NCBI GenBank assembly: GCA_947167445.1 | Contig: CAMVID010000008.1 | Span: 206-64,205 of the forward strand | Direction of reading: 5' to 3' | DNA length: 64,000 nucleotides | Source: an uncultured Lachnospiraceae bacterium | GTDB taxonomy: Bacteria; Bacillota; Clostridia; Lachnospirales; Lachnospiraceae | Shown here: positions 1 to 64,000 of the stretch, piece by piece | Numbering within the stretch: position 1 is the first letter of the stretch | Layout of the letters: each line of letters opens with the position of its first letter | Notes under the pieces: model-generated | Databases searched by the model: none | What the model was told of the DNA's origin: nothing | What the model saw: only the letters and a program-made list of their open reading frames with translations | Made by a program: the position numbers and the translations under genes

Positions 1-2110
1 CGGAATCCTTCACATAGAACCTGTATCTGTACATATCGTTGATCCTGCTTATTCCTGCGGGAGCAGGACCTATTAAATGTACCCCCTCATATTGCTTCTT
101 AATCCCCAAAGCCAAATCATTTGCAACACCGACAGCTCTCTCCTCATCCTTTGATGATATGAGAACGCTTAGCATATGGCTTACGGGCGGGTAATCCATC
201 AATGATCTGAATGCTATTTCTTCTTCGTAAAAAGCTTCGTAATCCTGCTTGGCTGAAAGAGTGATTGCATAGTGCTCAGGCTGGTATGTCTGAATCACAA
301 CCTCACCGGGTTTCTCACTCCTTCCGGCTCTTCCGGCAGCCTGAGTCAAAAGTTCAAAGGTTCTCTCACTGCTTCTGAAATCTCCCACACTCAAAGACAT
401 GTCGGCAGCCAGAATTCCCATAAGGGTAACGTTGGGGAAATCATGTCCTTTCACAATCATCTGAGTGCCTATAAGAATATCGGCCTCATTGCCTACAAAA
501 GCAGAAAGAATCTCCTCATAGCTGTCCTTGTTTTTGGTGGTGTCCGCATCCATACGAAGGATTCTTGCGGCAGGATACATCTGACGAAGTTTCTCTTCGA
601 TTTGCTGAGTACCCGCTTTGAATCCCGAAACATATTTGGATCCACACTTAGGACATATTTTAACACTTTCAGTGGTATATCCGCAATAATGGCAGATCAG
701 AAGCCCGTTGTTATGCTGGTGAAGGGACACATCACAGTGGGGACACTTAATAACCTCACCGCAGGCTCTGCAGGATATGAATCCCGCATATCCCCTTCTA
801 TTTATAAAAAGCATAATCTGCTCTTTTTTACCTAACCTGTCAGTAATCAGTTCCTGAAGTTTTCTTGAGAAAATGGAGCGGTTGCCGCTTTTAAGCTCTT
901 CTCTTAAGTCAACCACATTTACCTTTGGAAGTTCCCCTCCGTTTAATCTCTCATCAAGAACAAATTCCTTATATATTCCCTTTTTGACTCTGTAAGTCGC
1001 CTCCAGAGACGGGGTTGCGGAACCGAGAATCAATGTGGCGTTTGATATTCTTGCCAGTTCCTCCGCCGTTTCTCTGGCATGATATCTTGGCATAACCTCA
1101 CTCTTATAAGAAGTCTCATGTTCCTCATCTATTATGATGATTCCAAGATTCATAAAGGGAGTAAAAAGGGCCGAGCGGGGACCGATAATAACATCGAGTT
1201 CTCCGTTTTTGGCTCTCTCAAACTGATCAAACTTTTCTCCCTCGGAAAGTGTGGAGTTCATGACCGATACCCTGTCACCGAATCTCTCATAAAACCTTTT
1301 GGCAGTCTGATAGGTAAGGGCAATCTCAGGGATTAAAACAATGGCCTGTTTTCCTTCCCTCACTACCCTTTTGATAAGTTCCATGTACACTTCAGTCTTG
1401 CCGCTTCCGGTAATGCCTCTTATCACATAGGTTCTTCTTACACCGCCATAGAAATCCTTCATAACAGAGTCCACAATGGCCTGCTGCTTGGCGCTGAGTA
1501 TCTTAGCTGTTCCCTCGGCATTCTTACCCGAGAAGGGGTTTCTGTATACCCTGTCAGCCTCTGTTTTAAGAATGCCCTTTTCCTCAAGGGCGGTTATTGC
1601 CGTCTTTGATACATTTAACTTTCCGGTTATAAGTTTCTCTGGAAGTTCCTCCGCCTCAATAAGTTCTGTAAGAAGTCTTGCCTGAGCTTTTCTGTTCTTT
1701 CTTAATGCCTCGGAAAGCTCAGCCCTTGCCTCATCCTTTGATACGGCAAGAATAACCTTTCTCTTTTCAAGCTGCTTTACGTTTTTCTTGACGGGCAGAA
1801 CAGTTTTAAGGGCCTGGATCATTGTAGAACCATAGGTTTTTCTCATCCATGCCGCAAGAAGCACCTGCTTCTCCGCCACGGACACAGTGTTCTTTACAAC
1901 GCCCTCAAGTTCCTTTATCTTCTCAGGCGGATACTCGGATGTCTTCTTTATCTCGGTAACATAGCCGGTAATCATGCGGTTTCCCTTGCCAAAGGGAATC
2001 TTTACCATGTTTCCGACTTCTATCTTGCCCTCGAGCCTCTCGGGAATTTTGTACTCGAATGTACGGTCAAGACTCTCGTGTGAAATTTCAATTATTACGC
2101 TTGCGTACAT
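1..2110 (-). CDS. priA: Primosomal protein N' (PriA helicase), partial; C-terminus lies outside the window
   Basis: Absent from the ORF track because it runs off the window. Manual translation from ATG 2108-2110 (complement) gives MYASVIIEISHESLDRTFEYKIPE... It has Walker A GITGSGKTEVY, a DEEH box IIIDEEHE, and Cys clusters CRACGEVIKCPHC ... CHYCGY ... CPKCGS. I saw no in-frame stop down to position 1. Confidence 0.9.
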   Translation of the reverse strand, partial: MYASVIIEISHESLDRTFEYKIPERLEGKIEVGNMVKIPFGKGNRMITGYVTEIKKTSEYPPEKIKELEGVVKNTVSVAEKQVLLAAWMRKTYGSTMIQALKTVLPVKKNVKQLEKRKVILAVSKDEARAELSEALRKNRKAQARLLTELIEAEELPEKLITGKLNVSKTAITALEEKGILKTEADRVYRNPFSGKNAEGTAKILSAKQQAIVDSVMKDFYGGVRRTYVIRGITGSGKTEVYMELIKRVVREGKQAIVLIPEIALTYQTAKRFYERFGDRVSVMNSTLSEGEKFDQFERAKNGELDVIIGPRSALFTPFMNLGIIIIDEEHETSYKSEVMPRYHARETAEELARISNATLILGSATPSLEATYRVKKGIYKEFVLDERLNGGELPKVNVVDLREELKSGNRSIFSRKLQELITDRLGKKEQIMLFINRRGYAGFISCRACGEVIKCPHCDVSLHQHNNGLLICHYCGYTTESVKICPKCGSKYVSGFKAGTQQIEEKLRQMYPAARILRMDADTTKNKDSYEEILSAFVGNEADILIGTQMIVKGHDFPNVTLMGILAADMSLSVGDFRSSERTFELLTQAAGRAGRSEKPGEVVIQTYQPEHYAITLSAKQDYEAFYEEEIAFRSLMDYPPVSHMLSVLISSKDEERAVGVANDLALGIKKQYEGVHLIGPAPAGISRINDMYRYRFYVKDS

Positions 2111-2132
2111 TCTCCGGTTCCTTTCCCTGCCC

Positions 2133-3857
2133 TTAGCAGTAATTTTCAATAGTGATCTGGGCTTTAGTTATTCCTCTGAAGGTGTTAAGCCCCAGCTCAT
2201 ATGTAATATTTGAGGTGTTGCCCTTTTCTTTTATATGCCTGTCAAAATCGTCGGCATCTCCAAAAAAAACCGCCTCTCTGGCCTTGCCCTGCTCATCAAG
2301 AATGGTGTATTTGCCATACTTTCCGTCGGCCCCCATTCTTTTCATGTTTATAAACTTAATATCTTTTCCCGCAAACAATGGCTTTGGATTTCCTACGCCA
2401 AAGGGCTCTAACATATCAAGTTCCCTTGCAAGGCTCTCCCCCGCATAGCTTATGGGAAGCATCATATCGATGCTTATCTTTTTGTAAAAATCATCATCCG
2501 TAAGGGTGCACTTTTCGTTAAGCTTCTGTCTTAATTCGTCCTGTTTCCCTGTGGGTATGGACAAGCCTGCAGCTAACTTATGGCCTCCGAACTTTGTAAA
2601 GATTTCTCTCACTTCACACATGGCTTCAAACATGTTGTACTCTTCTATGGATCGACCGCTTCCCTTTAAGCCTTCTTCTCCGTCTGTCAGGATGAAGGTG
2701 GGCTTATTGTAGGTTTCTCTGATTCGTCCGGCTATGATGCCCGCCAAACTTTCGTGGCATTCCGGAAGGTACACCACAAGGACCTTATCCTTATCATAGC
2801 CTTCCTTTTCTATTATCTCCATAGCCTTCTTGGTTCCATCAAGAGTCATACTCTTTCTGGAATCGTTAAGGCTCTTTAATTCTCCCGCCAAAACTGCTGC
2901 ATCCGCATCGTTCTCAGCCTTCAGCAAATCAAAAGCCCTCATGGCCGAATCAAGGCGCCCTGTGGCATTAAGAGAAGGACCTATTACAAAGCCAAGATGA
3001 TAGGCGTTTAAGCTCTTTTTATCCAGACTGTTAACCCGCATAAGAGCGTCAATGCCTTTGCAGGGTTTACTTCTTAAAAGCCTTAACCCCTCCTTGACAA
3101 TAACTCTGTTCTCTCCAAGAAGCTCCATAACATCGCAGACGGTTGCCAATGCAGCAAAGGGCAAAAGCTCATCAAGAAGTTCGTCAGCCTTAACGGGACT
3201 TCCAAACGCCTCATTAAGGGCCTGTATCACCTTCATTGCCACCACTGCACCACAGATTCCTTCCTGTGGATAATTACAGTTTGCCTGCTTTGGATCAATG
3301 ACAGCATCAGCAGGAGGAAGGGTTTCTTTTTTCTCTTCTCCTTCCATTTCAAAAGGAACTTCGTGATGATCCGTTACCACCACTTTCATCCCAAGTTCTT
3401 TCGCTAGCGCCACCGGTTCCTTTGCAGCAATACCGTTGTCGCAGGTCACTATTAAGTCCACCTTATCCTCGTGGGCTTCCTTTATCATATTTTCATTCAG
3501 GCCGTAGCCGTCCCTTACTCTGTGGGGAATGGCGACATCGACATTGCCGCCAAGTTTAGTCAGACCGACAAATAAAACGTGGCTGGCACAAATTCCATCC
3601 ACGTCATAATCTCCGATTACTCTGATTCTGACTCCACCGTCTATGGCTTCCTTAATAAGCTTACATCCTTCATCCATGCCAAAAAGAAGATGAGGGTCAA
3701 AAAGGGAGTTTCTGTCTCCCTTAATGAACCTTTCAATCTCTTGGTCATCGACCACATTACGGTTTCGTATTATCCTTGCTGTAATCGGACTGATATTATA
3801 TTTCCTGCCGATTTCCTCGAAATCAGCCTTTTTATTCATCACAAACCACTTTTCCAT
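2133..3857 (-). CDS. recJ: Single-stranded-DNA-specific exonuclease RecJ
   Basis: 574-aa ORF with DHH family motifs (VIGDYDVDGICA, TCDNG, VVVTDHHE) and a DHHA1-type FGGHKLAAG. Confidence 0.9.
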   Translation of the reverse strand: MEKWFVMNKKADFEEIGRKYNISPITARIIRNRNVVDDQEIERFIKGDRNSLFDPHLLFGMDEGCKLIKEAIDGGVRIRVIGDYDVDGICASHVLFVGLTKLGGNVDVAIPHRVRDGYGLNENMIKEAHEDKVDLIVTCDNGIAAKEPVALAKELGMKVVVTDHHEVPFEMEGEEKKETLPPADAVIDPKQANCNYPQEGICGAVVAMKVIQALNEAFGSPVKADELLDELLPFAALATVCDVMELLGENRVIVKEGLRLLRSKPCKGIDALMRVNSLDKKSLNAYHLGFVIGPSLNATGRLDSAMRAFDLLKAENDADAAVLAGELKSLNDSRKSMTLDGTKKAMEIIEKEGYDKDKVLVVYLPECHESLAGIIAGRIRETYNKPTFILTDGEEGLKGSGRSIEEYNMFEAMCEVREIFTKFGGHKLAAGLSIPTGKQDELRQKLNEKCTLTDDDFYKKISIDMMLPISYAGESLARELDMLEPFGVGNPKPLFAGKDIKFINMKRMGADGKYGKYTILDEQGKAREAVFFGDADDFDRHIKEKGNTSNITYELGLNTFRGITKAQITIENYC

Positions 3858-3889
3858 ACCATAACTAGTATAGCATAGATATGACAGTT

Positions 3890-4288
3890 CTAGTAATGTT
3901 CTTTTACTTCGATGAGTACCCCAAGGTCCTTGGCTGTGTCAAAGTATTCGTAGGCTTCATAACCCTTCTCCTGCTTGAAGATGGATTCATAGCCTGCGGC
4001 CTTCATTGTAGCCTCATCATTTTCGAGAGGTCCGTCTGACAAGAAGCAGACGGAGTATATTGAGGTTCCGTGCTCCTTAAGCCAGGCTGCCCAGGGATCG
4101 TTATCCCCCAGGGGCTCGATGATTTCGAACCAGAAGTTGTCGCTGAACACGCTTTCAACTTTCATGGGTGTGTCTGTAATGGGGCGACCCTTGTAGGTGG
4201 TTAAGGGTGTTCTCACCATCTTGTGCTCCTCATTATCCTCGGGAGCCGTACCGGTGCCAAGGCTTATACCAATCTTGTCCATTGGCAT
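3890..4288 (-). CDS. VOC (glyoxalase/bleomycin-resistance fold) family protein
   Basis: 132-aa ORF. The C-terminal half reads like a VOC module (FWFEIIEPL ... GTSIYSVCF ... GVLIEVKEH). The 5' end overlaps the AraC ORF; the internal Met at 4219 is an alternative start. Confidence 0.5.
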   Translation of the reverse strand: MPMDKIGISLGTGTAPEDNEEHKMVRTPLTTYKGRPITDTPMKVESVFSDNFWFEIIEPLGDNDPWAAWLKEHGTSIYSVCFLSDGPLENDEATMKAAGYESIFKQEKGYEAYEYFDTAKDLGVLIEVKEHY

Positions 4289-5050
4289 CCCTTTGCCGAG
4301 ATTCTTTTGAGCCTTAAAGAGGGAAATGAAGTAGAACTTAACTTTAGAAAATATGAGATGAATCCCAACGATTTCATCATTTCATACCCCGGCGATCTTC
4401 ATACCATAAGAAACGTCTCCATGGATTCCTTCTTACTTGTTCAGTTTCCCCTGGAGCTTGTTACCGTAGTCCCTGATTTTAACAGAATCAAGCCCCTTTT
4501 GGTAAAGGCCCCCTACTGTAAGTACAACGTTAACGACACAGAAATCGGAAAGATGGTCCTTACCATCAAGAAGATTGTAAATACCTCCAGAGACACCGGA
4601 ACCTTCAGAGAGGCCTACAACTATTCTCTTTTATTGAAGTTCTTCTCCTATTACGGAAAGTGGTGCATGGATAACAGAATAGATGAAAGCGACTCCACCG
4701 ACGAAGCTTACTACAAGTCCTCAAAGCTTATGGCGGAAGCCTGTCTTTTCATATCGCAAAACTGCGCAGATCCCCTGTCTCTCGACGATGTAGCCAAGAA
4801 GATCGGTATCAGCAAATCTTACTTTTCTCATCTTTTTAAGGATTATACTCAGATGACCTTTGTGGATTACCTGACAAAGGAGAGAATAAGAAGAGCCGAG
4901 GCAATGTTCCTCGACTCTAAAAAGAAATTTATTGATATTGCATTTGAATGTGGCTTCGCCAGCATCTCTTCCTTCAACAGAAGTTTCAAGAAGATAAAAG
5001 GCATATCTCCAAGAGAATTCAGAAGCGCAATGATTGAAAGAACCAGCTAA
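4223..5050 (+). CDS. AraC/XylS family transcriptional regulator (cupin + double HTH)
   Basis: 275-aa ORF with a GTG start in the track. It has a cupin signature HWHPFAEIL...GDLHT. The C-terminal AraC HTH pair is LSLDDVAKKIGISKSYFSHLFK ... IAFECGFASISSFNRSFKKIKGISPREFR. Confidence 0.85.
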   Translation: MLLIILGSRTGAKAYTNLVHWHPFAEILLSLKEGNEVELNFRKYEMNPNDFIISYPGDLHTIRNVSMDSFLLVQFPLELVTVVPDFNRIKPLLVKAPYCKYNVNDTEIGKMVLTIKKIVNTSRDTGTFREAYNYSLLLKFFSYYGKWCMDNRIDESDSTDEAYYKSSKLMAEACLFISQNCADPLSLDDVAKKIGISKSYFSHLFKDYTQMTFVDYLTKERIRRAEAMFLDSKKKFIDIAFECGFASISSFNRSFKKIKGISPREFRSAMIERTS

Positions 5051-5060
5051 GGAAATCCCT

Positions 5061-7052
5061 CTAATAGAGGATTTCCTTAAGTTCTTCCTTGTTTGCAAAA
5101 GGTCCGGGGATTGTGGAAACTCCACGGTGATTTCCGAGATAATCCACGTTGAATACAATATCGGAACCGTCTCTTTCCTCAAATCTTTGCTCAGGGTTAT
5201 AAACCTTTCCAAGCATATCTGTGTTAATTATTCCGTCGGCAAAATCACCGATAATATCATAGATATTGGTCTTGAGCTTGTATCCGGCCTTGCTCTCCAC
5301 AAGTTCAACCGAAACCTTCTCCTTCTTGTCCACCAGTTTATTCTTCTCCTTCTTCCAGGCCTTGGCGCCGTTTAAGTAAACGTTGCCCTCTGACCATACA
5401 GGAAGGTGATCGAAGTGACCGGAAGCCAGTTTCATCATATCAGGCTTCTCCACATCCATGTCAAAACGCTTAATCCACTCGTCATAAGTGGGATACTCGT
5501 CCCATACATGAGTGCCCACAACCTGGTGGTAGGGTGAGCCCTTATGCTCCTTATTATCAACGGGATAATACTGGACAAAGATGTTGTTGTATATTCTGTT
5601 GTCACCGTGAAGAATGGTGTTGAATCCCATAACTTCTGTTCTGTGGCGCATGTGATAAGGAGTGTAGCGGCGTTGGCTTTTACCATCGATAATGCTGTCT
5701 ACGCCATCTCCCACTGCTGTGAATGAGCCGAGAATCAGGTTATGAATGATTCCAAGTCCCTCAGTGGCAACTCTTAAGCCGTAACGGGAAAGAAGTATGT
5801 TGTTATCAATCAATGTGGGGCCGTGTCCAACCTCCACAAAGATATCCTGGCTTTCCATTCCGCCCTCAAGCTTGGTGCTGCCCTTGGGCATATCGTTGTC
5901 GTGGAGCAGGTTCTGTGTAACCCTTGCTCCCTGTGCTTCCCAGTCAAGCCAGATACCCATTGTACAGTTATGGATATGGTTTCTTCTTATCAAAACATCG
6001 ATTGCCGCATGAAGCTTAATGCCTGAAATCTCAGCGCCTCCAAGCTCCATCATGTTGTTGATGTGATGAATGTGGTTGTCCTCAATAGTTGAGAAAACGC
6101 AGCCCATTCTTCCTACGATACCTGTCTGCTGACAATGATGAATGTTACATCTTCTGATTATGTGATTGCCGATTTTGCCCTTAATCCAGCCGTGGTACTG
6201 GCCGCGGCAAACCGCATCTCTCTCCATCTGTGTGGGGCCCTTGATGTGATGGTTGGTGAAATAATGGTCGTTTTCGGGATCGTAATACTTACCCAGGGAG
6301 ATTCCGCAGCACTTGCTGTTCACAATCTCACAATCCTCGATGATCCAGCCATAGGCCCAGTGAGGACCCACCATACCATCCTGATAAGCAGCCGGAGGTG
6401 CCCATGTGGTTGCAGCCTTCTCTACAAAGAAGCCGCTGAAGGTAATAAAGTTTACGTGCTCCTTTTCGGGCATGAAGCACTCTCTTCTTACGTTAATCTC
6501 CACCTTCTCTTTTCTGGGATCCTTGCCCTGGAAGTTGGCATAGATTACAGTCTCATTTCCTTCCTGAAGGGCGAACCATTTATACTTGGTCCATTCCTGC
6601 TCCCATGAAGGGGTGTAAACTTCCGGCTTTAAGCAATCTTCAAGAGAAGTTGCCTCATACAAAGCCTTGTCATTTAAATAAACACAGCCTGTGTGTCTTT
6701 CTGTCTTTGCAAAATACCAGTCGCCGTAAACCAAAGTTGTATAGGGATTGTATCCGTTAAATACGCCGTTATCTACTCTCGTAACCCATACGTCACCCTT
6801 GTACTTCTTCCAGTTCTTCACTTCCTCGGCACCGGAAATAACAGCACCCAAAGGCTCCACAGATTTGTAGATGATTCTGTTTTCCTTTGTACCGCCGTTA
6901 ACGGGATTTACATACTCTCTGTAAAGGCCCGGTTTAACCAATACTTCATCGCCGGCAACAGCTATCTTTGCAGCCTCGTTGATTCTCTTAAAAGGTCTTG
7001 CTTCAGAACCGTCACCGTCACATCTTGCCGCAGCATCAACATAATACTTCAT
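5061..7052 (-). CDS. Right-handed parallel beta-helix repeat protein (putative carbohydrate-active enzyme)
   Basis: 663-aa ORF with no signal peptide. It carries repeated PbH1-like turns (IIRRCNIHHCQQTGIVG, IEDNHIHHINN, IRRNHIHNCTMGIWLD, VTQNLLHDND). The activity cannot be assigned by eye. Confidence 0.6.
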   Translation of the reverse strand: MKYYVDAAARCDGDGSEARPFKRINEAAKIAVAGDEVLVKPGLYREYVNPVNGGTKENRIIYKSVEPLGAVISGAEEVKNWKKYKGDVWVTRVDNGVFNGYNPYTTLVYGDWYFAKTERHTGCVYLNDKALYEATSLEDCLKPEVYTPSWEQEWTKYKWFALQEGNETVIYANFQGKDPRKEKVEINVRRECFMPEKEHVNFITFSGFFVEKAATTWAPPAAYQDGMVGPHWAYGWIIEDCEIVNSKCCGISLGKYYDPENDHYFTNHHIKGPTQMERDAVCRGQYHGWIKGKIGNHIIRRCNIHHCQQTGIVGRMGCVFSTIEDNHIHHINNMMELGGAEISGIKLHAAIDVLIRRNHIHNCTMGIWLDWEAQGARVTQNLLHDNDMPKGSTKLEGGMESQDIFVEVGHGPTLIDNNILLSRYGLRVATEGLGIIHNLILGSFTAVGDGVDSIIDGKSQRRYTPYHMRHRTEVMGFNTILHGDNRIYNNIFVQYYPVDNKEHKGSPYHQVVGTHVWDEYPTYDEWIKRFDMDVEKPDMMKLASGHFDHLPVWSEGNVYLNGAKAWKKEKNKLVDKKEKVSVELVESKAGYKLKTNIYDIIGDFADGIINTDMLGKVYNPEQRFEERDGSDIVFNVDYLGNHRGVSTIPGPFANKEELKEILY

Positions 7053-7119
7053 ATTCTTACCCCCATTTATTCTTTATGTGCAGTTTGGGGCCTGTCCCCA
7101 ACTGTCACATTTGTGTGGT

Positions 7120-8148
7120 CTACAGCAAATCTGCTATTTCATATATAAGTTTTTCAGTCTTCTCAATTCCAAGGCAAGGGTCTGTAATTGACTTACCGTA
7201 AACGCTTCCGCCAACCTCCTGGCATCCGTCCTCGATGTAGCTCTCAACCATGAAGCCCTTAACAAGTCCTGCAATGTCCTTGTTATTCTTCATTGAATTA
7301 AGTACATCTCTGATGATTCTTGGCTGCTCGAAGGGATTCTTTCCTGAGTTGGCATGGTTGGTATCAACTATTACAGCAGGATTCTTTAAATTCTTCTCCA
7401 TGTAAAGTTCATACAATCTTGCCAGCTCTTCGTAATGATAGTTGGGCTGTGACTCACCGTGTTTGTTGGTGTAGCCTCTGATAATTGCATGAGCGTAAGG
7501 GTTACCTGATGAGTGAACCTCCCAGCCTCTGTAAATAAATGTATGTGAATGTTGAGCCGCAAGTATTCCGTTAAGCATTACGGAGTAATCGCCTGAGGTA
7601 GGATTCTTCATTCCGACAGGTGTTGCAAGTCCGCTGGCTGTAAGACGGTGCTGCTGGTTCTCAACACTTCTTGCTCCCACAGCAACATAGGCCAGAAGAT
7701 CATCCAGATACTGGTCATTCTCGGGATAAAGCATCTCATCCGCGCAGGCAAATCCAGTCTCCTCGATGGCCTTCATGTGCATGTGTCTTGTGGCAATGAT
7801 TCCCTTGAACAGATCGGGCTTCTCGTTGGGATTGGGCTGATGAAGGATTCCCTTGTATCCGTCTCCCGTTGTACGAGGCTTATTGGTGTAAATTCTGGGA
7901 ATTATAAAAATCTTATCCTTAACCTTCTCCTGAATGGGACAAAGCCTTGAAATATAGTCGATTACACTGTCCTCTCTGTCCGCTGAGCAGGGTCCGATTA
8001 TAAGCAAAAGCTTGTCATCTCGCCCGGAAAGAATTGCCTCAAGTCCGGCTCTCTTTTCGCTGACAACCTTATCCATCTGCCCCGTAACTGGGTAAATCTC
8101 CTTAACCTCTATGGGAAGCGCCAGCTTCTTCTCGAATTCTACGTTCAT
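7120..8148 (-). CDS. aroF: 3-deoxy-7-phosphoheptulonate (DAHP) synthase, class I
   Basis: 342-aa ORF with LLLIIGPCSADRED and IYTNKPRTTGDGYKG motifs. It is the last gene of the aro/phe/tyr operon. Confidence 0.85.
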   Translation of the reverse strand: MNVEFEKKLALPIEVKEIYPVTGQMDKVVSEKRAGLEAILSGRDDKLLLIIGPCSADREDSVIDYISRLCPIQEKVKDKIFIIPRIYTNKPRTTGDGYKGILHQPNPNEKPDLFKGIIATRHMHMKAIEETGFACADEMLYPENDQYLDDLLAYVAVGARSVENQQHRLTASGLATPVGMKNPTSGDYSVMLNGILAAQHSHTFIYRGWEVHSSGNPYAHAIIRGYTNKHGESQPNYHYEELARLYELYMEKNLKNPAVIVDTNHANSGKNPFEQPRIIRDVLNSMKNNKDIAGLVKGFMVESYIEDGCQEVGGSVYGKSITDPCLGIEKTEKLIYEIADLL

Positions 8149-8152
8149 TTCT

Positions 8153-9013
8153 CTACTCCTTATTGAACTGTGATCTCCTCTGTGTGGAGAGTCTCATCTT
8201 ATCTATAAGACCTTCTCGATTGTCCTTTTCAATCATGTTTCTTATCTCGCCCATCTCGCCCATAAACTTATCAATCTGGCCAAGTAACGCCTCCTTATTA
8301 AGGAGGAAAAGCTCGCTCCACATCTGGCCGTTTATATTGGCGATCCTTGTCAGATCCCTGAAGGAATCCCCTGTATAATCCCTGGCCTTCACTGAATCCT
8401 CACAGGTCATAAGAGACACCGCAATACAGTGGGTAAGCTGGGAAACATAGGCTATCATGTCATCGTGTTCCTCGGGACTAAGAATTGATACCCGGTAAAA
8501 ACCAAGCACTCTCCCCAGATTCTCACACCACATGATTCCCTCTTCAGTGTTCTTATCAGTGGGTACAACGATGTAATTTGCATCTCTGAAGATCTTATCA
8601 GAGGCGTTCTTAACGCCCCAGACTTCCCTTCCTGCCATGGGATGAGCCGAAATGTACTCAACGTCCGTATCTGCCAGTTCCTCCTGAACCTTATAAAGGA
8701 AGGAACTCTTGACCCCCATTACATCGGTGATCTTTATTCCTTTTTTGAAAAATCCCTTGTTCTCAGAAATCCACTTAACAACTATTGATGGATAAAGGGC
8801 AATGATGATGCAGTCAGCTTTTTTAATCAGCTCCGGGTCATCAAAGGCTGCCCCCTCATCTATTATACCGTTTTCCAGTCCATATTCTATGGCTTCCTTA
8901 TCCTTATCGATTGCAAGGACATGATGGCCGATTCTTTTGATGGCCTTGGCGTAACTTCCGCCCATAAGTCCAAGTCCCACAATAAGGACATTTGATTTGT
9001 TAACCCACTTCAT
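8153..9013 (-). CDS. tyrA: Prephenate dehydrogenase
   Basis: 286-aa ORF with an NAD-binding site VGLGLMGGS and a core ISAHPMAG. It is 4 nt from aroF. Confidence 0.85.
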   Translation of the reverse strand: MKWVNKSNVLIVGLGLMGGSYAKAIKRIGHHVLAIDKDKEAIEYGLENGIIDEGAAFDDPELIKKADCIIIALYPSIVVKWISENKGFFKKGIKITDVMGVKSSFLYKVQEELADTDVEYISAHPMAGREVWGVKNASDKIFRDANYIVVPTDKNTEEGIMWCENLGRVLGFYRVSILSPEEHDDMIAYVSQLTHCIAVSLMTCEDSVKARDYTGDSFRDLTRIANINGQMWSELFLLNKEALLGQIDKFMGEMGEIRNMIEKDNREGLIDKMRLSTQRRSQFNKE

Positions 9014-9015
9014 AA

Positions 9016-10038
9016 TTAATCCTCATAAAAGTAGTCGGTGCCATATCTTGATGAGAGTAAATCATACATGACGATTGCGCTCATGGCTTCAACAACCACC
9101 TTTGCTCTATGTATAATGGCGGGATCGTGACGACCTTCTATCTGAAGTTCTCTGTTCTCTCCGCTCTTTAAATCTATGCTTTCCTGCTTCACGTAAACGG
9201 ACGGTGTGGGCTTTATTGCAAGCGAGAACTCAATGGGCATTCCATTTGTTATGCCACCGTTAATCCCACCGTTGTTGTTAGTAGTCGTAACAATCTTACC
9301 GTCTTCATTTCTGAAGGAATCGTTATACTCGCTTCCCTTTAACGCCACTCCGTCAAAGCCTATACCAAACTGCACTCCCTTAACTGCGGGGATACTGTAC
9401 ATTGCATGGGCAAGGACGCTTTCAACCGAGTCAAACCAGGGTTCCCCAACCCCTGCAGGCACTCCTTTTATCTGGGCTTCAAGGACGCCGCCAACACTGT
9501 TGCCTTCCGCTGCGGCTGCCTTAATTGCCGCTTCCATCTCTTCCCATGAGCCTGCTATTCCGGCAACGGATTTGATCTCGCAGGAGATTTCGATGCCTTT
9601 TTTCTTAAGAGCAGGCAAAACAACTGCTCCCGCAGCGACCAGGGCTGCGGTTATTCTTCCGCTGAAGTGCCCGCCGCCTCTGAAATCCTCAAAACCATGG
9701 TATTTAACGCTTGCGGTGTAATCCGCGTGTCCCGGCCTTGCAATTCGCTCAGCCTTCTCATAATCGGAACTTCTCTTTGCCACATTTGGAATCAGTATGG
9801 TCAAAGGAGAACCTGTGGTTTTACCATTAAAGTATCCACTGACAATCTGAAATTCATCAGGCTCAACCCGGGAGGTTGAAATCACCCCTGCAGGTCTCCT
9901 TTTTGAAAGAAGCTCTCTTATGTAATTCTCATCCACCGTAAGCCCAGGTGCAAGTCCATCGAGAACTGCGCCGATGTATGGACCGTGGCTTTCTCCGAAG
10001 AGCGTTATCTGTAAGCTGTTTCCAAAGGTGTTTTTCAT
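9016..10038 (-). CDS. aroC: Chorismate synthase
   Basis: 340-aa ORF with signatures FGESHGPYIGAVLDGLAPG, RPGHADY and GGGHFSGR. Confidence 0.95.
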   Translation of the reverse strand: MKNTFGNSLQITLFGESHGPYIGAVLDGLAPGLTVDENYIRELLSKRRPAGVISTSRVEPDEFQIVSGYFNGKTTGSPLTILIPNVAKRSSDYEKAERIARPGHADYTASVKYHGFEDFRGGGHFSGRITAALVAAGAVVLPALKKKGIEISCEIKSVAGIAGSWEEMEAAIKAAAAEGNSVGGVLEAQIKGVPAGVGEPWFDSVESVLAHAMYSIPAVKGVQFGIGFDGVALKGSEYNDSFRNEDGKIVTTTNNNGGINGGITNGMPIEFSLAIKPTPSVYVKQESIDLKSGENRELQIEGRHDPAIIHRAKVVVEAMSAIVMYDLLSSRYGTDYFYED

Positions 10039-10049
10039 GGAAATCCTTT

Positions 10050-11060
10050 CTATGCTTCTGCCGCCTTAATTCTCTTAGTAAGTTCAGCGGCGTCCATCTC
10101 TCTGATTTCAAATGTTCCAAGCCTCTTGACATAGACACATTTAATTGTATCACCGTTTGCCTTCTTGTCATGAAGAACCGCCTTCATGGCTTCCTCTTCA
10201 TTAAACTTTGCTTTTACAGGAAGATTAAGCTTTTTAAGCAGTGCCTCAAGCCTCTCGGCGACTTCCCCGTCACACATGCAAAGCATTCCCAGACCCACGC
10301 ACTCGCCGTGAAGGAGCTCACCCATGAGGGATGACTCAATGCCGTGGCCTAAAGTGTGGCCGAAGTTAAGGACTCTTCTCAATCCGCTTTCCTTCTCATC
10401 CTCCTCCACCACGCGCTTCTTTATCTTAATGGCCTTGTATATTATGTTGGTAAAATCTTCTGTATCGCAGTTATCCTCAAGGTCCGAGAAGAATGTCTCG
10501 TCAAAGGTTGCCGCCATCTTCACCACTTCCGCCATGCCGTTTGAAATCTGACGTTTCGAAAGGGTCTTAAGGGTATCTGTATCGATTATGACCTTCGTAG
10601 GCGGATAAAACGCTCCAATGATGTTCTTAACTCCCTCGAAATCAATGGCTGTCTTCCCTCCTATGGATGAATCCACCTGGGAAAGGAGGGTCGTGGGAAT
10701 ATTATAGAAATCAATTCCTCTCATATATATGGAAGCGGCAAAACCGGACAAATCTCCGATAACGCCTCCTCCTACTGCCACCACGCAATCTCCTCTTGTA
10801 AAGCCGGCATCAAGCATGGCCTTCTCAAGTTTCATGAGATTATCCAGGTTTTTGCTCTCTTCTCCCTGTTTAAGCACCAGGGTTACCGGCTCCTTTGAAG
10901 CCTTGGCCACAGCTTCGGAATACTCCTTGGGAACTCCGTCATCAGTGACGATAAGAACCTTTCTGTTTAGCTTAAGAAGCTCACCGACGTTCTTAAGCAA
11001 CCCGCTTCCTAAATCAATATCATAATTTCCTGTTTGAGTAATTACATTGATTATGTTCAT
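10050..11060 (-). CDS. aroB: 3-dehydroquinate synthase
   Basis: 336-aa ORF with VAVGGGVIGDLSGFAA and the metal-binding motif NFGHTLGHGIE. Confidence 0.9.
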   Translation of the reverse strand: MNIINVITQTGNYDIDLGSGLLKNVGELLKLNRKVLIVTDDGVPKEYSEAVAKASKEPVTLVLKQGEESKNLDNLMKLEKAMLDAGFTRGDCVVAVGGGVIGDLSGFAASIYMRGIDFYNIPTTLLSQVDSSIGGKTAIDFEGVKNIIGAFYPPTKVIIDTDTLKTLSKRQISNGMAEVVKMAATFDETFFSDLEDNCDTEDFTNIIYKAIKIKKRVVEEDEKESGLRRVLNFGHTLGHGIESSLMGELLHGECVGLGMLCMCDGEVAERLEALLKKLNLPVKAKFNEEEAMKAVLHDKKANGDTIKCVYVKRLGTFEIREMDAAELTKRIKAAEA

Positions 11061-11067
11061 TTCTACC

Positions 11068-11895
11068 TCAAATCTTAATACCGGGTTCGTATCTGCCTAC
11101 TATTTTAACAAACTGGCACTGTTTTTTTAAGTCCTCAAGCATTTCTTTGCCCTTGGCTGACTCAAGATCTCCTTCCACCTCTACGTAGAAGTAATAAGTC
11201 CAGTTGGTTTTCTTCTCAGGTCTGCTTCTTATGACTCTCATGTTGAAGCCGTGATCACCGATTTTGGAAATGGCTTTCGCAAGTCCTCCGGCTTCATTCT
11301 TAACTGTGAACATCATTGCCGATGTGCAGTCGGGGTCCTCTTTCTTCTTGGGGTTCTTTGAAAGCACGGCAAATCTTGTCACATTGTTTGCGCTCTGATT
11401 GACATCCGTAGCAAGAACTTTAAGCCCATATAAGTCAGCAGTTTCTTTGCTCGCTATGGCACCCACCTCAGGGTCGCCTCCGAAGGAAACCTGTCTTGCT
11501 GCCCTGGCTGTATTCTCATAAGGAACGGTTCTGAAGCCATGTTCCTCAATGAACTCATGGCACTGCTCAAGAGCCTGAGGATGACTGAGAACTGTTCTGA
11601 TGTTCTCAAGTTTGGTGTTCTTGGTTCCAAGAAGGCAATGTGAAATGGATAACTCATATACATTATCGAATTCCAGGGAACCTCCATAAATAAGGTCCAT
11701 TACCTGACCAACTTCACCGGCAAAGCTGTTCTCAATGGGCAAAACCGCCACATCGCATTCGCCGTTCTCCACCTTTGCATATGCCTCGTCGAAGGATTTG
11801 CAGCTTATAAACTGTTCATTGGGATAAATCTTTCCCGACGCAATGCTTGCGAAGGAACCTTCAATTCCGCTGTAAGCCACTTTCAATTCACTCAT
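11068..11895 (-). CDS. pheA: Prephenate dehydratase (PDT + ACT domains)
   Basis: 275-aa ORF with VAYSGIEGSFA and NVTRFAVL motifs plus a C-terminal ACT-like segment. It is the first gene of the operon. Confidence 0.9.
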   Translation of the reverse strand: MSELKVAYSGIEGSFASIASGKIYPNEQFISCKSFDEAYAKVENGECDVAVLPIENSFAGEVGQVMDLIYGGSLEFDNVYELSISHCLLGTKNTKLENIRTVLSHPQALEQCHEFIEEHGFRTVPYENTARAARQVSFGGDPEVGAIASKETADLYGLKVLATDVNQSANNVTRFAVLSKNPKKKEDPDCTSAMMFTVKNEAGGLAKAISKIGDHGFNMRVIRSRPEKKTNWTYYFYVEVEGDLESAKGKEMLEDLKKQCQFVKIVGRYEPGIKI

Positions 11896-11952
11896 AATTA
11901 ATCTCCTTTTCTTTTGAGCTATCCTTAAAAGTGCTTACACCTGACATAACAA

Positions 11953-11981
11953 AAGGCGCCAACCTTTCAGGATAGCGCCTT
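11953..11981 (-). terminator. Attenuator terminator in the pheA leader
   Basis: Minus-strand RNA reads AAGGCGC-UAUCCUGAAAGGUUG-GCGCCUU followed by UUGUUAUGU. There is a 7-bp GC-rich stem (11953-11959 / 11975-11981). Inner pairs UA/UG and CCU/AGG extend it. It lies 57 nt upstream of the pheA ATG. Confidence 0.65.
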
Positions 11982-12009
11982 AATTTATCTTGGTTATATT
12001 TCTCAGCGT

Positions 12010-12141
12010 CTATTCCTTAACCCTTATTGAACGATTACGATAATAATAAAAGTAAAAGCCAAAAAAGCCTGCAAAAAAGCAAGCCTGGGTAAAGTAAAAG
12101 AATACGCTGTTAAGTTGTGAAAGGATTGCACTTATACTCAT
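12010..12141 (-). CDS. Phe/Tyr-rich leader peptide (43 aa) of the pheA-aro-tyrA operon
   Basis: The ORF is below the size cut-off of the track. GGAG sits 6 nt upstream of ATG 12139-12141 (complement). The peptide is MSISAILSQLNSVFFYFTQACFFAGFFGFYFYYYRNRSIRVKE. In it, 14 of 21 consecutive residues are Phe (9) or Tyr (5). The stop TAG at 12010-12012 sits inside the putative antiterminator arm. Confidence 0.65.
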   Translation of the reverse strand: MSISAILSQLNSVFFYFTQACFFAGFFGFYFYYYRNRSIRVKE

Positions 12142-12173
12142 ATCTGTCTCCACATCACAAATCTACTTTAATG

Positions 12174-12203
12174 ATTTTACACTTTAAACCGATAAACTGT
12201 CAA
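12174..12203 (-). promoter_or_regulatory. Sigma-A type promoter for the pheA leader
   Basis: On the minus strand, TTGACA (12198-12203), an 18-nt spacer and TAAAAT (12174-12179). It lies about 30 nt upstream of the leader-peptide ATG. Confidence 0.5.
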
Positions 12204-12213
12204 GAGCTTATTT

Positions 12214-12636
12214 TTATTTTTTTAACTTACTTACCATATTTGCAAGAGATAAGAAGTTTTCGGTTTTTACCAGAGCTATACCCTGGCCTTCATCTCCAAG
12301 TACCACAATCTGGTCCCCGGGATTTATTTCAAAAATCTTTCGCGCCTTGGCAGGAATAACAATCTGGCCCTTCTCGCCCACAGTAACCAGGCCAAACAGA
12401 TGCTTTCCCTTGGGAGGAACTGCCACCCCCAGATTGTCCTCCGGTTCATAATTGGCCAGATCATCCAGTGAAACGCCGAAAATATCTGCAAGCTGTTTAC
12501 ATTTGTCAAGGTCCGGAACGGATTCTCCGGACTCCCACTTGGCTACTGACTGTCTGGTTACGCCCAGTTTGTCAGCGATATCTTCCTGGGTCAACCCCAT
12601 TAATTTTCTTGTTTGGACCAGATTGTCTTTGAACAT
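12214..12636 (-). CDS. XRE-family HTH regulator fused to a SpoVT/AbrB-like domain
   Basis: 140-aa ORF with an N-terminal HTH LTQEDIADKLGVTRQSVAKWESG. The C-terminal AbrB-like motif is GQIVIPAKARKIFEINPGDQIVVL. Confidence 0.75.
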   Translation of the reverse strand: MFKDNLVQTRKLMGLTQEDIADKLGVTRQSVAKWESGESVPDLDKCKQLADIFGVSLDDLANYEPEDNLGVAVPPKGKHLFGLVTVGEKGQIVIPAKARKIFEINPGDQIVVLGDEGQGIALVKTENFLSLANMVSKLKK

Positions 12637-13722
12637 TTATTTCTCCTTTTTCTTCTTGATTCCAAGAACTGCCCATCTGAAGAAGGGAATTCTTGAGATA
12701 ATTGCATAGAGGCCATATCCGAAAGCAAAGCCCGCAATAAGGCTAAGTACATAACATAAAGGTGCAGGCAAAAACTTAGGTTTTGCAACTAAAAGCGCTA
12801 CGGTTGAGATTCCCAGATAGTGGAACACATAAAGTCCGAAGCTGTGTTTCGTCATCCACTCTGTAAACAGAGTTGCTTTGTCTCCGAAACGAGCCATTCC
12901 CGATAGCATTGCAAGGGAGCCGATATAAGCGCTCAGGCTATACATGATTCCTCTGTTAACCGGCTTTTCCGCATAGTTTTGGCCAAAGTACAAAATAGTA
13001 AATGCAACGCACAGGCCCACTGCTATTACTATCAAAGGCACCGCTGTTTTCTTAAGTTTTTCCATAACCTCTTCATTGGAAAAAACGTAATATCCCAGCA
13101 TAAAGAACACAAAGTAGAATGCGATCCTGTATACAGAAACCACAGGCGTATTAAGAATCTGCGCTCCGCCCCACACAAGGAAAAAGAAAGGAATTAAAAG
13201 CCATAGCGGAGTTTTTGCTCCCGCCTTAAGGAGTCTTCCTTTTTCTATTTTCCTTATCAAAAGAAGCACCACACAGTATATCCATAAAAGATGTACGAAC
13301 CAAAGCACACCGCTTCCCGAGGCAACCATTATAAGGAATATAACAGGTGCCGGAACTCCTGCAGCTGCCAGCCCTTCAATTCCTCCACCAAGAGACATGC
13401 TCACATATCCTTGTATGAACTGGAAGAAAAAAAGACCTATTGTTGAAGGAACCAAAAGTTTTAGGGTTCTTGATTTCATGAACTCTTTATCTGTGTGAGA
13501 GTCCAGATATAGTCTTGATCCTATTCCTGAAATCAGGAAAAGAACAGGCATGAACCAGGGATATACCAGGTACATGAAAGCATCATAGTACTGAACCTCA
13601 AGGTTCGTAATCTTCTGCAATCCTCCGGCTATTCCCTCGGCATTGTACATAAAAAAAACGTGATAAATAACAACAATGACAACCGTAATCCAACGAATGT
13701 TGTCCAAATAGTGTTTTCTCAT
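12637..13722 (-). CDS. Acyltransferase family 3 integral membrane protein
   Basis: 361-aa ORF with many hydrophobic helices. The N-terminal NIRWITVVIVVIYH is typical of the acyltransferase-3 family. It abuts the XRE-AbrB gene with no gap. Confidence 0.7.
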   Translation of the reverse strand: MRKHYLDNIRWITVVIVVIYHVFFMYNAEGIAGGLQKITNLEVQYYDAFMYLVYPWFMPVLFLISGIGSRLYLDSHTDKEFMKSRTLKLLVPSTIGLFFFQFIQGYVSMSLGGGIEGLAAAGVPAPVIFLIMVASGSGVLWFVHLLWIYCVVLLLIRKIEKGRLLKAGAKTPLWLLIPFFFLVWGGAQILNTPVVSVYRIAFYFVFFMLGYYVFSNEEVMEKLKKTAVPLIVIAVGLCVAFTILYFGQNYAEKPVNRGIMYSLSAYIGSLAMLSGMARFGDKATLFTEWMTKHSFGLYVFHYLGISTVALLVAKPKFLPAPLCYVLSLIAGFAFGYGLYAIISRIPFFRWAVLGIKKKKEK

Positions 13723-13844
13723 ACTTATCCCACCTTTGCAATTTATTTTAACATCATATTATTCCTGTGGCAAAGGTTAGTCCACCAATCAAAGTTAACA
13801 TTTTGGAGCAATTTATGTTTAAATTCGTTGCTTTTTTGTAAAAA

Positions 13845-13872
13845 AGAGGGAGAGGCCAAAGCCTCTCCCTCT
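13845..13872 (-). terminator. Intrinsic terminator downstream of the MCP gene
   Basis: 12-bp perfect stem AGAGGGAGAGGC / GCCTCTCCCTCT with loop CAAA. A U-run follows on the minus strand. Confidence 0.8.
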
Positions 13873-13887
13873 TTAAAATACAGTGGT

Positions 13888-15651
13888 TTAGTCGTGGAAA
13901 TAATTGATTGTATCTGCCAAATCCTTCGCCAGGGTCTGAAGCCCTTCCGCCGCTTTTGCGATAAGTGAGAAGGTTGCGTTTAGTTCTTCCATGGAGGCAT
14001 TTGTCTCTTCTGTGGAAGCCGCATTTTCTTCCGAAATGGCTGAAAGGTCTGAAATGATTTCTGTAAGTCCATTCTTGGATGACTCCAATGACTGAACCCT
14101 TCCGGAAATGTCATCCGAGGATGTCTTAACGCTTTCGGCATTTACAAACATGTCCTCCATGTCAGATCTGGTAGCATCAAGCTGAGTGGCCTGCTCGCCA
14201 AAGCTTTCATTAAGTTTATCAAGCACACTCATGGATGACTGTGCATCGGTTAAAAGTCTTTCAACAATAGACTTGATCTGCTCTGCCGATTCGTTGGACT
14301 GATCAGCAAGCTGTCTGATTTCGTCTGCAACAACTGCAAATCCTCGGCCGGCCTCTCCCGCTCTTGCCGCCTCAATTGAAGCATTCAGTGAAAGCAGGTT
14401 TGTCTGAGATGCAATATCCGTAATCGCCTGGGTAAACTGTGAAATCTCCATGGCTGAATTATTTGTGGACTTAATCGTATCACCAATCTCTTTAACCGAC
14501 TGGGTTACACTCTCACTCTGCTTAATAAGCTTATTGAGGGCATCCATGGCTTTATCACATGCAGTCTTCATCTCACCTGCGCAGGTGTCCATATTGTTTA
14601 CACTGTCGGCAATATTCTCAATATCATTTCCGATTTCGCCGGTGTCTGCGGCCGCCTTCTCAATACTGTCTGCCTGAGAGGAAGCGCCCTTTGTTATATC
14701 ATTGATGGCATCGGTTATCTGAGCAGAAGCATCTGTTGCCTGAGATGCGCTGTTTGCAAGTTCTGAACTTTCATAGTCCACCTGGGATGCAGCATCCTTG
14801 GACTTGCCGATAATCTCTTTTAGCCTGTCTGCCAGTTCCTTTGCACTTCTTTGGATATCTCCGATTTCATCCTTGCCAATCTTGCTGTCATCAGGAAACT
14901 CCACTCCGAGGTTACCTGCGGCAATCTCACCAAGCTGCTTTGAAACATCAGAAACGAGTTTGGTTACGCCTCTGATAACAATAATAGTAATTGCCAAAAG
15001 AACTACGATAACCACTCCAAAAGCAACCATCAAAAGTGAAATAATTCCGGCAATTTGCTTCTCAACACTTGCCTTCTTTTCGGCTGCCCAGGCATCGGTT
15101 ATTTCCTGCATTACATCCAAATCATTTCTGGCTGTTCCAAATGTGGAGTTAAACGCACTCCAGTCACCATTCAGGTTCGCCACATCAAATGTTGCGTCCC
15201 ACGCAGCCATATTGCTTACAAATGACTCATATGACTGTTTGAAAGTAACCCCGTCAACAGCAACTCCGTCAAAAAGCCTCGCATCTTTTTTAGCAATCTC
15301 AGCTGCCGCTGCAGACTTGTCATACACCTGCTGTCTATTGGTAACATAATCGTCAAGATAACCCGGAAGAAGCTGATCAAGCATATCCTGTGACAAGCCT
15401 GTATATCCACTCTTAAGATCATAGTAAGCCGTAGCACCTACCAGACTTTGGTAGAAATCTCTGTCCGCAGCAAGCAGATTATTATTGATTCCATAAAGGG
15501 TATCATAATAAACACTTTCCAACTCTGACTGAGTCTTATTTACACTTGCCGATGCCGCTATCAGGGAAACCACTATTGCCAGCATAAGAGGAATTGCGAT
15601 AACAAGCAGTTTGGTCCTGACTTTTAGATTCTTGATCAGTTTCATAAGCAT
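13888..15651 (-). CDS. Methyl-accepting chemotaxis protein
   Basis: 587-aa ORF with two TM segments and a HAMP region. The conserved MCP hairpin tip is [36 protein letters not shown]. Confidence 0.9.
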
Positions 15652-15813
15652 TTACCCCGCATTTCTATGGTGTGCAAAATTGTGTTTGTCTCTTTATTTT
15701 ATCTGAAAACTTCCGATTTTGCAACATATTATTTGATGATATTTTATTTTATCAGAAAAATAAAAGGCCGATGGATTTCTCCATCGGTCTTAATATCAAA
15801 GTAGGTCTGTCTA

Positions 15814-17202
15814 TTATGCAGTCTTCTTGTTCACATCATCAGATGCCTTATCATCTTTCTTGATAGAAAGAATCTTGTTAACAATGATACCAAGGATAAG
15901 TGCTGTTGCTACGGAAGTGATTGTTACGTTTCCGAAGTGAAGAGCAAGTCCGCCGATACCTGAGATAAGGATTGAAGATACAACGAAGAGGTTCTTGTTG
16001 TCTCCAAGGTTAACGCCCTGAAGCATCTTAAGTCCGCTTACTGCGATGAATCCGTAAAGGGTCATGCAGACACCGCCCATAACACATGAAGGAATGGAGC
16101 TTAAGAAAGCGATTACGGGGTTAAGGAATGAAACAACGATTGCAAGAGCAGCTGTTGTCATGATTGTAACTACTGATGCGTTTCTTGTGATAGCTACGCA
16201 AGCGATTGACTCGCCGTATGTTGTGTTGGGACATCCACCGAAAAATGCTCCCACCATTGAACCAACACCATCACCAAGAAGTGTTCTGTTAAGACCGGGC
16301 TCAGTGAGGAGGTCTTTCTCAATGATTGAAGAAATGTTCTTGTGGTCTGCTACGTGCTCAGCAAATACTACGAAAGCAACAGGTACATATGCTGCAAATA
16401 ATGTTCCAAGGTAAGCTCCGTCAACTTTAGAGAATCCGGAGATTGCTTCAACAAATGTAAATCTGGGAAGTGCTACGAAGGTTGAAAGTGTAACACCGTC
16501 TGCTGCAAGAGCCTTGATGGGGCTAAAGTCAACAATCATAAGAGCTGTATTTCCTGTGGCAACTCCGATTGCTGTAAAGATAGCTGCAAGTGCATAACCT
16601 GCAAGAATACCGATGATGAAGGGAATTAACTTAGCCATCTTCTTACCAAAGGTTGAGCAGATGGTAACTACAAGGAGTGTTACGATACCGCAAAGGATTG
16701 CAAGAAGTGTACTTCCTCCTTCAACGTTTGATCTCTGAAGGTCGCCTACTGCACTGCCTGCAAGTGAAAGACCGATGATAGCAACTGTAGGTCCGATAAC
16801 TACTGCGGGCATGAGTTTGTTGATCCAAAGAACTCCTGCAAATTTAACAATAAGGGAAATAACTACATATACAAGACCGGCCATGATAGCACCGATTATA
16901 AGTCCTGCATAACCCACTTCCATAGAAACGGCTCCGGCAAAAGCAGCTGCCATGGAGCCAAGAAATGCGAATGATGATCCTAAGAAAACAGGGCTTTTAG
17001 CTTTTGTGAAAAGAACATATACGAGTGTTCCCACACCTGCGCCAAAGAGTGCTGCGGCAATTGACATGTTTGAGCCTGCAGCTGAGTTTGTGATTACGGG
17101 AACAGCGATTGTAGCGGCCATGATTGCCAAAAGCTGCTGGAACGCAAACACAAGAGTTTGACTGAATTTCGGTTTGTCTTCGACATTAAAAATCATTTTC
17201 AT
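15814..17202 (-). CDS. pyrP: Uracil permease (NCS2 family)
   Basis: Polytopic NCS2-like ORF directly downstream of pyrR. I moved the start to ATG 17200-17202, which is preceded by AGGAGG at 7-nt spacing. The track ORF extends to 17232. Confidence 0.85.
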   Translation of the reverse strand: MKMIFNVEDKPKFSQTLVFAFQQLLAIMAATIAVPVITNSAAGSNMSIAAALFGAGVGTLVYVLFTKAKSPVFLGSSFAFLGSMAAAFAGAVSMEVGYAGLIIGAIMAGLVYVVISLIVKFAGVLWINKLMPAVVIGPTVAIIGLSLAGSAVGDLQRSNVEGGSTLLAILCGIVTLLVVTICSTFGKKMAKLIPFIIGILAGYALAAIFTAIGVATGNTALMIVDFSPIKALAADGVTLSTFVALPRFTFVEAISGFSKVDGAYLGTLFAAYVPVAFVVFAEHVADHKNISSIIEKDLLTEPGLNRTLLGDGVGSMVGAFFGGCPNTTYGESIACVAITRNASVVTIMTTAALAIVVSFLNPVIAFLSSIPSCVMGGVCMTLYGFIAVSGLKMLQGVNLGDNKNLFVVSSILISGIGGLALHFGNVTITSVATALILGIIVNKILSIKKDDKASDDVNKKTA

Positions 17203-17407
17203 ACACTTTCCTCCTACATATTCTGCACACACGGGTGCAAATTAATATTGTTATGCTTTGAACCATGTGAATACGTAATTAAATGCTTGTCGAAAGCTCG
17301 CTTTCGTAAAAGTATTTAATTTCGGATTCATACGGCGAATGCCGTCAAGTTCGGAAATCCGAAGGATTTTCGAACCATGGTTTATATGTTAAAGGGGCAC
17401 TCCCCGA

Positions 17408-17947
17408 TTAACCAAACAGTTCCACCGCCGTTACATCCTCGAAAGGCGGAAGTTTTACTGAAATGTGCTCCGACTTGGCCGTCGGAACGTTCTTACCAAC
17501 GTAGTCTCCTCTTATGGGAAGTTCTCTGTGACCTCTGTCTATAAGCACAGCCAGCTGAATTGCTGCCGGACGTCCATGTGCCATGATCCCCTCCATGGCA
17601 GCCCTGGCAGTTCTTCCGGTATAAAGCACATCATCCACAAGAATCACTGTCTTATCATTTATGTCAAAAGAAATCTGGGACTCATGGATTACCGGTTCAG
17701 CGGAATCATGCTGCATATCATCCCTGTAATAGGTAATGTCAATGCTTCCCACCGGAACCTCGGTGCCTTCGATTTCCTTTATATTAGCGGCGATAATCTT
17801 TGAGATGGGAATTCCTCTTCTCTTGATTCCCACAAGACAAATATTGTCACTTCCGGCATTCTTCTCCAGTATTTCATGGGCTATTCTCTTGAGTGCTCGT
17901 CCCACCGCTGCATCATCAAGCAGGGTTGCTTTGTACTGTGCTGACAT
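17408..17947 (-). CDS. pyrR: Bifunctional pyr operon regulator / uracil phosphoribosyltransferase PyrR
   Basis: PRPP-binding motif VILVDDVLYTGRT. I moved the start to MSAQYK (ATG 17945-17947, SD GGAG). The longer track ORF would read through the leader terminator. Confidence 0.9.
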   Translation of the reverse strand: MSAQYKATLLDDAAVGRALKRIAHEILEKNAGSDNICLVGIKRRGIPISKIIAANIKEIEGTEVPVGSIDITYYRDDMQHDSAEPVIHESQISFDINDKTVILVDDVLYTGRTARAAMEGIMAHGRPAAIQLAVLIDRGHRELPIRGDYVGKNVPTAKSEHISVKLPPFEDVTAVELFG

Positions 17948-17957
17948 CTGTTTCTCC

Positions 17958-18066
17958 AAAAAAAATACCGCGACTATGCGCGGCAAATTAACATTCTAAG
18001 CCCGGACTAATCCCCGGGAATCCTATATGTTGAACCTTGCCGGCATCTCTGTACCGTTCTTAAAGG
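17958..18066 (-). promoter_or_regulatory. PyrR-binding attenuator leader (binding hairpin + terminator)
   Basis: Minus-strand RNA reads CCUUUAAGAACGGUACAGAGAUGCCGGCAAGG (18035-18066). It has the canonical UUUAA element and a CAGAGA hexaloop on a CGGUA/UGCCG stem. Downstream is the hairpin GCCGCG-CAUAGU-CGCGGU followed by U8 (17958-17984), immediately before the pyrR SD. Confidence 0.7.
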
Positions 18067-18084
18067 AACTTTTTATTTAAAAAA

Positions 18085-18113
18085 ATTATATACTATATCT
18101 TGTATAGTGTAAA
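18085..18113 (-). promoter_or_regulatory. pyrR promoter
   Basis: On the minus strand, TTTACA (18108-18113), a 17-nt spacer and TATAAT (18085-18090). Confidence 0.6.
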
Positions 18114-18129
18114 GTTTTTTTTGTATAAT
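18100..18129 (+). promoter_or_regulatory. Candidate promoter of small ORF A (divergent from pyrR)
   Basis: TTGTAT (18100-18105), an 18-nt spacer and TATAAT (18124-18129). It would give a 5' UTR of about 118 nt. Confidence 0.45.
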
Positions 18130-18253
18130 CCGATATATATATTGTTACGGGTAAAATCGCATATTTTCTCAACATGTGGTTTATAAAACTACATCCATGT
18201 GACTTATATGTGACCGTTAACGATTATTATGTAGCAGATGGAGGAGATAAATA

Positions 18254-18436
18254 ATGACTAACACAACAAGGGAAAAAGACATCGGCAACAGTTTTGTCAT
18301 CGAAGTCAAGAGTCAGGAAAACTACACTTGGCAAGGGACAATAACTTGGGTCGAAGGGAAAAAGAAGGAAAACTTCAGAAGTGCATTGGAGCTCATGAAG
18401 CTCATTGATTCAACATTAGGTAAAAAGGAAGACTGA
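18254..18436 (+). CDS. Small conserved protein, paralogue A (60 aa), family not recognised
   Basis: Strong SD GGAGGAG before the ATG and its own terminator. The core SFVIEVKSQENYTWQGTITWVEGKKKENFRSALELMKLIDST is about 70 percent identical to the ORF at 23733-23915. Confidence 0.7.
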   Translation: MTNTTREKDIGNSFVIEVKSQENYTWQGTITWVEGKKKENFRSALELMKLIDSTLGKKED

Positions 18437-18455
18437 TTACAGTCTTCTTTTTTTT
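18428..18455 (+). terminator. Terminator of small ORF A
   Basis: GAAGACTG-ATTA-CAGTCTTC followed by T8. Confidence 0.8.
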
Positions 18456-18462
18456 CAAAAAA

Positions 18463-18491
18463 GTACCGGGCATTTATTCAATGCCCGGTAC
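18463..18491 (-). terminator. Terminator of the 1334-aa surface protein gene
   Basis: 11-bp stem GTACCGGGCAT / ATGCCCGGTAC, followed on the minus strand by UUUUUUG. Confidence 0.8.
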
Positions 18492-18510
18492 AGTTATTTT
18501 GAAGATTTAA

Positions 18511-21500
18511 TTACTTTGTAACTTTCTCCTCTTTCTTGGTCTGGAACTTCTTGTACATAGCGTATCCGGTACCACCGAGTACTGCTACTACAAGCAACCA
18601 CCACCATGTGAGGTGCTCGGTATCAGCGATATCAGCTGCAAGAGCGGGTGCCTGAGGCATGATCTGTGTAAGATCATCTTTAGCCTTATTGTCTTCAGGA
18701 ACTGCTGCTGCAAGAGCTGTATCAGGAGTAGTAATGTCTGTAGTTGCTGCTTCTACTGCTGCGGGAGCTACGTTAGCTGCTACGCCTGCGCCACCTGCTG
18801 CGGGAGCTGCGGGTGCTCCGGGAACTTCTTCACCTGTGGGAATTGTTGCAAGAACAACTGCACCACCTGTTGTTGTCTCACCTTCGCCTGCACCTTCGCC
18901 TTCACCAGCGCCAGCTGCTGCGTTCTCAGCATTGATAAGAGCCTGAACTCTAGCGAGAATCTGCTGATACTCTGAAGCTGCCTCATCAGCGTCCTTACGA
19001 GCCTGTTCAGCTGCTGCCTGTGCTACTGTGGCTGCTGCCTCCGCCTGATCGAGGCGAGCTTTCGCCTGTGCAAGTGCTGCGGCACCAAGATTGGACTTGC
19101 CAATCTTGTTATAAGCATCTCTTGCCTCTTCAGCTTCAACTCTTGCCTTTGTAGCTTTGTCGGCAAGATCCTTAGCAATTTCTGCCTTCTTCGTCCAAGC
19201 AGTTACGCTCTTCTTCGCATCGTCAATATCTTTCTCAAGCTGTGTCTTTGCTATCTCGTTAAGTCTAGTAAACCATGCATTGTTTCTAAGCTTCCACTCA
19301 ATATCTTTAAGAGCGGCTTCTGCCCCGTCTGTCTTATAACTCTGCCAATTATATGCAGCCTTTGCACGTTCAAGGGCCCAATATTTCTCCGCTTTATCCT
19401 TGATTGCGGCATCAAGATCATCTTTAGCCTTTTTAACTTCACCCTTTAAGCGATCCTTTTCAGCCTTTGCAGCATCATATTTATCCTTAGCCTCTTTCGC
19501 TGCCTTAACAGCCGCATCATAGTCAGCCTGTGCCTTGTTGTATTCTTGGACTTTTTTAAGATCTGATTCAGCCTGTTCTAATGCACCGCTTAGTGTAGCC
19601 AAGTCAGAAATACCGGTTGAAACGCCCTGAGAGTATGTTGTTTCAGTTGTAGAAGGTCCCTGCTCGGTATCCTTGTAATATACCGTATACTGAACTGAAC
19701 CGGGAACTACAACTGTCTCTTCAGTAGTTATTTTTACCCTTGCATTCCTTACTTTTTTAGCTTCCTCAGGAGACATAGTTACAACAGTAGCACCTTGGTA
19801 CTCGTGGACTCTATGATTTGTATTTGACAGTCCATGTAAGCAACCCTTAACTTCTGTCCATCTACCATTTACACGGGTATAGTATGTCTTTAAGTTTTCA
19901 AACTCACTATCAGGATTATGATCCTTCTTTACTTCCCAGCGATTTAAGGAAGCGTTCCATCTTAAGTCTCCATTGACGGTAGAATAAACCTCATTACCAT
20001 AATAGAAGACACATACATTCACATAATTACCATCTGAATCAAGTTGAGGTGCTCCGTTAGGTCCATCACTAGGATTGTTATCTCGAGTAACATCCTTACC
20101 CTCTTTCACAACCTTAACCACAGTTTCTGTTGTAGAAGTCGCTTCTGTTTTTGTCTCAACAACTTTTATTACTCTTTCATTTCCAATTTCAGCAATCAGA
20201 GCTTCTTTGGCTGCCTCGTCTAAGTCTTTCTGACTGAGAATTCCACTGGTTACGTTGTATATTGTACGTGTTCCGCCTTCAGAATATACAGCAGTAGCCT
20301 TATAGCCCTTTTGATTCGAGTAATTCTTGAGATTATCCTCAGACACATTATTAACAGTCTCTGTCGCATTATTTATCTTGATAGCGGCATAAATATCAGC
20401 ATTTGAACTCACCCCTGCGAAACGACCATAATCGAAGAAAGATTTTAATTCCGCCATGGTCAGATAATACCAGCCATTCTGGGGATCGTCATAGTAATAA
20501 TGTTCATCATAGTAGAACGCCCATACTTCATTTCCATTCTGATCAACATCATATCTTACGTCAAAGGTATGAGTTTCCGTATGAAGGTTGTGATACCAAT
20601 CATAATATTGGTAAACCAATGAAATTGTACCGGTTGTGCCCACCTTATCTACATAATTATATCCTCTATTGAATGGCTCCTTGGTATAAGTTACCGTATA
20701 CCCAGTAATCTGAGGTTCAATTGTCTGCGTTGTTGTATCATAGAAATATGTACCATCTGCAAGTCCTGCTATCAGCTGGTCAAACTCCTCTTGTGTGATT
20801 CCGTTGTCAAATTTTGGATCCTTGGCTATAATTTCACCAGCTATTTCTCGTACACTTCTTGTAACCTCTGCAAATAAAATCTGTCCATCTGCTGAAATCT
20901 CATATGTATAGAACTTATAAACCGCCTTACCTTCATTATCTGTTGTTTCAACCTTATACAACTTTCCGCTGAAAAGGCCCTCAGAATCGAATGATGTTGC
21001 TGTCAAGCCGGTAATATTCTCTATAAGAGAAACAACAGCTGCTTCCTTTTCATCATCAGATGCAGTTGAACTAAGAAGAGTTTTCTGAATATCGCCTATA
21101 TTCTCACCATAAGCATCCTTGAGATCGCTAATCTTACCGGAAATAACAGTAACATTATCGGAAACAACTTCTTCAAGAGCTACTTTCTTGCCTTCTTCAG
21201 CATTCTTGTTTGCCTCTTCAAGAGCCTGTGCGTAAGCCTTCTCGATTAGTTCATATGCGTCCTTTAATTCCTGGCTAAGCTCAAGCTGTTCAACTTTTTT
21301 ATCAGCCTGCCACTGATCATATCCAGCCTTAGCAAGAGCTGCCCTTGCCCTGCCAAGAGCACCTTCAAGCCCCTGTATCTTCCATGTCTCCGCAATAACA
21401 TCCCAATCGGAAATTGTCCCGTTGTAAGCATCCTGAGCATCCTTGAGAGCTCCGGCCATCTCGTCTAATAAGGCTTTTTCTTTATTATACTGGCCCTGAG

Positions 21501-22515
21501 CATATTCATGATCTTTATCAAGCTGTTCCTTTGCTTCTCCAAGAGCCTTAAGGTTATCCTCAACCTTTTTAAGTTCTCCCTCATAATAAGCCTGAGTTCC
21601 CTCAGCTACTTTCTTGGCAGCTTCCATCTCATTCTTAAGGCCAATTGCCGTAAACTCTGCAGCCTTAGCATAGGTAACTGCCTCTTCTGCATCAGCGCGC
21701 TTTTCTTTTATAGCCTTATCAGCCGCTTCGTTTGCTGCTTTAGCAATTGATTCGGCATCCTCATAGTTCTTCTTTGCAGCCAAGAATTCATCATATGCAT
21801 CACTGGCATTTGTTTCAGCTTTATCAGCAAAAGCTGCAGCGTTTTCACTAGCTTCCTTTGCCACATCAGCCTGTGCCTGCGCTGCGCCAGAATTTGTAGC
21901 CGCATCAGCAGCCTTTTTAGCATCATCTACCTTAAGAAGTTCACCAGCTGCTCCATAAGCATCAGTTACAGCTTCTTTGCTGTCACCCAATGATTCTTTT
22001 GTATTATCGTTAAACTCTTTAAGTTTATCTTCAAGCTCCTCTTTACCATCATCAAGAGCCTTAGCAGCATCACTTAGTGCATCATCCACAAGCTGATTGT
22101 TCTCTGAAGCAGAATCATCAACATCTTCCGTTTTAAGTACTAAATTCCATCCTTCGAATCTAGCTCCGGTAACTACATTGACATCATTATCTTCAAGTAA
22201 TGAAACAACACCTGCCTGAGGCAAACCATTCTTTACTGCATCATCAGCTGCATCATTAGCTTCCTTCTCAGCTTCTAAAGCTTCTTTTGTTTCTTTGATT
22301 GCGGTGTCGATTTCATCCCTGTTATCGCTCTTTACTTCTACGGGAGCAACTTCAGTAGCCGCTGAAGCGTCAACTGCTACTGCCGCTACAGTATCGTCTG
22401 CAGCCTGAGGCTCAACTTCGCCGGGTGCTGCTGCGAATGCTGTCATTGAAGGTGTAGCAAGAACTGTTGCTAATCCGATAGTCAATGCTTTAACTACTCT
22501 TTTGTTCTTTAACAT
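18511..22515 (-). CDS. Large coiled-coil surface protein with Sec signal peptide and C-terminal TM anchor
   Basis: I moved the start to ATG 22513-22515 (SD GAGGG, 7-nt spacing), giving MLKNKRVVKALTIGLATVLATPSMTAFA. Long A/K/E/D-rich heptad-like regions flank an aromatic-rich globular centre. An A/G/P/E spacer follows. The C-terminus is WWWLLVVAVLGGTGYAMYKKFQTKKEEKVTK. I saw no LPXTG motif. Confidence 0.75.
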   Translation of the reverse strand: MLKNKRVVKALTIGLATVLATPSMTAFAAAPGEVEPQAADDTVAAVAVDASAATEVAPVEVKSDNRDEIDTAIKETKEALEAEKEANDAADDAVKNGLPQAGVVSLLEDNDVNVVTGARFEGWNLVLKTEDVDDSASENNQLVDDALSDAAKALDDGKEELEDKLKEFNDNTKESLGDSKEAVTDAYGAAGELLKVDDAKKAADAATNSGAAQAQADVAKEASENAAAFADKAETNASDAYDEFLAAKKNYEDAESIAKAANEAADKAIKEKRADAEEAVTYAKAAEFTAIGLKNEMEAAKKVAEGTQAYYEGELKKVEDNLKALGEAKEQLDKDHEYAQGQYNKEKALLDEMAGALKDAQDAYNGTISDWDVIAETWKIQGLEGALGRARAALAKAGYDQWQADKKVEQLELSQELKDAYELIEKAYAQALEEANKNAEEGKKVALEEVVSDNVTVISGKISDLKDAYGENIGDIQKTLLSSTASDDEKEAAVVSLIENITGLTATSFDSEGLFSGKLYKVETTDNEGKAVYKFYTYEISADGQILFAEVTRSVREIAGEIIAKDPKFDNGITQEEFDQLIAGLADGTYFYDTTTQTIEPQITGYTVTYTKEPFNRGYNYVDKVGTTGTISLVYQYYDWYHNLHTETHTFDVRYDVDQNGNEVWAFYYDEHYYYDDPQNGWYYLTMAELKSFFDYGRFAGVSSNADIYAAIKINNATETVNNVSEDNLKNYSNQKGYKATAVYSEGGTRTIYNVTSGILSQKDLDEAAKEALIAEIGNERVIKVVETKTEATSTTETVVKVVKEGKDVTRDNNPSDGPNGAPQLDSDGNYVNVCVFYYGNEVYSTVNGDLRWNASLNRWEVKKDHNPDSEFENLKTYYTRVNGRWTEVKGCLHGLSNTNHRVHEYQGATVVTMSPEEAKKVRNARVKITTEETVVVPGSVQYTVYYKDTEQGPSTTETTYSQGVSTGISDLATLSGALEQAESDLKKVQEYNKAQADYDAAVKAAKEAKDKYDAAKAEKDRLKGEVKKAKDDLDAAIKDKAEKYWALERAKAAYNWQSYKTDGAEAALKDIEWKLRNNAWFTRLNEIAKTQLEKDIDDAKKSVTAWTKKAEIAKDLADKATKARVEAEEARDAYNKIGKSNLGAAALAQAKARLDQAEAAATVAQAAAEQARKDADEAASEYQQILARVQALINAENAAAGAGEGEGAGEGETTTGGAVVLATIPTGEEVPGAPAAPAAGGAGVAANVAPAAVEAATTDITTPDTALAAAVPEDNKAKDDLTQIMPQAPALAADIADTEHLTWWWLLVVAVLGGTGYAMYKKFQTKKEEKVTK

Positions 22516-22777
22516 GTGTTTTCCCTCTTTCATATTGAATACCAATTTTTTAACTGTGCCGTTTGGGTGAAAAAACATTTCGTTTTTCATCACTCATCTT
22601 AAAAGACTTCTACGCAACTAAAAGTGGCTCAAATTTTTTAAAAAAATCTTGATTTTTTTTGAGAACCGCCGATATACAGTGTTTTACCTACTTTTGTCAT
22701 CTAACTACTCTCTATATATTAAGTGTCATTCTGGGACAAAATTCCTAAGCAAATCACAAAAAAATTTCAAAAAAAAT

Positions 22778-22799
22778 GCCAAGGCATATCAGCCTTGGC
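22778..22799 (-). terminator. Terminator of the HTH regulator gene
   Basis: GCCAAGGC-ATATCA-GCCTTGGC, followed on the minus strand by AUUUUUUUU. Confidence 0.8.
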
Positions 22800-22816
22800 A
22801 ACATACTCTGCACTGT

Positions 22817-23158
22817 TTACATTTGTTTCTGCGTGATTACATTGGTTACAAATGGAAATTTGATTACCAATTCTTTATCCATTTCCATCATGCTGAGCAA
22901 TCTGCTTGCTGCCCCGGAAGGATGATTTTTACCTGCCTCCCATGCTTCAACAGTTTTATCGGAAACGCCCATGTAATAGGCAAATGTTTTTTGAGACATG
23001 CCGGTTGTATTACGTATTTTTTTAACCTCGTCAGCCCCGAACACCTTCACAGGTTCCACAACTACCTTGTGTCTTTTTAGAATGGGCTTCTCACTCTTGG
23101 CATCATCAATTGCCTCGTTGATGCCAGTCATAATACTTTCAAATACACTCTTCTCCAT
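22817..23158 (-). CDS. XRE-family HTH protein of the MqsA/HigA antitoxin type (no toxin partner seen)
   Basis: The HTH reads MSQKTFAYYMGVSDKTVEAWEAGKNHPSGAASRLL. The likely start is ATG 23156-23158, with GGGAGG 8 nt upstream. The track GTG at 23167 has no spacing to its SD. Confidence 0.7.
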   Translation of the reverse strand: MEKSVFESIMTGINEAIDDAKSEKPILKRHKVVVEPVKVFGADEVKKIRNTTGMSQKTFAYYMGVSDKTVEAWEAGKNHPSGAASRLLSMMEMDKELVIKFPFVTNVITQKQM

Positions 23159-23205
23159 ATCATTCACCTCCCAGGCTTTTTCACATTTCTTCTCCTTTTA
23201 ATTTA

Positions 23206-23224
23206 CACCCTATTTAATAGGGTG
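23206..23224. promoter_or_regulatory. 19-bp perfect palindrome, candidate operator upstream of the HTH gene
   Basis: CACCCTATT-T-AATAGGGTG (9-1-9), about 50 nt upstream of the HTH start codon. Confidence 0.45.
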
Positions 23225-23269
23225 CCAACGGGTGGATCATGAATTTCGATTCAAGCTTTGAAAACAATG

Positions 23270-23555
23270 TTGTGCCTAAATCAGCGGATTTTCCTGCTTA
23301 AGGTCACAGGTTTCTTCGTGTCCGTAACTTCGAAAAAAGAGGTCCTGTGACTAAGTCGGGTAACTATGCCGCATCAGGTCACCAAATTCTTGCTTAAAAA
23401 GAAATAAGCCGGCCTAGGGCCGGCGTAAATTGCTAAAAAGCTGTGACTAAGGGCAGGTAAACTGCCGCTTGGGGTCACAGAAGCTTGATTTTGAGGTTTC
23501 GGAGCCAGGGAAATCCTGTGACTAAGGCGCAAGATACTGCCCGCTTAGGCACAAG
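23270..23555. repeat. Nested palindromic repeat (four ~40-nt hairpin units; MITE/REP-like)
   Basis: The four units are at 23270-23310, 23345-23382, 23441-23480 and 23516-23555. Each has the form TGTG(A/C)C-TAA(G)...(C)TTA-G(G/T)CACA. The outer ends are inverted copies: TTGTGCCTAA at the left and TTAGGCACAA at the right. The inter-unit spacers are also roughly reverse-complementary. The whole is centred on the GC hairpin at 23408-23424. Confidence 0.6.
23395..23424 (-). terminator. Terminator ending the giant operon transcript
   Basis: GCCGGCC-CUA-GGCCGGC followed by UUAUUUCUUUUU on the minus strand. The plus strand has no U tail. Confidence 0.75.
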
Positions 23556-23571
23556 TTCTTCAAAAAGTGTC

Positions 23572-23682
23572 GTGGAAAACCCGCAAAAAAGCCCTGCAAA
23601 AAGCGCCACAAAAAGCCCCTGCGGAAAAGCCCACAAAAATCCCTGCGAAAAGCCCTGCAAAAAGCCCCAATAAGAAAGCCTG
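23572..23682. repeat. Tandem array of about nine 12-13-nt units (consensus CAAAAAGCCCTG)
   Basis: Units read from the sequence: tggaaaacccg, caaaaaagccctg, caaaaagcgcca, caaaaagcccctg, cggaaaagccca, caaaaatccctg, cgaaaagccctg, caaaaagcccca, ataagaaagcctg. Confidence 0.8.
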
Positions 23683-23732
23683 CTGTAGCGGCACAAACTA
23701 CAACAGGCTCTCTCGGAGAAAATATGAAAAAG

Positions 23733-23915
23733 TTATTCTTCGGCTACGTTCATGGTAGAACGTATCAACCGCAGCATCTCAATTACGCTTCGGAAGTGTT
23801 CCTTCTTGTTCCCTTCAACCCAGGTTAATGTTCCTTGCCAGGTGCTGTTCTCACAGCTCTTGACCTCAAGAACAAAACTGCTTCCTCCGCTGGTTACCGT
23901 CATCTTTCTTTTCAA
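23733..23915 (-). CDS. Small conserved protein, paralogue B (60 aa), family not recognised
   Basis: It lies 21 nt downstream of the 3717-aa gene. The track start is TTG with GGGGGTGA upstream; an alternative ATG is at 23903. The core is SFVLEVKSCENSTWQGTLTWVEGNKKEHFRSVIEMLRLIRST. Confidence 0.65.
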   Translation of the reverse strand: MKRKMTVTSGGSSFVLEVKSCENSTWQGTLTWVEGNKKEHFRSVIEMLRLIRSTMNVAEE

Positions 23916-23936
23916 TTATTTCACCCCCATGATTAA

Positions 23937-26900
23937 TTAGATTTTGACCTTATGCTTCTTTCGATAGTAGATTGCACCACCTATACCCGCAAGGAGCGCT
24001 AAGGATGCCAATACATAAAGTGCCATTCCCTTCTTGTTTTCTTCATCCGTCGGCTTGCTGTCAGTTATATAGCCTCCGTAAACACTGAAGTCCTTAATGG
24101 AGAGTCTTGCATTCTCCGACTCATAACCTGAATCCGTCATGAACTTATCCATGTCAATGATTTCGTAGGTTCCGGTTGACTGATTATAAACAGTCATAAG
24201 CTTCTTCTCAGTGGTGACACTGTCAGTGGGAGCTTCACTTTCTGTCTCCTCATCTTCCGCTACTTCCATCAAGTCCTTCACGCTTGATGAATGTTTACCT
24301 ACGTTGACTCCATCGGTTTCAAGGCTTTCCGTGGCTGCAGTTTCATTACTTGAAGCCTTTCCTTCCACGGCGGGTGCCCTTCCTGTTCCGCCGCCTGTGG
24401 CTTCTCCTGAAGTTTCATTGGTACCGTCAACAGTTTCCTGGCTTCCATCAAGATCAGGTTCGTCAAGTTCATTAACTTCACCTGTTCCAACGCCTCCGCC
24501 TTCGCCATTTGTATGGGCCTTCTTAGAGTTTTCTTCTCCTCCTAAGCCTGCTGCCTTCGAACCTCCCACAAGGGATTCCTCTCCGGTTTCTGATGCAGTG
24601 CCGCCCATGGCCAAAGCTTCGCCTCCGTTTCTTTCGCCTTCCGTGGATGCGCCGCCTTCAATTCCGTTTCCTGCCGCTTCTCCTTCATCCATGTTGCCCG
24701 CAATGAGCATTCCGTCAGCGACATTACTCTTCTTGTTTTCGGAATCGCTTCCCTTTACCTCATCGGTGTCGATTCCGATATCGAAGCCGCTGTCCTCTTC
24801 AAGGTTCCTTAAGGTCTTGTTATCTCCTGTCTTCTCGGTATTGTCTTCATCAAACAAAACCTTCTCCGTAGACTTATCAAAGGCTGTCACACCGCCTTCG
24901 TTATTGCCCTCAAGCAGTTCACCATTATTATTTCCTACAACCATGGTTGCAAGTCTTTCAGGTGTTCCCGCAAGTTCTGCGACACGGCCTGTTGCGCCGT
25001 ATAAGGAAGCCGCAGGCTTTAACAAGGATTTATCTCCGCTAAAGTAAACCTTGATGTAGTCGATAAGGGACATCTCATTCTTGATGGAATTATCGAAGAG
25101 ATATTCTCCTGTCATGTAGTTGTAACCGACTATACCTCCGTTGGCATACTCTACGAGGATAAAGGGTGCAGATGTGTTAAAGTTATTTGACATGTATAGG
25201 ATTCCGCTTCGTTTAAAGTCCTCGGGAGCATTTATGTTTTCACCCATATAAAGGTCAAACATAATTCCGTCGTTTCCAAGAACAGTCAGATACTCGTCTC
25301 CATCCTTCGTATACATGACTGCGGAATCCTTGATATTTTCAATGGAGGAATGAATGATATTCACATTTCCGTTTCGGCTCTTTAGTATCTGAGCTTCACG
25401 GGTAATGAAATCATCTGCACCACCTATCATCGCGTACTTCCAGTATGTTGATACGGGCATTCCGTTAAGGTTGAATTCTTCAAGGGCTTTAGGACTCCTG
25501 GTAAGTTCGATTCCCTTAACCGTATCTCCTATCACACTGCCGTCAGAAAGATTAATAACCCTTCCTGATGAAGTAAGTCCGAATCCTTCATAGATATTTA
25601 CAAACTTACCGGAAATCAAAGTTGCAGTGGGATCCTTGCCGTCCTCACCTCTCTCTTCAGCACTGCTGCCGTAGCCTTTGACTACGCCGCCATCTGTCAC
25701 ATAGTAATATGCTGTATCGTAAGTCATTACACGTCTCGCAAGAGATCTGGGCTTATAGATATATGGATTGCCGCCCTCAAGTGACTCGCCCCCGTCGCCT
25801 TCTTCCTCTTCGAGGGAGTCTTCATCCTTATAGGCCATGGTGTAGTCATCAAGGAAACTATAATCCTCTAAAATGTCTTCTATCTCATAGTCAACTCCGA
25901 GAGTCTTTCCGTCTTCACTCATGGAGGCAATGTATCCGCCTACATCAGCATATCCATATTCAATTCTTATCTTTTTTGCAAAATCATAATTTAGCGTCAG
26001 AACCCTTGAATTACTCTCACCGTAATTTAAAAGGGTCTGAACTGCAGGTTCGGATTGGTTTCCGTAGTAAACCTTTACATATGTAGATTCTGCCTGCAAA
26101 GCATTCTCCGCAAACTCAATATTTATTGTCGATGCTGAGCTTGCATATACCACAGGGTCAGATATTACGGGGCGCATTATCCTCATGGCCGCCCTGAGTC
26201 TAATCTTCCCGAGTGAACTTGTGGGTGCGGGAAGATTTATATTCTTCCTTACCTGATACTGTGTAAGAGAATCATTCGCAGTTGTGTTGTTATTCACTCT
26301 TATATGAGGAAGATAACTCTTGCCTGAAACTGCACCATAATTTCCGTTGGCGTAAACGCCGGAGTAGGTCTTTGTATCAGCTGTGAGAATTACATAGTAG
26401 TATCGTCCTGCCCAACCGGGATTTGTATTTCCTGTGCTGGAGGATACATGGTACATAGTATAGTAAGGTCCGTGGGTCGCCAGGTCGGTTCCTGTAATAA
26501 GTCGAACGTTTAAGGTATTGGTTGTATCCTTCTCCTTGGTGTCATACACACCCGTTCTGTCGTTACTGTAAACCACATATCTTGCCACATCCGTGGTGCC
26601 TTCTATTACGTTATACTGAACGAACTTGGCACTTCCGTTTCTTGCCCATTCAGGGGCCTCGGAGTTCTTAAGGAATGCCAGTTTCACAGAACCTGCTGTG
26701 GTTTCAAGTTCAGTGCTGTCCCAGAAGAAGGTTATATCGGCTTTATCAACGGTCGATCTGTCCTTGGCATCGCCGTAACTTCCGCTGGTCTGATTGCTTC
26801 TGTTAGCCCTTCCTTCAAAGCCATCCACATTTCCTGCAAAAGCATGGGCATGGGTTCCGCCTGTGGCTGTAATCTTCGAAGCAAGACCAAGGTTTCTGTA

Positions 26901-29900
26901 TGTATAAGTAATTTCGTTTGCCGAACCGGTCTTGGGAAGAGAATCTGTAGCATTGACTCGTCTTCCGCCATTGGCTGCCGCACCGCTTCCGCCGTGAGAG
27001 CTTACAGCTTCGCTTGAAGCCATGGTAATGTCTCCCACCAAACCTCCGGCATAATCCTTTGCACTGACGGTTCCTGCAAAATAGTTTCCAAAGAGCGATG
27101 CTGTTGAATAACCGTAGTTGTCTTTACCGCTTACCTTGGTTACCGTGTAACCGTTTCTGTATGCTCCGTCTACACCGCCTGCGTAGAAATTAGCGGCTTT
27201 TACATTTGCATTGGAGTAGCTGTACTGGACACTTCCCGTAAAGTGATATCCTGCTACACCTCCTACGTAGTTGTTACCTGAAACGAAGTATTTATCATTT
27301 GCCTTTGGCGATGCAGCGCTTTCAGGCTCCGCGTAGTAGAAGCATCGGGATAAGGAGTTGTTAAGGTATCCTGCCACGCCTCCTACATTATTGTGTTTAG
27401 GCGCATCTATGGTTGTATTTACCGCACTCGAATAGTAGACAGGATAATATGCATATCCGATAACACCGCCGACGTTCTTAAGCTCCGTTGTTATGCTTCC
27501 GGTCTGATTCAGTTCAATCGTCGAATCCTCAACCTTACAATAGTAGATTGAACCGTCTGAGGACTTGTAGCCGTATCCCAGTCCTACGAAACCATGGTTG
27601 TTAATCTTGATCTTCGTTCCCTTAACCATGTCATAGTAGCTGATATAGGAAATCTGTCCGGCGATACCGCCTACGTAGTTATAAACTGCGGTGGTATCCT
27701 TAACAGCGGTTACCAGAGTGTGGTAGCAATGACTGTCATAGTCATCTGTACAGTAGCCATACATTCCGCCAATGTTATTGACATATCCCTTGACCACTAT
27801 GCCGTCTACCATGTTGCTGACATTGGTTTCTGCGGTGTCATAGGGTGAGGTTTGCACTACTCTTGTGTTGTAAGCCCCGGCAGAGTTGATTTTGCCAAGG
27901 AAATAAACATTCGTGTAGCCTATGAGTCCGCCAATGTGAGTACTGCTTGTGGTCGGATTCTTGAAGCTTATGGTTGTGGTTGATGTATCTGTATATCCGT
28001 CAGCATCTTTGCTGACTGTTCCCGTAAGGGTTACGTCTGCGAAGAAGGATCCGGTTTTGCCTGACATTCTTCCTGGCTCATAACCTCCCACAATGCCGCC
28101 TACTCTCGCATTGGCATTTGAAGTAACAGTGAAGTCTGTACCCCTGATCTTATAGAAGCTTGCCTTGCCTGCTCCTCCGGAGATTCCTCCAACATTTCCG
28201 TTTCCGAATACATTTACATTGGTGGCATCTATATTTGTGAAAATCGTATTACTCTTCGCATATCCCGTAATGCCACCTGCATAAGGACTTGCAGTTGTAG
28301 CGTTTGTTCCTATGGTTACATTGTTTAATACAATCTTTCCGGAATCGGGATCTGCCTCATCATACTTACCGATGCAGCCACCGTTCTGATATCCGATAAG
28401 GCCGATGAAGTTGTTGGCGGAGATGCTGTTGATGGTGATATTGTTAAACTCCATATCATAAACCGCACCTGATGAAGTTCCGATAAGACCGATACAGTCA
28501 CGGCTCTTTGTGTTGACTGAGCAGTTACTGAATCTAAGGTTTGATATCTCGGAATTCAGTCTGAAGATAAGGTTCTCGTTTGCATTGGTGAGTCTGATGT
28601 TACTTAAGGTAAGCATTGAATCACCGGTTCCCACGGTTCGGAAGCCTCTCAGACGTCCTATCTTTGCGTTCTTTGTATAAGCTGCTCCCGATGAGAAATC
28701 GATATCATTTACGATTCTGAAGTTCTCATAGTTGCCGTAATTGGTCTCCTCTTTAATGTACTTATTCCAGGTAGTAATATCCGCAATATCCGCGAAGAGC
28801 ATAAGGGGAATTCGTACAGGGTTATTCTCGAAATTTGAATGACCCGTTATTTTTCCGTCAGCGCTCTTATAGCTTATGGACATAAGCATGTAACTGTCTA
28901 AGAAATGCTCCTGCTTGATGTCATACTCAATAGGCTGTCTTGCGGTACCGCTTGCATTAAAGGTTGCTTTATAGTTGTTATAGAATTTGCAATTAAGATC
29001 CTCTATTTTATAGCCGGTAATGACATAGCCTTCAGGGCCTTCAAGGTCAAGAGCAATACGTCTTTCTGTTTCATTGACGAATACGCTTGTAACCTTTATA
29101 AGGTTGTTTTCAACCTTGGTAAGGCTCAAAGGTATATCCTTCTCCTGGAAAGGCATGGGCACACTTGTGCCGTAGTAATATAGCGTAGGCAGGTGTTCTG
29201 CTGCTGCCTTGCTGTAATCGTAAGCACCGGCATCCATATCAAGTAGTGATGAATCCGTATAGGTGGCAGGATTCGTGGCCTGATCATATGTGATAAGTCC
29301 AAATGTGTTCTTGTCACAATCCTTTACGGTACCCTGATATGATTCATCTGAAATAAGTATTCCGTCCTCATCGAATTTGGCTCCGGTAATACCGTTATAA
29401 AGCTGAACCTCACAGCCGTAGAAGGTGCTTCTTGTTCCTGCCATGGAACCTGTTGTATATGAAACGTCATCTGAATCCGTGTTGACGCACATTACATTTC
29501 CAAGAGCAACACCGGACATATTGTTTCTCTCGGCGATGGTTCCCTCGGTGATGTTGATTTCACCTGCTATACCACCCACGTTATCCTGGTAACTCTTTAC
29601 GTCTACTCTTGAAATTATATTGGTCATCATGTTGGTGACGCAGCCTGCGGTATGGTAACCCACAATTCCGCCTACGTTGTTGCCACGCACACTGATATCA
29701 CCTGTAGCATACAGATTTTCAAGGGCTGAAGTTCCGCTGTAGCCTACTATTGCTCCTGCACCCAGACAGGTTCTTAAATCGTTTGCTTCTATTTGAACGT
29801 TTCTTGCAAAACAGTTGGTGACTCTGCAGCCGTCAGCTCTAGCTGCGATGGCTCCGATTTTGCCTTCCGTATTGGAGTTGGCAGGTTCGGCATATGTAAT

Positions 29901-32900
29901 CTCTGCGTCGGTTGAACTGCAGTTTTCAATCAGAGTTCCACCGTATGCATAACAAACAAGGGTTGTCAGATATGTTCTTCCCGTAATATGAGATCTTACT
30001 GTGTGAACGTTGCTGACCTCTCCATATAATGCTGTGATAAAACCGTTGTAATCTCTGTTTGGAACATTGGCGGTGAAATCCTCTATGCAAAGGTTCTTTA
30101 CAGAGCCGTCAACTCTTGTAAACACAACGGGGTTATATCCGCTTCCCGTAAATGTAATATTCTTAAGGCAGAAACCTTTTCTTGTGGCATTGTTGTCCTT
30201 TTCGACGCCACCCTTTCCCATTCCGCCGTCAAGCTTTCCGGTATATGTGTTAGTTACGCAAATTCTGTCTCTTGGGACACCGGAGAAATCAATGTCGCAT
30301 GCCAGTCTTGCGTTTTCATCAGGTTTCTTAACCACATAGTTGTACCAGTCATCCGCAGTCTCAATCAATCTGTAGAAATCGACTGCAAGAAGTGCGTCGC
30401 TTTGTACAACCGATGTGGAGTTTCCAACGGACACGGTAAGGTTCTCTATCGCATACATGGACACAAACTTGGCAGGATTTGAAACCTTAAGATACATAGT
30501 TGTGTATCCGTCAAGCATGGTTGTTTTGAAGGTGTCATCTTCGTAGAGGTCGGTGTCAAGGTTCTCGATTGATACTGCTTTGATAACGGCGTTCCGGGGG
30601 TTATTAAGTCTAAGTTTGATGAGGGCTGAATCGCCGTTTTCACCGTATGAGACCACCTCCGTGGAAATTACTTCCACCAACCTTGTGATGTTGCGATTAG
30701 GCAGAGGTATAAGCTCCTGATCCGGGAGCTCGTTACTTAGGGATACATGAGGGTAGAATCCAACCTCAACGGGCTGCGCATCAAAGCCCGCGCCCAGAAC
30801 CTCACCTTGCCAGTTGTAATCATATAGTGATTCCAAACCAATCATATGTTGCTTGGTAGATTTGGCATAAACATTATTACCTTCATTCCAGTAGTAAATT
30901 CCGGAATGGGTTGCACTGTTGACACCGAGGGCAGGTCCAACAATTTCTGTGTCGTACATTTTGCCGTTATATGGCATATTGTAGAAGGACTGTCCGACGC
31001 TGTACATGCTTTCGCAGTTTCCGATTGCATAGCCGATTATTGCGCCATACTGCGTGTCACGTGCCTTTGAAGCATTCATGTCGGGGTTTGATACCACCAC
31101 GTTTACAAGGGAGAAGACATGATCGGTCTTACCTCTTGAATTCTGGTAGCCTATGATACCGCCCACATTGATTCCCGAACCTGCCGAGGTGGTCTGGGTC
31201 ACGGAATTAATGTCTGATCCATAAACGTAACCGTTTCTTACAACACCATCGTTAAGGTATACAAGAAGACCTGCGTTGCTTCTTGCAGAAAAAACACAGC
31301 TATCTCCCTGAGGATCATTCTTTATAACGAAGCGCTCAATAACACCGCTGGCTGCGTTTCGTCCTGCAACAAGTCCGTAGTAGATGTTGTTGGTTCCGGA
31401 ACCGCCAAGGTAATGAACGAAAATATCGTGAATATGTCCGTAGTTATGTCTGCAGAAAATACCATGGTCATACTCTCTTGTTGTGGTATGATCCGAAAAC
31501 TCAAATACGGCGTTTTTAATCTCAGCCTTGGGACCGATATTTGAGAATATAGCTCCTTCATTCTTATAGTTATTCTTCTGAAGCTTATATCCCTGGAAAT
31601 CAATTTCTCCCCTGAAGGTTCCTGTTACACCCGCACTGGGAAGCGTTGCCTTTAAAGCACCGTTACTGTCATAGTCAACTTCATCCATGATGATGTCACC
31701 GGTAACAACAAATCTTGCGTTGGGATTCTTGCTGATCTTTTCTACAAATTCTTTAGCATTTGCAATCTCAAAAATGCAGTCTCTTGCATTGAATTCCAAT
31801 GTGTCAAGAATCAGCTTGTTTTTGTTTATAATTACGTACAGAGTCATTTTGTACGTATCATCCGCCTTGTTAACCTTCCACTCAGAGTTGGTTCTTATGG
31901 TATTAGTACCGTCATCATAAGCGTAATTTTCTACCTTTGTAAGGCTTGTATCGAAAGTGGAAGTAATATCAACCCCATTCTTCTCCACTGTGATGAAATA
32001 AGGCATCTGGCCGTTCATAATGCGGTCATCATCGTAGATAAGAACTCTGGTCTTGGCGGTAAGTCTTGTAGCCGAGAAGTTATCAAGGCTTATTAATTTG
32101 ATATTTCCCGAAAGGTTAATGGGATTATCAATAAAGTGCTGGTAAATAAGCTTGTTGGACTCAAAAGTCTCGTTGGTGTATCCTTCGTTGTACTCAACGG
32201 CAACGAAATTCATAAAGAAGGTTTCCGAAGGATCAAGTCCCGTAAACTCATAGGGAACAGGTGCGTCTGTATTCTTCGGTACACGTACGGCCCTTACCAG
32301 GTTCCTGTGGCTGTCATACAAATTAAGTACCACAACATGACCCGAGTTACCTGTGATGGCTCCGTCGGGATCTTCTATTTTTACGTTAAATCTCAAAGTG
32401 CCGGCCGCCAAAAGATCATCGGTAACCGTTACCTTTGCAGGCTCACGCATGGTCTTGAAGGCAGACCTTGTAAGAGATACGTTCATCTCATATCTCTTGC
32501 CGTTATAAAGGGCATAAACCACGGGAGTGATTGAATACTCCGTCATGCTTGTAAGGTAATAGGGAACCTCATCACCCACAACAGGATTATTCTTAATATC
32601 CCTGAAGTTCTTAAGAGCTTCCTTTTGTGCGTCTGAAAGGCCTTCGCCCTTCTCGAAATAATTGGCGTCCATCAATACACTTCCGGGAGTCAGATCCTTG
32701 TTTCCGGTGTCAGGATTGTAACCCGTGAAGTTATGCATTGCCTCATTATCAAAAACCATACCCGAATGAACTCCGGGGTTGGCTCCCTCGGTAGTATTAA
32801 TAAGAAATACCACGTCAGAAAGAAGGCCCTGAAGAGTTTCATTGGTCTTGGCATCGTTTATTGTGTAAGTTATATTTGCACTGTGCGCTGTTACATGGGC

Positions 32901-35090
32901 GATATTTACATCAATATAAATATTGCCAAGGGAAGACAATGTAGCTGCCTTAAAATCAATGCTGGCTATCTCATCGTGTCTAAGGACTCCTCTCCTGTTG
33001 TCAAGGTCGTAGTCCGTAAGGAGATAGACATAGTATCTCTGGTTAAGATCAAGGCAGTTGGCTGTTATCTCAACGTCACTTGCCTCCAGTGCACCGTTAT
33101 TTAAGGTGTAATCGTTGGTATTAAACTTATAGACAAAGTGAACCGTACTCTCATTATCGGTATTGGCTCCGACTCTGGAGTTATTATTGTCTATGTATCC
33201 CTTTGCGGCATCCCACATGGTGGCGTCATCCGCATATCTTTCCTTCTTGATGGTGCTGATTACAAGATAAACGTCTCGCTCTGATGCAGGGCCGTTTTCA
33301 GGTGCTACGGATGCTGTGTCGGGGTCAATGATATTAACCTTAAACTTGGCCTCACCAATCTTGTTGGTAACAAGTTCAATGGAACCCTGAGGTCTTGATT
33401 TACATGTGTCAAATGTGCCTGTATTTCTGTATATCTGAAGGTCGTTACCAAAGTAATCCTTACCCGTAATCACATAGCTGTAGGAGCTGTTTGAATCAAG
33501 AACGGGAAGGGATTTAAAATCAGCCAGTGCCCCTTTCTTGAAATCCGTTACTGCGGAAATATCAATGACAGTAACAAACTTCTCCCCTGCTATTCCGTCC
33601 TTTGTAGCTGTGAGAATCAGATTCTTAGGATCAAGTCCGTAAACCGCCTCTTCATCCGTTACGGTCTCGTCGTAGGTTACATTGGTAATCTCTACATAAT
33701 TGTCATAGTAGAAAGGTATATCCTTATAAGTGATTCCGTTTTCGGTACCTTCTTTGAAGTAAATACTTCCAACCTGAGAAAGATCTCCGGTTCTTACGAA
33801 GATGTCCGAAGCCACGGACTCGACTATTCTCTCGTTGTGCTCATCATAATATGTGAAATATACGTTTACTCTGTAATCTGTGTTGGGCTTAATGTTACCG
33901 CCACCTGCAGTAACCGTACCTGAGGATGAGGTATATGTTCTGTACGCAAGAGTCTCCTTGCCGTTACCCTCCTGCTCATAAAACTCGAACTGAACCTTTC
34001 TTAATCTGTCAATTCGGGACGCAGGGTCGTTTACGTCAACTCCTACTCTTACTCTGTATACGCCGGGTGTTGTACCTGTTATGGTGACAACAGGTTTTAT
34101 ATAATCCTCCACAAGGGGTGCCTCAGCGTCCTTGGGAGTTTTGTCCGGTCTTAAGCTGTCCGGTCTGACGCCGTTGGTACCCCCTTGTGGGGATTTGCGT
34201 GATTTGGCCCCGGAGGCTGCGGCAGTAGCTGCAGGAGAAAGAATGGCGTCATATCGTTTAGGACGCTCCTTCTTCTCACGCTCCGGTTTTTTGACCTCTT
34301 CCTTTTCAGGTTTGGCCTCCTCTGTTTCAGGCTCCTCAATAATCTCCTTTTCAGGTTCCTCAATTATCTCTTCTTCAGGGAATTCTTCAGCTTTCTCGAA
34401 GTTCTTCTTATCATAGGTAACCCCAAGATTAATCAGAAGCTCTTTATATGTTATTTCCCTATCGCCAACGGTAAGAAGTGTATCGGGAGTCATTCCGTTA
34501 AGAGCTCTGTAATGCATCTCCTCGTCGCTTATCTCGCAATAGGTAAAGTATTTCTCGGTAAAGAAAACAACACTGTTCATGGGCACTTCTTTTGCCACGC
34601 CCTGATCAACCACAAAGTTATCCAGTGTTACAAAGAATCCGTTGGGAAGTCCCGCAAAAAGATACTCGTCATCTGCAGCACGGCTTCCGTCGGGGTTAAA
34701 TGAAATACGTTCGCTTACGGAAAGTCCCTTATAAGTCGAGAACTTCTCGTATTCGTTGTTGAAAAGCTTTGCCCTGTCATCGAAAAACCAGATTCCGGCT
34801 CCTCCGTTAATAATCAGGGGAAAGTTAATGTCAATCTTTGTTTTCTTGTTCTCGCCCATGTAATATGAGCTGCCTCTGGTATATACGAAATCCAGAGCAT
34901 CAAAAGGATAAAGGCCTGCATCGACCTCCTCGGGTTCCTCCTCAGGATCGTTCATGAGTAAAGCGGATACGGACTTGTCCTCAATGGCCAGTCCGCCACG
35001 ATCCATCTGCATGAATATGTTAAATCTTGTCTGTAAAAGGAGCAGGATTACAATAATTGCTGCTCCTATTGCAAAGCATATCTTCTTCAT
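23937..35090 (-). CDS. Giant (3717 aa) envelope protein: N-terminal TM, juxtamembrane module, E/P/K linker, FN3/Ig-like domains, GLUG-type beta-helix repeats, acidic G/E/T-rich spacer, C-terminal TM
   Basis: Uninterrupted 11.15-kb ORF. The N-terminus is MKKICFAIGAAIIVILLLLQ. More than 20 copies of NVGGI(I/V/A)GY-type motifs are present, for example NVGGIIGYQN, NVGGIVGYHT, YAGGITGYAK, HIGGLIGYTN and YVGGVAGYHF. The C-terminus is MALYVLASLALLAGIGGAIYYRKKHKVKI. Confidence 0.85.
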   Translation of the reverse strand: MKKICFAIGAAIIVILLLLQTRFNIFMQMDRGGLAIEDKSVSALLMNDPEEEPEEVDAGLYPFDALDFVYTRGSSYYMGENKKTKIDINFPLIINGGAGIWFFDDRAKLFNNEYEKFSTYKGLSVSERISFNPDGSRAADDEYLFAGLPNGFFVTLDNFVVDQGVAKEVPMNSVVFFTEKYFTYCEISDEEMHYRALNGMTPDTLLTVGDREITYKELLINLGVTYDKKNFEKAEEFPEEEIIEEPEKEIIEEPETEEAKPEKEEVKKPEREKKERPKRYDAILSPAATAAASGAKSRKSPQGGTNGVRPDSLRPDKTPKDAEAPLVEDYIKPVVTITGTTPGVYRVRVGVDVNDPASRIDRLRKVQFEFYEQEGNGKETLAYRTYTSSSGTVTAGGGNIKPNTDYRVNVYFTYYDEHNERIVESVASDIFVRTGDLSQVGSIYFKEGTENGITYKDIPFYYDNYVEITNVTYDETVTDEEAVYGLDPKNLILTATKDGIAGEKFVTVIDISAVTDFKKGALADFKSLPVLDSNSSYSYVITGKDYFGNDLQIYRNTGTFDTCKSRPQGSIELVTNKIGEAKFKVNIIDPDTASVAPENGPASERDVYLVISTIKKERYADDATMWDAAKGYIDNNNSRVGANTDNESTVHFVYKFNTNDYTLNNGALEASDVEITANCLDLNQRYYVYLLTDYDLDNRRGVLRHDEIASIDFKAATLSSLGNIYIDVNIAHVTAHSANITYTINDAKTNETLQGLLSDVVFLINTTEGANPGVHSGMVFDNEAMHNFTGYNPDTGNKDLTPGSVLMDANYFEKGEGLSDAQKEALKNFRDIKNNPVVGDEVPYYLTSMTEYSITPVVYALYNGKRYEMNVSLTRSAFKTMREPAKVTVTDDLLAAGTLRFNVKIEDPDGAITGNSGHVVVLNLYDSHRNLVRAVRVPKNTDAPVPYEFTGLDPSETFFMNFVAVEYNEGYTNETFESNKLIYQHFIDNPINLSGNIKLISLDNFSATRLTAKTRVLIYDDDRIMNGQMPYFITVEKNGVDITSTFDTSLTKVENYAYDDGTNTIRTNSEWKVNKADDTYKMTLYVIINKNKLILDTLEFNARDCIFEIANAKEFVEKISKNPNARFVVTGDIIMDEVDYDSNGALKATLPSAGVTGTFRGEIDFQGYKLQKNNYKNEGAIFSNIGPKAEIKNAVFEFSDHTTTREYDHGIFCRHNYGHIHDIFVHYLGGSGTNNIYYGLVAGRNAASGVIERFVIKNDPQGDSCVFSARSNAGLLVYLNDGVVRNGYVYGSDINSVTQTTSAGSGINVGGIIGYQNSRGKTDHVFSLVNVVVSNPDMNASKARDTQYGAIIGYAIGNCESMYSVGQSFYNMPYNGKMYDTEIVGPALGVNSATHSGIYYWNEGNNVYAKSTKQHMIGLESLYDYNWQGEVLGAGFDAQPVEVGFYPHVSLSNELPDQELIPLPNRNITRLVEVISTEVVSYGENGDSALIKLRLNNPRNAVIKAVSIENLDTDLYEDDTFKTTMLDGYTTMYLKVSNPAKFVSMYAIENLTVSVGNSTSVVQSDALLAVDFYRLIETADDWYNYVVKKPDENARLACDIDFSGVPRDRICVTNTYTGKLDGGMGKGGVEKDNNATRKGFCLKNITFTGSGYNPVVFTRVDGSVKNLCIEDFTANVPNRDYNGFITALYGEVSNVHTVRSHITGRTYLTTLVCYAYGGTLIENCSSTDAEITYAEPANSNTEGKIGAIAARADGCRVTNCFARNVQIEANDLRTCLGAGAIVGYSGTSALENLYATGDISVRGNNVGGIVGYHTAGCVTNMMTNIISRVDVKSYQDNVGGIAGEINITEGTIAERNNMSGVALGNVMCVNTDSDDVSYTTGSMAGTRSTFYGCEVQLYNGITGAKFDEDGILISDESYQGTVKDCDKNTFGLITYDQATNPATYTDSSLLDMDAGAYDYSKAAAEHLPTLYYYGTSVPMPFQEKDIPLSLTKVENNLIKVTSVFVNETERRIALDLEGPEGYVITGYKIEDLNCKFYNNYKATFNASGTARQPIEYDIKQEHFLDSYMLMSISYKSADGKITGHSNFENNPVRIPLMLFADIADITTWNKYIKEETNYGNYENFRIVNDIDFSSGAAYTKNAKIGRLRGFRTVGTGDSMLTLSNIRLTNANENLIFRLNSEISNLRFSNCSVNTKSRDCIGLIGTSSGAVYDMEFNNITINSISANNFIGLIGYQNGGCIGKYDEADPDSGKIVLNNVTIGTNATTASPYAGGITGYAKSNTIFTNIDATNVNVFGNGNVGGISGGAGKASFYKIRGTDFTVTSNANARVGGIVGGYEPGRMSGKTGSFFADVTLTGTVSKDADGYTDTSTTTISFKNPTTSSTHIGGLIGYTNVYFLGKINSAGAYNTRVVQTSPYDTAETNVSNMVDGIVVKGYVNNIGGMYGYCTDDYDSHCYHTLVTAVKDTTAVYNYVGGIAGQISYISYYDMVKGTKIKINNHGFVGLGYGYKSSDGSIYYCKVEDSTIELNQTGSITTELKNVGGVIGYAYYPVYYSSAVNTTIDAPKHNNVGGVAGYLNNSLSRCFYYAEPESAASPKANDKYFVSGNNYVGGVAGYHFTGSVQYSYSNANVKAANFYAGGVDGAYRNGYTVTKVSGKDNYGYSTASLFGNYFAGTVSAKDYAGGLVGDITMASSEAVSSHGGSGAAANGGRRVNATDSLPKTGSANEITYTYRNLGLASKITATGGTHAHAFAGNVDGFEGRANRSNQTSGSYGDAKDRSTVDKADITFFWDSTELETTAGSVKLAFLKNSEAPEWARNGSAKFVQYNVIEGTTDVARYVVYSNDRTGVYDTKEKDTTNTLNVRLITGTDLATHGPYYTMYHVSSSTGNTNPGWAGRYYYVILTADTKTYSGVYANGNYGAVSGKSYLPHIRVNNNTTANDSLTQYQVRKNINLPAPTSSLGKIRLRAAMRIMRPVISDPVVYASSASTINIEFAENALQAESTYVKVYYGNQSEPAVQTLLNYGESNSRVLTLNYDFAKKIRIEYGYADVGGYIASMSEDGKTLGVDYEIEDILEDYSFLDDYTMAYKDEDSLEEEEGDGGESLEGGNPYIYKPRSLARRVMTYDTAYYYVTDGGVVKGYGSSAEERGEDGKDPTATLISGKFVNIYEGFGLTSSGRVINLSDGSVIGDTVKGIELTRSPKALEEFNLNGMPVSTYWKYAMIGGADDFITREAQILKSRNGNVNIIHSSIENIKDSAVMYTKDGDEYLTVLGNDGIMFDLYMGENINAPEDFKRSGILYMSNNFNTSAPFILVEYANGGIVGYNYMTGEYLFDNSIKNEMSLIDYIKVYFSGDKSLLKPAASLYGATGRVAELAGTPERLATMVVGNNNGELLEGNNEGGVTAFDKSTEKVLFDEDNTEKTGDNKTLRNLEEDSGFDIGIDTDEVKGSDSENKKSNVADGMLIAGNMDEGEAAGNGIEGGASTEGERNGGEALAMGGTASETGEESLVGGSKAAGLGGEENSKKAHTNGEGGGVGTGEVNELDEPDLDGSQETVDGTNETSGEATGGGTGRAPAVEGKASSNETAATESLETDGVNVGKHSSSVKDLMEVAEDEETESEAPTDSVTTEKKLMTVYNQSTGTYEIIDMDKFMTDSGYESENARLSIKDFSVYGGYITDSKPTDEENKKGMALYVLASLALLAGIGGAIYYRKKHKVKI

Positions 35091-35111
35091 GACATTCCCT
35101 TCTTCATGAAC

Positions 35112-35822
35112 CTAGTTCATATCTATTACCGCAACCTTATCCACTGCAGAGTAAAGCAGTGCCTCTCCGGTGTTGGTGTAAAGGACATCTAGGCCCAGAT
35201 TGAGAAGGAATCCGGATTTTCCCTCGGCGGTAACCAAAACATCGTTGATTCCCACCACGTTGTCCTCGTCTGTTTCACTGTTGTGATATTCAACACTTCC
35301 CGCATATCTCACCTTCACATATGAAAGTGCGGGAAGGTCTGTTGTAACATTACCGATACGCAGTTTGACAGGCTCAAGGAAGATGTACAAATCCGAGCCG
35401 TCGTAGAGAAAGCCGCCATAGCTCTGGGCCTTCTTCTCTCCCGAAGTAAAAGTAACCCTGCCGGTGTCCTCGGTAACGGTGGTAAAATAGTTGATTCTCT
35501 TAACGTCAGTTCCCTCGGAAGGAACCATGAGAAGCATGTTGCAGGGAAGAGATAGTTTGGTCTCCCCCTTGTACAAAAACGGAGTTTCCGCAACGGGCCT
35601 GCCTTCTGCGGTAACACTTCCTCCGTTCTCTCTGAAAACCGTGTCTGCGGAGTAATTTAATTCGGTGCCCTCAAAGAACTGATGAAGCTCCGTATTAGGC
35701 CTGAATGCAGCCAAACCGTCAACATACCAGAACACAAAAAGGGCCAGCACAAGTAATAAAACTCCTGCCACACCTATTTCTATCATGGTCACTGCTTTCA
35801 TTGGTTTAGATCTGTATATCAT
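35112..35822 (-). CDS. N-anchored membrane protein (236 aa) consisting only of TM + the shared juxtamembrane module
   Basis: TM segment MIEIGVAGVLLLVLALFVFWYV. The C-terminal motif VLVTAEGKSGFLLNLGLDVLYTNTGEALLYSAVDKVAVID resembles segments in the 2120-aa and 3717-aa proteins. It has a 4-nt overlap with the upstream gene. Confidence 0.6.
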   Translation of the reverse strand: MIYRSKPMKAVTMIEIGVAGVLLLVLALFVFWYVDGLAAFRPNTELHQFFEGTELNYSADTVFRENGGSVTAEGRPVAETPFLYKGETKLSLPCNMLLMVPSEGTDVKRINYFTTVTEDTGRVTFTSGEKKAQSYGGFLYDGSDLYIFLEPVKLRIGNVTTDLPALSYVKVRYAGSVEYHNSETDEDNVVGINDVLVTAEGKSGFLLNLGLDVLYTNTGEALLYSAVDKVAVIDMN

Positions 35823-36360
35823 GCGTTAACCTTCCCTCCGTCATCACGGCTTTCAATAATGTTGTAGACGCAACCCATAAGGTCATACAGCGCATAAAGC
35901 ACCAGAAAGATTGCCAAAAAGATAAGTGCAATCATAATCTTCACATCAAAAAGAACATTCTCAAGATATGAAATAAGGAATCCCGATACATATAAAAGTC
36001 CCATAATAAGCGCAGCATTGAACACGCTCACAAGCATTTCCTTAAGCCTTCTTCTGCACAGTCCATAGATGAGCACAAGGCTTCCGTACATAAAGATATG
36101 GACGGGGTAAACCTGGCCCTTGGCAATCAGTAAAGAAATAACCAGATAGAATTTAATCAGGCACATGGCAAGAAGCACCGAGTCCATCATCCTTGCTCCG
36201 TAGAAAAAACCGATTACTCTCAAATTTCCCTTTTGCCATGAAAACTTGCGGCAAAGGACCAAAAGCACAGCGAGCAAAACTACGGTACCCACGGCAGTAA
36301 CAATCATCATGGTCTTAAGGAGAATTATCTGATTGATTATTTTCCCCACTAAAGTTTCTG

Positions 36361-36364
<4 letters not shown>
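35819..36364 (-). CDS. Polytopic membrane protein (181 aa, about 5 TM helices), unknown family
   Basis: Hydrophobic throughout. Charged residues lie in a hydrophobic stretch (GFFYGARMMDSVLLAM). It has 4-nt overlaps with both neighbours. Confidence 0.6.
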
Positions 36365-38205
<1,841 letters not shown>

Positions 38206-38222
38206 TAAAGACCCTCCCGTTT

Positions 38223-39020
38223 TTAATACGCCCTCGTCTTCGTATAGTTATCCAAAACCTTGGCAAACTGCTTGTCTTTGTTCCGACGTCTCTCTTCCAT
38301 AAGCCTTATTTCATCCCTCTCATCAAGCTTATTTAAGGACTCGGTTGTTACATTCTGTCTTGATATATTCTCCGATGCATAGCTTGCCGCTGCTGCAATT
38401 TCCATGGAGTATTTCACGTACAGGACAACCATGTTCACAAGAAGATCATCCACATTCCCCTCGAACGAGAAGTCTTCTTTATAGTCATCCTCTTCATTGG
38501 CTTCACCCTTCGGAACCGGGTAAATCTGCTTGTCAACAAGCGCCACCTGTGAGGAATTGTAGTAATGGTTATAGACTATTGAAATCTTTGAATATCGGCG
38601 TTCCCTTATGGCTTCCTCGAGAAGCCCCATTACCTTGCCGTTATCCTCGTCGTACTCTTCCCTTGTTTGAAAAAGCAGAAGCTTCTCCTTATCGGAAGGT
38701 TTGATTTTTCTTCCGATTACTATCTGCTTCACATCCCTCTCTGCATCTCCTGCCTGATCTCCCAATGTCTTTTTGACCAGAGCATTCAAGTTGCTGCAAA
38801 AGCCCATATCGGAACCTATATAGATGTTCAGTTCCGGCTTTGTGGGGTCAACCTTGTGCATCTTATAATCCAGGGAAATGTTTCTGTTGTTGACTATGTT
38901 GTCAATCATCCTAGTAAGAATCTGCTCCATGGCTGTGTACTTCTTGGACTTGTTTCTTGACTTGTCCACCCTTAAAAGGGAGTGGAAGTTCATAACCTTA
39001 ACGACGCTTCTTATACTCAT
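38223..39020 (-). CDS. F1 ATPase gamma-like subunit (divergent)
   Basis: 265-aa ORF with three eye-aligned blocks to canonical gamma. YIGSDMGFCSNLNALV matches ITSDRGLAGAYNSNV. ISIVYNHYYNSSQ matches LYMYYNHYVSAIQ. YASENISRQNVTTESLNKLDE matches [20 protein letters not shown]. It has an ATGA overlap with alpha. Confidence 0.7.
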   Translation of the reverse strand: MSIRSVVKVMNFHSLLRVDKSRNKSKKYTAMEQILTRMIDNIVNNRNISLDYKMHKVDPTKPELNIYIGSDMGFCSNLNALVKKTLGDQAGDAERDVKQIVIGRKIKPSDKEKLLLFQTREEYDEDNGKVMGLLEEAIRERRYSKISIVYNHYYNSSQVALVDKQIYPVPKGEANEEDDYKEDFSFEGNVDDLLVNMVVLYVKYSMEIAAAASYASENISRQNVTTESLNKLDERDEIRLMEERRRNKDKQFAKVLDNYTKTRAY

Positions 39021-40342
39021 ACAAAGTCTCCGACTACTTCCATGAAATCTTCTTTAATTTCTTCCGGCGTTCTGGGTGAAAACTTATATTGCAAAAGTCT
39101 CTCCTGAAGTCTCTCGCCCTCCTCGATGTTGGCCTGCATTTCAGGGCTCATTTCATCGATGTTGGCAAGCTGATAAACTTCCTTTGTTTCCAAATAGCTT
39201 AAGAACTTACGTCTTACCACTGCGCCAATCTTTTTCATGTTGGCTTCCTGTACGGCACCGCCCAAACGTGATACGGAAAGACCGTAGTTGATGGCGGGCT
39301 TTAAGCCCTTTTCAAAGTTCTTTCTTGAGAGAACCAACTGTCCGTCTGTAATGGAAATGATATTGGTTGAAATGTAATCCGTAATGTCTCCGCCTCTGGT
39401 TTCGACAATGGGAAGGATTGTGATAGAGCCTCCGTCCTTGTGCTGGCATCCCTTCTCAAGAAGTCTTGAATGGGTGTAGAAAATATCAGGGGGATAAGCA
39501 TCACGTCCCGGTATTTTACCTGCAAGAAGTGAAATCTCTCTGTGGATGTCTGCATGGGATTTCAGGTCATCTATTACCACCAGAACATCCTGGCCCTCCC
39601 GCATGTACATTTCCGCAATGGAAAGTCCCGCATAGGGAGTAAAGAACGATACCGGCGGCTCATCATCGTTGAATGCCGCAAGAATCAATGTATACTCCAT
39701 GGCGCCCTTCTTCATGAGATTGTCGTACAGCTCACGGATATTCTTCTTCGTTTTGTTGACTGCTACGTAGATACAGATAACGTTTCTGTCCTTCTGGTTG
39801 ACGATGGTATCGATGGCTATCTGGGTTTTACCCGTCTTTTTGTCACCGATAATCAACTGTCTCTGGCCGTATCCTATGGGGTAGATAAGGTCGATACCTG
39901 CGATTCCGGTGTAAAAAGGTCTCGAAACCTCACCTCTTTCCATGATTGGGATTGCGGGGGTCTCAATCATACAGGGGCGAAGGTTTTCAAACTTTTCGCC
40001 CACCAGTCTGTCTTCCCCGAAGATATCCACGATATGGCCGAGGGCGGCTTTGGAGTACATGGCACAGAAATCATACCCCGTAGTCACTACCTCGTCTCCA
40101 ACGTATATGGCGTCAATTCTCTGAAGAAGTGCAACCATTACAGAGTTTTTACCGATGGAGGTGACATATCCCACTGAGTGATTGGCAATAACAACCCTTT
40201 CGTAAAAACCAACCTGCTCAAGTCCGACCACCTCTAGAATGTAGTCTTTGACTTTTGAGACATAGCCAACCTCATAGATATTTTTCATGTCCTTCATGTT
40301 GCGTAATTTGGCGTTAACAAGATTTTCAATATATGTGCTCAT
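39017..40342 (-). CDS. F1 ATPase alpha-like subunit
   Basis: I moved the start to ATG 40340-40342 (SD GAGGAAG). Motifs are Walker A GDKKTGKT, VLVVIDDLKSHA, ITDGQLVL, and the arginine-finger context SVSRLGG. Confidence 0.9.
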   Translation of the reverse strand: MSTYIENLVNAKLRNMKDMKNIYEVGYVSKVKDYILEVVGLEQVGFYERVVIANHSVGYVTSIGKNSVMVALLQRIDAIYVGDEVVTTGYDFCAMYSKAALGHIVDIFGEDRLVGEKFENLRPCMIETPAIPIMERGEVSRPFYTGIAGIDLIYPIGYGQRQLIIGDKKTGKTQIAIDTIVNQKDRNVICIYVAVNKTKKNIRELYDNLMKKGAMEYTLILAAFNDDEPPVSFFTPYAGLSIAEMYMREGQDVLVVIDDLKSHADIHREISLLAGKIPGRDAYPPDIFYTHSRLLEKGCQHKDGGSITILPIVETRGGDITDYISTNIISITDGQLVLSRKNFEKGLKPAINYGLSVSRLGGAVQEANMKKIGAVVRRKFLSYLETKEVYQLANIDEMSPEMQANIEEGERLQERLLQYKFSPRTPEEIKEDFMEVVGDFV

Positions 40343-41141
40343 TCTTCTTCCTCGATTTGTAGATGCTGTAGTCATACAGTCTGCCCTGGTATACTATTCG
40401 AATACCCTCGCAGACATTCTTATCGAACATACAAACCACGTTGTCGGCAACGTTGTCGTAATTCTCGTCTTCTTCTCCAAGGTAAGCTTTCAGCTCAGGG
40501 GTCTGAATACTTACCGTCTGCTTAAGCCATGAAATAAAATCAAGGATGTCAAACTCTTCGATTTCATCCATGGGCTCAATGAACTCACCAAGAAGTGCCT
40601 TTTCCTTTTTCTTCAGCGAATCATATAAAACCTTTAACTGCTCGGTTTTCTCCAAAGTACAAAGGTCGTAGATTGCGTTGAAATTTAGAAGCTCCAGTAT
40701 GGATTTGGCTGCGTTGTAGCGCTCCAAATTGCCGTGGTAAGGAAACTTTTCAAGCACAGTCTTTATAATGGAGCTCTTATCCATAACAAGCAGGTTTTTG
40801 GCCGTTTTGTAATCGGCAAAGAACCCGTTGTCGATGTAATGAGATACAGGAATGTAAGCATCTCTTATTACGGGACGAGGCTTGTAGAATCTTGATACCT
40901 GCATGGCATTGTAGTCCTGCTTTAAAATCTTGATTCTTTGTTCCACCTCTTCCTTGGACTCTTTCAGTTCTTCCAGCTCATTCATTTTCTTTTTGAAGTC
41001 ACTGTCAAACTCCTTCAGTTTTGAAAGGAAGTAGACATTGACCTTCTTACTGGCATTCTCCGTGACAATCCTTAAGGAGGCCGTGACAAAGTAAATCATG
41101 ACCGCCATAATCACGAAAATCGCTATAAATACAGCTATCAT
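40326..41141 (-). CDS. b-like stator subunit with a possible delta/OSCP-like C-terminal domain
   Basis: 271-aa ORF with one N-terminal TM (IAVFIAIFVIMAVMIYFV), then a charged coiled coil. The globular C-terminus ends in DKNVCEGIRIVYQGRLYDYSI, reminiscent of the delta C-terminus (D.sliGG..v.vgd.viD.Sv). Confidence 0.55.
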   Translation of the reverse strand: MIAVFIAIFVIMAVMIYFVTASLRIVTENASKKVNVYFLSKLKEFDSDFKKKMNELEELKESKEEVEQRIKILKQDYNAMQVSRFYKPRPVIRDAYIPVSHYIDNGFFADYKTAKNLLVMDKSSIIKTVLEKFPYHGNLERYNAAKSILELLNFNAIYDLCTLEKTEQLKVLYDSLKKKEKALLGEFIEPMDEIEEFDILDFISWLKQTVSIQTPELKAYLGEEDENYDNVADNVVCMFDKNVCEGIRIVYQGRLYDYSIYKSRKKNEHIY

Positions 41142-41154
41142 GTGCTATCTCCGA

Positions 41155-41412
<258 letters not shown>

Positions 41413-41428
41413 TCAGAAATTAATCTAT

Positions 41429-43057
41429 TTAGTGTAATACTCCCGTAACTTCGGGAAGACTGCTCACAACATTCACGTTCTGATACGTTGCAGACTCAAA
41501 CTTCATTGTTAAAGGTTTATTCTCTGTTGTCTCAGAAATAGGTAATGTAAAACTCATGCTCTTGCTGTCTCCTCCGGCAGCGGCTGCTGCTCCGTCAACC
41601 TGCAAGGATGATCCCATTTTGTTTCCGTTAAAGTAAACGCCAACTGTCGCCCCCGACAGCTCATATCCGTTGTAAGACTTTACGGTATAGTTGACGGTTA
41701 CAAGAGTCTTTCCGTCTGTATCTTTGCTTGTTGAAATCTTATTAATCTCAATATATGCGATATCTGCTTTAGTGGTTACCTTGGCCACATCCTGATTAAC
41801 CGTGACAAGTTCTGTACTTCCGGTTGAATCCTTCTTATAAGCCTGATAGCCCATCTCCAGCTTGTAATTCTTGCCGGGTTCAAGGCCTGTTACCGTATAC
41901 CTGGTATCGGTCTTACTAAGATGTACGGTTTCCTTCAAAGGATTGCTGGCCGCAAGGTCATAGACATTCAAAAATACATCCACGTAATCGTTTGTAAGGT
42001 CGTTTACGAAGTATTCAACGTCAATGCTTGATACGGAAGCCGTTGCTTTCTTTAAGCTGATCCACTTGGTTGCAGAAATGGAAGCATCGCTTCCTTCGCC
42101 ACCTTGTCCGCCGTCTCCGCCATCGCCGCCGAGACCGCCGTTTCCGCCCTGGCCTCCGACACCGCCGGTACCGCCTGAACCTCCGGCGCCACCGTTTCCG
42201 CCAAGACCACCGTCACCGCCGAATCCGCCTGAACCTCCGGTGCCGCCTGCTCCGCCCGAGCCACCGGTACCGCCTTGTCCGCCGGTACCGCCGGCTCCTC
42301 CGTTACCACCCATGATGGTGATAACTTCGGGATTTTTGGCCATCAGCTGTGCATCAGGTTCTTCCACAATTCCCTCTGTGTACAAAAGAGGCCGTTTGGA
42401 ATAGAGATTGGTGCTTCCGATAATGTTCTTTAAGCTGACTACGTTTCCGTCTTTGGCCATAAGCTCACTGCTAACGTCAAAATAAAGTCCGTCGCTTTCA
42501 AGAACAATAGGTTCAATAACATTGACGTAGTAATCATCATTCATAATCATTGCTGAGCCGCTCTTATGAATGTTGATGGTTACATACCCGTCGGATGAAA
42601 GAGAACTGTCAGTGGAGTTAATGTCTCGCCCCGTCATTACATAAAGCCTGTCTCGAAGCTTATAAAGTGACGGTGTGTTCATGTCCTCCACAACGTTCAC
42701 ATCTTTTAGTTTGTCCACGGTACCATCCCCGTTGATTTTGTACGAATCCCCGTATATGGTCATGCTTGATGCTGTGGGATCGTAGATTACTGTGTTTTTA
42801 CCAAGGCAATACACATCATCGTCTGCGGTTTTCAGGTAATATTTGTTGTCCCATTTCTTCCTGACCGAGCCTTCATCTGTCATGTCCACATATTCGTTAT
42901 CCTCGGTATATACCGTGGAGCCGGGCGCCACGGGGTATGCTTCGTTTCGGTTTTTGACCACGAAGACAACCGCCGAAGAAAAAACCACCAGACCGGCCAC
43001 AAGCATAATACCCAGCGCATTAAAAGACATGGTGTTTTGCTTACTTAACTTTCTCAC
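41429..43057 (-). CDS. N-anchored envelope protein (542 aa): TM, juxtamembrane module, (GGX)24 repeat, FN3/Ig-like domains
   Basis: GTG start with GAGG upstream. TM segment FNALGIMLVAGLVVFSSAVVFVV. The repeat GGNGGAGGTGGQGG...GGQGGEG covers aa 250-322 (42092-42310). An FN3-like signature YTVTGLEPGKNYKLEM is present. Confidence 0.8.
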   Translation of the reverse strand: MRKLSKQNTMSFNALGIMLVAGLVVFSSAVVFVVKNRNEAYPVAPGSTVYTEDNEYVDMTDEGSVRKKWDNKYYLKTADDDVYCLGKNTVIYDPTASSMTIYGDSYKINGDGTVDKLKDVNVVEDMNTPSLYKLRDRLYVMTGRDINSTDSSLSSDGYVTINIHKSGSAMIMNDDYYVNVIEPIVLESDGLYFDVSSELMAKDGNVVSLKNIIGSTNLYSKRPLLYTEGIVEEPDAQLMAKNPEVITIMGGNGGAGGTGGQGGTGGSGGAGGTGGSGGFGGDGGLGGNGGAGGSGGTGGVGGQGGNGGLGGDGGDGGQGGEGSDASISATKWISLKKATASVSSIDVEYFVNDLTNDYVDVFLNVYDLAASNPLKETVHLSKTDTRYTVTGLEPGKNYKLEMGYQAYKKDSTGSTELVTVNQDVAKVTTKADIAYIEINKISTSKDTDGKTLVTVNYTVKSYNGYELSGATVGVYFNGNKMGSSLQVDGAAAAAGGDSKSMSFTLPISETTENKPLTMKFESATYQNVNVVSSLPEVTGVLH

Positions 43058-43075
43058 GTTTATTTCCTCACTTGT

Positions 43076-46000
43076 TTATTCACCTGTGGTCTGAACTGTT
43101 TCAGTCTTTACCCTGGTATCAAGGTCTCCCAAAAGTCCGCCTGTGCCGCTTCTATACTGAATCTTTACGTCATACCACTGATCCGAATCGATGGATGAGG
43201 AAGACCAGTCAAATGTCTTGGTAAATGATGAACTCTTCGCCTCATCCTCAGATACTTCAATTCCGCTCTCGGTTGTGGTGTAAACCATGGTTCCATTTGA
43301 GTTATATGCCGTAAGGACAATCTTTCTGACGTTAGCGAAGTTACTGAGGTTGTAGAATTCAATCTCCAATCTGTCCACCGTAGCGTCGGAACCAATCGAT
43401 GCCGTGGCTGCCGATCCTGTGCTTACGGTAGCTTCGCTGAATACCAGTACATCTCCTTCAGTCTCATCAAATCGTCCGTTGTTGTTAAGGTCTGCCTGAC
43501 CCTCCACTCTTACGATGTAATCACCGGGATCCACATCGTTAAAGGTAACGGTTTCGTACTCTGCTCCACCGGAGTTTGTAAGAACTACATTTTGTGAGCC
43601 CACAGCATTATCTGTATCTGTTCTCTTGTAGAGACTTACTGTGTACGTTCCGTCAAGGATTGCCTTTTGTGAATCCGTGCAAGTAACCGAAGCATTGATA
43701 TTATTCTCCGAAGGAGTAGCTGTCAGCCTGAAGTCAGGAAGTGTAAGACTTGTGGGTGTCTGCACAGGAAGGATGGTGAAGCCCAATTCTTCGTCGGGAT
43801 CACTGTCATCCACTGCCCAAACTCGAACGGTATATGTGCTCCCCAGATAGAATCTTCCTGTTCCGGGGTTCATTGTTGTGCTGAAGGGATTATTCTGATC
43901 CGCTCTCTGGCTGTAGTACTGATATCCGGGATCACCAAGTTTATCTATGGTTCCTTCTGCCACAACACTGCCGTTATCAATATCTGTTCCGCTTACAATC
44001 TTGTACTTGACCGTCATGCCGGTACCCTCATCACCGGGGATGCCAAATCCGAAGGATACTGTCTTATCATCGTAGGCATTGTATGAATAGCTGGGTCCGG
44101 TTACTCCGATATTTATGTATTTAAGTGTTTTAAATGTGTACTGAACATTAACTCTTTCTTTGTCAGGATCAATACTGTACAAAGGACGCTCATTTCCGGC
44201 GTTGTCGTATGTAAAGAACAAAACGCCGTAGTTGGTCTCGGTGGACAGCTTTCTGAGCCTCAAAGTAAAGTTATTGTTCGTAACCGTAATATAAGTCTGA
44301 TTCTTAAACTCTGTTGTGTCATAGTCAGGAGTTGAAGCATCTGTGCTTACCTCGAAGAATTCTCCTCTGTCGTCGGAATTCTTTTTAAGTTTTACGACTG
44401 TGTCAGCGCCGCTCTTCTGAATCAGCTTCGCATAGATTCTGTCGGTACTTACTCCGTGAAGAGACATCTCAAGGGTTGCGGACTTGGCACCTGCGGTAAT
44501 TCTTTCCTGTCTGATTGCTGCAACTACAGTACCCATGGTAATGTTAAGGGTCTTGTTGCTTGTGTCGGTTCCGTCATATATACCAAAGTCAAATGCGCTC
44601 TTTGCCAATTTCTCTGCAACGTAGTAGTTCTCTCCTATGTGAATACCGTTCTCATCGAAGGTAAATCCGCTTAAAGGTGCGGTTTCAAACTGGGAGTTTG
44701 AAACAAGAGCGTTGTAGTAATACCTCTGGTCCATGATGGCACTTGATCTGTTGCCGGGGTTGGATGTTACATTAAGTCCGCCGCCTGCAACATTTCCGGG
44801 AATTACCATGGAGCCCAATGTGGTAGCTCCAAGGCCATAGGTTGTCGTCCAGTTACTATCCTCTCTCTGTATATATTTTGTTGTTCCGTCACTGACGTTC
44901 ACTCTTCTTAAAGCAAACAGGTTCTCACGCTCGGTACTTGACTCGTAGAAGGTTCCCTTGTCGTAGTCATCCATAAGACCTTCGTAATCATCGAATCCCG
45001 AAGATTTTGTGGAATAATAGCCGTTTACGCTGACGCTTAAGTTTGTTCCAGGACTGAACTTGGCAGCAAGAGGTCCCTGATCAACATATGCGTATCCATA
45101 AGGAGTTGCACTTCCTGACAGTTCTCCTCTGTCAACCACGTATACAGGATCGTAAATAACACTGTCATTACCATCACTGAATACAACTCTAAATGCAGAG
45201 AACTTATCCAAATCCGTTCCCATGAACGTCAGTCTGTATCTGTAGTTACCTTCGTTTACAAGAGGTGCCACAGTTCCGTCAGAAAGTTTATCCGCTGCGT
45301 TATCATTTGTGGTCCATGTGAGACCCTTAAGATAAATATTGTTTGCGGATATGGTCTGAGTCTGGAAATGCTGAACCGGCTTGGATGTAATATATTTTGT
45401 TGCTTCCGAAGCGGCTGACAAGGTCTTGTAGGGAATTCCAACACTATAGTAAATTCCGTCTGTACCAAGTCCGTCAATTGTCAGTGCCTTAAAGTCGTTA
45501 TTGTTTCTGTATCCGTCGGTATCATCCATTCCCGGTACATTTACAGTTGATTTGGTTGTTGATGTAGCTACCCCGGCATATGTATTGGCCTTTGTAATTT
45601 CAAACGCCGCTTTGCCCGCATTGTCTGTAATGATTGCTTTATCCGGGTCAATAATTCTGTAATTCCAAATGTCTTTTCCGTTCTCTGAGGAGAGAGGATA
45701 TCTCTCAGCTACGGGTGTCTGCATGTCAAGGGATATTACAGCGGATCTGTACAAAGGAACAGGTGTACTTCCGTATGCGCAATCAGGGTAGAAATGATCG
45801 TTATCGGGATCGATACAAGGGGTGATTGTATGATCAGCCAATACCCTGTATGCGATGATATATCTCTTACCTCTGGTCAAAATATCTTGATCTTCTGCAC
45901 TGCTTCCGTCAGGCTTCTTCCAGGTCATTACATATGAGCCAACACTCTTTGTACCCTTGAAGTAAAGCTCTGTGTCACGAACGCCGTACTCCATACCATC

Positions 46001-49000
46001 TCTTGTATGTTCACCAACAAGAACCAGATTACACTTCACATCTGTTCCGTATGTGTAGGTTCCGTCAGGGTTTGCCGTAACAGTAGCTATACCTTCTGAA
46101 AAATCATCGGGTGCCTTAGGATAAATAAGCTGGTTGGATGCAATGTCATAATTATCATCAAGTTCATAGATGTAGTAATAAATCTTGTTTACATCCGCGT
46201 ATCCGTAATCTGCTCTGAATCGGAGTCCAACCACTGTGCTGCCGTCAATTCCGTCTTCCGAATAGCCTATAGCCGCTGCGGAATTGGGAAGAGCATCTAC
46301 AACAACCTGTCTGTTGGGATTGTTGGCCTGTACGTGTTTCTTTGAGATTCCGAATCTGATAACGTTCTCGCCTTCCTTGAAGGGAATTGTGTTACCACTT
46401 CCGCCGGTTCCGTCTGCAAGATTAAGGGTGTAGTCGTATGCTCCGATGACCTTAATCTTGAACTCTCCGCCTGAGAAAAGGGCGTTATCGTTGTTATCAA
46501 TACCAAAGTCTGAAGGAGTGATTTCAAATACCGATGTGTCACTTGCAGCTTCCGAATCTTTAATTGTAAGGCCCTTACTTTCTTCAGGCCCCGTAAGCTC
46601 TGCGTCAGGGTTGTATTCTGTCTTATCACGTCCAATGAATGCAGTGTCCTTGAAATAAGAGTCATGGGATCTTGTATCTCCGTCCGCAAGAACCGTTGCA
46701 TTACCAACGATTCTCTCAAGCCCCGAATCCTCCACATGAATAAGCTGTAGTTCCAGCCTTTCAAGTACGGATGCAGAATATTGAGCCTGTCCGATTTCAT
46801 CCGCGTCTTCCGAAAGAGATGTGACGTTAATGCTGTATCTGAAAGCAGATTGGGGATTGGCAAGTCTTCTTGCAGCCAAAGCTAAGGGCTTATGAGTCTT
46901 GGTATTAACTCTGGTGCCCGTAAAGTATGTGCTTGCTTCGGCACCAGTAATGTTTCCGTCCCCGTTTGTATCCTGGGGACCGCTTAATATCAATGTGTAA
47001 ACGGAATCCTGATGAAGCCCCTCTTTCTTGAAGGGAATGAGCCAGTAGTTTCCGTTAGACTTGATGATATCTCCCCATTCAGTTGTATAGTTCGTTTCGT
47101 AATTATCCTTGTACTTAAGTGTGTATGTATCCGCATACTCACCGGAAATGGCAAGTACAAGGGGATTGGTGCCTCCTATATGCTGAAGGACCGATGTGTT
47201 GTTCCAGTTACTTGATATATCTCCTGTACCATCTGTGATTTTGATGAATCCGGAAATTGTATCCGCACTCTGCTGATTCTCATCAATCAGAAGTTCAACC
47301 ATAAGATCCGTGTTAACCGCGCTTAAGTCAGATACGTTGGAGAACAGTGTTGATATCTCCATATCTTTCTCGTTATCGTTGAACATTACGGTTACGCGTG
47401 CTCTGTAGACATCCAAATCTCCCGAAGGAATGGAGAATGTATGCCCTGAAAGCTGAGTCAAATCCTTAGAGTATGTGGCAACAAGTTCATCCATTGACCC
47501 GGTCTGAAGAGCACTGGATATATCTGAATCCTTAAATAAATCGATTCGATAACTTGATATTCCGCAATCAGGATCCGCAATGGGATTAAGGTTTACCGTA
47601 ATGGTATGGTTCTTGTCATTGGAGGTGATGGTAGGTGTCATAAGTGCTACCGATCTCCTCTCTCCAAAAGTGGCGGTTGCGGTATAAATCTCGTAATCGT
47701 AAGGTGTTTCCTTAAGAGTCTTTAGCTCTACTTCGCTTCCGTCTGTGGGAATGAGTTCATTATTCACAACTACATTTCCAAGTTCCGCATAATAAGTTGT
47801 ATTGCTTTTTACATCAGTAAACGAGTTAGTTCTGCCTGAGGTACCGGGGGCAGGGTTTGTATCATTTACTACAAATGTTGCTCCTGTGCTGGTGCAATTA
47901 AACAAAGCGATAGTCTGCTTTTGGCCGTTGTCATCGTAGTAGAAGAATCTTACGTTATAACTGTCTACCTGACCGGTTACTTTGGTTACGGCCGATATCT
48001 CAGTGTCCGTAACATAATCCTTTGTGATTCCTATTCCCAAAGGTTCCGTTCTGAAAATCTTCTGGAAAAGGATTCCGGTTTGAGGGCTTTCTCCCTTGCC
48101 CGGTAAGTATTCGCCTTCAACAACAAGAACGTACTCTCTGTCTGCATTTAATCCACTGAAGGTCAATGCTCCACTGCCACTTTCTATCTTGGCACCAAGT
48201 TCCAGCTGCTTGTTTTCCTTGTCTGTGCCTGCTACCAGTTGCATGGTTTCTCTGTCATAAACCTTTACCTTGGCACTTCCGGCTGTAAGGGTATTGTCCG
48301 GATCTTCCATGTTGAAATTCATGGTGGCACTTCCGGGAGTTACCGAATAGCTTCTGTTATTATCGCCTGAATTCACCCTGATCTCAGGTCTTGAATAAAG
48401 GTCAACAGATTGAAGCTGGCTTGCACTTGCTGCAGTATCTGCATCTTTGCCGGCTATACCTTCGGCACCGTCATAGCCCATGATTCCGGTGTCACCTTCA
48501 ACACCGTCTTTGCCGAGTCCGCCGGTGGAACCCATGGCGCCTTCAGAGCCCGCTTCTCCTTCTCCGCCTTCTTCGCCTTCCTTTCCTTCCTCTCCGGCTT
48601 CACCCTGCTCGCCGTCGGTTCCGTCGGTACCGTTTACACCGTCCTTACCGTTTATGACGTTGAATGTAGGAATAGTAGGGCCGTCTTCTATGTTTTCATC
48701 TATGTCGATGTAGCTGTCATCATCAATTGTCATGTCGTCAAGAGAAAGAACCGCTTCTCCGTCTACCATGAAATTCTTGCCAACAAGGTTAAGCTCTGCA
48801 CCGCCCCTTGTGACAAGTGTGCTATCTGCGGCAACTGTCTGATATGTTCCTGACTGATGGGAAATTCGAACGATACCGTTGTCAACGTAAGTAAGCTGAA
48901 CATAATCAGAGAACTGAACATCATCGCCGGAAGTTTTAAGCGTTACATCAGGGGATAAAAGCATGTAGTCCCGGTCTGAAATCTTCCAGATGAATTCTGT

Positions 49001-49438
49001 TATGTTCATGGCTTCGCCGCGGCTGCTCATTTCGTAGGCGCCGCCGTTTTTTACAAGAACGGTGTTCTTTGAAAGGCTGTAATAGCCATAATTAGATTCC
49101 GTTATTTCGGAAACGTCCATAATAACGCCCTTTTTGAAGGATCCAAGGGAGCCGTCATTATAGTGAATAAAATGGTCCGAATCAATTAATTCATTCGTTC
49201 CTGTTGCGTCTTTAAAGGAAATCTGAGTACCATACTTCTCTTTATACTTGGTGCCCTGAGTGAAGTAATACTCCATATTAACGTTGTCGGTAACAAACTC
49301 TTCATCCGATGGATCGAGAATAAAACCGTCAGCGACAAAAGTTCTGGTGTTTCTGGCATTATTGACCGCAGATAGCACAGCAAGCCCCGCACCCAAAGCC
49401 AATACTGCAGCCAAAATAAACATAATACCCTTCTTCAT
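43076..49438 (-). CDS. Large (2120 aa) N-anchored fibre-like protein: TM/signal, juxtamembrane module, collagen-like (G-X-Y)23, long array of Ig/FN3-like domains
   Basis: SD GGAG 7 nt before the ATG. The N-terminus is MKKGIMFILAAVLALGAGLAVLSAV. An uninterrupted G-X-Y run, GKDGVNGTDGTDGEQGEAG...GAEGIAGKD, covers aa 264-332 (48443-48649). There is no C-terminal anchor. Confidence 0.85.
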   Translation of the reverse strand: MKKGIMFILAAVLALGAGLAVLSAVNNARNTRTFVADGFILDPSDEEFVTDNVNMEYYFTQGTKYKEKYGTQISFKDATGTNELIDSDHFIHYNDGSLGSFKKGVIMDVSEITESNYGYYSLSKNTVLVKNGGAYEMSSRGEAMNITEFIWKISDRDYMLLSPDVTLKTSGDDVQFSDYVQLTYVDNGIVRISHQSGTYQTVAADSTLVTRGGAELNLVGKNFMVDGEAVLSLDDMTIDDDSYIDIDENIEDGPTIPTFNVINGKDGVNGTDGTDGEQGEAGEEGKEGEEGGEGEAGSEGAMGSTGGLGKDGVEGDTGIMGYDGAEGIAGKDADTAASASQLQSVDLYSRPEIRVNSGDNNRSYSVTPGSATMNFNMEDPDNTLTAGSAKVKVYDRETMQLVAGTDKENKQLELGAKIESGSGALTFSGLNADREYVLVVEGEYLPGKGESPQTGILFQKIFRTEPLGIGITKDYVTDTEISAVTKVTGQVDSYNVRFFYYDDNGQKQTIALFNCTSTGATFVVNDTNPAPGTSGRTNSFTDVKSNTTYYAELGNVVVNNELIPTDGSEVELKTLKETPYDYEIYTATATFGERRSVALMTPTITSNDKNHTITVNLNPIADPDCGISSYRIDLFKDSDISSALQTGSMDELVATYSKDLTQLSGHTFSIPSGDLDVYRARVTVMFNDNEKDMEISTLFSNVSDLSAVNTDLMVELLIDENQQSADTISGFIKITDGTGDISSNWNNTSVLQHIGGTNPLVLAISGEYADTYTLKYKDNYETNYTTEWGDIIKSNGNYWLIPFKKEGLHQDSVYTLILSGPQDTNGDGNITGAEASTYFTGTRVNTKTHKPLALAARRLANPQSAFRYSINVTSLSEDADEIGQAQYSASVLERLELQLIHVEDSGLERIVGNATVLADGDTRSHDSYFKDTAFIGRDKTEYNPDAELTGPEESKGLTIKDSEAASDTSVFEITPSDFGIDNNDNALFSGGEFKIKVIGAYDYTLNLADGTGGSGNTIPFKEGENVIRFGISKKHVQANNPNRQVVVDALPNSAAAIGYSEDGIDGSTVVGLRFRADYGYADVNKIYYYIYELDDNYDIASNQLIYPKAPDDFSEGIATVTANPDGTYTYGTDVKCNLVLVGEHTRDGMEYGVRDTELYFKGTKSVGSYVMTWKKPDGSSAEDQDILTRGKRYIIAYRVLADHTITPCIDPDNDHFYPDCAYGSTPVPLYRSAVISLDMQTPVAERYPLSSENGKDIWNYRIIDPDKAIITDNAGKAAFEITKANTYAGVATSTTKSTVNVPGMDDTDGYRNNNDFKALTIDGLGTDGIYYSVGIPYKTLSAASEATKYITSKPVQHFQTQTISANNIYLKGLTWTTNDNAADKLSDGTVAPLVNEGNYRYRLTFMGTDLDKFSAFRVVFSDGNDSVIYDPVYVVDRGELSGSATPYGYAYVDQGPLAAKFSPGTNLSVSVNGYYSTKSSGFDDYEGLMDDYDKGTFYESSTERENLFALRRVNVSDGTTKYIQREDSNWTTTYGLGATTLGSMVIPGNVAGGGLNVTSNPGNRSSAIMDQRYYYNALVSNSQFETAPLSGFTFDENGIHIGENYYVAEKLAKSAFDFGIYDGTDTSNKTLNITMGTVVAAIRQERITAGAKSATLEMSLHGVSTDRIYAKLIQKSGADTVVKLKKNSDDRGEFFEVSTDASTPDYDTTEFKNQTYITVTNNNFTLRLRKLSTETNYGVLFFTYDNAGNERPLYSIDPDKERVNVQYTFKTLKYINIGVTGPSYSYNAYDDKTVSFGFGIPGDEGTGMTVKYKIVSGTDIDNGSVVAEGTIDKLGDPGYQYYSQRADQNNPFSTTMNPGTGRFYLGSTYTVRVWAVDDSDPDEELGFTILPVQTPTSLTLPDFRLTATPSENNINASVTCTDSQKAILDGTYTVSLYKRTDTDNAVGSQNVVLTNSGGAEYETVTFNDVDPGDYIVRVEGQADLNNNGRFDETEGDVLVFSEATVSTGSAATASIGSDATVDRLEIEFYNLSNFANVRKIVLTAYNSNGTMVYTTTESGIEVSEDEAKSSSFTKTFDWSSSSIDSDQWYDVKIQYRSGTGGLLGDLDTRVKTETVQTTGE

Positions 49439-49586
49439 AGTAAAACTCCTTTTGGTCTTCCTTTTCGGACATAATTATGCAAAGGCATCAAAATTAGAGG
49501 GTCTAAAAAAGTCTAAACCCATACAATGTCCGCATATTTGGTTTGAAAAAAATTGGAAAATGGTTCCCTTCTTAAACCGAAACGAT

Positions 49587-49609
49587 TTGACTATTTAATG
49601 TCTAGTCAA
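49587..49609. promoter_or_regulatory. Inverted repeat in the giant-operon leader (candidate operator)
   Basis: TTGACTA-N9-TAGTCAA, about 150 nt upstream of the 2120-aa start codon. Confidence 0.35.
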
Positions 49610-49812
49610 AAAGACCGTAAAGAGATGAATTTGCAACTCCCCATAAAAAGTTATTAATTATCTCTCAAAACTCCCACTTTATTTCATCAGATTTTTGCAT
49701 CAAAAAAAAGTGAATTTTTTTACATTTTAGGGGGACAAATTTTACTTAATCGTTTAAGTTCTGTAATAATTTTGTAATATTTATTCAAAACAGGGTAATT
49801 TTTTAAAAAAAT

Positions 49813-49833
49813 GACAGGGACATGGTCCCTGTC
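49813..49833 (-). terminator. Terminator separating the upstream GGDEF operon from the giant operon
   Basis: 9-bp perfect stem GACAGGGAC-ATG-GTCCCTGTC, followed on the minus strand by AUUUUUUU. Confidence 0.85.
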
Positions 49834-49847
49834 AAATAATTTTATAA

Positions 49848-50507
49848 CTATTCCCCTATACCGAAAATGCAAATCAGCTTGGATCGGCCCTTATTGATGC
49901 TGCCAAGCATAACTTCAACAGAAGGAAATGGCCCCATTGGTGCGCCGTTTCCGTACACATTGTGGGCAATAAGGCCCGACATTTCCCTGTTAACATTAAT
50001 GGTGTGGATCTGCCTTTTGATATTGTCCTTATCGTTATAGATGGTCAAAATAAAGGTGTCATATAAGGGTTCAATCCGCCTGATCTCCGATTCATCCCGG
50101 GCAAAATCACACTTATACCCGTTCTTTGAAAAGAAGTCCAGCAGGGCCTTGGGAGACGTCCCAAATCGCCCGCCGAAAATCATTCCGTCCTTCTCAAATT
50201 CAGAAATCAGTTTTGGCAACGAGAAGCCTGAAATACCACCGAGCCTTACAAGTGCATTATAAGCCGCGATTATCTCGCATCCCGAAAAAGCCAGATTCTT
50301 TTTCCCAAAAGAAACGTCCTTCAAGTCCTTCTGATTCTCAATGAACCCTTCAATCCCGTTAGCGGCAAAGAACTCCTCATTCTTCTTGTAATGATCCTTT
50401 ATTTTTCTCTTGCTTATATGGGCTATCCTTCTTAAGAATTCCATAAAGCCCAAAACTGTCTTATTACTTACGTGTCTTGGAATAAAAGCCAAGAACCCCT
50501 TAAACAT
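49848..50507 (-). CDS. Hypothetical protein, possibly a papain-like (C39-like) cysteine peptidase fold
   Basis: 219-aa ORF. A candidate Cys (NLAFSGCEIIAAYNALVRLGG) and a candidate His (QIHTINVN ... LIAHNVYGNG) are present. This is weak, eye-only evidence. Confidence 0.3.
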   Translation of the reverse strand: MFKGFLAFIPRHVSNKTVLGFMEFLRRIAHISKRKIKDHYKKNEEFFAANGIEGFIENQKDLKDVSFGKKNLAFSGCEIIAAYNALVRLGGISGFSLPKLISEFEKDGMIFGGRFGTSPKALLDFFSKNGYKCDFARDESEIRRIEPLYDTFILTIYNDKDNIKRQIHTINVNREMSGLIAHNVYGNGAPMGPFPSVEVMLGSINKGRSKLICIFGIGE

Positions 50508-50509
50508 AT

Positions 50510-52576
50510 TTACTGCTCCGTCTCATAAAATGAATACTTGTTTGTACCGCTTCCCTTGCAGGTGTACATGGCGGTATCCGCAAGTCTATATATTTCCTCA
50601 TAATTTCTTGCTTCTTCGCTGTCACAAAGAATCGCACCTACACTGACGCTTACCTTCAGATCATCTATGCCGTCAATGCTGATATCATTTATAAACTCAA
50701 ACAAACGCTCAAGACATTTTATACCGACTTTCATATCTGAGATATCTGCTCCGAAAACTGCAAACTCATCGCCGCCGATACGGGCCAGGATATCCTTTCG
50801 TCTGAATGCCTTCTTTAAGCATCCTGCTATGCCTATAAGTACCTTATCACCAATGGGATGTCCGTAGTTATCATTGATATGTTTAAAGTCATTTATATCA
50901 ATGATGCAGAACATTCCGTCAACATTCTTCTTGATGAACTGTTCTATTCTCTTTTGTCCGCTGTCTCTGTTAAGTAATCCCGTAAGGCTGTCTGTTTCGG
51001 AGAGGATTACAAGTTTTTGCTCCATCTCCTTGTTGGATGTAATATCAGCCAAAGAGGTAATGATAACTGAGTTTCTGTTGGAGAGAACCGTCAGCTTTGA
51101 GTCGGCCTTAATATATGTGCTTCTGCCGCCTATATGATAAACCGGGTACTCATAGGAGATTTCATCCCCTTCCTCCTTGAGTTTTCTAATTTTCTCCCTT
51201 ATGATCTTGGCTGAGTCCTTAAGCACATCCGCCACCACATCCGGAAAGATATCGTTCATCATAATGTTCAAAGGCATATCAAAGATATCTGAGGCTGCCT
51301 CATTACATATGATGATACGGTTATCCATATCCGTAACTATTACTCCGCCGGATTGCATATGCAGCATTTCCGCATAAATCTCGTTCTGATTCTCCAGAGC
51401 CTCCTGAAGAGCCTTTCTGTATTCCAGCTCTTTCCTCTCAAGATTTCTGATATCCCTTTTTCTCTTAAGCTCCTGTCTCTCTCTGGCATCAACATTCTTG
51501 ACGCCTACCATAACCGTACTTTGATTCAGGTCCTTCTGAGACTTAACAAACTTCGTCTCGTAGTACAGAATTGCACCGCCGAGAACAATTCGATAAACAA
51601 TGGTAAACTTCCCGTTTTCCTCAAGTTCCCTCACAACATTTTCTCTTGTAAGGTTCTCCTCCATGTAGCTGACGTCATCACCGTAAATTGCCTTCTTAAT
51701 CATTTCGCCGCAATCCGCGAAGAAATCATCTCCCTCGGTCTTTAACTGCAGCATTTCATAGAACTTGGTGTTACTGAAGGACTTATAGGTATTGTTTTCC
51801 ATGTTGACCCAGAAAATAATGTCATATTCATCAGACAGGGCATTGATAACCATGATTCTTGCTTCATTTTCTCTCTGATGTTCAAGGTATACTTCATTCT
51901 CTGTCTCTATGGAAATGTTATAAATAACAACTGCGACACCGCATATCATAATTGCCACTGCGTAGAAAGGAAGCATCGGCAAAACAAACTGGATAACAGC
52001 TCCCAATAAAAGGAGAACCGTTGAAGCTATCACGACCAGGCTTCGCATTTTCTCAAATGCCTTTGTCTCTTTTCTGTAGTGGTTTATGGTATTAAGAATC
52101 ACAAAGATATAATAAAATACATAAACCAGGACCAGGCCAATGGTGTACAGGTTATATTTCACCGAGCCGTCGGGATTAAACTCAAAGAAATAGCTTGTGG
52201 ATATATTGATGGCTATTACCTGGTATCCGATGAGGGCCGGAACGCCGTCAACGATGTAAAGTTTCCTGTCTCTGTTTTGCATTATCATAAACAGGTGGGC
52301 CGAGGCATATTCGTACCACATAAACTCTACCAGTATTCCGAAGCAAAGACTAGCGTAGAACACTGTCCTTTTGGCATCGTAGAGCATATTGTTTATTGCG
52401 TAAACAGAAAAGCCCCACACACCGTCAAACAGTGTGTAGAGCAAAGAAACGCATAAAAATCCCGCAAAAAATCTGATGTTCAGATTCTTTCTTCTTATTC
52501 TGATAACCCTGAAGAGTACCGGAATAAGTACGAGTATTACCATGGCTGAAGTGATGATGTAAGTACGGCTTGTCAT
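50510..52576 (-). CDS. Membrane-bound diguanylate cyclase (multi-TM sensor, PAS-like, GGDEF)
   Basis: 688-aa ORF with an N-terminal polytopic region. The GGDEF domain shows TGLLNRDSG ... DINDFKHINDNYGHPIGD ... RIGGDEFAV. Confidence 0.85.
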   Translation of the reverse strand: MTSRTYIITSAMVILVLIPVLFRVIRIRRKNLNIRFFAGFLCVSLLYTLFDGVWGFSVYAINNMLYDAKRTVFYASLCFGILVEFMWYEYASAHLFMIMQNRDRKLYIVDGVPALIGYQVIAINISTSYFFEFNPDGSVKYNLYTIGLVLVYVFYYIFVILNTINHYRKETKAFEKMRSLVVIASTVLLLLGAVIQFVLPMLPFYAVAIMICGVAVVIYNISIETENEVYLEHQRENEARIMVINALSDEYDIIFWVNMENNTYKSFSNTKFYEMLQLKTEGDDFFADCGEMIKKAIYGDDVSYMEENLTRENVVRELEENGKFTIVYRIVLGGAILYYETKFVKSQKDLNQSTVMVGVKNVDARERQELKRKRDIRNLERKELEYRKALQEALENQNEIYAEMLHMQSGGVIVTDMDNRIIICNEAASDIFDMPLNIMMNDIFPDVVADVLKDSAKIIREKIRKLKEEGDEISYEYPVYHIGGRSTYIKADSKLTVLSNRNSVIITSLADITSNKEMEQKLVILSETDSLTGLLNRDSGQKRIEQFIKKNVDGMFCIIDINDFKHINDNYGHPIGDKVLIGIAGCLKKAFRRKDILARIGGDEFAVFGADISDMKVGIKCLERLFEFINDISIDGIDDLKVSVSVGAILCDSEEARNYEEIYRLADTAMYTCKGSGTNKYSFYETEQ

Positions 52577-52601
52577 AAATAACGGGCTCCTTTCAAGTCA
52601 A

Positions 52602-53696
52602 TTATTTAAGAACGAACTCCATAACTACGGGATTGTGGTCCGAATATTCGAAGCCGGCATCAATATTTCTGACGCTTACCACTTCGATGTTATCAGAAGC
52701 AACAAACCCGTCCACTATCACTGTAAAATTGCCTTCCTCATAAGGAACGTCACAATTTCGTGCAGTGGGTACTACCTTCCCTTCATCATATTCTATACAT
52801 CTATTAAGACCCTTTGGAAGAACCTCCGTCGGAAATGGCATTGTCCATCCGAAGGGTGATTCGTCCAGATTATCCAATAACTTCAATGAATTGTCGGTAA
52901 AATCATCGTTAAAATCTCCACCGACCAAAACATAATTTCCGGCCTTATACTCCTTCTCCATATCTTCAAAGAGCATCTGAAGCTGTCTGGAATGGATGGA
53001 ATCGCTTCCGCCGTATGCCGACAGATGGGAATTGTAAATCACCAGCTCTTTTCCGTTATCTGTAGGTATTCTGGAAATCGAAAAGCATCTGTCCAGATCA
53101 ATAATCTTCGTAATGCTTTCAGATATGGGATAACTTCTTCTTAACCCATCAGTAATATTGTACTTTGAAAGTGTCAATATTCCTGACTCGTTCTTACCAT
53201 GTGGTTCGGTAAATGGATACATCAGAAAAGCTGAGTCAAAATTCTGTGCAAACACACTGGAGTATCCGGGGAACTTTTCTTTCAGCTTTTCGACCTCGTT
53301 TACGTGATAGGATCTTGTACCGTTAACGTCCACCTCCTGGAAAACCACAAAATCCGGATTGAAGGATAAAGCCATGTCTCCGACTTTATCGACGCAGTTC
53401 TCCACACTCTCCTTGCTGTCACCCCAGGATTCTTTACCTCCATCCATAAAGAAGGTATAGTCTCTCGTATAAGCGCCAAAGCCTATGTTGTGAGTCACAA
53501 TGGTAAGATTCTCTCCAACCCTTACCTCATTAAGGTCGGAAACATTCTGTGGCTCAAGCTTTTGATTGTCATCAATTCTTTTATAGCTTCCGAAGAGATA
53601 TACGGCATAGCCTATGACAACCAAAAGGAAAATACCAATCACCCATAGAATGATCCTCAAAAGCTTCGGCAGCTTTCTCTTATTCTCTTTGCTCAT
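52602..53696 (-). CDS. Endonuclease/exonuclease/phosphatase (EEP) family protein with N-terminal TM
   Basis: 364-aa ORF with motifs FVVFQEVD, VGGDFND and YSDHNPVV. Confidence 0.8.
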   Translation of the reverse strand: MSKENKRKLPKLLRIILWVIGIFLLVVIGYAVYLFGSYKRIDDNQKLEPQNVSDLNEVRVGENLTIVTHNIGFGAYTRDYTFFMDGGKESWGDSKESVENCVDKVGDMALSFNPDFVVFQEVDVNGTRSYHVNEVEKLKEKFPGYSSVFAQNFDSAFLMYPFTEPHGKNESGILTLSKYNITDGLRRSYPISESITKIIDLDRCFSISRIPTDNGKELVIYNSHLSAYGGSDSIHSRQLQMLFEDMEKEYKAGNYVLVGGDFNDDFTDNSLKLLDNLDESPFGWTMPFPTEVLPKGLNRCIEYDEGKVVPTARNCDVPYEEGNFTVIVDGFVASDNIEVVSVRNIDAGFEYSDHNPVVMEFVLK

Positions 53697-53717
53697 ATTT
53701 CTTCCCTATATCTTATC

Positions 53718-55526
53718 TTATGCGTTGGCAGCCGAATCAACCTCTTCAAGGAGCTTATAGTACTGTTTGTGTGCCTGATCAAACTCCTTGTTGAATCTGC
53801 TGTTCTGACCCGCATGTAATCCTGTTACATATGAATGAGCAAGATGTTCATTCTCATTTGCTCTTGTTATGGTGGCAATGCCGATGTTGGAACAGGTATC
53901 AGCAATACTTCCGATGTTTGAGAGGATATTCATGAAGATTACACCTGCAGGTATTGAACAGGTACCCTCTCTAAGCCTTGCCAGGTGATTATCATGAACT
54001 GTGTCTATCATCTCATCGATAACCTCTTCCAAGGGCTCAATGTGGTAGGCAGCATTTACATCCCTCTTAATGAATGCAGGGCGGGTGTATTCCAGAATCT
54101 CATTAAGGAGTTTCTCTACAACCTCCATTTCCCTAAGTGCCACTCCTGAGAAAACGATTCCGTCCTGCTTCATGGATGTTGCTGCATCTGCTATATGAAC
54201 GGCGTGATCGCCCAAATGTTCAAATTCGGATACCACTCTGTGGTACTGGTTCAAAATCTTGATGTGCAGTTCTTCACTTACATGAGGAGAAAGCTTAACC
54301 AGATAGTTATCTACACAGTCTGTCATGTAGTCAATATTCTCTTCCTCAGCGTAAATCTCTTTGACAACTGCTTCATCATACTTCTCTACAAGTCCCAGTG
54401 CTTTCTCGATGTTGACGTACGATGCCTCAAGCATTGTAATAAGTACGTTGTAGCAGCCTCTGAATGCAAGAGCAGGGGTTGAAAAGAATACAGGGTTTAA
54501 TGCTGAAATCTGCTCAGCATATTTGTTGGCAGCCACGGCCTCATCCTTGACAATCTTCCGGCTTAATTTCTCATAAACGCCTGTCAAAGGGAAAAGTACA
54601 ATAGCACAACCCAGGTTGAATACCGTGTTGGTGTTGGCTATTCCTCCCGAGGTAAGCTCTCGGTTCCAAAGAGAATCCAAAAGCCCAAGTCTGTATATAA
54701 TACCGACAACCACAAGTACTGTAATCGTCTCACTTAAGTTAAAAAGGATATTTACTATGCCTACACGTCTTGCATCCGCCTTGGCACCTATGGAGCAGAC
54801 TATAGCCGTTGTAACACAATCTCCGAGATAAATACCTACAAGCACTACATATATTGTTCTGAATGGAATGCCACCCGCAATGGAGAAAGCCTGCAATATA
54901 CCGATTGTTGCCGATGAGCTTTGCAGTACGAATGCCACACCCGCGCCTGCCAGATATCCAAGCACAGGATTATCGCCCAGGCTTAAAAACACTCTGCCAA
55001 GCATGCCGTTATCGGAGAATTCCGAAACTGCTGCTGTCATATTTAAAAGTCCGGTAAACAAAACACCGAATCCGATGGCGATATTCCCAATGTTATCGGA
55101 CTTATTAAACTTAAAGAACATGATTAACGAAATTCCGATAATCAATGCAAGAGGTGCCAAAGTCACCGGCTGAAAGAATCTCAGCCAGAAATTCCCGTCG
55201 GCATTGACATCGAGAAGTCTGATAATCTGACCCGTAACAGTGGTACCTACGTTGGCACCGATAATTATTCCCAAAGACTGTCTAAGTGAAATGATTCCGG
55301 CTGCAACCAAACCGGATGTGATAACAATGGTTGCTGTGGACGACTGGATAATCGCTGTAACCGCTACTCCAAGAATAAAAGCTTTAAGAGGATTGTTAGT
55401 AACCTTCTCCATTACGACCTTCAGCGTTCCGGATGAGCCTTCCTTCAAATTGCTGCTCATCAGCCTCATTCCGTAAAGGAAAAGAGCCAAACCTCCAAGT
55501 AGCGATATGGCGTTAAAAATGTACAT
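53718..55526 (-). CDS. Na/Pi cotransporter family protein with PhoU-like C-terminal domain
   Basis: 602-aa ORF. The N-terminus LLGGLALFLYGMRLMSSNLKE and the repeated QSSSAT motifs are typical of this family. Confidence 0.8.
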   Translation of the reverse strand: MYIFNAISLLGGLALFLYGMRLMSSNLKEGSSGTLKVVMEKVTNNPLKAFILGVAVTAIIQSSTATIVITSGLVAAGIISLRQSLGIIIGANVGTTVTGQIIRLLDVNADGNFWLRFFQPVTLAPLALIIGISLIMFFKFNKSDNIGNIAIGFGVLFTGLLNMTAAVSEFSDNGMLGRVFLSLGDNPVLGYLAGAGVAFVLQSSSATIGILQAFSIAGGIPFRTIYVVLVGIYLGDCVTTAIVCSIGAKADARRVGIVNILFNLSETITVLVVVGIIYRLGLLDSLWNRELTSGGIANTNTVFNLGCAIVLFPLTGVYEKLSRKIVKDEAVAANKYAEQISALNPVFFSTPALAFRGCYNVLITMLEASYVNIEKALGLVEKYDEAVVKEIYAEEENIDYMTDCVDNYLVKLSPHVSEELHIKILNQYHRVVSEFEHLGDHAVHIADAATSMKQDGIVFSGVALREMEVVEKLLNEILEYTRPAFIKRDVNAAYHIEPLEEVIDEMIDTVHDNHLARLREGTCSIPAGVIFMNILSNIGSIADTCSNIGIATITRANENEHLAHSYVTGLHAGQNSRFNKEFDQAHKQYYKLLEEVDSAANA

Positions 55527-55640
55527 GATACTCTCCTGTGATATTCCATTTATTTACTTTTCCACCCATACCCCTATTTAATATTCTAACAATATTATCC
55601 CATTATTTCAAATAGAATGTTGCTTGCAACTACACGAAAA

Positions 55641-55664
55641 AAGAGGACGGAAAACCGTCCTCTT
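55641..55664 (-). terminator. Terminator downstream of rny
   Basis: AAGAGGACGG-AAAA-CCGTCCTCTT, followed on the minus strand by a U-run. Confidence 0.8.
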
Positions 55665-55689
55665 AAATTCCTTTCATTTCCGAAAAGAC

Positions 55690-57237
55690 TTACTTTGCGT
55701 AATCTGTTACTCTGGATTCTCTGATGACATTTACCTTGATCTGTCCGGGATATTCCATCTCGTCCTCGATCTTCTTTGAAATGTCTCTTGCCAGGATAAC
55801 CATATCTGCATCAGTAACCTGTTCAGGAATTACCATTACACGAATCTCTCTACCCGCCTGAATGGCAAAAGATTTGTCTACGCCTTTGAAATTGTTGGAT
55901 ATGTCTTCTAACTGTTTAAGTCTGGTTGTATAGGTCTCTAAAGTCTCACGTCTTGCACCGGGTCTAGCAGCAGAAATAGCATCTGCAGCTTGAACAATGC
56001 ATGCAATCAGAGACTGGGGTTCTACATCACCGTGGTGAGCTTCAACCGCATTAACCACAATTGCATTCTCTTTGTACTTCTTACAAAGCTCGGTACCAAG
56101 CTGTACATGTGAACCTTCCATTTCGTGGTCCACTGCTTTACCGATATCATGGAGTAAGCCTGCTCTCTTGGCAAGTCTTACATCAAGCCCCATCTCGGCA
56201 GCGAGAATACCTGATAACTGTGCAACTTCAACGCTGTGTCTTAAAACATTCTGACCATAACTTGTTCTGAACTTCATCTTACCAAGTAATCTGATAAGTT
56301 CAGGGTGGATTCCGTGAACGCCAACTTCTAATGCGGCTGCTTCACCCTCCTCCTTAATCATGGTCTCAACTTCTTTCTGAGCCTTCTCTACTGTTTCCTC
56401 AATTCTTGCCGGATGAATACGTCCGTCAACAATTAATTTCTCCAGTGCGATTCTTGCGACCTCTCTACGGATAGGATCAAAGCCTGACAGGATAACAGCT
56501 TCGGGAGTATCGTCTATAATAAGGTCAACACCCGTCATGGTCTCAAGGGTTCTGATGTTACGTCCCTCTCGTCCGATGATACGGCCTTTCATCTCATCAT
56601 TGGGGAGCTGTACAACTGAGATTGTAGCTTCGGATACATGATCTGCAGCACACTTCTGAATGGCTGTAATAACAACTTCCTTAGCCTTCTTGTCGGCTTC
56701 CTCTTTCGCTCTTGCTTCCATCTCCTTGATGAGCTTCGCGGTTTCAAGTTTTACATCATCTTCAACAATTTTAAGTAAATAATCCTTTGCCTGGTCGGAG
56801 GTTAAACCAGAGATTCGCTCCAATTCCTGTACCCTTTGCTCATTCAGCTTGGAAACTTCCTCTTTCATCTTGTTGAGGGAGTCTTCCTTCTGTGACAAAC
56901 TTGCTTCCTTCTTCTCGATTGCATCGGACTTCTTGTCGATGTTTTCCTCTTTCTGCTGGATACGTCTCTCGGAACGCTGAATTTCAGCTCTGCGCTCTTT
57001 GATCTCTCTCTCCAATTCATTCTTGTTACGAATGTTTTCTTCCTTTGCTTCAAGGAGAGCTTCACGTTTCTTGCTTTCAGCAGTCTTGAGGGCTTCATCG
57101 ATGATTTCACGAGCCTTATCCTCAGCAGAGCCTATCTTAGCATCAACAACTTTCTTACGGTAGCTGTTGGTGATAATCGCTGTAAGAGGAATTGCAATCA
57201 CGAGGCAGATTGCCGCAGTGATAACAATAGTGGTCAT
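55690..57237 (-). CDS. rny: Ribonuclease Y
   Basis: 515-aa ORF with an N-terminal TM, a charged coiled coil, a KH domain ([12 protein letters not shown]) and an HD domain (LLHDIGKA). Confidence 0.95.
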
Positions 57238-57351
57238 CTTTCAGGAGCACCTCCTTATTTAATTTTCATTGTACATGCGGTGCGAAAACCGCCAAATCTA
57301 TTATAGAGCGCCTACACTTTAGGCATTCTAAATGCATCTACAACATATAAA

Positions 57352-57380
57352 ATTTTATACTGTAGACTATGTTATGTCAA
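57352..57380 (-). promoter_or_regulatory. Candidate rny promoter
   Basis: On the minus strand, TTGACA (57375-57380), a 17-nt spacer and TAAAAT (57352-57357). Confidence 0.5.
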
Positions 57381-57400
57381 GTAGGTGCCACTTTCTTTTT

Positions 57401-58021
57401 CTAAAAGTCAGAATTTCTGATGCAATTTGAAATGGAATCGTATGAATACCCTTTTCGCATCAAAGAAGCTATCATTTTCTGCCTCTCGGTATAGTCGGCT
57501 TCATGGGGATTAAATCTCTTTTTGGCAAGAATTCGCCTGATTTGTGTCTCCTCATCTATTCCCGAGTCGCTGCTTTCTTCAAAGGACCTAAAGGCTTTCT
57601 CGATATCTCTGCCGGAAACTCCCTTGCCCCTTAAATCATTCTTCATTCTCGTAAGGCTTCTTGTATCCTTATAAGTTTCAAAGAATTCAAGACAATATTT
57701 GACATCATCAATATATCCGAAGCCCTTAAGGTACTCTATGGCCTCGTCAACAACCGTCTCAGGATATTCCCCTGCGTCATATTTATCTCTAAGCTGCTTC
57801 TCTGTGTAGGGTTTCTTGGTAAGAAGAGCAAGGCCTCTAAGCTTTGCTCTCTTTGGAAGAAGTTTGGTTGTTATGGCCTCATATGAGGCCCTTGAAATCT
57901 CAGAATTTAAAGAAATGTTATATTCCTTAAATTCGCCTTTGTATAATACAAAGGCGAATTCATAGTCAATATATATGCGGCTTCTTTTCTTGTCCAATGG
58001 AACAATATCCGTAACAATCAT
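57401..58021 (-). CDS. recX: Recombination regulator RecX
   Basis: 206-aa helical-repeat ORF immediately downstream of recA, with RecX-like repeats (ALLTKKPYTEKQLRDKY ... EAIEYLKGFGYIDD). Confidence 0.8.
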   Translation of the reverse strand: MIVTDIVPLDKKRSRIYIDYEFAFVLYKGEFKEYNISLNSEISRASYEAITTKLLPKRAKLRGLALLTKKPYTEKQLRDKYDAGEYPETVVDEAIEYLKGFGYIDDVKYCLEFFETYKDTRSLTRMKNDLRGKGVSGRDIEKAFRSFEESSDSGIDEETQIRRILAKKRFNPHEADYTERQKMIASLMRKGYSYDSISNCIRNSDF

Positions 58022-58039
58022 TTCATTACCCGCCGGAAA

Positions 58040-59056
58040 TTATTTGTCGGCTTCTGTATCAGTCGGAAGTCCGTAATGCTCTCTAACTTTATTCTCTATC
58101 TCGGCAAGAACTGCGGGATTATTCTCAAGATAAATCTTGGCATTCTCTCTTCCCTGGCCAATCTTCTCGCCGTTATATGCATACCATGCGCCGGACTTGT
58201 TAACAATATCAATATCAGCTGCAAGATCGAGAATATCGCCTGATGCAGAAATTCCCTTTCCGAACATGATATCAAACTCTGCTTCCTTGAAAGGAGGAGC
58301 AATCTTATTCTTAACAACCTTAACCCTGGTTCTGTTTCCGATTACCTCACCGCCCTGCTTTAAGGATTCAATTCTTCTTACGTCCATACGAACCGATGAA
58401 TAGAACTTAAGAGCACGGCCACCTGTTGTTGTCTCTGGATTACCAAACATTACGCCAACCTTCTCACGAAGCTGGTTAATGAATACAACTGCGCAGTTGG
58501 ACTTGCTGATAACGCCGGTAAGCTTTCTCAATGCCTGGGACATAAGTCTTGCCTGAAGGCCAACGTGGGAATCACCCATCTCACCGTCAATTTCAGCCTT
58601 GGGTACAAGAGCTGCAACAGAGTCGATAACCACAATATCGATGGCGCCTGAGCGAACCATTGTCTCTGCAATCTCAAGAGCCTGCTCACCGTTATCGGGC
58701 TGTGAAATGTAGAGGTTGTCGATATCTACGCCAATATTCTTGGCATATACGGGATCAAGAGCATGCTCCGCATCAATAAAGCCTGCGATTCCGCCTCTCT
58801 TCTGAACCTCCGCAATCATGTGCAAAGTAACTGTGGTCTTACCACTGGATTCGGGACCGTATATCTCCACAATTCGTCCCTTGGGAATGCCACCAAGACC
58901 AAGTGCAATGTCCAAACTAAGGGAACCTGTGGGAATGGTCTCCACATTCATCTGAGCGGAAGGGTCACCAAGTTTCATAACTGCGCCCTTACCATACTGT
59001 TTCTCAATCTGCAGCAACGCCGCGTCAAGTGCTTTTAACTTTTCGTCTCTTTCCAT
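58040..59056 (-). CDS. recA: Recombinase RecA
   Basis: 338-aa ORF with Walker [10 protein letters not shown] and [14 protein letters not shown]. Confidence 0.98.
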
Positions 59057-59072
59057 TACCTTCTCCTTTGTC

Positions 59073-59121
59073 CGAACATTAGTTCTAAACTAAGAATAAA
59101 CAAATGTTCGGCTTCTGTCAA
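59073..59121 (-). promoter_or_regulatory. recA promoter with two LexA (Cheo-type) boxes
   Basis: On the minus strand, TTGACA (59116-59121), 17 nt and TATTCT (59093-59098). Box CGAACATTTGTTTA (59097-59110) lies in the spacer and overlaps the -10. Box AGAACTAATGTTCG (59073-59086) is a perfect GAAC-N4-GTTC around the predicted start site. Confidence 0.7.
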
Positions 59122-59257
59122 TAGTTTTTTTGTAATTTGTAACTCTTCGGGAAATTTTCGGCGAAAAGCCTAAGAAATCAATGCTTCGAAAATGGATATT
59201 TTTATCTTACATCGACTTTCTCAGTTTTACAAATTAAATTTTTATAAACTTTTTGTT

Positions 59258-60541
59258 CTAGAAAGATATGGGGCTTCCCTTGTCGGAAAAGGTAACCTTG
59301 CTGTAATATTCAAGAACGCTCTTTCTCAAAACCGTAAGGGCAGCTGAAGTAGCCTGCTCTCTTATTCTTTGTCTGTTTCCCGAAAAAATGTATTTATACG
59401 CTTTGGATTCACCCTTTATGCAGCAGCCGATAAACACGGTTCCCACGGGAATCTCATCGGTTCCGCCTCCGGGTCCCGCAAGTCCTGTTACGCTTATGGC
59501 AACATCTGCCTTGGATTCGGCTGCGGCTCCCTTTGCCATTTCATTGGCAACCCGTTCGCTTACTGCAGTATACTTTTCAAGGGTAGCTTTTTTGACTCCC
59601 ACAAGTTTCCTCTTGGCCTTGTTGGAGTATGTGACAAATCCATACTTGAATACGTCGGATGCCCCGGGAACATTGATAATTCTTGAGGATACCATTCCTC
59701 CCGTACAGGACTCGACTGTGGAAATCGTAAGATTGTTGGCTGTGAGAAGTTCAACAACGTCCTGCTCTAAGGTGACATCCTCCCTGGTGGTGTAAATGGC
59801 GGCACCAAGTCGGTTCTTAATCTCTTTAACCACAGGTTTAACCAGCTTCTTGGCCTCGTCCTCATCGGCAGCCTTGGCAGTAACTCTAAGGTGAACCTCT
59901 CCGGGCTTTGCATATGTGGCAATGGTAGGATTGGTCTGCTTCGAAATAATGTCAGATAGAATAGAAGCCACCTTGCTCTCTCCGATTCCGCAGATCTTAA
60001 TGGTCTTGGAATAGAGGCAGTCAGGTACGACTTCCTTAAGATACGGGATAACCTGGTCCTCAAACATAGGTTTCATTTCTGAAGGAGGACCCGGCAAAAG
60101 AATCAAATGAACATTGGCATCTGAAATGATTATTCCGGGTGCCGTTCCGTTTGGATTATACAAAACCTTTGAGCCCTCCGGAACCATGGCCTGCTTCCAG
60201 TTGCTCTCAGGAATATCTCTTCCGAGTTTGGCAAAATAATCACTTATATCCTGCCTCTGTCTGGCGTCGCTTACAAGGTTTCTGCCCATAACCTTGGCAG
60301 CGGTTTCCTTGGTAAGGTCATCCTCCGTAGGCCCAAGTCCGCCGGAAAGGATAACCACGTCAGATCTTCCTGTGGCAGTTTTAATTTCCGCCGTAAGTCT
60401 TTCTTCGTTATCTCCCACTACACTCTGGTAATAGCAAACAAGACCCAGTTTAGCGCATTGTTCCGCAAGATAGGCCGCGTTTGTATTAACTATATTCCCC
60501 ATCAGAATTTCGGTTCCCACCGAAATAATTTCAACCTTCAT
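59258..60541 (-). CDS. cinA: Competence/damage-inducible protein CinA (MoCF + PncC domains)
   Basis: 427-aa ORF. The N-terminus is MKVEIISVGTEILMGNIVNTNAAYLA and the C-terminal domain carries ESCTGG. Confidence 0.9.
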   Translation of the reverse strand: MKVEIISVGTEILMGNIVNTNAAYLAEQCAKLGLVCYYQSVVGDNEERLTAEIKTATGRSDVVILSGGLGPTEDDLTKETAAKVMGRNLVSDARQRQDISDYFAKLGRDIPESNWKQAMVPEGSKVLYNPNGTAPGIIISDANVHLILLPGPPSEMKPMFEDQVIPYLKEVVPDCLYSKTIKICGIGESKVASILSDIISKQTNPTIATYAKPGEVHLRVTAKAADEDEAKKLVKPVVKEIKNRLGAAIYTTREDVTLEQDVVELLTANNLTISTVESCTGGMVSSRIINVPGASDVFKYGFVTYSNKAKRKLVGVKKATLEKYTAVSERVANEMAKGAAAESKADVAISVTGLAGPGGGTDEIPVGTVFIGCCIKGESKAYKYIFSGNRQRIREQATSAALTVLRKSVLEYYSKVTFSDKGSPISF

Positions 60542-60542
60542 C

Positions 60543-61103
60543 TTAGTCTTCCTTCATCACATCCCAGTTTTTGATCAGATAATCCAATAAGCTTATGATT
60601 GTAAGTGCCAAAGCAACATACATAACAATGGTTGTAAGAATCTGAAGAGCAGATATGTTGGCGAGCATAAGACAAATCATCACCATATGAGAAACTGTCT
60701 TTGACTTTCCCCACATGCTGGCCGCCAGTACTCTTCCCCTGTCAGATGCCACAAGTCTGAATCCGCTTATAATGAACTCTCTTGCAATGATAATAACCAC
60801 TACCCATGAAGGAATTCTTCCAAGTTCGATAAGGCAGATCATTGCCGAACATACAAGGAGCTTATCCGCAATGGGATCCATGAATTTGCCGAAGTTTGTA
60901 ATAAGATTGTGCTTTCTGGCAATCTTTCCGTCCGCCAAGTCTGTAAGGCTTGCAATAATGAAAATTCCAAGGCTTATGAAGTCTGCATACTCCGTTACAA
61001 AGCCCCAGTCAAAACCTGCATGTGCACACAAAAGAATCACTACAAAGGGAACAATAAGAATAACCCTCGCAATAGTAAGTTTATTTGGTAAATTCCATTT
61101 CAT
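60543..61103 (-). CDS. pgsA: CDP-diacylglycerol--glycerol-3-phosphate 3-phosphatidyltransferase
   Basis: 186-aa ORF with the CDP-alcohol phosphatidyltransferase motif DLADGKIARKHNLITNFGKFMDPIADK. Confidence 0.9.
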   Translation of the reverse strand: MKWNLPNKLTIARVILIVPFVVILLCAHAGFDWGFVTEYADFISLGIFIIASLTDLADGKIARKHNLITNFGKFMDPIADKLLVCSAMICLIELGRIPSWVVVIIIAREFIISGFRLVASDRGRVLAASMWGKSKTVSHMVMICLMLANISALQILTTIVMYVALALTIISLLDYLIKNWDVMKED

Positions 61104-61115
61104 AAAGCTCTCCTC

Positions 61116-62501
61116 CTATTCATTAACCGGTTCACCAATCAAATCGTATTCGTTGAAATCGGTGATTTTGACATCGATAAAATCACCGCTCATCAAATTC
61201 CGGTCCGTCTTGATAAAAACGTATCCATCTACACCCGGAGCATCCATGTAGGTTCTTCCAACATAAACGTCCTCATTGGTGTCTCTTCCCTCTATAAATG
61301 TGCGATAAACCCGTCCCACTCTCTTTTCGGACAAATCGTATGAAACCGCCTGCTGCAGCTCCATGATTTCGTCTCTTCTGGAATCCTTCACCTCATCCGG
61401 TACCTGGTTCTCCATAGTGGCTGCGGGAGTATTCTCCTCCGCCGAATATGAGAAAACTCCGAGTCTGTCGAACTCTATCTCATTGACGAAGCGATAAAGC
61501 TCTTCGAAATCCTCCTCCGTCTCTCCCGGGAATCCTGTAATAAGGGTGGTTCTTAAGCAAATATCCGGGATTTCCCGTCGAAGCTTGGCCACAATTCTTT
61601 CAATGTCGGCCTTGTCCGTCCGCCTGCCCATCCTCTTTAAGATGGAATCGCTGCAGTGCTGAATGGGCAAATCAAGGTAATTGCAAATCTTTGCTTCTTC
61701 CTTGATGGTGGCTATAAGCTCATCATCAATTTCCTCAGGATAGCAATACTGAATCCGAATCCACTCCAGTCCGTCTATCTTACATAACTCCTTTAAGAGT
61801 TTGGAAAGGCTCTTTTTGCCGTATAAATCTGTTCCGTAAAGAGTGGTTTCCTGGGCCACAAGAATTAATTCCTTAACCCCCTGATCTACCAGTTCCTTTG
61901 CCTCTTTAATGAGACTTTCCATGGGAACGGATCTGTACTTTCCTCTGATTTTGGGGATTATACAGTAGGTACAGTTCTTGCCGCAGCCTTCCGCAATCTT
62001 AAGGTGAGCATAATGCCCTCCCGTGGACACAAGTCTCTTCTTTCCCGTGATGCAGGGAGCGCTTATATCCTTGTAAAAACAGCGGCTTCCACTCTTCTCC
62101 AGACAATATTTGGTTGCCTTGACTATATCATCAAAAGAAGATGTCCCTACAATTGCATCTACCTCGGGAATCTCTTTAATAATATCCTCTTTATATCTCT
62201 CGGAAAGACAGCCGCACACAACAATTCCCTTAAGCTTACCGGACTTTTTAAGCTCAGCAACCTCAAGTATTGTGTTAATGCTCTCCTCCTTGGCATCACC
62301 GATAAAGCAGCATGTGTTGACTATAATCACATCTGCTTCCTCTTCGATATCGGTTATGCGATATCCCGCCTCGGAAAGCATGCCAAGCATCATTTCCGAG
62401 TCCACCAGGTTCTTATCGCAGCCTAGAGATATTAACATAATTAAAGGCGACTTTGAATCCTCAAACGTCGCCTTTATCGCATTATTATTCTGCTTCATCA
62501 T
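61116..62501 (-). CDS. rimO: Ribosomal protein S12 methylthiotransferase RimO
   Basis: 461-aa ORF with a UPF0004 N-domain, radical-SAM CGKNCTYC and a C-terminal TRAM-like domain. Confidence 0.85.
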   Translation of the reverse strand: MMKQNNNAIKATFEDSKSPLIMLISLGCDKNLVDSEMMLGMLSEAGYRITDIEEEADVIIVNTCCFIGDAKEESINTILEVAELKKSGKLKGIVVCGCLSERYKEDIIKEIPEVDAIVGTSSFDDIVKATKYCLEKSGSRCFYKDISAPCITGKKRLVSTGGHYAHLKIAEGCGKNCTYCIIPKIRGKYRSVPMESLIKEAKELVDQGVKELILVAQETTLYGTDLYGKKSLSKLLKELCKIDGLEWIRIQYCYPEEIDDELIATIKEEAKICNYLDLPIQHCSDSILKRMGRRTDKADIERIVAKLRREIPDICLRTTLITGFPGETEEDFEELYRFVNEIEFDRLGVFSYSAEENTPAATMENQVPDEVKDSRRDEIMELQQAVSYDLSEKRVGRVYRTFIEGRDTNEDVYVGRTYMDAPGVDGYVFIKTDRNLMSGDFIDVKITDFNEYDLIGEPVNE

Positions 62502-62727
62502 CGCTAAGGATCTTAATCTTACCTTCGTTTAACTCGTCAACTGCAATTGATAAAGGCTTTGTTGTAGCAGGTCTGTCAACCAAAGGCTCTGCTCCTGCAA
62601 TGAGCTGTCTTGCTCTCTTTGAGGTTGCCATTACGATGGAGTAACGGCTGTTTACTACAGGTGCCTCTCCGGGCTCAACCTCGCTGTTAACTACTTTCAT
62701 AAGATCTGAATATGAGGGATGTAACAT
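62485..62727 (-). CDS. rpoZ: DNA-directed RNA polymerase subunit omega
   Basis: 80-aa ORF with SRYSIVMATSKRARQL. It lies downstream of gmk, as is usual. Confidence 0.9.
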   Translation of the reverse strand: MLHPSYSDLMKVVNSEVEPGEAPVVNSRYSIVMATSKRARQLIAGAEPLVDRPATTKPLSIAVDELNEGKIKILSDDEAE

Positions 62728-62734
62728 ATTATTT

Positions 62735-63370
62735 CTATTCTCCTTTCAAACAGGTGCCAAGCTCATCTCTTAGCTCACCAATAAATTGTCTGTTACGTTT
62801 CGGCGCCGTCTTTGCGGCAGCCACAACATTTTTTATATTAGATACGCATTCATCGAGCTTATCATTGATAATAAGGTAATCGTAGTTTTCGATTCCCTTG
62901 GCTTCTTCAGCCGCTCTCTCAATACGTTTCTTTATCACTTCTTCTGTCTCGGTGCCTCTTGATCGTAATCTTCTTTCAAGCTCCGCAATACTGGGCGGTG
63001 TTATAAAGAAAAGCACCGCATCATCAAACTGCTCCTTAATCTTAAGTGCACCCTGAATTTCTATCTCAAGAATTACGTTCTTGCCCTGAGCCAGCTGACT
63101 TTCCACATATGCCTTGGGAGTTCCGTAATAGTTGTCACAATACTGAGCATACTCTAAAAGTCCGCCGGCTTCAATGGTTTCCTCAAATTTCTCCCTTGAA
63201 ACAAAGAAATAAGTTACCCCTTCTGCATCACCCGGTCTCGGTGCTCTGGTTGTCATGGAGATGGATAAAGCGTACGCATCCTTATCCTTAACCAGTTCAT
63301 TAACCACCGTGCCTTTGCCGGCCCCCGAAAAACCTGAAATGACTATCAATATTCCTCTGGGTTTACTCAT
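62735..63370 (-). CDS. gmk: Guanylate kinase
   Basis: P-loop [11 protein letters not shown] moved the start to ATG 63368-63370, with GGAGG 5 nt upstream. Confidence 0.9.
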
Positions 63371-63620
63371 TTGCGCCTCCGTTTTCAATCTGTGCTCTGC
63401 TTGCTATTGTATCGGGAAGGAGAGCAGAAAGAATCACGTTCCCGTTTTCGGCAATAAGAACAGCCTTGGTCTTACGTCCCTGAGTGGCATCGATAATATT
63501 GCCCTCTTCTCTGGCTGTCTGGACAAGTCGTTTCATAGGAGCCGAGTCAGGGCTTACTATGGCCACTATCTTGTCTGTATTAACTATGTTGCCGAATCCT
63601 ATATGTGTAAATCTAGCCAT
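63363..63620 (-). CDS. remA: RemA/DUF370 family regulator
   Basis: 85-aa ORF reading [27 protein letters not shown] ... [13 protein letters not shown]. Confidence 0.85.
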
Positions 63621-63624
63621 ATTC

Positions 63625-64000
63625 TTATTCTATATTCTGAATCTGTTCTCTGACCTTCTCTATGTCGGTCTTTAATTCTATCGCAACATTGGAAATTGTC
63701 AAATCGTTGCACTTGGAAAGAATGGTGTTGGCTTCACGGTTCATCTCCTGAGCTATAAAGTCAAGCTTTCTTCCTACGCTTCCGCCCTCTGTAAGGGCCT
63801 CTTTTGTGGCTTCAATGTGGCTGTGGAGTCTGACAAGTTCCTCATCCACACAAACCTTATCTGCAAAGAGAGTTACCTCGGTGAGGATTCTGTTCTCATC
63901 GAACTGGGCATTGCCAATCATCTCCTCAACCTTCTCGGTAAGCTTCTTCTTATATTCATTTATAATAACAGGGGCTCTGTCCTCAATAATCGAAACGTTC
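63625..64000 (-). CDS. yicC: YicC family stress-induced protein, partial; N-terminus lies outside the window
   Basis: The C-terminus [21 protein letters not shown] ... [11 protein letters not shown] is YicC-like. The frame stays open upstream of the track Met to the window edge (…[26 protein letters not shown]…). Confidence 0.85.

Follow-up and report, generated by a model that had tools for sequence, protein, structure and literature searches.

Our computational analysis implies that a ribosome-mediated (leader-peptide) transcription attenuator most likely ties expression of the pheA-aroB-aroC-tyrA-aroF operon to how much charged tRNA-Phe and tRNA-Tyr is available. The locus was studied in a window of 64,000 nucleotides, i.e. 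the whole stretch of DNA analysed, from an uncultured Lachnospiraceae bacterium of the rumen; the window matches Lachnospiraceae bacterium G11. The same kind of Phe/Tyr-sensing attenuation had been put forward in the original prediction, and it is now supported in silico by conservation of the leader in relatives, by compensatory base changes, by an antiterminator that spans the leader stop codon and by folding of the RNA under ribosome masks. The control principle is well known; the Phe/Tyr leader family itself is uncatalogued. The promoter, the leader and the surrounding genes are arranged as follows:

12214-12636: HTH-AbrB gene upstream of the leader, with its stop at 12214
12198-12203, minus strand: promoter of leader and operon, -35 hexamer TTGACA
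12174-12179, minus strand: -10 hexamer TAAAAT, separated from the -35 hexamer by an 18-nt spacer
12148-12151, minus strand: Shine-Dalgarno sequence GGAG, 6 nt 5' of the leader ATG at 12141
12010-12141, minus strand: leader ORF of 43 codons plus UAG, MSISAILSQLNSVFFYFTQACFFAGFFGFYFYYYRNRSIRVKE (translation of the sequence; expression predicted)
12040-12102, minus strand: regulatory block, codons 14-34, with 9 Phe (8 UUU, 1 UUC) and 5 Tyr codons
11068-11895, minus strand: pheA, the gene that opens the presumed regulated operon; prephenate dehydratase with an ACT domain, lacking a chorismate mutase domain
10050-11060, minus strand: aroB, 3-dehydroquinate synthase
9016-10038, minus strand: aroC, chorismate synthase
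8153-9013, minus strand: tyrA, prephenate dehydrogenase
7120-8148, minus strand: DAHP synthase of the aroF/G/H type (aroB to DAHP synthase, 7120-11060)

The promoter (TTGACA-18-TAAAAT, minus strand, 12203 to 12174) matches the consensus at 11 of 12 positions, and its -35 hexamer is kept in the relatives L002, L034, L035 and L022 despite different upstream genes among them. Between this near-consensus promoter and pheA (ATG at 11895) lies a short ORF with its own Shine-Dalgarno sequence and start codon. Codons for the end-product amino acids are clustered in it: the operon encodes pheA and tyrA, and its products account for exactly Phe and Tyr synthesis plus the common pathway. Promoter, Shine-Dalgarno sequence, 43-codon frame and a hairpin 28 nt after its stop were all found where the original prediction had placed them, and the gene assignments bear out the operon that it had named. 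The Phe/Tyr run is well past chance expectation. It comprises 14 of 21 consecutive residues, as had been claimed; the best of the remaining 2313 stop-to-stop segments in the six frames of the window has 9, and 14 was never reached when the leader's own U-rich sequence was shuffled 20000 times. There are no Trp codons in the regulatory block, and a scan of the window for more mini-ORFs rich in a single amino acid gave no convincing case. The predicted peptide (43 aa) has an aromatic, hydrophobic character, and its C-terminus is basic. It has no match to any protein family, and its sole annotation is SAMN02910368_01127, a hypothetical protein of Lachnospiraceae bacterium G11. A search of 5.8 billion proteins returned a single cluster holding only this G11 protein, and the relatives were traced via PheA.

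An alignment of seven sequences supports a four-segment design, with a 1:2 anti-antiterminator, a 2:3 antiterminator and a 3:4 terminator, plus a hairpin and U-run inside the ORF:

12083-12109, minus strand: segment 1, which supplies the anti-antiterminator 5' strand (core CUUUACCC at 12094-12087; CAGCG at 12109-12105)
12065-12086, minus strand: in-ORF hairpin AGGCUUGC-UUUUUU-GCAGGCUU, followed by UUUUGG; listed as terminator-like by a simple scan
12004-12023, minus strand: segment 2, pairing with segment 1 through 12023-12015 and 12008-12004
12017-12005, minus strand: antiterminator 5' arm AGGAAUAGACGCU within segment 2, including the leader stop UAG (12012-12010)
11969-11981, minus strand: segment 3, with the terminator 5' arm AAGGCGCUAUCC (11981-11970) and the antiterminator 3' arm GGCGCUAUCCU (11979-11969)
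11946-11964, minus strand: segment 4, with the terminator 3' arm GGUUGGCGCCUU (11964-11953) and the U-rich tail UUUUGUUAU (11954-11946)

The 1:2 anti-antiterminator (12109-12083 with 12023-12004) is predicted from minimum-free-energy folds and RNAalifold, and its segment 1 overlaps the first cluster of Phe/Tyr codons. The original prediction had omitted both this helix and the conserved in-ORF hairpin (12086-12065). It had described the antiterminator as 9 bp with two 1-nt bulges; the pairing and the bulges exist, whereas the length has to be corrected, since AGGAAUAGACGCU and GGCGCUAUCCU form 11 bp. The energy of this duplex is about -12 to -13 kcal/mol and is equalled by ~2% of shuffles of the upstream arm. 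For the stretch that separates the leader ORF from pheA, the fold and compensatory pairs in the homologues predict an intrinsic terminator: the hairpin (11981-11953) has -17.3 kcal/mol (ViennaRNA) and is followed by UUGUUAU. The simple terminator scan did not list this hairpin, probably because its inner stem holds a mismatch, and therefore we relied on ViennaRNA and covariation. The fold of the whole leader is unremarkable against shuffles (z = -0.83), with no extra stability. The antiterminator is weaker than the terminator; therefore, the switch must be kinetic.

We propose that transcription would begin near 12167, ~26 nt upstream of the leader ORF, and that the in-ORF hairpin with its U-run (12086-12061), probably a pause or synchronisation site, would hold RNA polymerase until the ribosome arrives. 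Undelayed translation of the 14 Phe/Tyr codons would bring the ribosome to the UAG, which lies inside segment 2, so that segment 2 would be covered. Segment 3 would then pair with segment 4, the terminator would form and a leader transcript of ~220 nt would be released. If the ribosome stalled at the Phe/Tyr codons (12102-12040), segment 1 would be covered or unwound and segment 2 would be free to form the antiterminator with segment 3 (12017-12005 with 11979-11969), allowing RNA polymerase to read into pheA. An untranslated leader would permit 1:2 pairing and thereby termination.

Folding under ribosome masks gives the switch that the original prediction expected from alternative structures. 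Masking on the full-length RNA at equilibrium always yields the terminator because it is the more stable helix, and the informative comparison is that of a transcript without the terminator 3' arm. Here all five distinct homologues behave alike: a stall at the Phe/Tyr codons leaves the upstream arm of the antiterminator free and the 2:3 helix forms, and a ribosome at the stop covers this arm and no antiterminator is obtained. The ribosome-free truncated transcript forms no antiterminator in three of the five homologues, and in the other two 2:3 pairing is already preferred. When one masked ribosome is placed at codons 27-30, 1:2 pairing across it is favoured at equilibrium, and formation of the antiterminator requires the RNA behind this ribosome to be unavailable as well.

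Homologous leaders of 42-43 codons stand upstream of pheA in relatives and amount to seven distinct sequences, found at PheA identities of 83%, 77%, 60% and 58% (an example is MLKQTKQHMESSYYFFTQACDYAGLFGMYYYFTDCDESTPGKE). Conservation and compensatory changes in relatives were what the original prediction stood to be judged by, and both were found: the mini-ORF and its Phe/Tyr block are conserved down to 58-60% PheA identity, and compensatory changes are present in the terminator and in the 1:2 helix. At this distance loops and flanks have diverged, with the Phe/Tyr block, the length of the ORF and the helices preserved. A footprint comparison is offered by L022, whose pheA has 80% nucleotide identity overall and 56% at third codon positions. 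The Phe/Tyr core (59/63 nt), the antiterminator 5' arm in segment 2 (13/13) and the terminator (29/29) are conserved, whereas the antiterminator loop (11/25) and the stretch after the terminator (26/50) have drifted. Leader and hairpin are attached to pheA also where the upstream gene differs (L002, L034, L036 and L039), so the element travels with pheA. The element is recurrent yet not universal among PheA relatives: it is absent in L040, L041, L045, L043 and L044, in the Treponema loci and in loci with operon-internal pheA.

In the alignment (A3), pairing reaches 97.9% over the 1:2 helix, in-ORF hairpin and terminator, compared to 27-62% with slid partners, and both-sided changes occur in four pairs across the 1:2 helix and the terminator together. 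The covariation score was attained by none of 500 shuffles, a control that ignores phylogeny, and is based on only seven distinct sequences in two subgroups. The 1:2 helix (RNAalifold columns 79-86 with 153-161) is 96% paired, and in L034 one of its A-U pairs is replaced by U-A, a compensatory change. The amino-acid changes T18F and V41E in this relative keep the 1:2 pairing, which argues for selection on the RNA and not on the peptide. The in-ORF hairpin is 100% paired in the seven homologues, with three one-sided compatible changes, and L036 retains it although its loop codons switch from FF to DY. In the terminator 97% of cells are paired, with three compensatory pairs relative to L036 and L039. 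The stop-spanning antiterminator is kept in all homologues and is 92% paired; its core is near-invariant and its own covariation is little, amounting to one compensatory pair. Complementarity persists in L036 and L039 despite altered arms, and their duplex energy is modestly better than that of shuffles (p about 0.12-0.14).

Other Clostridia carry sequence-unrelated Phe/Tyr-rich mini-ORFs of 16-31 codons, with terminators, before phe/aro operons (L003/L019, L004, L009/10/12/15/18 and L042). L004 and L042 share with the window type a stop codon placed exactly within the antiterminator 5' arm, and the masking model reproduces the classical logic for L004. This logic was not reproduced for the DC-type leaders (L009/10/12/15/18 and L003/19), in which the complementary segment precedes the stop codon. 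Therefore, the DC-type leaders are evidence for the recurrence of a Phe/Tyr mini-ORF with a terminator, not for the mechanism. As a separate observation, the window-type homologue L036 shares ...YYY.TDC... / ACGGAYUGU with the DC-type leaders, which hints that both types may be one family.

The features of the locus could also be read in other ways. The ORF might encode a functional small hydrophobic protein (a membrane peptide or one of type I toxin-like character) that stands before pheA by chance, the hairpin being its terminator. The aromatic, hydrophobic and C-terminally basic peptide and the hypothetical-protein annotation that it has in G11 fit such a role, but we consider it very improbable: at 58-60% PheA identity the hydrophobic and basic character has gone from the homologues (e.g. 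...QACDYAG...TDCDESTPGKE), which retain the Phe/Tyr codons, the RNA helices and the length of the ORF. Additionally, the amino-acid changes of L034 are compensatory at the RNA level, synonymous positions of the core are far more conserved than those of pheA, unrelated Phe/Tyr mini-ORFs recur before the same operons, and the protein searches gave no family and one cluster. We give even less credence to the 11953-11981 hairpin being a constitutive terminator or insulator of the HTH-AbrB gene, with the Phe/Tyr ORF as a by-product of a U-rich spacer. It is true that no other terminator lies between the HTH-AbrB stop and the leader; however, a near-consensus promoter does, leader and hairpin stay with pheA behind other upstream genes, and shuffles of the same U-rich sequence never yield such a Phe/Tyr run.

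T-box or TRAP control is common in aromatic operons of Firmicutes. The switch could be real and yet obey a signal other than ribosome stalling (RNA-binding protein, tRNA or small ligand), with the ORF being incidental or just a means of ribosome loading, and the high conservation of the antiterminator core and of the in-ORF hairpin is what a binding site might show. We regard this as unlikely, given that neither a T-box nor any other Rfam family was recognised even at E<=10. Such a switch would also leave unexplained the frame, the ORF length and the Phe/Tyr codons in divergent homologues, and the Phe/Tyr codons in unrelated leader classes; the stop codon of the window type, L004 and L042, placed exactly within the antiterminator 5' arm, is a further point against it. 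Attenuation by a translating ribosome is the reading that we prefer. In B. subtilis, RNA polymerase is reported to outrun ribosomes (cited in PMC9226507 and PMC7858274), which counts against the attenuation mechanism unless pausing compensates.

The leader resembles enterobacterial pheL-pheA (Rfam Phe_leader) and trpL/hisL in being short and rich in end-product codons, in having four segments with 1:2, 2:3 and 3:4 helices and a terminator before pheA, and in that the stall falls in or near segment 1 and the stop puts the ribosome on segment 2. Sequence and covariance-model similarity is none. Furthermore, the window leader has 43 codons versus about 15 in E. coli pheL, mixes 9 Phe with 5 Tyr codons, precedes the combined operon in a host of the Lachnospiraceae (Clostridia) and has the additional conserved hairpin and U-run within the ORF. 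T-box (RF00230), known riboswitch, Phe_leader and Leu/phe leader RF01743 were ruled out by Rfam searches: the whole window at gathering thresholds gave no match, nor did nine related loci, and cmscan of 11000-13000 at E<=10 gave three chance-level matches, to unrelated families only.

The original prediction called a leader-peptide attenuator unusual for Firmicutes, and this was overstated. Known or predicted cases include his operons (B. cereus, C. difficile and Erysipelotrichales; PMC9413887), hisS/hisZ in bacilli (PMC2965389) and the Lactococcus Leu/phe leader RF01743 (PMC2864571), and for S. aureus ilv-leu (ilvD leader) there is genetic evidence (PMC5794164). Within the same phylum, the ilvD leader, the his attenuators (PMC9413887) and RF01743 share the principle, an ORF with regulatory codons and a terminator/antiterminator, and thus the mechanism is viable in Firmicutes; they serve other amino acids and other operons, have no sequence relationship to our leader, and none is described for Phe/Tyr in Clostridia. 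A lineage close to Firmicutes offers an aroF case, uORFC-13-1, a predicted Phe-codon uORF directly 5' of an intrinsic terminator before this shikimate-pathway gene in Acholeplasma. It is described as having a U run that codes for at least one Phe and as confined to Acholeplasma and environmental sequences (PMC8632094); the window leader is set apart by its 14 Phe/Tyr codons, another operon and another taxon. For B. subtilis vmlR, ribosome-dependent transcription attenuation with RNA polymerase pausing has been shown (PMC9226507). As in our model, uORF stalling drives an anti-antiterminator/antiterminator/terminator system, and pauses at hairpin/TTNTTT sites buy the ribosome time (PMC9226507). 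The vmlR signal is antibiotic-induced stalling on a tiny uORF, whereas the window leader would sense a shortage of charged tRNA, with the hairpin and TTTTTT (12086-12061) in a presumed pause role. Our incomplete coverage of the literature yielded no description of Phe/Tyr leader peptides in Clostridia or Lachnospiraceae.

It could be, and we suggest this tentatively as one joint statement, that Phe/Tyr attenuators of one or several independently evolved families are widespread and uncatalogued in aromatic operons of gut and rumen Clostridia, the window type having a conserved pause module. This module, a hairpin with a UUUUUU/TTNTTT tract built from Phe codons, would delay RNA polymerase so that the lead ribosome can catch up. 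If true, these Firmicutes would have functional transcription-translation synchronisation, notwithstanding the 'runaway transcription' view derived from B. subtilis.

The finding would provide a cis-regulatory annotation for a 'hypothetical protein' and a view of aromatic amino-acid control in Lachnospiraceae, which are abundant in gut and rumen and whose regulation is largely unstudied. A case of Phe/Tyr dual sensing would join the short list of Firmicute leader-peptide attenuators and, together with at least three other sequence-unrelated Phe/Tyr leaders, suggests repeated origin in Clostridia, where T-boxes might be expected. The mechanism needs a ribosome that keeps pace with RNA polymerase; therefore, these elements and the in-ORF hairpin with its U-run may be natural reporters of coupling and pausing outside Proteobacteria.

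Conservation, covariation and modelling support the reading that a putative ribosome-mediated attenuator precedes the pheA-aroB-aroC-tyrA-aroF operon, as the original prediction had proposed. Its coordinates and sequence statements, from the promoter, GGAG and ORF to the Phe/Tyr (F/Y) count, the spacing and the hairpin with its tail, all proved correct, and the annotation bears out the five gene products.

Elements of the leader region and operon
12203-12174, minus: promoter TTGACA-18-TAAAAT (promoter scan)
12151-12148, minus: Shine-Dalgarno GGAG of the leader ORF (sequence)
12141-12010, minus: leader ORF, 43 codons, ATG at 12141, stop UAG at 12012-12010 (translation)
12086-12065, minus: in-ORF hairpin AGGCUUGC-UUUUUU-GCAGGCUU, then UUUUGG (folding; terminator-like in a simple scan)
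28 nt, minus: spacer between leader stop and terminator hairpin
11981-11953, minus: terminator hairpin AAGGCGCUAUCC-UGAAA-GGUUGGCGCCUU, tail UUGUUAU (folding, -17.3 kcal/mol)
11895, minus: pheA ATG, preceded by its Shine-Dalgarno, 3' of the terminator hairpin
11068-11895, minus: prephenate dehydratase-ACT
10050-11060, minus: 3-dehydroquinate synthase
9016-10038, minus: chorismate synthase
8153-9013, minus: prephenate dehydrogenase
7120-8148, minus: AroF/G/H-type DAHP synthase

The leader peptide, MSISAILSQLNSVFFYFTQACFFAGFFGFYFYYYRNRSIRVKE, contains nine Phe, five Tyr and no Trp, with F or Y at 14 of 21 consecutive residues. The runner-up 21-residue stretch, from a survey of all 2314 stop-to-stop segments in the six frames of the 64-kb window, has nine, and 20000 shuffles of the U-rich leader itself never reached 14. 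The window PheA (11068-11895) is a 275-aa PDT-ACT protein without an N-terminal chorismate mutase domain, while its relatives at 45-60% identity are mostly 360-aa CM-PDT fusions carrying that domain; no chorismate mutase gene is evident within the operon. Three very long minus-strand ORFs also lie in the window (23937-35090, 3717 aa; 43076-49438, 2120 aa; 18511-22593, 1360 aa).

Lachnospiraceae bacterium G11 (contig FMWZ01000008.1) has a PheA with 99% identity to the window protein, and there the leader ORF is annotated as 'hypothetical protein'; among 5.8 billion proteins the leader peptide has no further cluster besides the G11 one. The F/Y mini-ORFs expected in relatives were found upstream of pheA at PheA identities of 94-95% (L002/L021; L numbers denote loci around PheA relatives from other genomes), 86% (L022), 83% (L034), 77% (L035), 60% (L036-L038) and 58% (L039). 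All have 42-43 codons and keep 10-14 F/Y codons, for example MLKQTKQHMESSYYFFTQACDYAGLFGMYYYFTDCDESTPGKE (L036) and ...SSYYFFTQACFFAGLFGMYYYMDHDVDSPGKE (L039). The upstream neighbour varies among these loci (HTH-AbrB gene, Peptidase_M64, BrnT toxin and others), therefore the leader element belongs to pheA. In the window this neighbour (12214-12636, minus) is a 140-aa HTH_3 (Xre-type) and AbrB/MazE (SpoVT-type) fusion, which also occurs in L035 and L020 and is absent from L002, L034, L036 and L039. Comparison with L022, whose pheA is 80% identical in nucleotides and 56% at third codon positions, gives a clear footprint: the F/Y core (59/63 identical nt), segment 2 (13/13) and the terminator (29/29) are kept, whereas the antiterminator loop (11/25) and the region after the terminator (26/50) are not; the 5' UTR has 19/32.

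The leader RNA is predicted to form alternative helices. The proposed antiterminator spanning the stop codon exists and is slightly longer than the 9 bp first claimed: 12017-12005 (AGGAAUAGACGCU, stop codon inside) pairs with 11979-11969 (GGCGCUAUCCU) through 11 bp interrupted by two 1-nt bulges (about -12 to -13 kcal/mol). To this description we add the in-ORF hairpin and an anti-antiterminator (1:2), in which segment 1 (12109-12083; core CUUUACCC at 12094-12087), overlapping the first F/Y cluster, pairs with segment 2 (12023-12004). Given an alignment of seven window-type leaders, RNAalifold on its own recovers the terminator and a 1:2 helix that encloses the in-ORF hairpin; for these three, 97.9% of cells are paired versus 27-62% with slid partners. 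Compensatory changes, also anticipated, occur on both sides at three terminator pairs (G-C to A-U twice, G-C to U-A) and one 1:2 pair (A-U to U-A, L034). The covariation score was reached by 0/500 shuffles, in a sample of only seven sequences from two subgroups and with a control that ignores phylogeny. In L034 this change replaces two residues (T18F, V41E) and leaves the pairing intact, which indicates that selection acts on the RNA and not on the peptide. The antiterminator is 92% paired with a nearly invariant core and only one compensatory pair; in L036/L039 its distal part consists of other complementary segments (UGCA with UGCA), -8.6 kcal/mol being retained.

To model the switch, we took the transcript before synthesis of the terminator 3' arm and barred from pairing the 29 nt that a ribosome would cover, moving its A-site step by step. 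Without a ribosome the window leader forms 1:2 and leaves segment 3 free, and adding the 3' arm yields the terminator. Placing the A-site on an F/Y codon gives the 2:3 antiterminator at 11 of these 14 codons, and at all 14 when the RNA that the ribosome has already passed is likewise kept from pairing; once the A-site reaches codon 40 or the stop codon, the ribosome hides segment 2 and the antiterminator does not form. This stall-versus-stop contrast appeared in 5/5 distinct homologues modelled (window, L022, L034, L036, L039), and the 1:2 outcome without translation in 3/5. Since equilibrium folds at full length always contain the terminator, the decision would have to be kinetic, as in classical attenuators.

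Pairing of the in-ORF hairpin is complete (100%) in the alignment, and L036 retains the hairpin despite a change of its loop codons from Phe-Phe to Asp-Tyr. TTNTTT is the NusG pause consensus of B. subtilis; three such motifs lie inside the leader (12102, 12078, 12066), a density of 13.5 per kb versus 2.6 per kb in the window. For Phe the leader (12040-12102) uses UUU eight times and UUC once, compared with 60 UUU to 63 UUC in eight window genes, operon genes included. Both features fit a pause role of the hairpin plus U-run without proving it.

In other Clostridia whose PheA is 45-55% identical, phe/aro operons are preceded by F/Y-rich mini-ORFs unrelated in sequence, all without Trp and followed by terminators.

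Sequence-unrelated leaders
L003/L019: MMNNKFFFYFYYFAKDCPSS, upstream of the operon's first gene
L004:4532-4720: MNMALLSSVFFFSISVVFYFGYAYFAMKSYL, F/Y leader, then strong terminator
L009/10/12/15/18: M..RFYYYSYTDCLCA.., F/Y-rich mini-ORF, then terminator
L042:864-990: MRPYVSGFFFSRSAMD, F/Y leader, then strong terminator

L004 and L042 resemble the window in that the leader stop codon falls within the stretch complementary to the 5' arm of the terminator. The L009/10/12/15/18 and L003/L019 leaders make up a second, Tyr-dominated family (M..RFYYYSYTDCL.., or KFFFYFYYFAKDC) upstream of CM-PDT/aro operons (L009:4568-4740, L010:4581-4715, L012:4573-4722, L015:4581-4715, L018:4570-4720, L003:2768-2925, L019:2762-2925), in which a segment, ACGGACUGUCU, is conserved and complements GACAGCCCG, the 5' arm of the terminator. 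Within this 'DC-type' group the segment reaches 84.5% pairing and shows two compensatory pairs; simple masking did not reproduce the classical logic there, because in Tyr-dominated leaders the complementary segment precedes the stop codon. PheA relatives L040, L041, L043, L044, L045 and Treponema have no F/Y leader. At L040 (~920-945), L041 (~925-950) and L045 (~905-930) pheA lies downstream of a PBP_like_2 gene, and a conserved motif GTGAGAAAATGAGC..CAGT stands between terminator and pheA. Treponema/Spirochaetia loci L007:5006-5068 and L008:6942-7004 share a conserved 20-codon ORF, MLE.[IF]RQK[VI]YGFFYFEVNDV, overlapping the start of a 536-537-aa gene downstream of the aro genes; this ORF may represent a small uORF or may extend the N-terminus of that gene product.

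Cmscan detected no T-box, riboswitch, Phe_leader or Leu/phe leader at 11000-13000 (E<=10), in the whole window (gathering thresholds) or at nine related loci. The modelled mode of action is shared with the enterobacterial pheL/trpL/hisL attenuators, but cmscan places the leader in none of their Rfam families. The rarity of such control in Firmicutes had been overstated, as several leader-peptide attenuators were already predicted or shown there: at his operons of the B. cereus group, Peptostreptococcaceae and Erysipelotrichales (PMC9413887), at hisS/hisZ in bacilli (PMC2965389), at S. aureus ilv-leu, with suppressor mutations in leader and terminator (PMC5794164), as the Lactococcus Leu/phe leader RF01743 (PMC2864571), and, ahead of Acholeplasma aroF, as a uORF with Phe codons plus a terminator (PMC8632094). 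For B. subtilis vmlR, which has the same anti-antiterminator/antiterminator/terminator layout as predicted here, ribosome-stall-dependent attenuation was demonstrated; it is aided by pauses that RNA polymerase makes at hairpin/TTNTTT sites and operates despite the 'runaway transcription' reported for this species (PMC9226507). Judged by sequence and modelling, attenuation of the operon by Phe and Tyr is quite likely, and the window leader is an uncatalogued new example of a well-known regulatory class, not a new mechanism.

What the first reader, a model, noticed from the sequence alone, without database searches (positions are those of the whole stretch)
23733..49438. Single ~25.7-kb operon embedding an F1Fo-like ATPase gene set between giant N-anchored surface fibre proteins: candidate new envelope machine
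**Operon structure (seen in sequence).**
- The minus-strand genes from 49438 to 23733 are separated by -26 to +28 nt, with several ATGA/GTGA overlaps. I saw no internal terminator.
- Strong terminators flank the block at 49813-49833 and 23395-23424.
- The gene order is as follows:
  1. 2120-aa fibre protein
  2. 542-aa fibre protein
  3. c-like
  4. b/delta-like
  5. alpha-like
  6. gamma-like
  7. 67-aa ORF
  8. beta-like
  9. epsilon-like
  10. 181-aa polytopic membrane protein
  11. 236-aa N-anchored protein
  12. 3717-aa giant
  13. 60-aa ORF

**ATPase content.**
- The internal order c-b(delta)-alpha-gamma-beta-epsilon is the canonical atp order.
- Beta keeps [24 protein letters not shown] and DELSVAD.
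- Alpha keeps GDKKTGKT and the SVSRLGG arginine finger. The F1 head should therefore hydrolyse ATP.
- No a subunit is encoded and the c subunit has no membrane carboxylate. An ion-coupled synthase is therefore unlikely.

**Established precedent.**
- F1-derived ATPases co-opted together with giant surface proteins are known from mollicutes.
- Examples are the Mycoplasma mobile gliding machinery and the F1-like type 2/3 clusters. As far as I know, those lack c-ring genes.

**Inference.**
- This looks like an ATP-driven rotary or mechanical device that moves, tensions, assembles or exports the co-encoded fibres.
- I do not recognise it as a described system.
Basis: partly seen in the sequence, partly recalled or inferred. 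Interest (0 to 1): 0.95.

Follow-up and report, generated by a model that had tools for sequence, protein, structure and literature searches.

The report
ATPase motor operon with giant fibres
Many gut and rumen Clostridia carry a conserved 11-gene operon in which a modified ATP-synthase-like motor that cannot carry ions is always encoded between giant, collagen-stalked, membrane-anchored surface proteins, which suggests an undescribed ATP-driven machine in the cell envelope.

Summary

**Subunit assignments**
- Profile HMMs confirm c, alpha, gamma and beta.
- The 271-aa protein folds as a b-delta fusion stalk.
- The 96-aa protein is probably an epsilon N-domain, but the sequence evidence is sub-significant.
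- No subunit a is encoded.
- The c subunit lacks the ion-binding carboxylate in every family member, while the catalytic residues of alpha and beta are essentially invariant.

**Conservation**
- The same 11-gene order recurs in at least 273 species-representative genomes. The 80 inspected are almost all Clostridia (Lachnospiraceae, Oscillospiraceae, Peptococcia, Family XIII) and include cultured isolates.
- The order is giant-1, ~540-aa protein, c, b-delta, alpha, gamma, beta, epsilon-like, 4-5-TM protein, ~240-aa protein, giant-2.
- Beta forms a discrete clade (100/100 bootstraps), about 40% identical to canonical, N-ATPase-type and mollicute Type 2/3 betas.

- The 67-aa and 60-aa ORFs are lineage-specific passengers.
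- The operon terminator lies at about 23712-23676.

**Fibres.** Two of them carry a conserved ~20-nm Gly-X-Y stalk directly after a shared membrane-proximal beta-module.

**Reading.** This is most likely an ATP-hydrolysis-driven mechanical motor coupled to surface fibres. It is analogous to the mollicute F1-like systems but is not a member of them. No description was found in ten literature searches. The function is inferred, not shown.

The parts
49439..49811 (-). Leader and promoter region of the operon. It has a sigma-70-like site at 49767-49739 and a terminator-like hairpin at 49520-49499, about 60 nt before the first start codon.
   Evidence: Consensus scans only; sequence read; no Rfam family. 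The upstream terminator of the preceding gene is at 49834-49812.
43076..49438 (-). Giant-1 (2120 aa). N-terminal TM anchor, ~230-aa membrane-proximal module, uninterrupted Gly-X-Y run at 264-332 (23 triplets, collagen-like triple helix), then ~1800 aa of Thr/Gly/Asp/Ser-rich sequence with no known domains.
   Evidence: collagen hits in PDB; Gly-X-Y run at ~275-335 in 6 of 8 complete homologs; Pfam Collagen also on homologs.
41429..43057 (-). 542-aa N-anchored protein. TM helix, membrane-proximal module related to the 236-aa protein, GGX-type Gly-X-Y run at 250-324 (25 triplets), beta-rich distal part.
   Evidence: HHalign 84% probability to the 236-aa family; Gly-X-Y run at the same position in 59 of 62 homologs.
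41155..41400 (-). c-like subunit (81 aa from ATG 41400; the ORF extends to TTG 41412). Hairpin of two TM helices, invariant GRNPET cytoplasmic loop, no carboxylate in TM2, invariant FNP at the extracellular C-terminus.
   Evidence: Pfam ATP-synt_C 36 bits; about 60 distinct family sequences; alignment with E. coli c; 81 aa called in relatives.
40326..41141 (-). b-delta fusion peripheral-stalk protein (271 aa). TM plus stalk helix 2-79, conserved linker 80-104 (YKPRP..P..YID), helical bundle 105-213, small beta domain 217-257.
   Evidence: No Pfam, NCBIfam or PDB sequence hit. AF2 mean pLDDT 77. Nearly all of the top ~33 Foldseek PDB hits are delta/OSCP. C-terminal motif aligns to the E. coli delta C-terminus.
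39017..40342 (-). alpha-like subunit (441 aa from Met12; the ORF extends to 40375). P-loop GDKKTGKT and Arg finger SVSRLGG. The N-terminal delta-binding helix is retained. The C-terminal domain is about 50 aa shorter than in canonical alpha.
38223..39020 (-). gamma-like subunit (265 aa).
   Evidence: Pfam ATP-synt 84 bits; 964 database relatives.
38006..38222 (-). Lineage-specific 217-nt spacer holding the 67-aa ORF (38002-38205). Not part of the conserved system.
   Evidence: Absent from 81 of 83 loci. Its 3' half diverges faster than the flanking genes. No Rfam hit; RNA fold z-score -1.6.
36626..38005 (-). beta-like catalytic subunit (459 aa). [31 protein letters not shown].
36361..36651 (-). 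epsilon-like protein (96 aa). Probably the N-terminal beta-sandwich only, with no C-terminal inhibitory helices.
   Evidence: Position after beta. The top 5 PDB profile hits are all epsilon N-domains over their full length, but E 0.6-1.5. HHalign gives the same register but is not significant.
35819..36364 (-). 181-aa polytopic membrane protein (4-5 TM). Weakly conserved in sequence, but always present in this slot.
   Evidence: No similarity to subunit a (HHalign probability 0.5%). No Pfam or NCBIfam hit.
35112..35822 (-). 236-aa N-anchored protein. TM helix 10-37 plus an all-beta ectodomain with no solved or viral structural relative. The module is shared with the N-termini of the 542-aa and 2120-aa proteins.
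   Evidence: AF2 pLDDT 90.6. Foldseek PDB and BFVD best TM-score <=0.19. HHalign 81-85% probability.
23937..35090 (-). Giant-2 (3717 aa). N-terminal TM anchor, ~230-aa module, Glu/Lys/Pro-rich linker at about 231-280, ~3400 aa without known domains, C-terminal TM helix 3688-3709 and basic tail.
   Evidence: Homologs are 3480-3717 aa in Lachnospiraceae.
23733..23915 (-). Small TWQG-motif protein (56-60 aa) with an RBS. Probably co-transcribed here, but a passenger rather than a system component.
23676..23712 (-). Probable operon terminator: an 18-bp stem followed by a T-run.
   Evidence: ViennaRNA dG -31.8 kcal/mol; sequence. A second terminator lies at 23424-23408.

Best explanation
This is a self-contained, vertically old operon of Clostridia. 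It encodes an F-type rotary ATPase that has been converted from an ion-coupled enzyme into an ATP-burning mechanical motor, together with the surface proteins it acts on.

**Shown**
- A full F1 head with intact catalytic residues.
- A gamma shaft.
- A c subunit that keeps the F1-docking loop but has lost the ion-binding carboxylate.
- A single b-delta fusion stator.
- No subunit a.
- Obligate genetic linkage to one 4-5-TM protein and four N-anchored proteins.
- Three of these proteins appear to share a membrane-proximal beta-module (HHalign 81-85%).
- Two of them carry a conserved Gly-X-Y stalk. At 0.286 nm per residue this is about 20 nm, roughly one Gram-positive wall thickness.

**Inferred**
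- ATP hydrolysis turns, or at least twists, the gamma/epsilon/c-ring against the b-delta stator.
- Since no ion path exists, the work is delivered mechanically to the extracellular complex built from the 236-aa protein and the bases of the fibres. The 181-aa protein may be the membrane coupler.
- The fibres are thereby moved, cranked or tensioned outside the wall.
- The epsilon-like protein has no room for the C-terminal inhibitory helices. That fits an enzyme meant to hydrolyse ATP.

**Unknown**
- The biological output, which could be gliding or twitching-like movement, regulated adhesion and release, or surface remodelling.
For: - **Subunit identities:**
- **Catalytic motifs** are near-invariant in 73 distinct sequences.
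- **Carboxylate is absent** in all ~60 distinct c sequences, while the GRNPET loop is invariant.
- **No subunit a**.
- **Alpha keeps the N-terminal helix** that binds delta, which is consistent with a delta-like partner.
- **Invariant 11-gene order** in 83 loci from the Clostridial lineages sampled, spanning 26-61% GC.
- **Tight spacing** with translationally coupled overlaps.
- **Flanks outside the unit are not conserved**.
- **The motor evolves slowly** (alpha and beta 57-92% identical to the window), while the fibres evolve fast (22-58%). That is the pattern of a conserved engine with diversifying surface parts.
- **Conserved Gly-X-Y stalks** sit at a fixed position.
- **Precedent:** F1-derived motors act on surface proteins in mollicutes (PMC12994834, PMC11864180, PMC3369863).
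Against: - There is no experimental datum of any kind: no transcript, protein, ATPase activity or phenotype.
- The epsilon assignment is not statistically significant by sequence.
- The TM anchors of the fibre proteins are no more conserved than their ectodomains. So there is no sequence sign of specific packing against the c-ring.
- The 181-aa protein is poorly conserved and has no invariant residue.
- The b-delta stalk helix is short (about 50 residues beyond the membrane). Its reach to the top of F1 depends on a low-confidence linker.
- I could not check whether the same genomes carry a canonical F- or V-type ATPase.
- c-rings without a carboxylate have no characterised precedent. Assembly into a ring is therefore assumed.
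Confidence: 0.6

Rival explanations
1. Assembly or export device. The F1-like ATPase supplies energy to insert, translocate, fold or polymerise the giant proteins, as the F1-related FliI/FliJ/FliH ATPase complex does in type III export. It does not move them once they are in place.
For: - The substrates would be encoded next to the machine.
- The giants are very large and lack classic cleavable signal peptides.
- FliH is itself b/delta-like (established knowledge), so a b-delta protein is not exclusive to rotary stators.
- Beven et al. discuss translocation as a possible ancestral role of such ATPases.
Against: - This cluster has a true alpha/beta heterohexamer, a gamma shaft that fills the central pore, an epsilon-like protein and a c subunit with the F1-docking loop. 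That is a rotor architecture, not a pore.
- FliI/SctN models score far below F1 models.
- No export gate or channel protein is encoded. The only polytopic protein has 4-5 TM helices and is poorly conserved.
- N-terminal signal-anchor proteins can use Sec/YidC.
Confidence: 0.15
2. Unconventional ion-translocating ATPase or synthase. The 181-aa membrane protein replaces subunit a, and ions are carried by a site other than the usual c-ring carboxylate. The giant proteins are merely co-regulated neighbours.
For: - The canonical atp gene order is kept, F1 and the stator are complete, and the c loop is conserved.
- Family betas straddle the atpD equivalog cutoff (444-489 bits against 462.85), and PGAP names them F0F1 ATP synthase.
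Against: - No acidic residue occurs in either TM helix of c in any member.
- The 181-aa protein has no invariant residue at all, hence no conserved Arg equivalent to subunit a's essential arginine. It shows 0.5% HHalign probability to subunit a.
- Linkage to the giant genes survives across the Clostridial lineages sampled and a 35-point GC range. Co-regulated neighbours would not do that.
Confidence: 0.05
3. Static anchor or scaffold. The F1-like complex has lost motor function and serves only as a cytoplasmic and membrane platform that holds the fibre bases. Alternatively it acts as a nucleotide-dependent switch rather than a force generator.
For: - There is no demonstrated activity.
- The c-ring has lost its normal function.
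- The mycoplasma Type 3 complex is labile and its mechanism is still unknown.
Against: - The P-loop, catalytic Glu/Arg, Walker B and the alpha Arg finger are kept in 70-73 of 73 distinct sequences.
- Alpha and beta are the slowest-evolving genes of the cluster. This argues for selection on catalysis and on rotor-stator geometry, not on bulk.
Confidence: 0.1
4. Chance adjacency or assembly artefact. Two or three unrelated operons happen to lie side by side in this genome.
For: None beyond the absence of transcript data.
Against: - The same order occurs in 83 independent loci from isolates and MAGs of many studies.
- Genes overlap by 4 nt.
- Flanks outside the unit vary.
Confidence: 0.01

Closest known systems
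Mycoplasma mobile Type 2 'G1-ATPase' gliding motor (MMOB1610-1670) with the giant surface proteins Gli349/Gli521
   Same: - Paralogs of F1 alpha, beta, gamma and epsilon with intact catalytic motifs.
- The motor is thought to hydrolyse ATP and pass force across the membrane to very large surface proteins.
- The cluster also encodes novel membrane proteins (PMC11864180, PMC12994834).
   Different: - The mollicute cluster has no c-like or b/delta-like subunit. It has a 12-TM protein, a small cytoplasmic protein and a large protein with two C-terminal TM helices.
- Its gene order is 12TM-small-gamma-epsilon-large-alpha-beta.
- Its beta carries a ~300-aa N-terminal dimerisation domain.
- The window's alpha and beta fail the MMOB1660/1670 models (379<600, 369<850) and are 38-39% identical to Type 2 betas.
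- The hosts here have a cell wall, and the giant genes lie inside the same operon.
Mycoplasma Type 3 'F1-like X0' ATPase that works with the MIB-MIP antibody-cleavage system
   Same: - An F1-derived ATPase that is genetically and functionally tied to surface proteins and is needed for their action.
- The proposed mechanism is ATP-driven conformational change transmitted across the membrane (PMC12994834).
- Weak tree signal: a clade containing a true Type 3 beta (P0246) is the NJ sister of the Clostridial family in 50 of 100 bootstraps.
   Different: - Type 3 has no c and no b/delta, and its alpha lacks the N-terminal delta-binding helix. That helix is retained here.
- The partner proteins and gene order are different.
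- The MSC_0618/0619 models are not met (380<570, 297<520).
- The sister relationship may be long-branch attraction.
Canonical bacterial F1Fo ATP synthase (atpIBEFHAGDC)
   Same: - Internal order c, b(delta), alpha, gamma, beta, epsilon.
- Alpha and beta score best against F1 in PDB and NCBIfam.
- The gamma and c Pfam families match.
- The stalk has a delta/OSCP fold.
   Different: - No subunit a and no atpI.
- c lacks the essential Asp/Glu.
- b and delta are fused into one 271-aa protein.
- The epsilon-like protein has no C-terminal helical domain.
- Alpha is about 50 aa shorter at the C-terminus.
- Alpha is below the equivalog cutoffs; beta is borderline.
- Beta is a discrete clade separated by a 588 to 356 bit gap.
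Mycobacterial b-delta fusion subunit of ATP synthase
   Same: An N-terminal membrane helix plus stalk helix fused to a delta domain in one polypeptide. It appears among the fold hits (7njs_d, 7nkq_d and others).
   Different: - The mycobacterial protein is about 445 aa and works beside a second b subunit and subunit a in a proton-coupled synthase.
- There is no detectable sequence similarity.
N-ATPase (alternate Na+-translocating F-type ATPase, atpDCQRBEFAG)
   Same: A second, divergent F-type operon that coexists with the housekeeping enzyme.
   Different: - The N-ATPase has subunit a, a Na+-binding c subunit and AtpQ/AtpR, and it lacks delta.
- The alt_F1F0 models are not met (alpha 355<750, beta 397<752, c 21<131, gamma 20<282).
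Bacterial collagen-like surface proteins (BclA of Bacillus exosporium, Scl1/Scl2 of Streptococcus)
   Same: An uninterrupted Gly-X-Y run forms a trimeric stalk that projects a distal domain from the cell surface. BclA is among the PDB hits.
   Different: - Those proteins are not membrane-anchored by an N-terminal TM helix next to a rotary ATPase.
- They are far smaller.
- The distal regions are unrelated.

Membership tests
Canonical F1Fo ATP synthase | Catalytic alpha3beta3 with P-loop, catalytic Glu/Arg and alpha Arg finger | tested here: met
   Pfam ATP-synt_ab 241 and 215 bits. Motifs are present and near-invariant in 73 sequences.
Canonical F1Fo ATP synthase | Scores above NCBIfam equivalog cutoffs for atpA and atpD | tested here: not met
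   Alpha 426<554 (PRK13343) and 382<484 (atpA). Beta 443.7<462.85. Other family betas score 464-489, so beta is borderline.
Canonical F1Fo ATP synthase | c subunit with a membrane-embedded Asp/Glu that binds the coupling ion | tested here: not met
   E. coli D61 aligns to Thr/Met/Ala. No acidic residue occurs in TM1 or TM2 in about 60 distinct sequences.
Canonical F1Fo ATP synthase | Subunit a with the essential arginine, encoded in the operon | tested here: not met
   No ATP-synt_A hit on any ORF. The only polytopic protein has 0.5% HHalign probability to E. coli a and no invariant residue. A copy elsewhere in the genome could not be excluded.
Canonical F1Fo ATP synthase | Peripheral stalk (b dimer plus delta/OSCP) | tested here: met
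   Present as a single fusion. The AF2 model and Foldseek put delta/OSCP chains in nearly all of the top ~33 hits (E 0.007-1). There is no sequence-level hit.
Canonical F1Fo ATP synthase | epsilon subunit (N-terminal beta-sandwich plus C-terminal helical hairpin) | tested here: inconclusive
   The five best PDB profile hits are all epsilon N-domains, but E 0.6-1.5. HHalign is not significant. At 96 aa there is no room for the C-terminal hairpin.
N-ATPase (alternate F1Fo) | Scores above the alt_F1F0 NCBIfam models; AtpQ/AtpR and subunit a present | tested here: not met
   Alpha 355<750.5, beta 397<752, c 20.7<130.85, gamma 20.3<282. No further small membrane ORFs or subunit a in the cluster.
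Mollicute Type 2 G1-ATPase (M. mobile gliding) | MMOB1660/MMOB1670-family alpha and beta, with the N-terminal extension on beta | tested here: not met
   379<600 and 369<850. Beta is 459 aa with no extension. True Type 2 betas (P0243, P0238) score 1210 and 1095 bits.
Mollicute Type 2 / Type 3 clusters | Seven-gene cluster with a 12-TM protein, a small cytoplasmic protein and a large protein with two C-terminal TM helices; no c, no b | tested here: not met
   The cluster content is different: c and b-delta are present, and the largest polytopic protein has 4-5 TM. Definition taken from PMC12994834.
Mollicute Type 3 F1-like X0 | MSC_0618/MSC_0619-family beta and alpha; co-occurrence with MIB-MIP | tested here: not met
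   380<570 and 297<520. No protease or Ig-binding family hit on any ORF of the cluster.
Type III secretion / flagellar export ATPase complex (FliI-FliH-FliJ) | Homohexameric FliI/SctN-family ATPase | tested here: not met
   FliI/SctN models score 130-210 bits against cutoffs of 380-715. Two distinct subunits, alpha and beta, are present.
Bacterial collagen-like proteins | Uninterrupted Gly-X-Y repeat long enough for a triple helix | tested here: met
   Giant-1 264-332 (23 triplets; Pfam Collagen 28.4>27.2; PDB collagens down to E 5e-20). 542-aa protein 250-324 (25 triplets). Conserved in homologs. Trimer formation itself was not testable.

The most novel reading that the evidence does not exclude
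A new kind of prokaryotic rotary surface organelle.

- An ATP-driven F-type motor has a carboxylate-free c-ring that no longer carries ions and serves purely as a mechanical rotor.
- Its rotation is passed through the Gram-positive wall by thin, stiff, trimeric collagen-like shafts to giant distal fibres. The fibres then spin, crank or walk on surfaces.
- It would stand beside the ion-driven flagellum and the ATP-driven archaellum.
- It might also be the walled-cell ancestor or cousin of the mollicute F1-like motors.
Probability: 0.2. Interest if true: 0.97.

Novelty: new variant of a known kind. Interest (0 to 1): 0.88.

Why it matters
- **A second origin for F1-derived mechanical motors.** F1-derived ATPases used for mechanical work on surface proteins have been regarded as a peculiarity of wall-less mycoplasmas. 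Their mechanism is still unsolved after two decades. [quoted passage not shown] The 80 inspected are almost all walled gut, rumen and environmental Clostridia, including cultured isolates.
- **A clearer case for mechanical output.** This family keeps the c-ring and the stator but has lost the ion site and subunit a. That makes the case for purely mechanical output of an F-type rotor unusually clean.
- **A tractable experimental route.** It offers a way to see how an F-type motor transmits force across a membrane.
- **A possible new organelle.** It points to an unknown surface structure on abundant commensals such as Lachnospiraceae, Roseburia- and Butyrivibrio-like bacteria and Oscillospiraceae. 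These giant, fast-evolving, collagen-stalked proteins are likely to matter for adhesion to mucus, plant fibre or other cells.
- **Annotation errors.** Current pipelines label the genes 'F0F1 ATP synthase subunit' or 'hypothetical protein'. Metabolic reconstructions may therefore wrongly credit these genomes with an extra ATP synthase.

Tried and rejected
- **Sequence homology of the 271-aa protein to b or delta.** Nothing significant. Only the predicted fold settled it.
- **Profile-profile tests of the 96-aa protein against E. coli and PS3 epsilon.** Same register but not significant.
- **The 181-aa protein as a cryptic subunit a.** Rejected.
- **The 236-aa ectodomain against PDB and viral structure libraries.** No real match.
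- **The giants against Pfam at E up to 5 and against PDB sequences.** Only the collagen run, a faint fn3 and a faint GLUG motif. No internal repeats by BLAST.
- **The idea that the fibres' TM anchors are specially conserved, as if packed in or on the c-ring.** Not supported.
- **Odd-length beta representatives as informative gene fusions.** They carry only low-complexity tails.
- **The 67-aa ORF as a subunit.** Rejected as lineage-specific. The spacer as a structured RNA was not supported.
- **The 60-aa ORF as a system component.** Rejected.
- **The leader as a known riboswitch.** No hit.
- **A first tree script.** Timed out.
- **Ten literature searches.** None found a description of this cluster.

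Full report
**1. Observation**

- Gaps are 13-21 nt. There are four 4-nt overlaps and one 26-nt overlap.
- The b-delta/alpha overlap is 17 nt if alpha starts at Met12. Gene callers choose that start in relatives.
- The flanking terminators at 49834-49812 and 23424-23408 are found by the scan.
- A stronger hairpin that the scan missed lies at about 23712-23676, right after the last small ORF (dG -31.8 kcal/mol).
- Composition is uniform across the window, so nothing marks the block as a recent island.

**2. Subunit identities**

| Protein | Result |
|---|---|
| 85-aa | Pfam ATP-synt_C |
| 452-aa, 459-aa | Pfam ATP-synt_ab |
| 265-aa | Pfam gamma family |
| alpha, beta vs PDB | Best matches are bacterial F1 at ~325-360 bits, roughly 40% identity; M. 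mobile G1-ATPase chains score lower (266 and 314 bits) |
| 271-aa | No sequence-level relative; fold is delta/OSCP-like (see below) |
| 96-aa | Epsilon-like but sub-threshold (see below) |
| 181-aa | 4-5 TM helices, no invariant residue, no resemblance to subunit a |
| 236-aa | Confident model (pLDDT 90.6): one TM helix plus an all-beta ectodomain with no structural relative in PDB or BFVD |

*The 271-aa protein.*
- A model built on 38 homologs (pLDDT 77) shows a 78-residue N-terminal helix (TM plus stalk), a conserved linker, a helical bundle and a small beta domain.
- Nearly all of the top ~33 Foldseek hits in PDB are delta/OSCP chains, including the mycobacterial b-delta fusion.
- Its C-terminal motif aligns with the C-terminus of E. 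coli delta.
- I therefore accept it as a b-delta fusion stalk.

*The 96-aa protein.*
- A family profile retrieves only epsilon N-terminal domains as its five best PDB hits, aligned end to end, but at E 0.6-1.5.
- Profile-profile tests are not significant.
- Epsilon-like is the best reading, but it is not proven.

**3. What has been lost and what has been kept**

- In an alignment of about 60 distinct c sequences the cytoplasmic loop GRNPET is invariant. The position of E. coli Asp61 is Thr, Met, Ala, Val or Leu, and neither helix holds an acidic residue.
- No subunit a is encoded.
- By contrast, counts in 73 distinct sequences are:

| Motif | Sequences with exact motif |
|---|---|
| beta P-loop | 71 |
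| GERSREG | 73 |
| alpha Arg finger | 70 |

- Walker B varies only conservatively.
- Alpha keeps the N-terminal helix that binds delta. The mycoplasma Type 3 alpha lacks it.
- The epsilon-like protein is too short to hold the C-terminal inhibitory hairpin.
- Together these features describe an enzyme selected to hydrolyse ATP and to hold rotor and stator together, but unable to couple to ions by any known route.

**4. Conservation and distribution**

- The gamma-like protein has 964 relatives in the protein database.
- A scan of one genome per species found it in 273 genomes. I fetched 80 of them.
- They include the window's own source (a buffalo-rumen Lachnospiraceae MAG, 100% identical) and the cultured isolate Lachnospiraceae bacterium G11 (98%).
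- They also include Kineothrix alysoides KNHs209, several human-gut isolates, and MAGs of Oscillospiraceae, Peptococcia and Family XIII.
- BLAST of the window's proteins against all ORFs of 83 loci gives the same order everywhere.
- ORF maps of distant members show a 4-5-TM protein in the right slot even where BLAST fails.
- Alpha and beta are 57-92% identical to the window. The accessory and fibre proteins are 22-60% identical.
- Locus GC ranges from 26 to 61%.
- Genes upstream of giant-1 differ between genomes, so the unit starts at giant-1.
- The 67-aa ORF exists only in the window's species group, inside a spacer that relatives lack.
- The 60-aa TWQG protein has a paralog in the window and turns up in unrelated contexts in metagenomes.

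**5. The fibres**

- All four non-ATPase extracytoplasmic proteins begin with a hydrophobic helix of about 20-25 residues. There is no obvious signal-peptidase site (inference; a TM helix is modelled for the 236-aa protein).
- HHalign links the 236-aa protein, the first 230 residues of the 542-aa protein and those of giant-1 at 81-85% probability.
- Directly after this module, giant-1 has 23 and the 542-aa protein 25 uninterrupted Gly-X-Y triplets.
- The run is at the same place in 59 of 62 homologs of the 542-aa protein and in 6 of 8 complete giant-1 homologs.
- At 0.286 nm per residue (established collagen geometry) these stalks are about 20-21 nm long, about the thickness of a Gram-positive wall. 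This is an inference.
- Giant-2 has a Glu/Lys/Pro-rich linker at the equivalent position and also a C-terminal TM anchor.
- Beyond that the giants contain no known domain.

**6. Relation to known systems**

- NCBIfam places alpha and beta below the cutoffs of every curated family:

| Family | alpha bits vs cutoff | beta bits vs cutoff |
|---|---|---|
| Housekeeping | 426<554 | 444<463 |
| N-ATPase | 355<750 | 397<752 |
| M. mobile Type 2 | 379<600 | 369<850 |
| Mycoplasma Type 3 | 297<520 | 380<570 |

- In an exhaustive search of 1.84 billion representatives, the family's full-length betas score 588-811 bits. The next full-length protein scores 356 bits.
- In a neighbour-joining tree the family is monophyletic in 100 of 100 replicates.
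- In 50 of 100 replicates its sister is a small clade. That clade holds a true Type 3 beta and some unclassified betas from 22%-GC contigs.
- Those contigs carry yet another F1-like cluster, with a ClpB-like AAA+ gene.
- This may hint at a wider radiation of F1-like motors, or it may be long-branch attraction.
- The mollicute clusters differ in gene content and order and have neither c nor b/delta.
- None of ten full-text searches found this cluster described. A survey of F0F1 operon variants does not mention it.

**7. Mechanism**

*Shown*
- Composition, losses, retained catalytic residues, a stator-type fold, obligate synteny and conserved stalks.

*Inferred*
- ATP hydrolysis turns or twists gamma/epsilon/c-ring against b-delta.
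- With no ion path, the work goes to the extracellular assembly formed by the beta-modules and is carried outward by the stalks.
- How force leaves the ring is unknown. The fibre TM anchors are not specially conserved, so coupling is more likely on the outer face. There the C-terminal FNP of c is invariant and the ectodomain modules carry their conserved motifs.

*Rivals*
- An assembly or export role, a static scaffold or switch, and an unconventional ion pump.
- Each is less consistent with the rotor architecture, the conserved catalytic site, or the lack of any acidic residue or conserved arginine in the membrane parts.

**8. Limits**

- Everything is computational.
- I could not test for a canonical ATPase in the same genomes.
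- I could not see the 3' end of giant-2 in other species.
- I could not run a multimer prediction.
- The epsilon assignment and the trimeric state of the stalks remain inferences.

**9. Verdict**

- The system is not a member of any described family. It resembles the mollicute F1-like motors in concept, so I rate it a new variant of a known kind, with a real chance of being something more.
- Cultured hosts make it directly testable.

Noticed in passing
window 18511-22593 (-): A separate 1360-aa surface protein. It has a signal peptide, a long Ala/Glu/Lys-rich coiled-coil-like region, a Tyr/Trp-rich central part and a C-terminal TM anchor with a basic tail like that of giant-2. No Pfam family matches.
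   Followed up: partly
window 23733-23915 (-) and 18251-18436 (+): Two paralogs (63% identical) of a ~56-60-aa protein with the motif NxTWQGTxTWVEG...FRS. Relatives occur in 40 metagenome contigs in unrelated contexts, sometimes as the C-terminal domain of larger proteins. Function unknown.
   Followed up: partly
window 23586-23667: A tandem array of a 12-nt unit (AAAAAGCCCTGC on the + strand, 6.8 copies, 72% matches). It lies between the operon's terminator hairpin and the second terminator.
   Followed up: no
window 38006-38222 (-): A 217-nt insertion between gamma and beta found only in this species group. Its first half is nearly invariant between the window and isolate G11, while its second half diverges quickly. 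No Rfam match and no unusual fold stability.
   Followed up: partly
window 49499-49520 (-), within the leader 49439-49811: A terminator-like hairpin with a T-run about 60 nt upstream of the first start codon, in a ~370-nt leader. This is a possible attenuator. No known RNA family matches.
   Followed up: partly
window 49848-52576 (-): A 688-aa membrane GGDEF diguanylate cyclase and a 219-aa protein of unknown family lie directly upstream. The pair is kept in same-species contigs (L128, L129) but not in other genomes.
   Followed up: partly
L016, L024, L033 (one Hungatella-labelled MAG); L046, L061 (MAG Tb.RUG.141): Single MAGs hold two or three diverged copies of the whole system (gamma 80-93% identical). 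These are either true paralogous systems or mixed bins.
   Followed up: partly
L025; L065 and L080: Records labelled Thermoguttaceae (Planctomycetota) and Coriobacteriales (Actinomycetota) carry the complete cluster. L025 is nearly the same as a Roseburia MAG locus (L030). These are probably mislabelled or mis-binned, otherwise cross-phylum transfer.
   Followed up: no
L130 (2855-9534) and L133 (1219-8997); also L131, L132: Another uncharacterised F1-like cluster on 22%-GC contigs: two small ORFs, alpha-like, a ~220-aa protein, beta-like, a ~87-aa protein and a ~690-aa ClpB-like AAA+ protein. There are no TM proteins and no giants. Their betas are below all NCBIfam cutoffs.
   Followed up: partly
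P0202 (family beta representative, 702 aa): A family beta subunit with a ~250-aa poly-acidic (Glu/Asp/Lys) C-terminal tail. P0203 has an 84-aa disordered N-terminal extension.
   Followed up: partly
window 40326-41141 (-), residues 83-111; window 41155-41400 (-), C-terminus: An invariant motif (SRFYKPRP...P...YID..FF..Y) sits in the low-confidence linker of the b-delta protein. An invariant Phe-Asn-Pro sits at the extracellular end of the c subunit. Both are candidate contact sites for unknown partners.
   Followed up: no

Follow-up and report, generated by a model that had tools for sequence, protein, structure and literature searches.

The window analysed here, a stretch of 64,000 nucleotides from an uncultured Lachnospiraceae bacterium, carries on its minus strand a cluster of eleven genes. 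They encode, in this order, a protein with a G-X-Y tract (GXY protein), a protein with a G-G-X tract (GGX protein), c-like, b-like, alpha, gamma, beta and epsilon-like subunits of an F-type ATPase, a protein with 4-5 transmembrane (TM) segments, an anchor-plus-module protein and a giant protein with GLUG repeats. The features are as follows, in coordinates of the window.

49739-49834, minus strand: hairpin resembling a terminator, assigned to the upstream gene (49812-49834), then a promoter-like site (49767-49739) before the cluster; consensus matches only
43076-49438, minus strand: 2120-aa GXY protein (open reading frame and translation, Pfam Collagen)
48650-49438, minus strand: anchor and juxtamembrane beta module of the 2120-aa protein (hhalign)
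48443-48649, minus strand: (G-X-Y)23 tract, residues 264-332, GKD GVN ... GIA GKD, unbroken
41429-43057, minus strand: 542-aa GGX protein (open reading frame), with TM helix 6-36, beta module 40-208, the GGX tract and two FN3-like domains at 332-541
42092-42310, minus strand: (G-G-X)24 tract, residues 250-322 plus a closing GSD, GGN GGA ... GGQ GGE G
41155-41412, minus strand: 85-aa c-subunit-like protein (Pfam ATP-synt_C, 7e-9)
40326-41141, minus strand: 271-aa b-like protein with N-terminal TM segment, coiled coil and unknown C-terminal domain; position conserved
39017-40375, minus strand: 452-aa F1 alpha-like subunit (Pfam ATP-synt_ab, 1e-71)
38223-39020, minus strand: 265-aa F1 gamma-like subunit (Pfam ATP-synt, 2e-23)
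36626-38005, minus strand: 459-aa F1 beta-like subunit (Pfam ATP-synt_ab, 1.5e-63)
36361-36651, minus strand: 96-aa protein in the epsilon position (position and size only; no family match)
35819-36364, minus strand: polytopic 181-aa membrane protein of unknown family, with 4-5 predicted TM segments
35112-35822, minus strand: 236-aa protein made only of a TM anchor and a juxtamembrane-type beta module (hhalign)
23937-35090, minus strand: 3717-aa giant protein; hydrophobic segments at both termini, N-module, acidic linker and GLUG repeats
34173-34418, minus strand: linker within the 3717-aa protein, acidic and rich in Pro/Lys, residues ~225-306, disordered, at the same position as the glycine tracts

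A preliminary description of this DNA had reported the two glycine-triplet tracts, a shared juxtamembrane module directly before each, and a common operon for the two genes. All three claims held: both tracts lie on the minus strand where listed, the modules are homologous, and the genes sit on the same strand, 18 nt apart, with no strong terminator seen between them. The 2120-aa protein opens with a hydrophobic helix followed by a beta module of ~230 aa, the (GXY)23 tract and ~1790 aa of extracellular domains; a cleavable signal peptide is not ruled out, and lasting membrane anchoring is uncertain. Its match to Pfam Collagen (PF01391) is a marginal pass (28.4 bits for a cut-off of 27.2), and the tract contains no Pro and has a net charge of about -15. 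By our own estimate a (GXY)23 run would be expected by chance ~1e-22 times in 2120 aa at ~8% Gly, which excludes a fortuitous repeat. In homologues the tract spans 20-68 triplets, with uninterrupted runs of up to 68, 0-5 Pro each, a net charge of -6 to -40, 23% Glu in X and 28% Asp in Y, and its edges are kept, with a PTFNVIN strand before it and a G-x-D|A boundary at its close.

The 542-aa protein likewise has a hydrophobic N-terminus, modelled as a helix at residues 6-36 by AF2. Its tract counts 24 GGX triplets, or 25 Gly-first triplets (residues 250-324) with the terminal GSD included, and it was not matched by PF01391 in the Pfam search. A word-indexed protein search returned more than 200 homologues, and there are 286 representative clusters (E <= 1e-3). 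Across 111 distinct tracts (2859 triplets) the two glycine positions are occupied by Gly in 98.4% and 99.3% of cases, X is almost never Gly or Pro, and the chains are near neutral in charge. The tracts are continuous over 63-210 residues, without turn-forming breaks. In an AF2 monomer (82 sequences) the tract has a pLDDT below 50 and no compact fold, with flanking domains above 90. In many distant relatives this position is occupied not by Gly triplets but by low-complexity linkers rich in N/S/T, so the system can do without a rigid rod.

The two proteins are paralogues. Profile comparison with hhalign aligned the juxtamembrane modules of the two families at 95.8% (E 7e-9) and the FN3-like domains that follow the tracts at 94% (E 1.4e-7), and the tract boundaries are homologous, which gives both proteins the same plan of TM anchor, beta module, tract and FN3-like domain. 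The module recurs further down the cluster: the family of the 236-aa protein aligned with the N-module of the 2120-aa protein at 90.6% (E 1.3e-6) and with that of the 3717-aa protein at 79.6%. The GLUG repeats of the latter match PF07581 (E 3.5e-9).

The F-type-ATPase-like gene cluster around the pair had been overlooked in the preliminary description. Its conservation is established: the gene order is identical in all loci long enough to tell (33 loci, from Lachnospiraceae, Oscillospiraceae and other Clostridia), every complete related locus has a 2120-aa homologue, a 3717-aa homologue ends the cluster in complete loci, and the 96-aa protein directly follows beta in 30 loci. Cultured carriers include Lachnospiraceae bacterium G11 and Kineothrix alysoides. 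The beta-like subunit has an intact Walker A motif (GGAGVGKT) and the c-like hairpin retains the RNPE loop. However, none of the 33 aligned c-like homologues has Asp or Glu in helix 2, and the a and delta subunits were not detected in the cluster with Pfam or NCBIfam. The equivalog cut-offs were also unmet, both for alpha against the two atpA models (426.3 bits for 554; 382.1 for 484.45) and for beta against atpD (443.7 for 462.85). The b-like profile gave only weak coiled-coil matches to PDB sequences, and the 181-aa membrane protein matched nothing in Pfam, NCBIfam or PDB sequences. We found no description of this operon in the searchable literature, and this conserved system of gut and rumen Clostridia appears to be undescribed.

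The strongest evidence on the role of the tracts comes from their lengths. The preliminary description, struck by the similar size of the two tracts, had proposed comparing repeat numbers in homologous pairs and had named unrelated lengths as a refutation. We compared tract lengths in 28 homologous loci, from about 28 related genomes, where they range from 3-5 to 68-70 triplets. Over 23 pairs the GXY and GGX lengths are correlated with r = 0.997, a slope of 1.01 +/- 0.017 and an intercept of +1.1, and six more pairs fall in the mid-range (42/43, 37/39, 43/43, 25/25, 22/24 and 22/26). The mismatch is of 0-3 triplets, and of 4 in one pair, across a 20-fold range. Phylogenetically independent contrasts (28 loci, tree of alpha and beta) give a slope of 0.97 and r = 0.998, with the same sign in 21 of the 22 non-zero contrasts. 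Close sisters shift jointly (62/62 and 25/27; 68/70 and 42/43), one lineage has lost both tracts together, and the seeming outliers are single non-Gly triplets within otherwise unbroken tracts. The claim thus passed its own check: co-variation is near one-for-one and survives phylogenetic correction. The single-triplet interruptions show no obvious alignment between the two chains, as judged by eye and not rigorously.

The linker of the 3717-aa protein also scales with the glycine tracts (n = 18, r = 0.98, Spearman 0.80, 4.6 aa per triplet), but more loosely than these match each other, with r = 0.78 only in the 16 pairs under 35 triplets. Since this protein matches the height without a glycine helix, there must be a shared distance constraint that is independent of co-folding.

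These observations lead us to favour, by a modest margin, a hetero-oligomeric, in-register stalk of collagen or polyproline-II (PPII) type that sets the height of an ATPase-associated and probably wall-spanning apparatus. The co-assembly, helix type, wall spanning and mechanical role are all inferred. Under this hypothesis both paralogues would be type-II membrane proteins, each with an N-terminal anchor, beta module, glycine-triplet rod and FN3-like domain, and would pair side by side, in parallel and in register, to form a single stalk of ~20 nm in this strain (23 triplets, 0.286 nm per residue). The stalk would fix the spacing between the membrane-proximal modules and the distal domains of the 11-gene apparatus, and the giant 3717-aa protein would attain an equal height through its flexible acidic linker. 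Such spacers would most likely serve to bring the outer domains through the Gram-positive wall. Mounted on a c-ring predicted to be unable to bind ions in the usual way, the F1-like ATPase might perform mechanical work and not ATP synthesis.

Part of the argument for a mixed stalk lies in composition. The preliminary description took triple-helix formation by G-X-Y runs of such length as established, which requires a caveat: the basis for this statement is bacterial collagens stabilised by Pro, Thr or charge pairs. The compositions known to stabilise collagen (Pro in X, Lys/Arg-Asp/Glu pairs, GXT with glycosylation) are not met by these tracts, and the stability of a homotrimer cannot be assumed because the tract here is Pro-free and strongly acidic. 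A GXY homotrimer looks unfavourable, given chains that are Pro-poor and acidic next to GGX chains that are near neutral. A slope of 1.0, and not ~0.92, fits one helix type for both tracts and is at odds with collagen (0.286 nm per residue) beside free polyglycine II (PGII; 0.31 nm per residue). On the other hand, both glycines of GGX are near-invariant whereas collagen needs only one per triplet, which suggests extra packing contacts and not a simple heterotrimer. Length co-variation supports the suggestion that a stalk of defined length, perhaps heteromeric, stands close to the membrane, with physical co-assembly remaining an inference. The suggestion that GGX could instead be a flexible or PGII-type segment is not settled: AF2 gave no confident monomer fold, and the choice between collagen-type and PGII-type is undecided. 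There is no direct evidence of a triple helix in either tract or of contact between the proteins.

The most serious competitor, which remains possible, is that of two separate homo-oligomeric rods, a collagen-like GXY homotrimer and a GGX homotrimer or PGII bundle, with lengths kept equal because both bridge the same two layers or the same wall. Such rods would also be expected to match in length, and the scaling of the 3717-aa linker shows that a common height constraint is real and alone enough for correlated lengths. Moreover, the bacterial collagen-like proteins Scl1/2 and BclA are homotrimers. Against it, the slope of 1.0 and the match to within a few triplets are far tighter than what the linker achieves, a Pro-free chain at -15 would put ~ -45 on each homotrimer, and the homologous tract boundaries and flanking domains suit side-by-side pairing. 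A looser version, which we consider unlikely, makes both tracts flexible Gly-rich entropic tethers for which only contour length matters, without any regular helix. The low AF2 confidence of the GGX tract, the disordered linkers of distant relatives and that of the 3717-aa protein speak for it. Yet a flexible tether would require neither periodicity nor a length match of a few triplets, whereas the period-3 Gly is strict (98-99% over 2859 triplets, with X almost never Gly or Pro), GXY runs extend to 68 unbroken triplets and the tract ends are conserved.

Two other explanations fare worse. The GGX tract could fold on itself into a compact PGII sandwich with a function unrelated to the GXY tract, as its composition, judged from sequence alone, resembles that of proteins with PGII bundles. 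This is very unlikely: there are no turn-forming breaks, AF2 produced no compact fold, and a self-folded domain gives no cause for tracking the length of a partner one for one. Finally, the tracts could be slippage-prone, hypervariable DNA for phase or antigenic variation, the similar lengths being coincidental. The DNA of the GGX tract is GC-rich (72%, compared with 44% for the window) and repetitive, lengths vary between species, and one metagenomic variant (P0002) is 14 triplets shorter. But the repeats are degenerate (period 27/54 with 70-83% matches; period 9/18/27 in long tracts) and mix GGC, GGT and GGA codons, two relatives that are 98% identical (L001 and L002) have the same tract length, and coincidence is ruled out by the co-variation, including in independent contrasts, so that this explanation is all but excluded. 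The earlier view of a GC-rich, highly repetitive DNA was thus only partly right, and the length change by slippage that it considered possible holds on evolutionary time only.

A bolder extension of the hetero-oligomeric stalk would see here a new Gram-positive surface motor. The F1-like ATPase would drive an ion-blind c-ring by rotation or cyclic strain, a thin GXY/GGX shaft of collagen or PPII type would transmit the motion through the peptidoglycan to move or remodel the giant surface proteins, and the shaft length would be matched to the thickness of the envelope in three proteins together. We regard this as unlikely; if true, the motor could serve motility, adhesion control or surface cleaning.

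Each element of the system has known counterparts. Streptococcus Scl1/Scl2 and Bacillus BclA (PF01391) likewise place at least 20 uninterrupted G-X-Y triplets between globular domains as a rod-like surface spacer. However, these homotrimers owe their stability to Pro, charge pairs or glycosylated Thr, and are anchored by LPXTG or in the exosporium basal layer, whereas the GXY tract here is Pro-free and acidic, its anchor is an N-terminal TM segment encoded by an ATPase operon, and only here is there a GGX paralogue of co-varying length. The PGII bundles of the snow-flea antifreeze protein and the phage S16 gp38 adhesin, and the PGII sandwich proposed for PE_PGRS, share triplets in which two of the three residues are Gly and the third varies, as well as PPII-type packing via Gly faces, but they consist of short antiparallel helices and turns within one chain, in contrast to the continuous, turn-free, parallel GGX tracts of 63-210 residues that follow a membrane anchor. 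If our reading is correct, bacteria would offer a natural example of two distinct glycine-triplet chains, an acidic GXY chain and a GGX chain, kept equal in length by selection, and with it a ready model for Pro-free hetero-oligomeric PPII/collagen assembly.

As for the ATPase, canonical F1Fo ATP synthase and N-ATPase share with the cluster the order c-b-alpha-gamma-beta-epsilon, the beta Walker A motif and the RNPE loop of c; they differ from it in the a and delta subunits, in the ion-binding carboxylate of c and in the equivalog scores given above. The only described parallels that we found are the F1-like X0 ATPases of mycoplasmas, of which Type 2 is the gliding motor of M. mobile and Type 3 is needed for MIB-MIP antibody cleavage (PMC3369863, PMC12994834). 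They too are extra sets of alpha/beta/gamma/epsilon-like subunits encoded with membrane and surface proteins, apparently turned from ATP synthesis to another use. The alpha- and beta-like subunits here score about as well on the mycoplasma NCBIfam models as on canonical atpA/atpD, and miss the cut-offs of MSC_0618/MSC_0619 and MMOB1660/MMOB1670 (score/cut-off: 380/570, 296.8/520, 379.4/600, 369.4/850). The mycoplasma clusters comprise seven genes, among them one for a 12-TM protein but none for a c or b subunit, belong to wall-less Mollicutes and were described as without equivalent in other bacteria (PMC3369863, PMC12994834). The operon of these common gut and rumen Clostridia couples three stalked surface proteins with an ATPase that derives from ATP synthase and whose c-ring lacks the carboxylate, and differs from the mycoplasma systems in that it lacks the 12-TM protein, keeps a c-like (2-TM) and a b-like subunit in the canonical gene order, encodes the stalked proteins within the operon itself and resides in walled hosts.

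The preliminary description had claimed two glycine-triplet tracts in adjacent genes, and both were confirmed in the sequence where it had placed them.

Tract proteins of the window (the strand of every gene discussed here is minus)
43076-49438, minus strand: ORF of the 2120-aa GXY protein
48443-48649, minus strand: 23 uninterrupted G-X-Y triplets, residues 264-332 of the 2120-aa protein
41429-43057, minus strand: ORF of the 542-aa GGX protein, starting 18 nt downstream of the 2120-aa gene
42092-42310, minus strand: 24 G-G-X triplets, then GSD, residues 250-322 of the 542-aa protein

By our own estimate, the chance of finding 23 in-frame Gly at 8% Gly is about 1e-22, and a chance origin of such runs is excluded. 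The 2120-aa protein narrowly passes the threshold of the Pfam Collagen model, which has no match in the 542-aa protein. The DNA of the GGX tract had also been called GC-rich and highly repetitive: the first part held (72% GC vs 44% for the window), but the repeats are only degenerate (period 27/54, 70-83% matches, mixed Gly codons). In the AF2 model of the 542-aa protein (82 sequences), a TM helix (6-36) is followed by a beta module (40-208, pLDDT above 90), an unstructured tract region (240-328, pLDDT below 50) and two FN3-like domains. Foldseek searches with this model matched the C-terminal half to FN3 pairs only and gave no assignment for the N-terminal beta module. An RTX-type Ca-binding beta-roll was ruled out for the GGX tract, because its period is strictly 3 and not 9.

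What the preliminary description had overlooked is the ATP-synthase-like gene context downstream of the tract pair, where the genes of the cluster directly adjoin each other, with gaps of 13-21 nt or overlaps.

Cluster genes downstream of the tract pair
41155-41412, minus strand: c-like ATP-synthase subunit, 85 aa
after the c-like gene, minus strand: b-like protein, 271 aa, TM and coiled coil
after the b-like gene, minus strand: alpha-like (452 aa), gamma-like (265 aa) and beta-like (459 aa) subunits
after the beta-like gene, minus strand: epsilon-position protein, 96 aa
after the epsilon-position gene, minus strand: polytopic membrane protein, 181 aa
after the 181-aa gene, minus strand: anchored protein, 236 aa
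23937-35090, minus strand: giant protein, 3717 aa, hydrophobic segments at both ends, GLUG repeats

More than 200 homologues of the 542-aa protein were found, none of them annotated and most from Lachnospiraceae MAGs; the GGX tract is present in 120/120 of those listed and starts at about residue 230-265 in nearly all. When the N-terminal module was run exhaustively with phmmer against 1.84 billion representative clusters, 286 matched at E <= 1e-3. Scanning species-representative genomes with an 11-sequence alignment of this module gave 26 loci, including those of Lachnospiraceae bacterium G11 (98% identical) and the cultured Kineothrix alysoides, and exact-protein look-ups added 7 further loci. 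Wherever a locus extends far enough for gene order to be read, the order is identical: the GXY and GGX proteins come first, then c, b-like, alpha, gamma, beta and epsilon-like, and last the membrane, anchored and giant proteins.

Some loci show peculiarities. On a Coriobacteriales-labelled contig (L029) the cluster stops after the epsilon-position gene, with unrelated genes beyond, and in L031 a ParA/MinD-type ATPase gene is inserted after gamma. Two pieces make up the GXY-protein gene in L032 (3700-9978), one of 343-350 aa with the anchor, the module and 25 triplets, the other of 1728 aa; either this is a frameshift or assembly error, or the two-gene arrangement is genuine. The cluster of a Roseburia MAG recurs in essentially identical form on a contig labelled Thermoguttaceae (Planctomycetota) (L010 vs L011), whose assembly is probably mislabelled or contaminated. 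In the distant locus L033 (10001-12112), the 703-aa GGX-protein homologue P0090 bears a CHAP peptidoglycan-hydrolase domain (PF05257), which hints at cell-wall remodelling around the stalk.

The preliminary description had proposed that the tracts form a membrane-proximal stalk of defined length, possibly heteromeric, and had suggested comparing repeat numbers in homologous pairs. This comparison was run: the lengths co-vary and unrelated lengths were not seen, which supports the stalk, co-assembly itself remaining an inference. Uninterrupted paired counts match in most loci (e.g., 20/21, 27/28, 31/32, 62/61, 68/69), and four apparent outliers have a single non-Gly triplet (EKD, AKD, AKP or ADG) within an otherwise continuous tract. 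When single-triplet interruptions are allowed, the 23 pairs give r = 0.997, with a slope of 1.01 +/- 0.017 and an intercept of +1.1; the range of 20-31 triplets alone gives r = 0.98 and a slope of 0.99. Six more pairs fall in the middle range (42/43, 37/39, 43/43, 25/25, 22/24, 22/26). Overall, the glycine-rod lengths agree within 0-3 triplets, and within 4 in one pair. The single-triplet interruptions of partner chains showed no obvious alignment by eye.

Independent contrasts on a neighbour-joining tree of alpha+beta gave a slope of 0.97 and r = 0.998, with 21 of the 22 non-zero contrasts having the same sign, and close sisters differ jointly (62/62 in L025 vs 25/27 in L009; 68/70 in L021 vs 42/43 in L027). 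This indicates that length changes were repeated and parallel. Degenerate period-9/18/27 DNA repeats in the long tracts point to growth by tandem duplication. In one Clostridia lineage (L023) both tracts were lost together; in this uncultured MAG (2400-9101), short Gly/Asn/Glu-rich linkers replace the regular Gly tracts in both proteins. A metagenomic homologue of 518 aa (P0002), 87% identical to the 542-aa protein, lacks 14 triplets and the pre-tract strand. Either the shorter length is genuine or the assembly has collapsed there; the contig is too short to show the partner gene.

The boundaries of the two tracts also correspond. The strand preceding the tract reads P-x-F-N-V-V-N in the GXY protein and P-D-V-I-T-I-V in the GGX protein, both tracts end in G-x-D followed by Ala, and in each of them a hydrophobic or aromatic position is conserved a few triplets short of the C-terminal end. 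Direct BLASTP detected no similarity between the N-terminal modules of the 2120-, 542- and 3717-aa proteins; their homology emerges only when alignments built from the loci are compared profile to profile. By this approach, the anchor-proximal modules of the 2120- and 542-aa proteins are homologous (95.8%, E 7e-9), as are the domains right after their tracts (94%, E 1.4e-7); the 236-aa protein bears the same module (90.6% to that of the 2120-aa protein), to which the N-module of the giant protein is related (79.6% to that of the 236-aa protein).

The family of the giant protein has an acidic Pro/Lys/Thr-rich linker between the conserved motifs Y..LL..LG and GVRPDxxRPDK. This linker grows from 66-71 aa beside tracts of 20-22 triplets to 80-110 aa at 23-30, 155 aa at 39 and 259 aa at 62 (18 pairs, r = 0.98, Spearman 0.80, slope 4.6 aa per triplet). 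Since it scales with tract length, the three anchored proteins share a common spacer height, with a match that is close between the two glycine rods and loose in the flexible tether. N/S/T-rich low-complexity linkers occupy the tract position in 72 of the 121 distant representatives checked, so the rigid rod is one clade's version of a more general spacer. With a rise of 0.286 nm per residue, a tract of 20-28 triplets would be 17-24 nm long; thin Firmicute walls are of comparable thickness. Wall spanning is the most economical reading, although it is an inference. Carrying a hydrophobic segment at each terminus, the giant protein may be anchored by both; its middle stretch of ~1500 aa contains repeated xVGG[IV]xGY units matching the Pfam GLUG motif (E 3.5e-9), and its far C-terminal part is Gly/Glu/Thr-rich and of low complexity.

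How the two chains are arranged can only be inferred. One possibility is a collagen rod beside a free PGII (polyglycine-II) helix. This predicts a slope of about 0.92, against the observed 1.0, and seems unlikely: a slope of 1.0 implies an equal rise per residue in both chains. Across 2859 GGX triplets, the two Gly positions are occupied by Gly in 98.4% and 99.3% of cases, and X is almost never Gly or Pro. Such conservation is far stricter than a flexible linker needs, and stricter also than the one Gly per triplet required of a simple collagen chain. The GXY tracts lack Pro and carry a strong negative charge (net -6 to -40), in contrast with the near-neutral GGX tracts. Judging from sequence alone, a GXY homotrimer would have to accommodate about -45 charges along 20 nm with none of the usual stabilisers, a crowding that small neutral GGX chains would relieve if mixed in. 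Given the strictness of the GGX glycines, the charge contrast and the slope, we lean towards a shared, parallel, in-register assembly of PPII (polyproline-II)/collagen type, in which both co-assembly and helix type are inferred. Its stoichiometry could be that of a heterotrimer, or GGX, with its two Gly faces, could build a larger bundle.

The alpha- and beta-like proteins fall below the NCBIfam cut-offs of canonical atpA/atpD, N-ATPase and mycoplasma F1-like families, with about equal scores across these models. We found no a or delta subunit. Pfam and NCBIfam gave no match for the 542-, 271-, 181-, 236- and 219-aa proteins, nor did Pfam for the full-length 3717-aa protein. PDB sequence-profile searches gave nothing useful for the b-like protein or the 181-aa membrane protein, which therefore cannot be called an a-subunit analogue. 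None of the 33 aligned homologues of the c-like subunit (L001-L033) has an Asp or Glu in helix 2, hence no canonical H+ or Na+ binding, yet the GxGxGxG pattern of helix 1, the RNPE loop and a conserved FNP motif at the C-terminus are retained. The c-ring is thus probably unable to carry ions in the canonical way, again from sequence alone.

Ahead of the 2120-aa gene, a terminator-like hairpin and a promoter-like site part the cluster from a GGDEF gene upstream. The adjacent region on that side (49848-52576, minus strand) encodes a PAS-GGDEF diguanylate cyclase and the 219-aa protein of unknown family, an arrangement conserved in the closest relatives alone (L001, L002). Rfam detected neither a riboswitch, the c-di-GMP type included, nor any other RNA element in the window, so there is no evidence for c-di-GMP control, the GGDEF gene notwithstanding. 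Downstream (18511-22593, minus strand), a 1360-aa alanine/lysine/glutamate-rich, probably coiled-coil protein starts with a signal-like segment and ends in a TM anchor.

We found no description of such a cluster in the literature searched. The finding of a tract pair widens into what is likely an ATPase-associated surface apparatus, apparently undescribed, in which the mechanical role of the ATPase is inferred. The two closest systems are bacterial collagen-like proteins, which are homotrimeric, and the mycoplasma F1-like X0 ATPases, and the cluster fails the defining features of both. The latter were reported without equivalent in other bacteria, Type 2 being tied to gliding and Type 3 to MIB-MIP antibody cleavage (PMC3369863, PMC12994834). 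What the cluster shares with them is the same logic: a derivative of ATP synthase encoded together with surface proteins.
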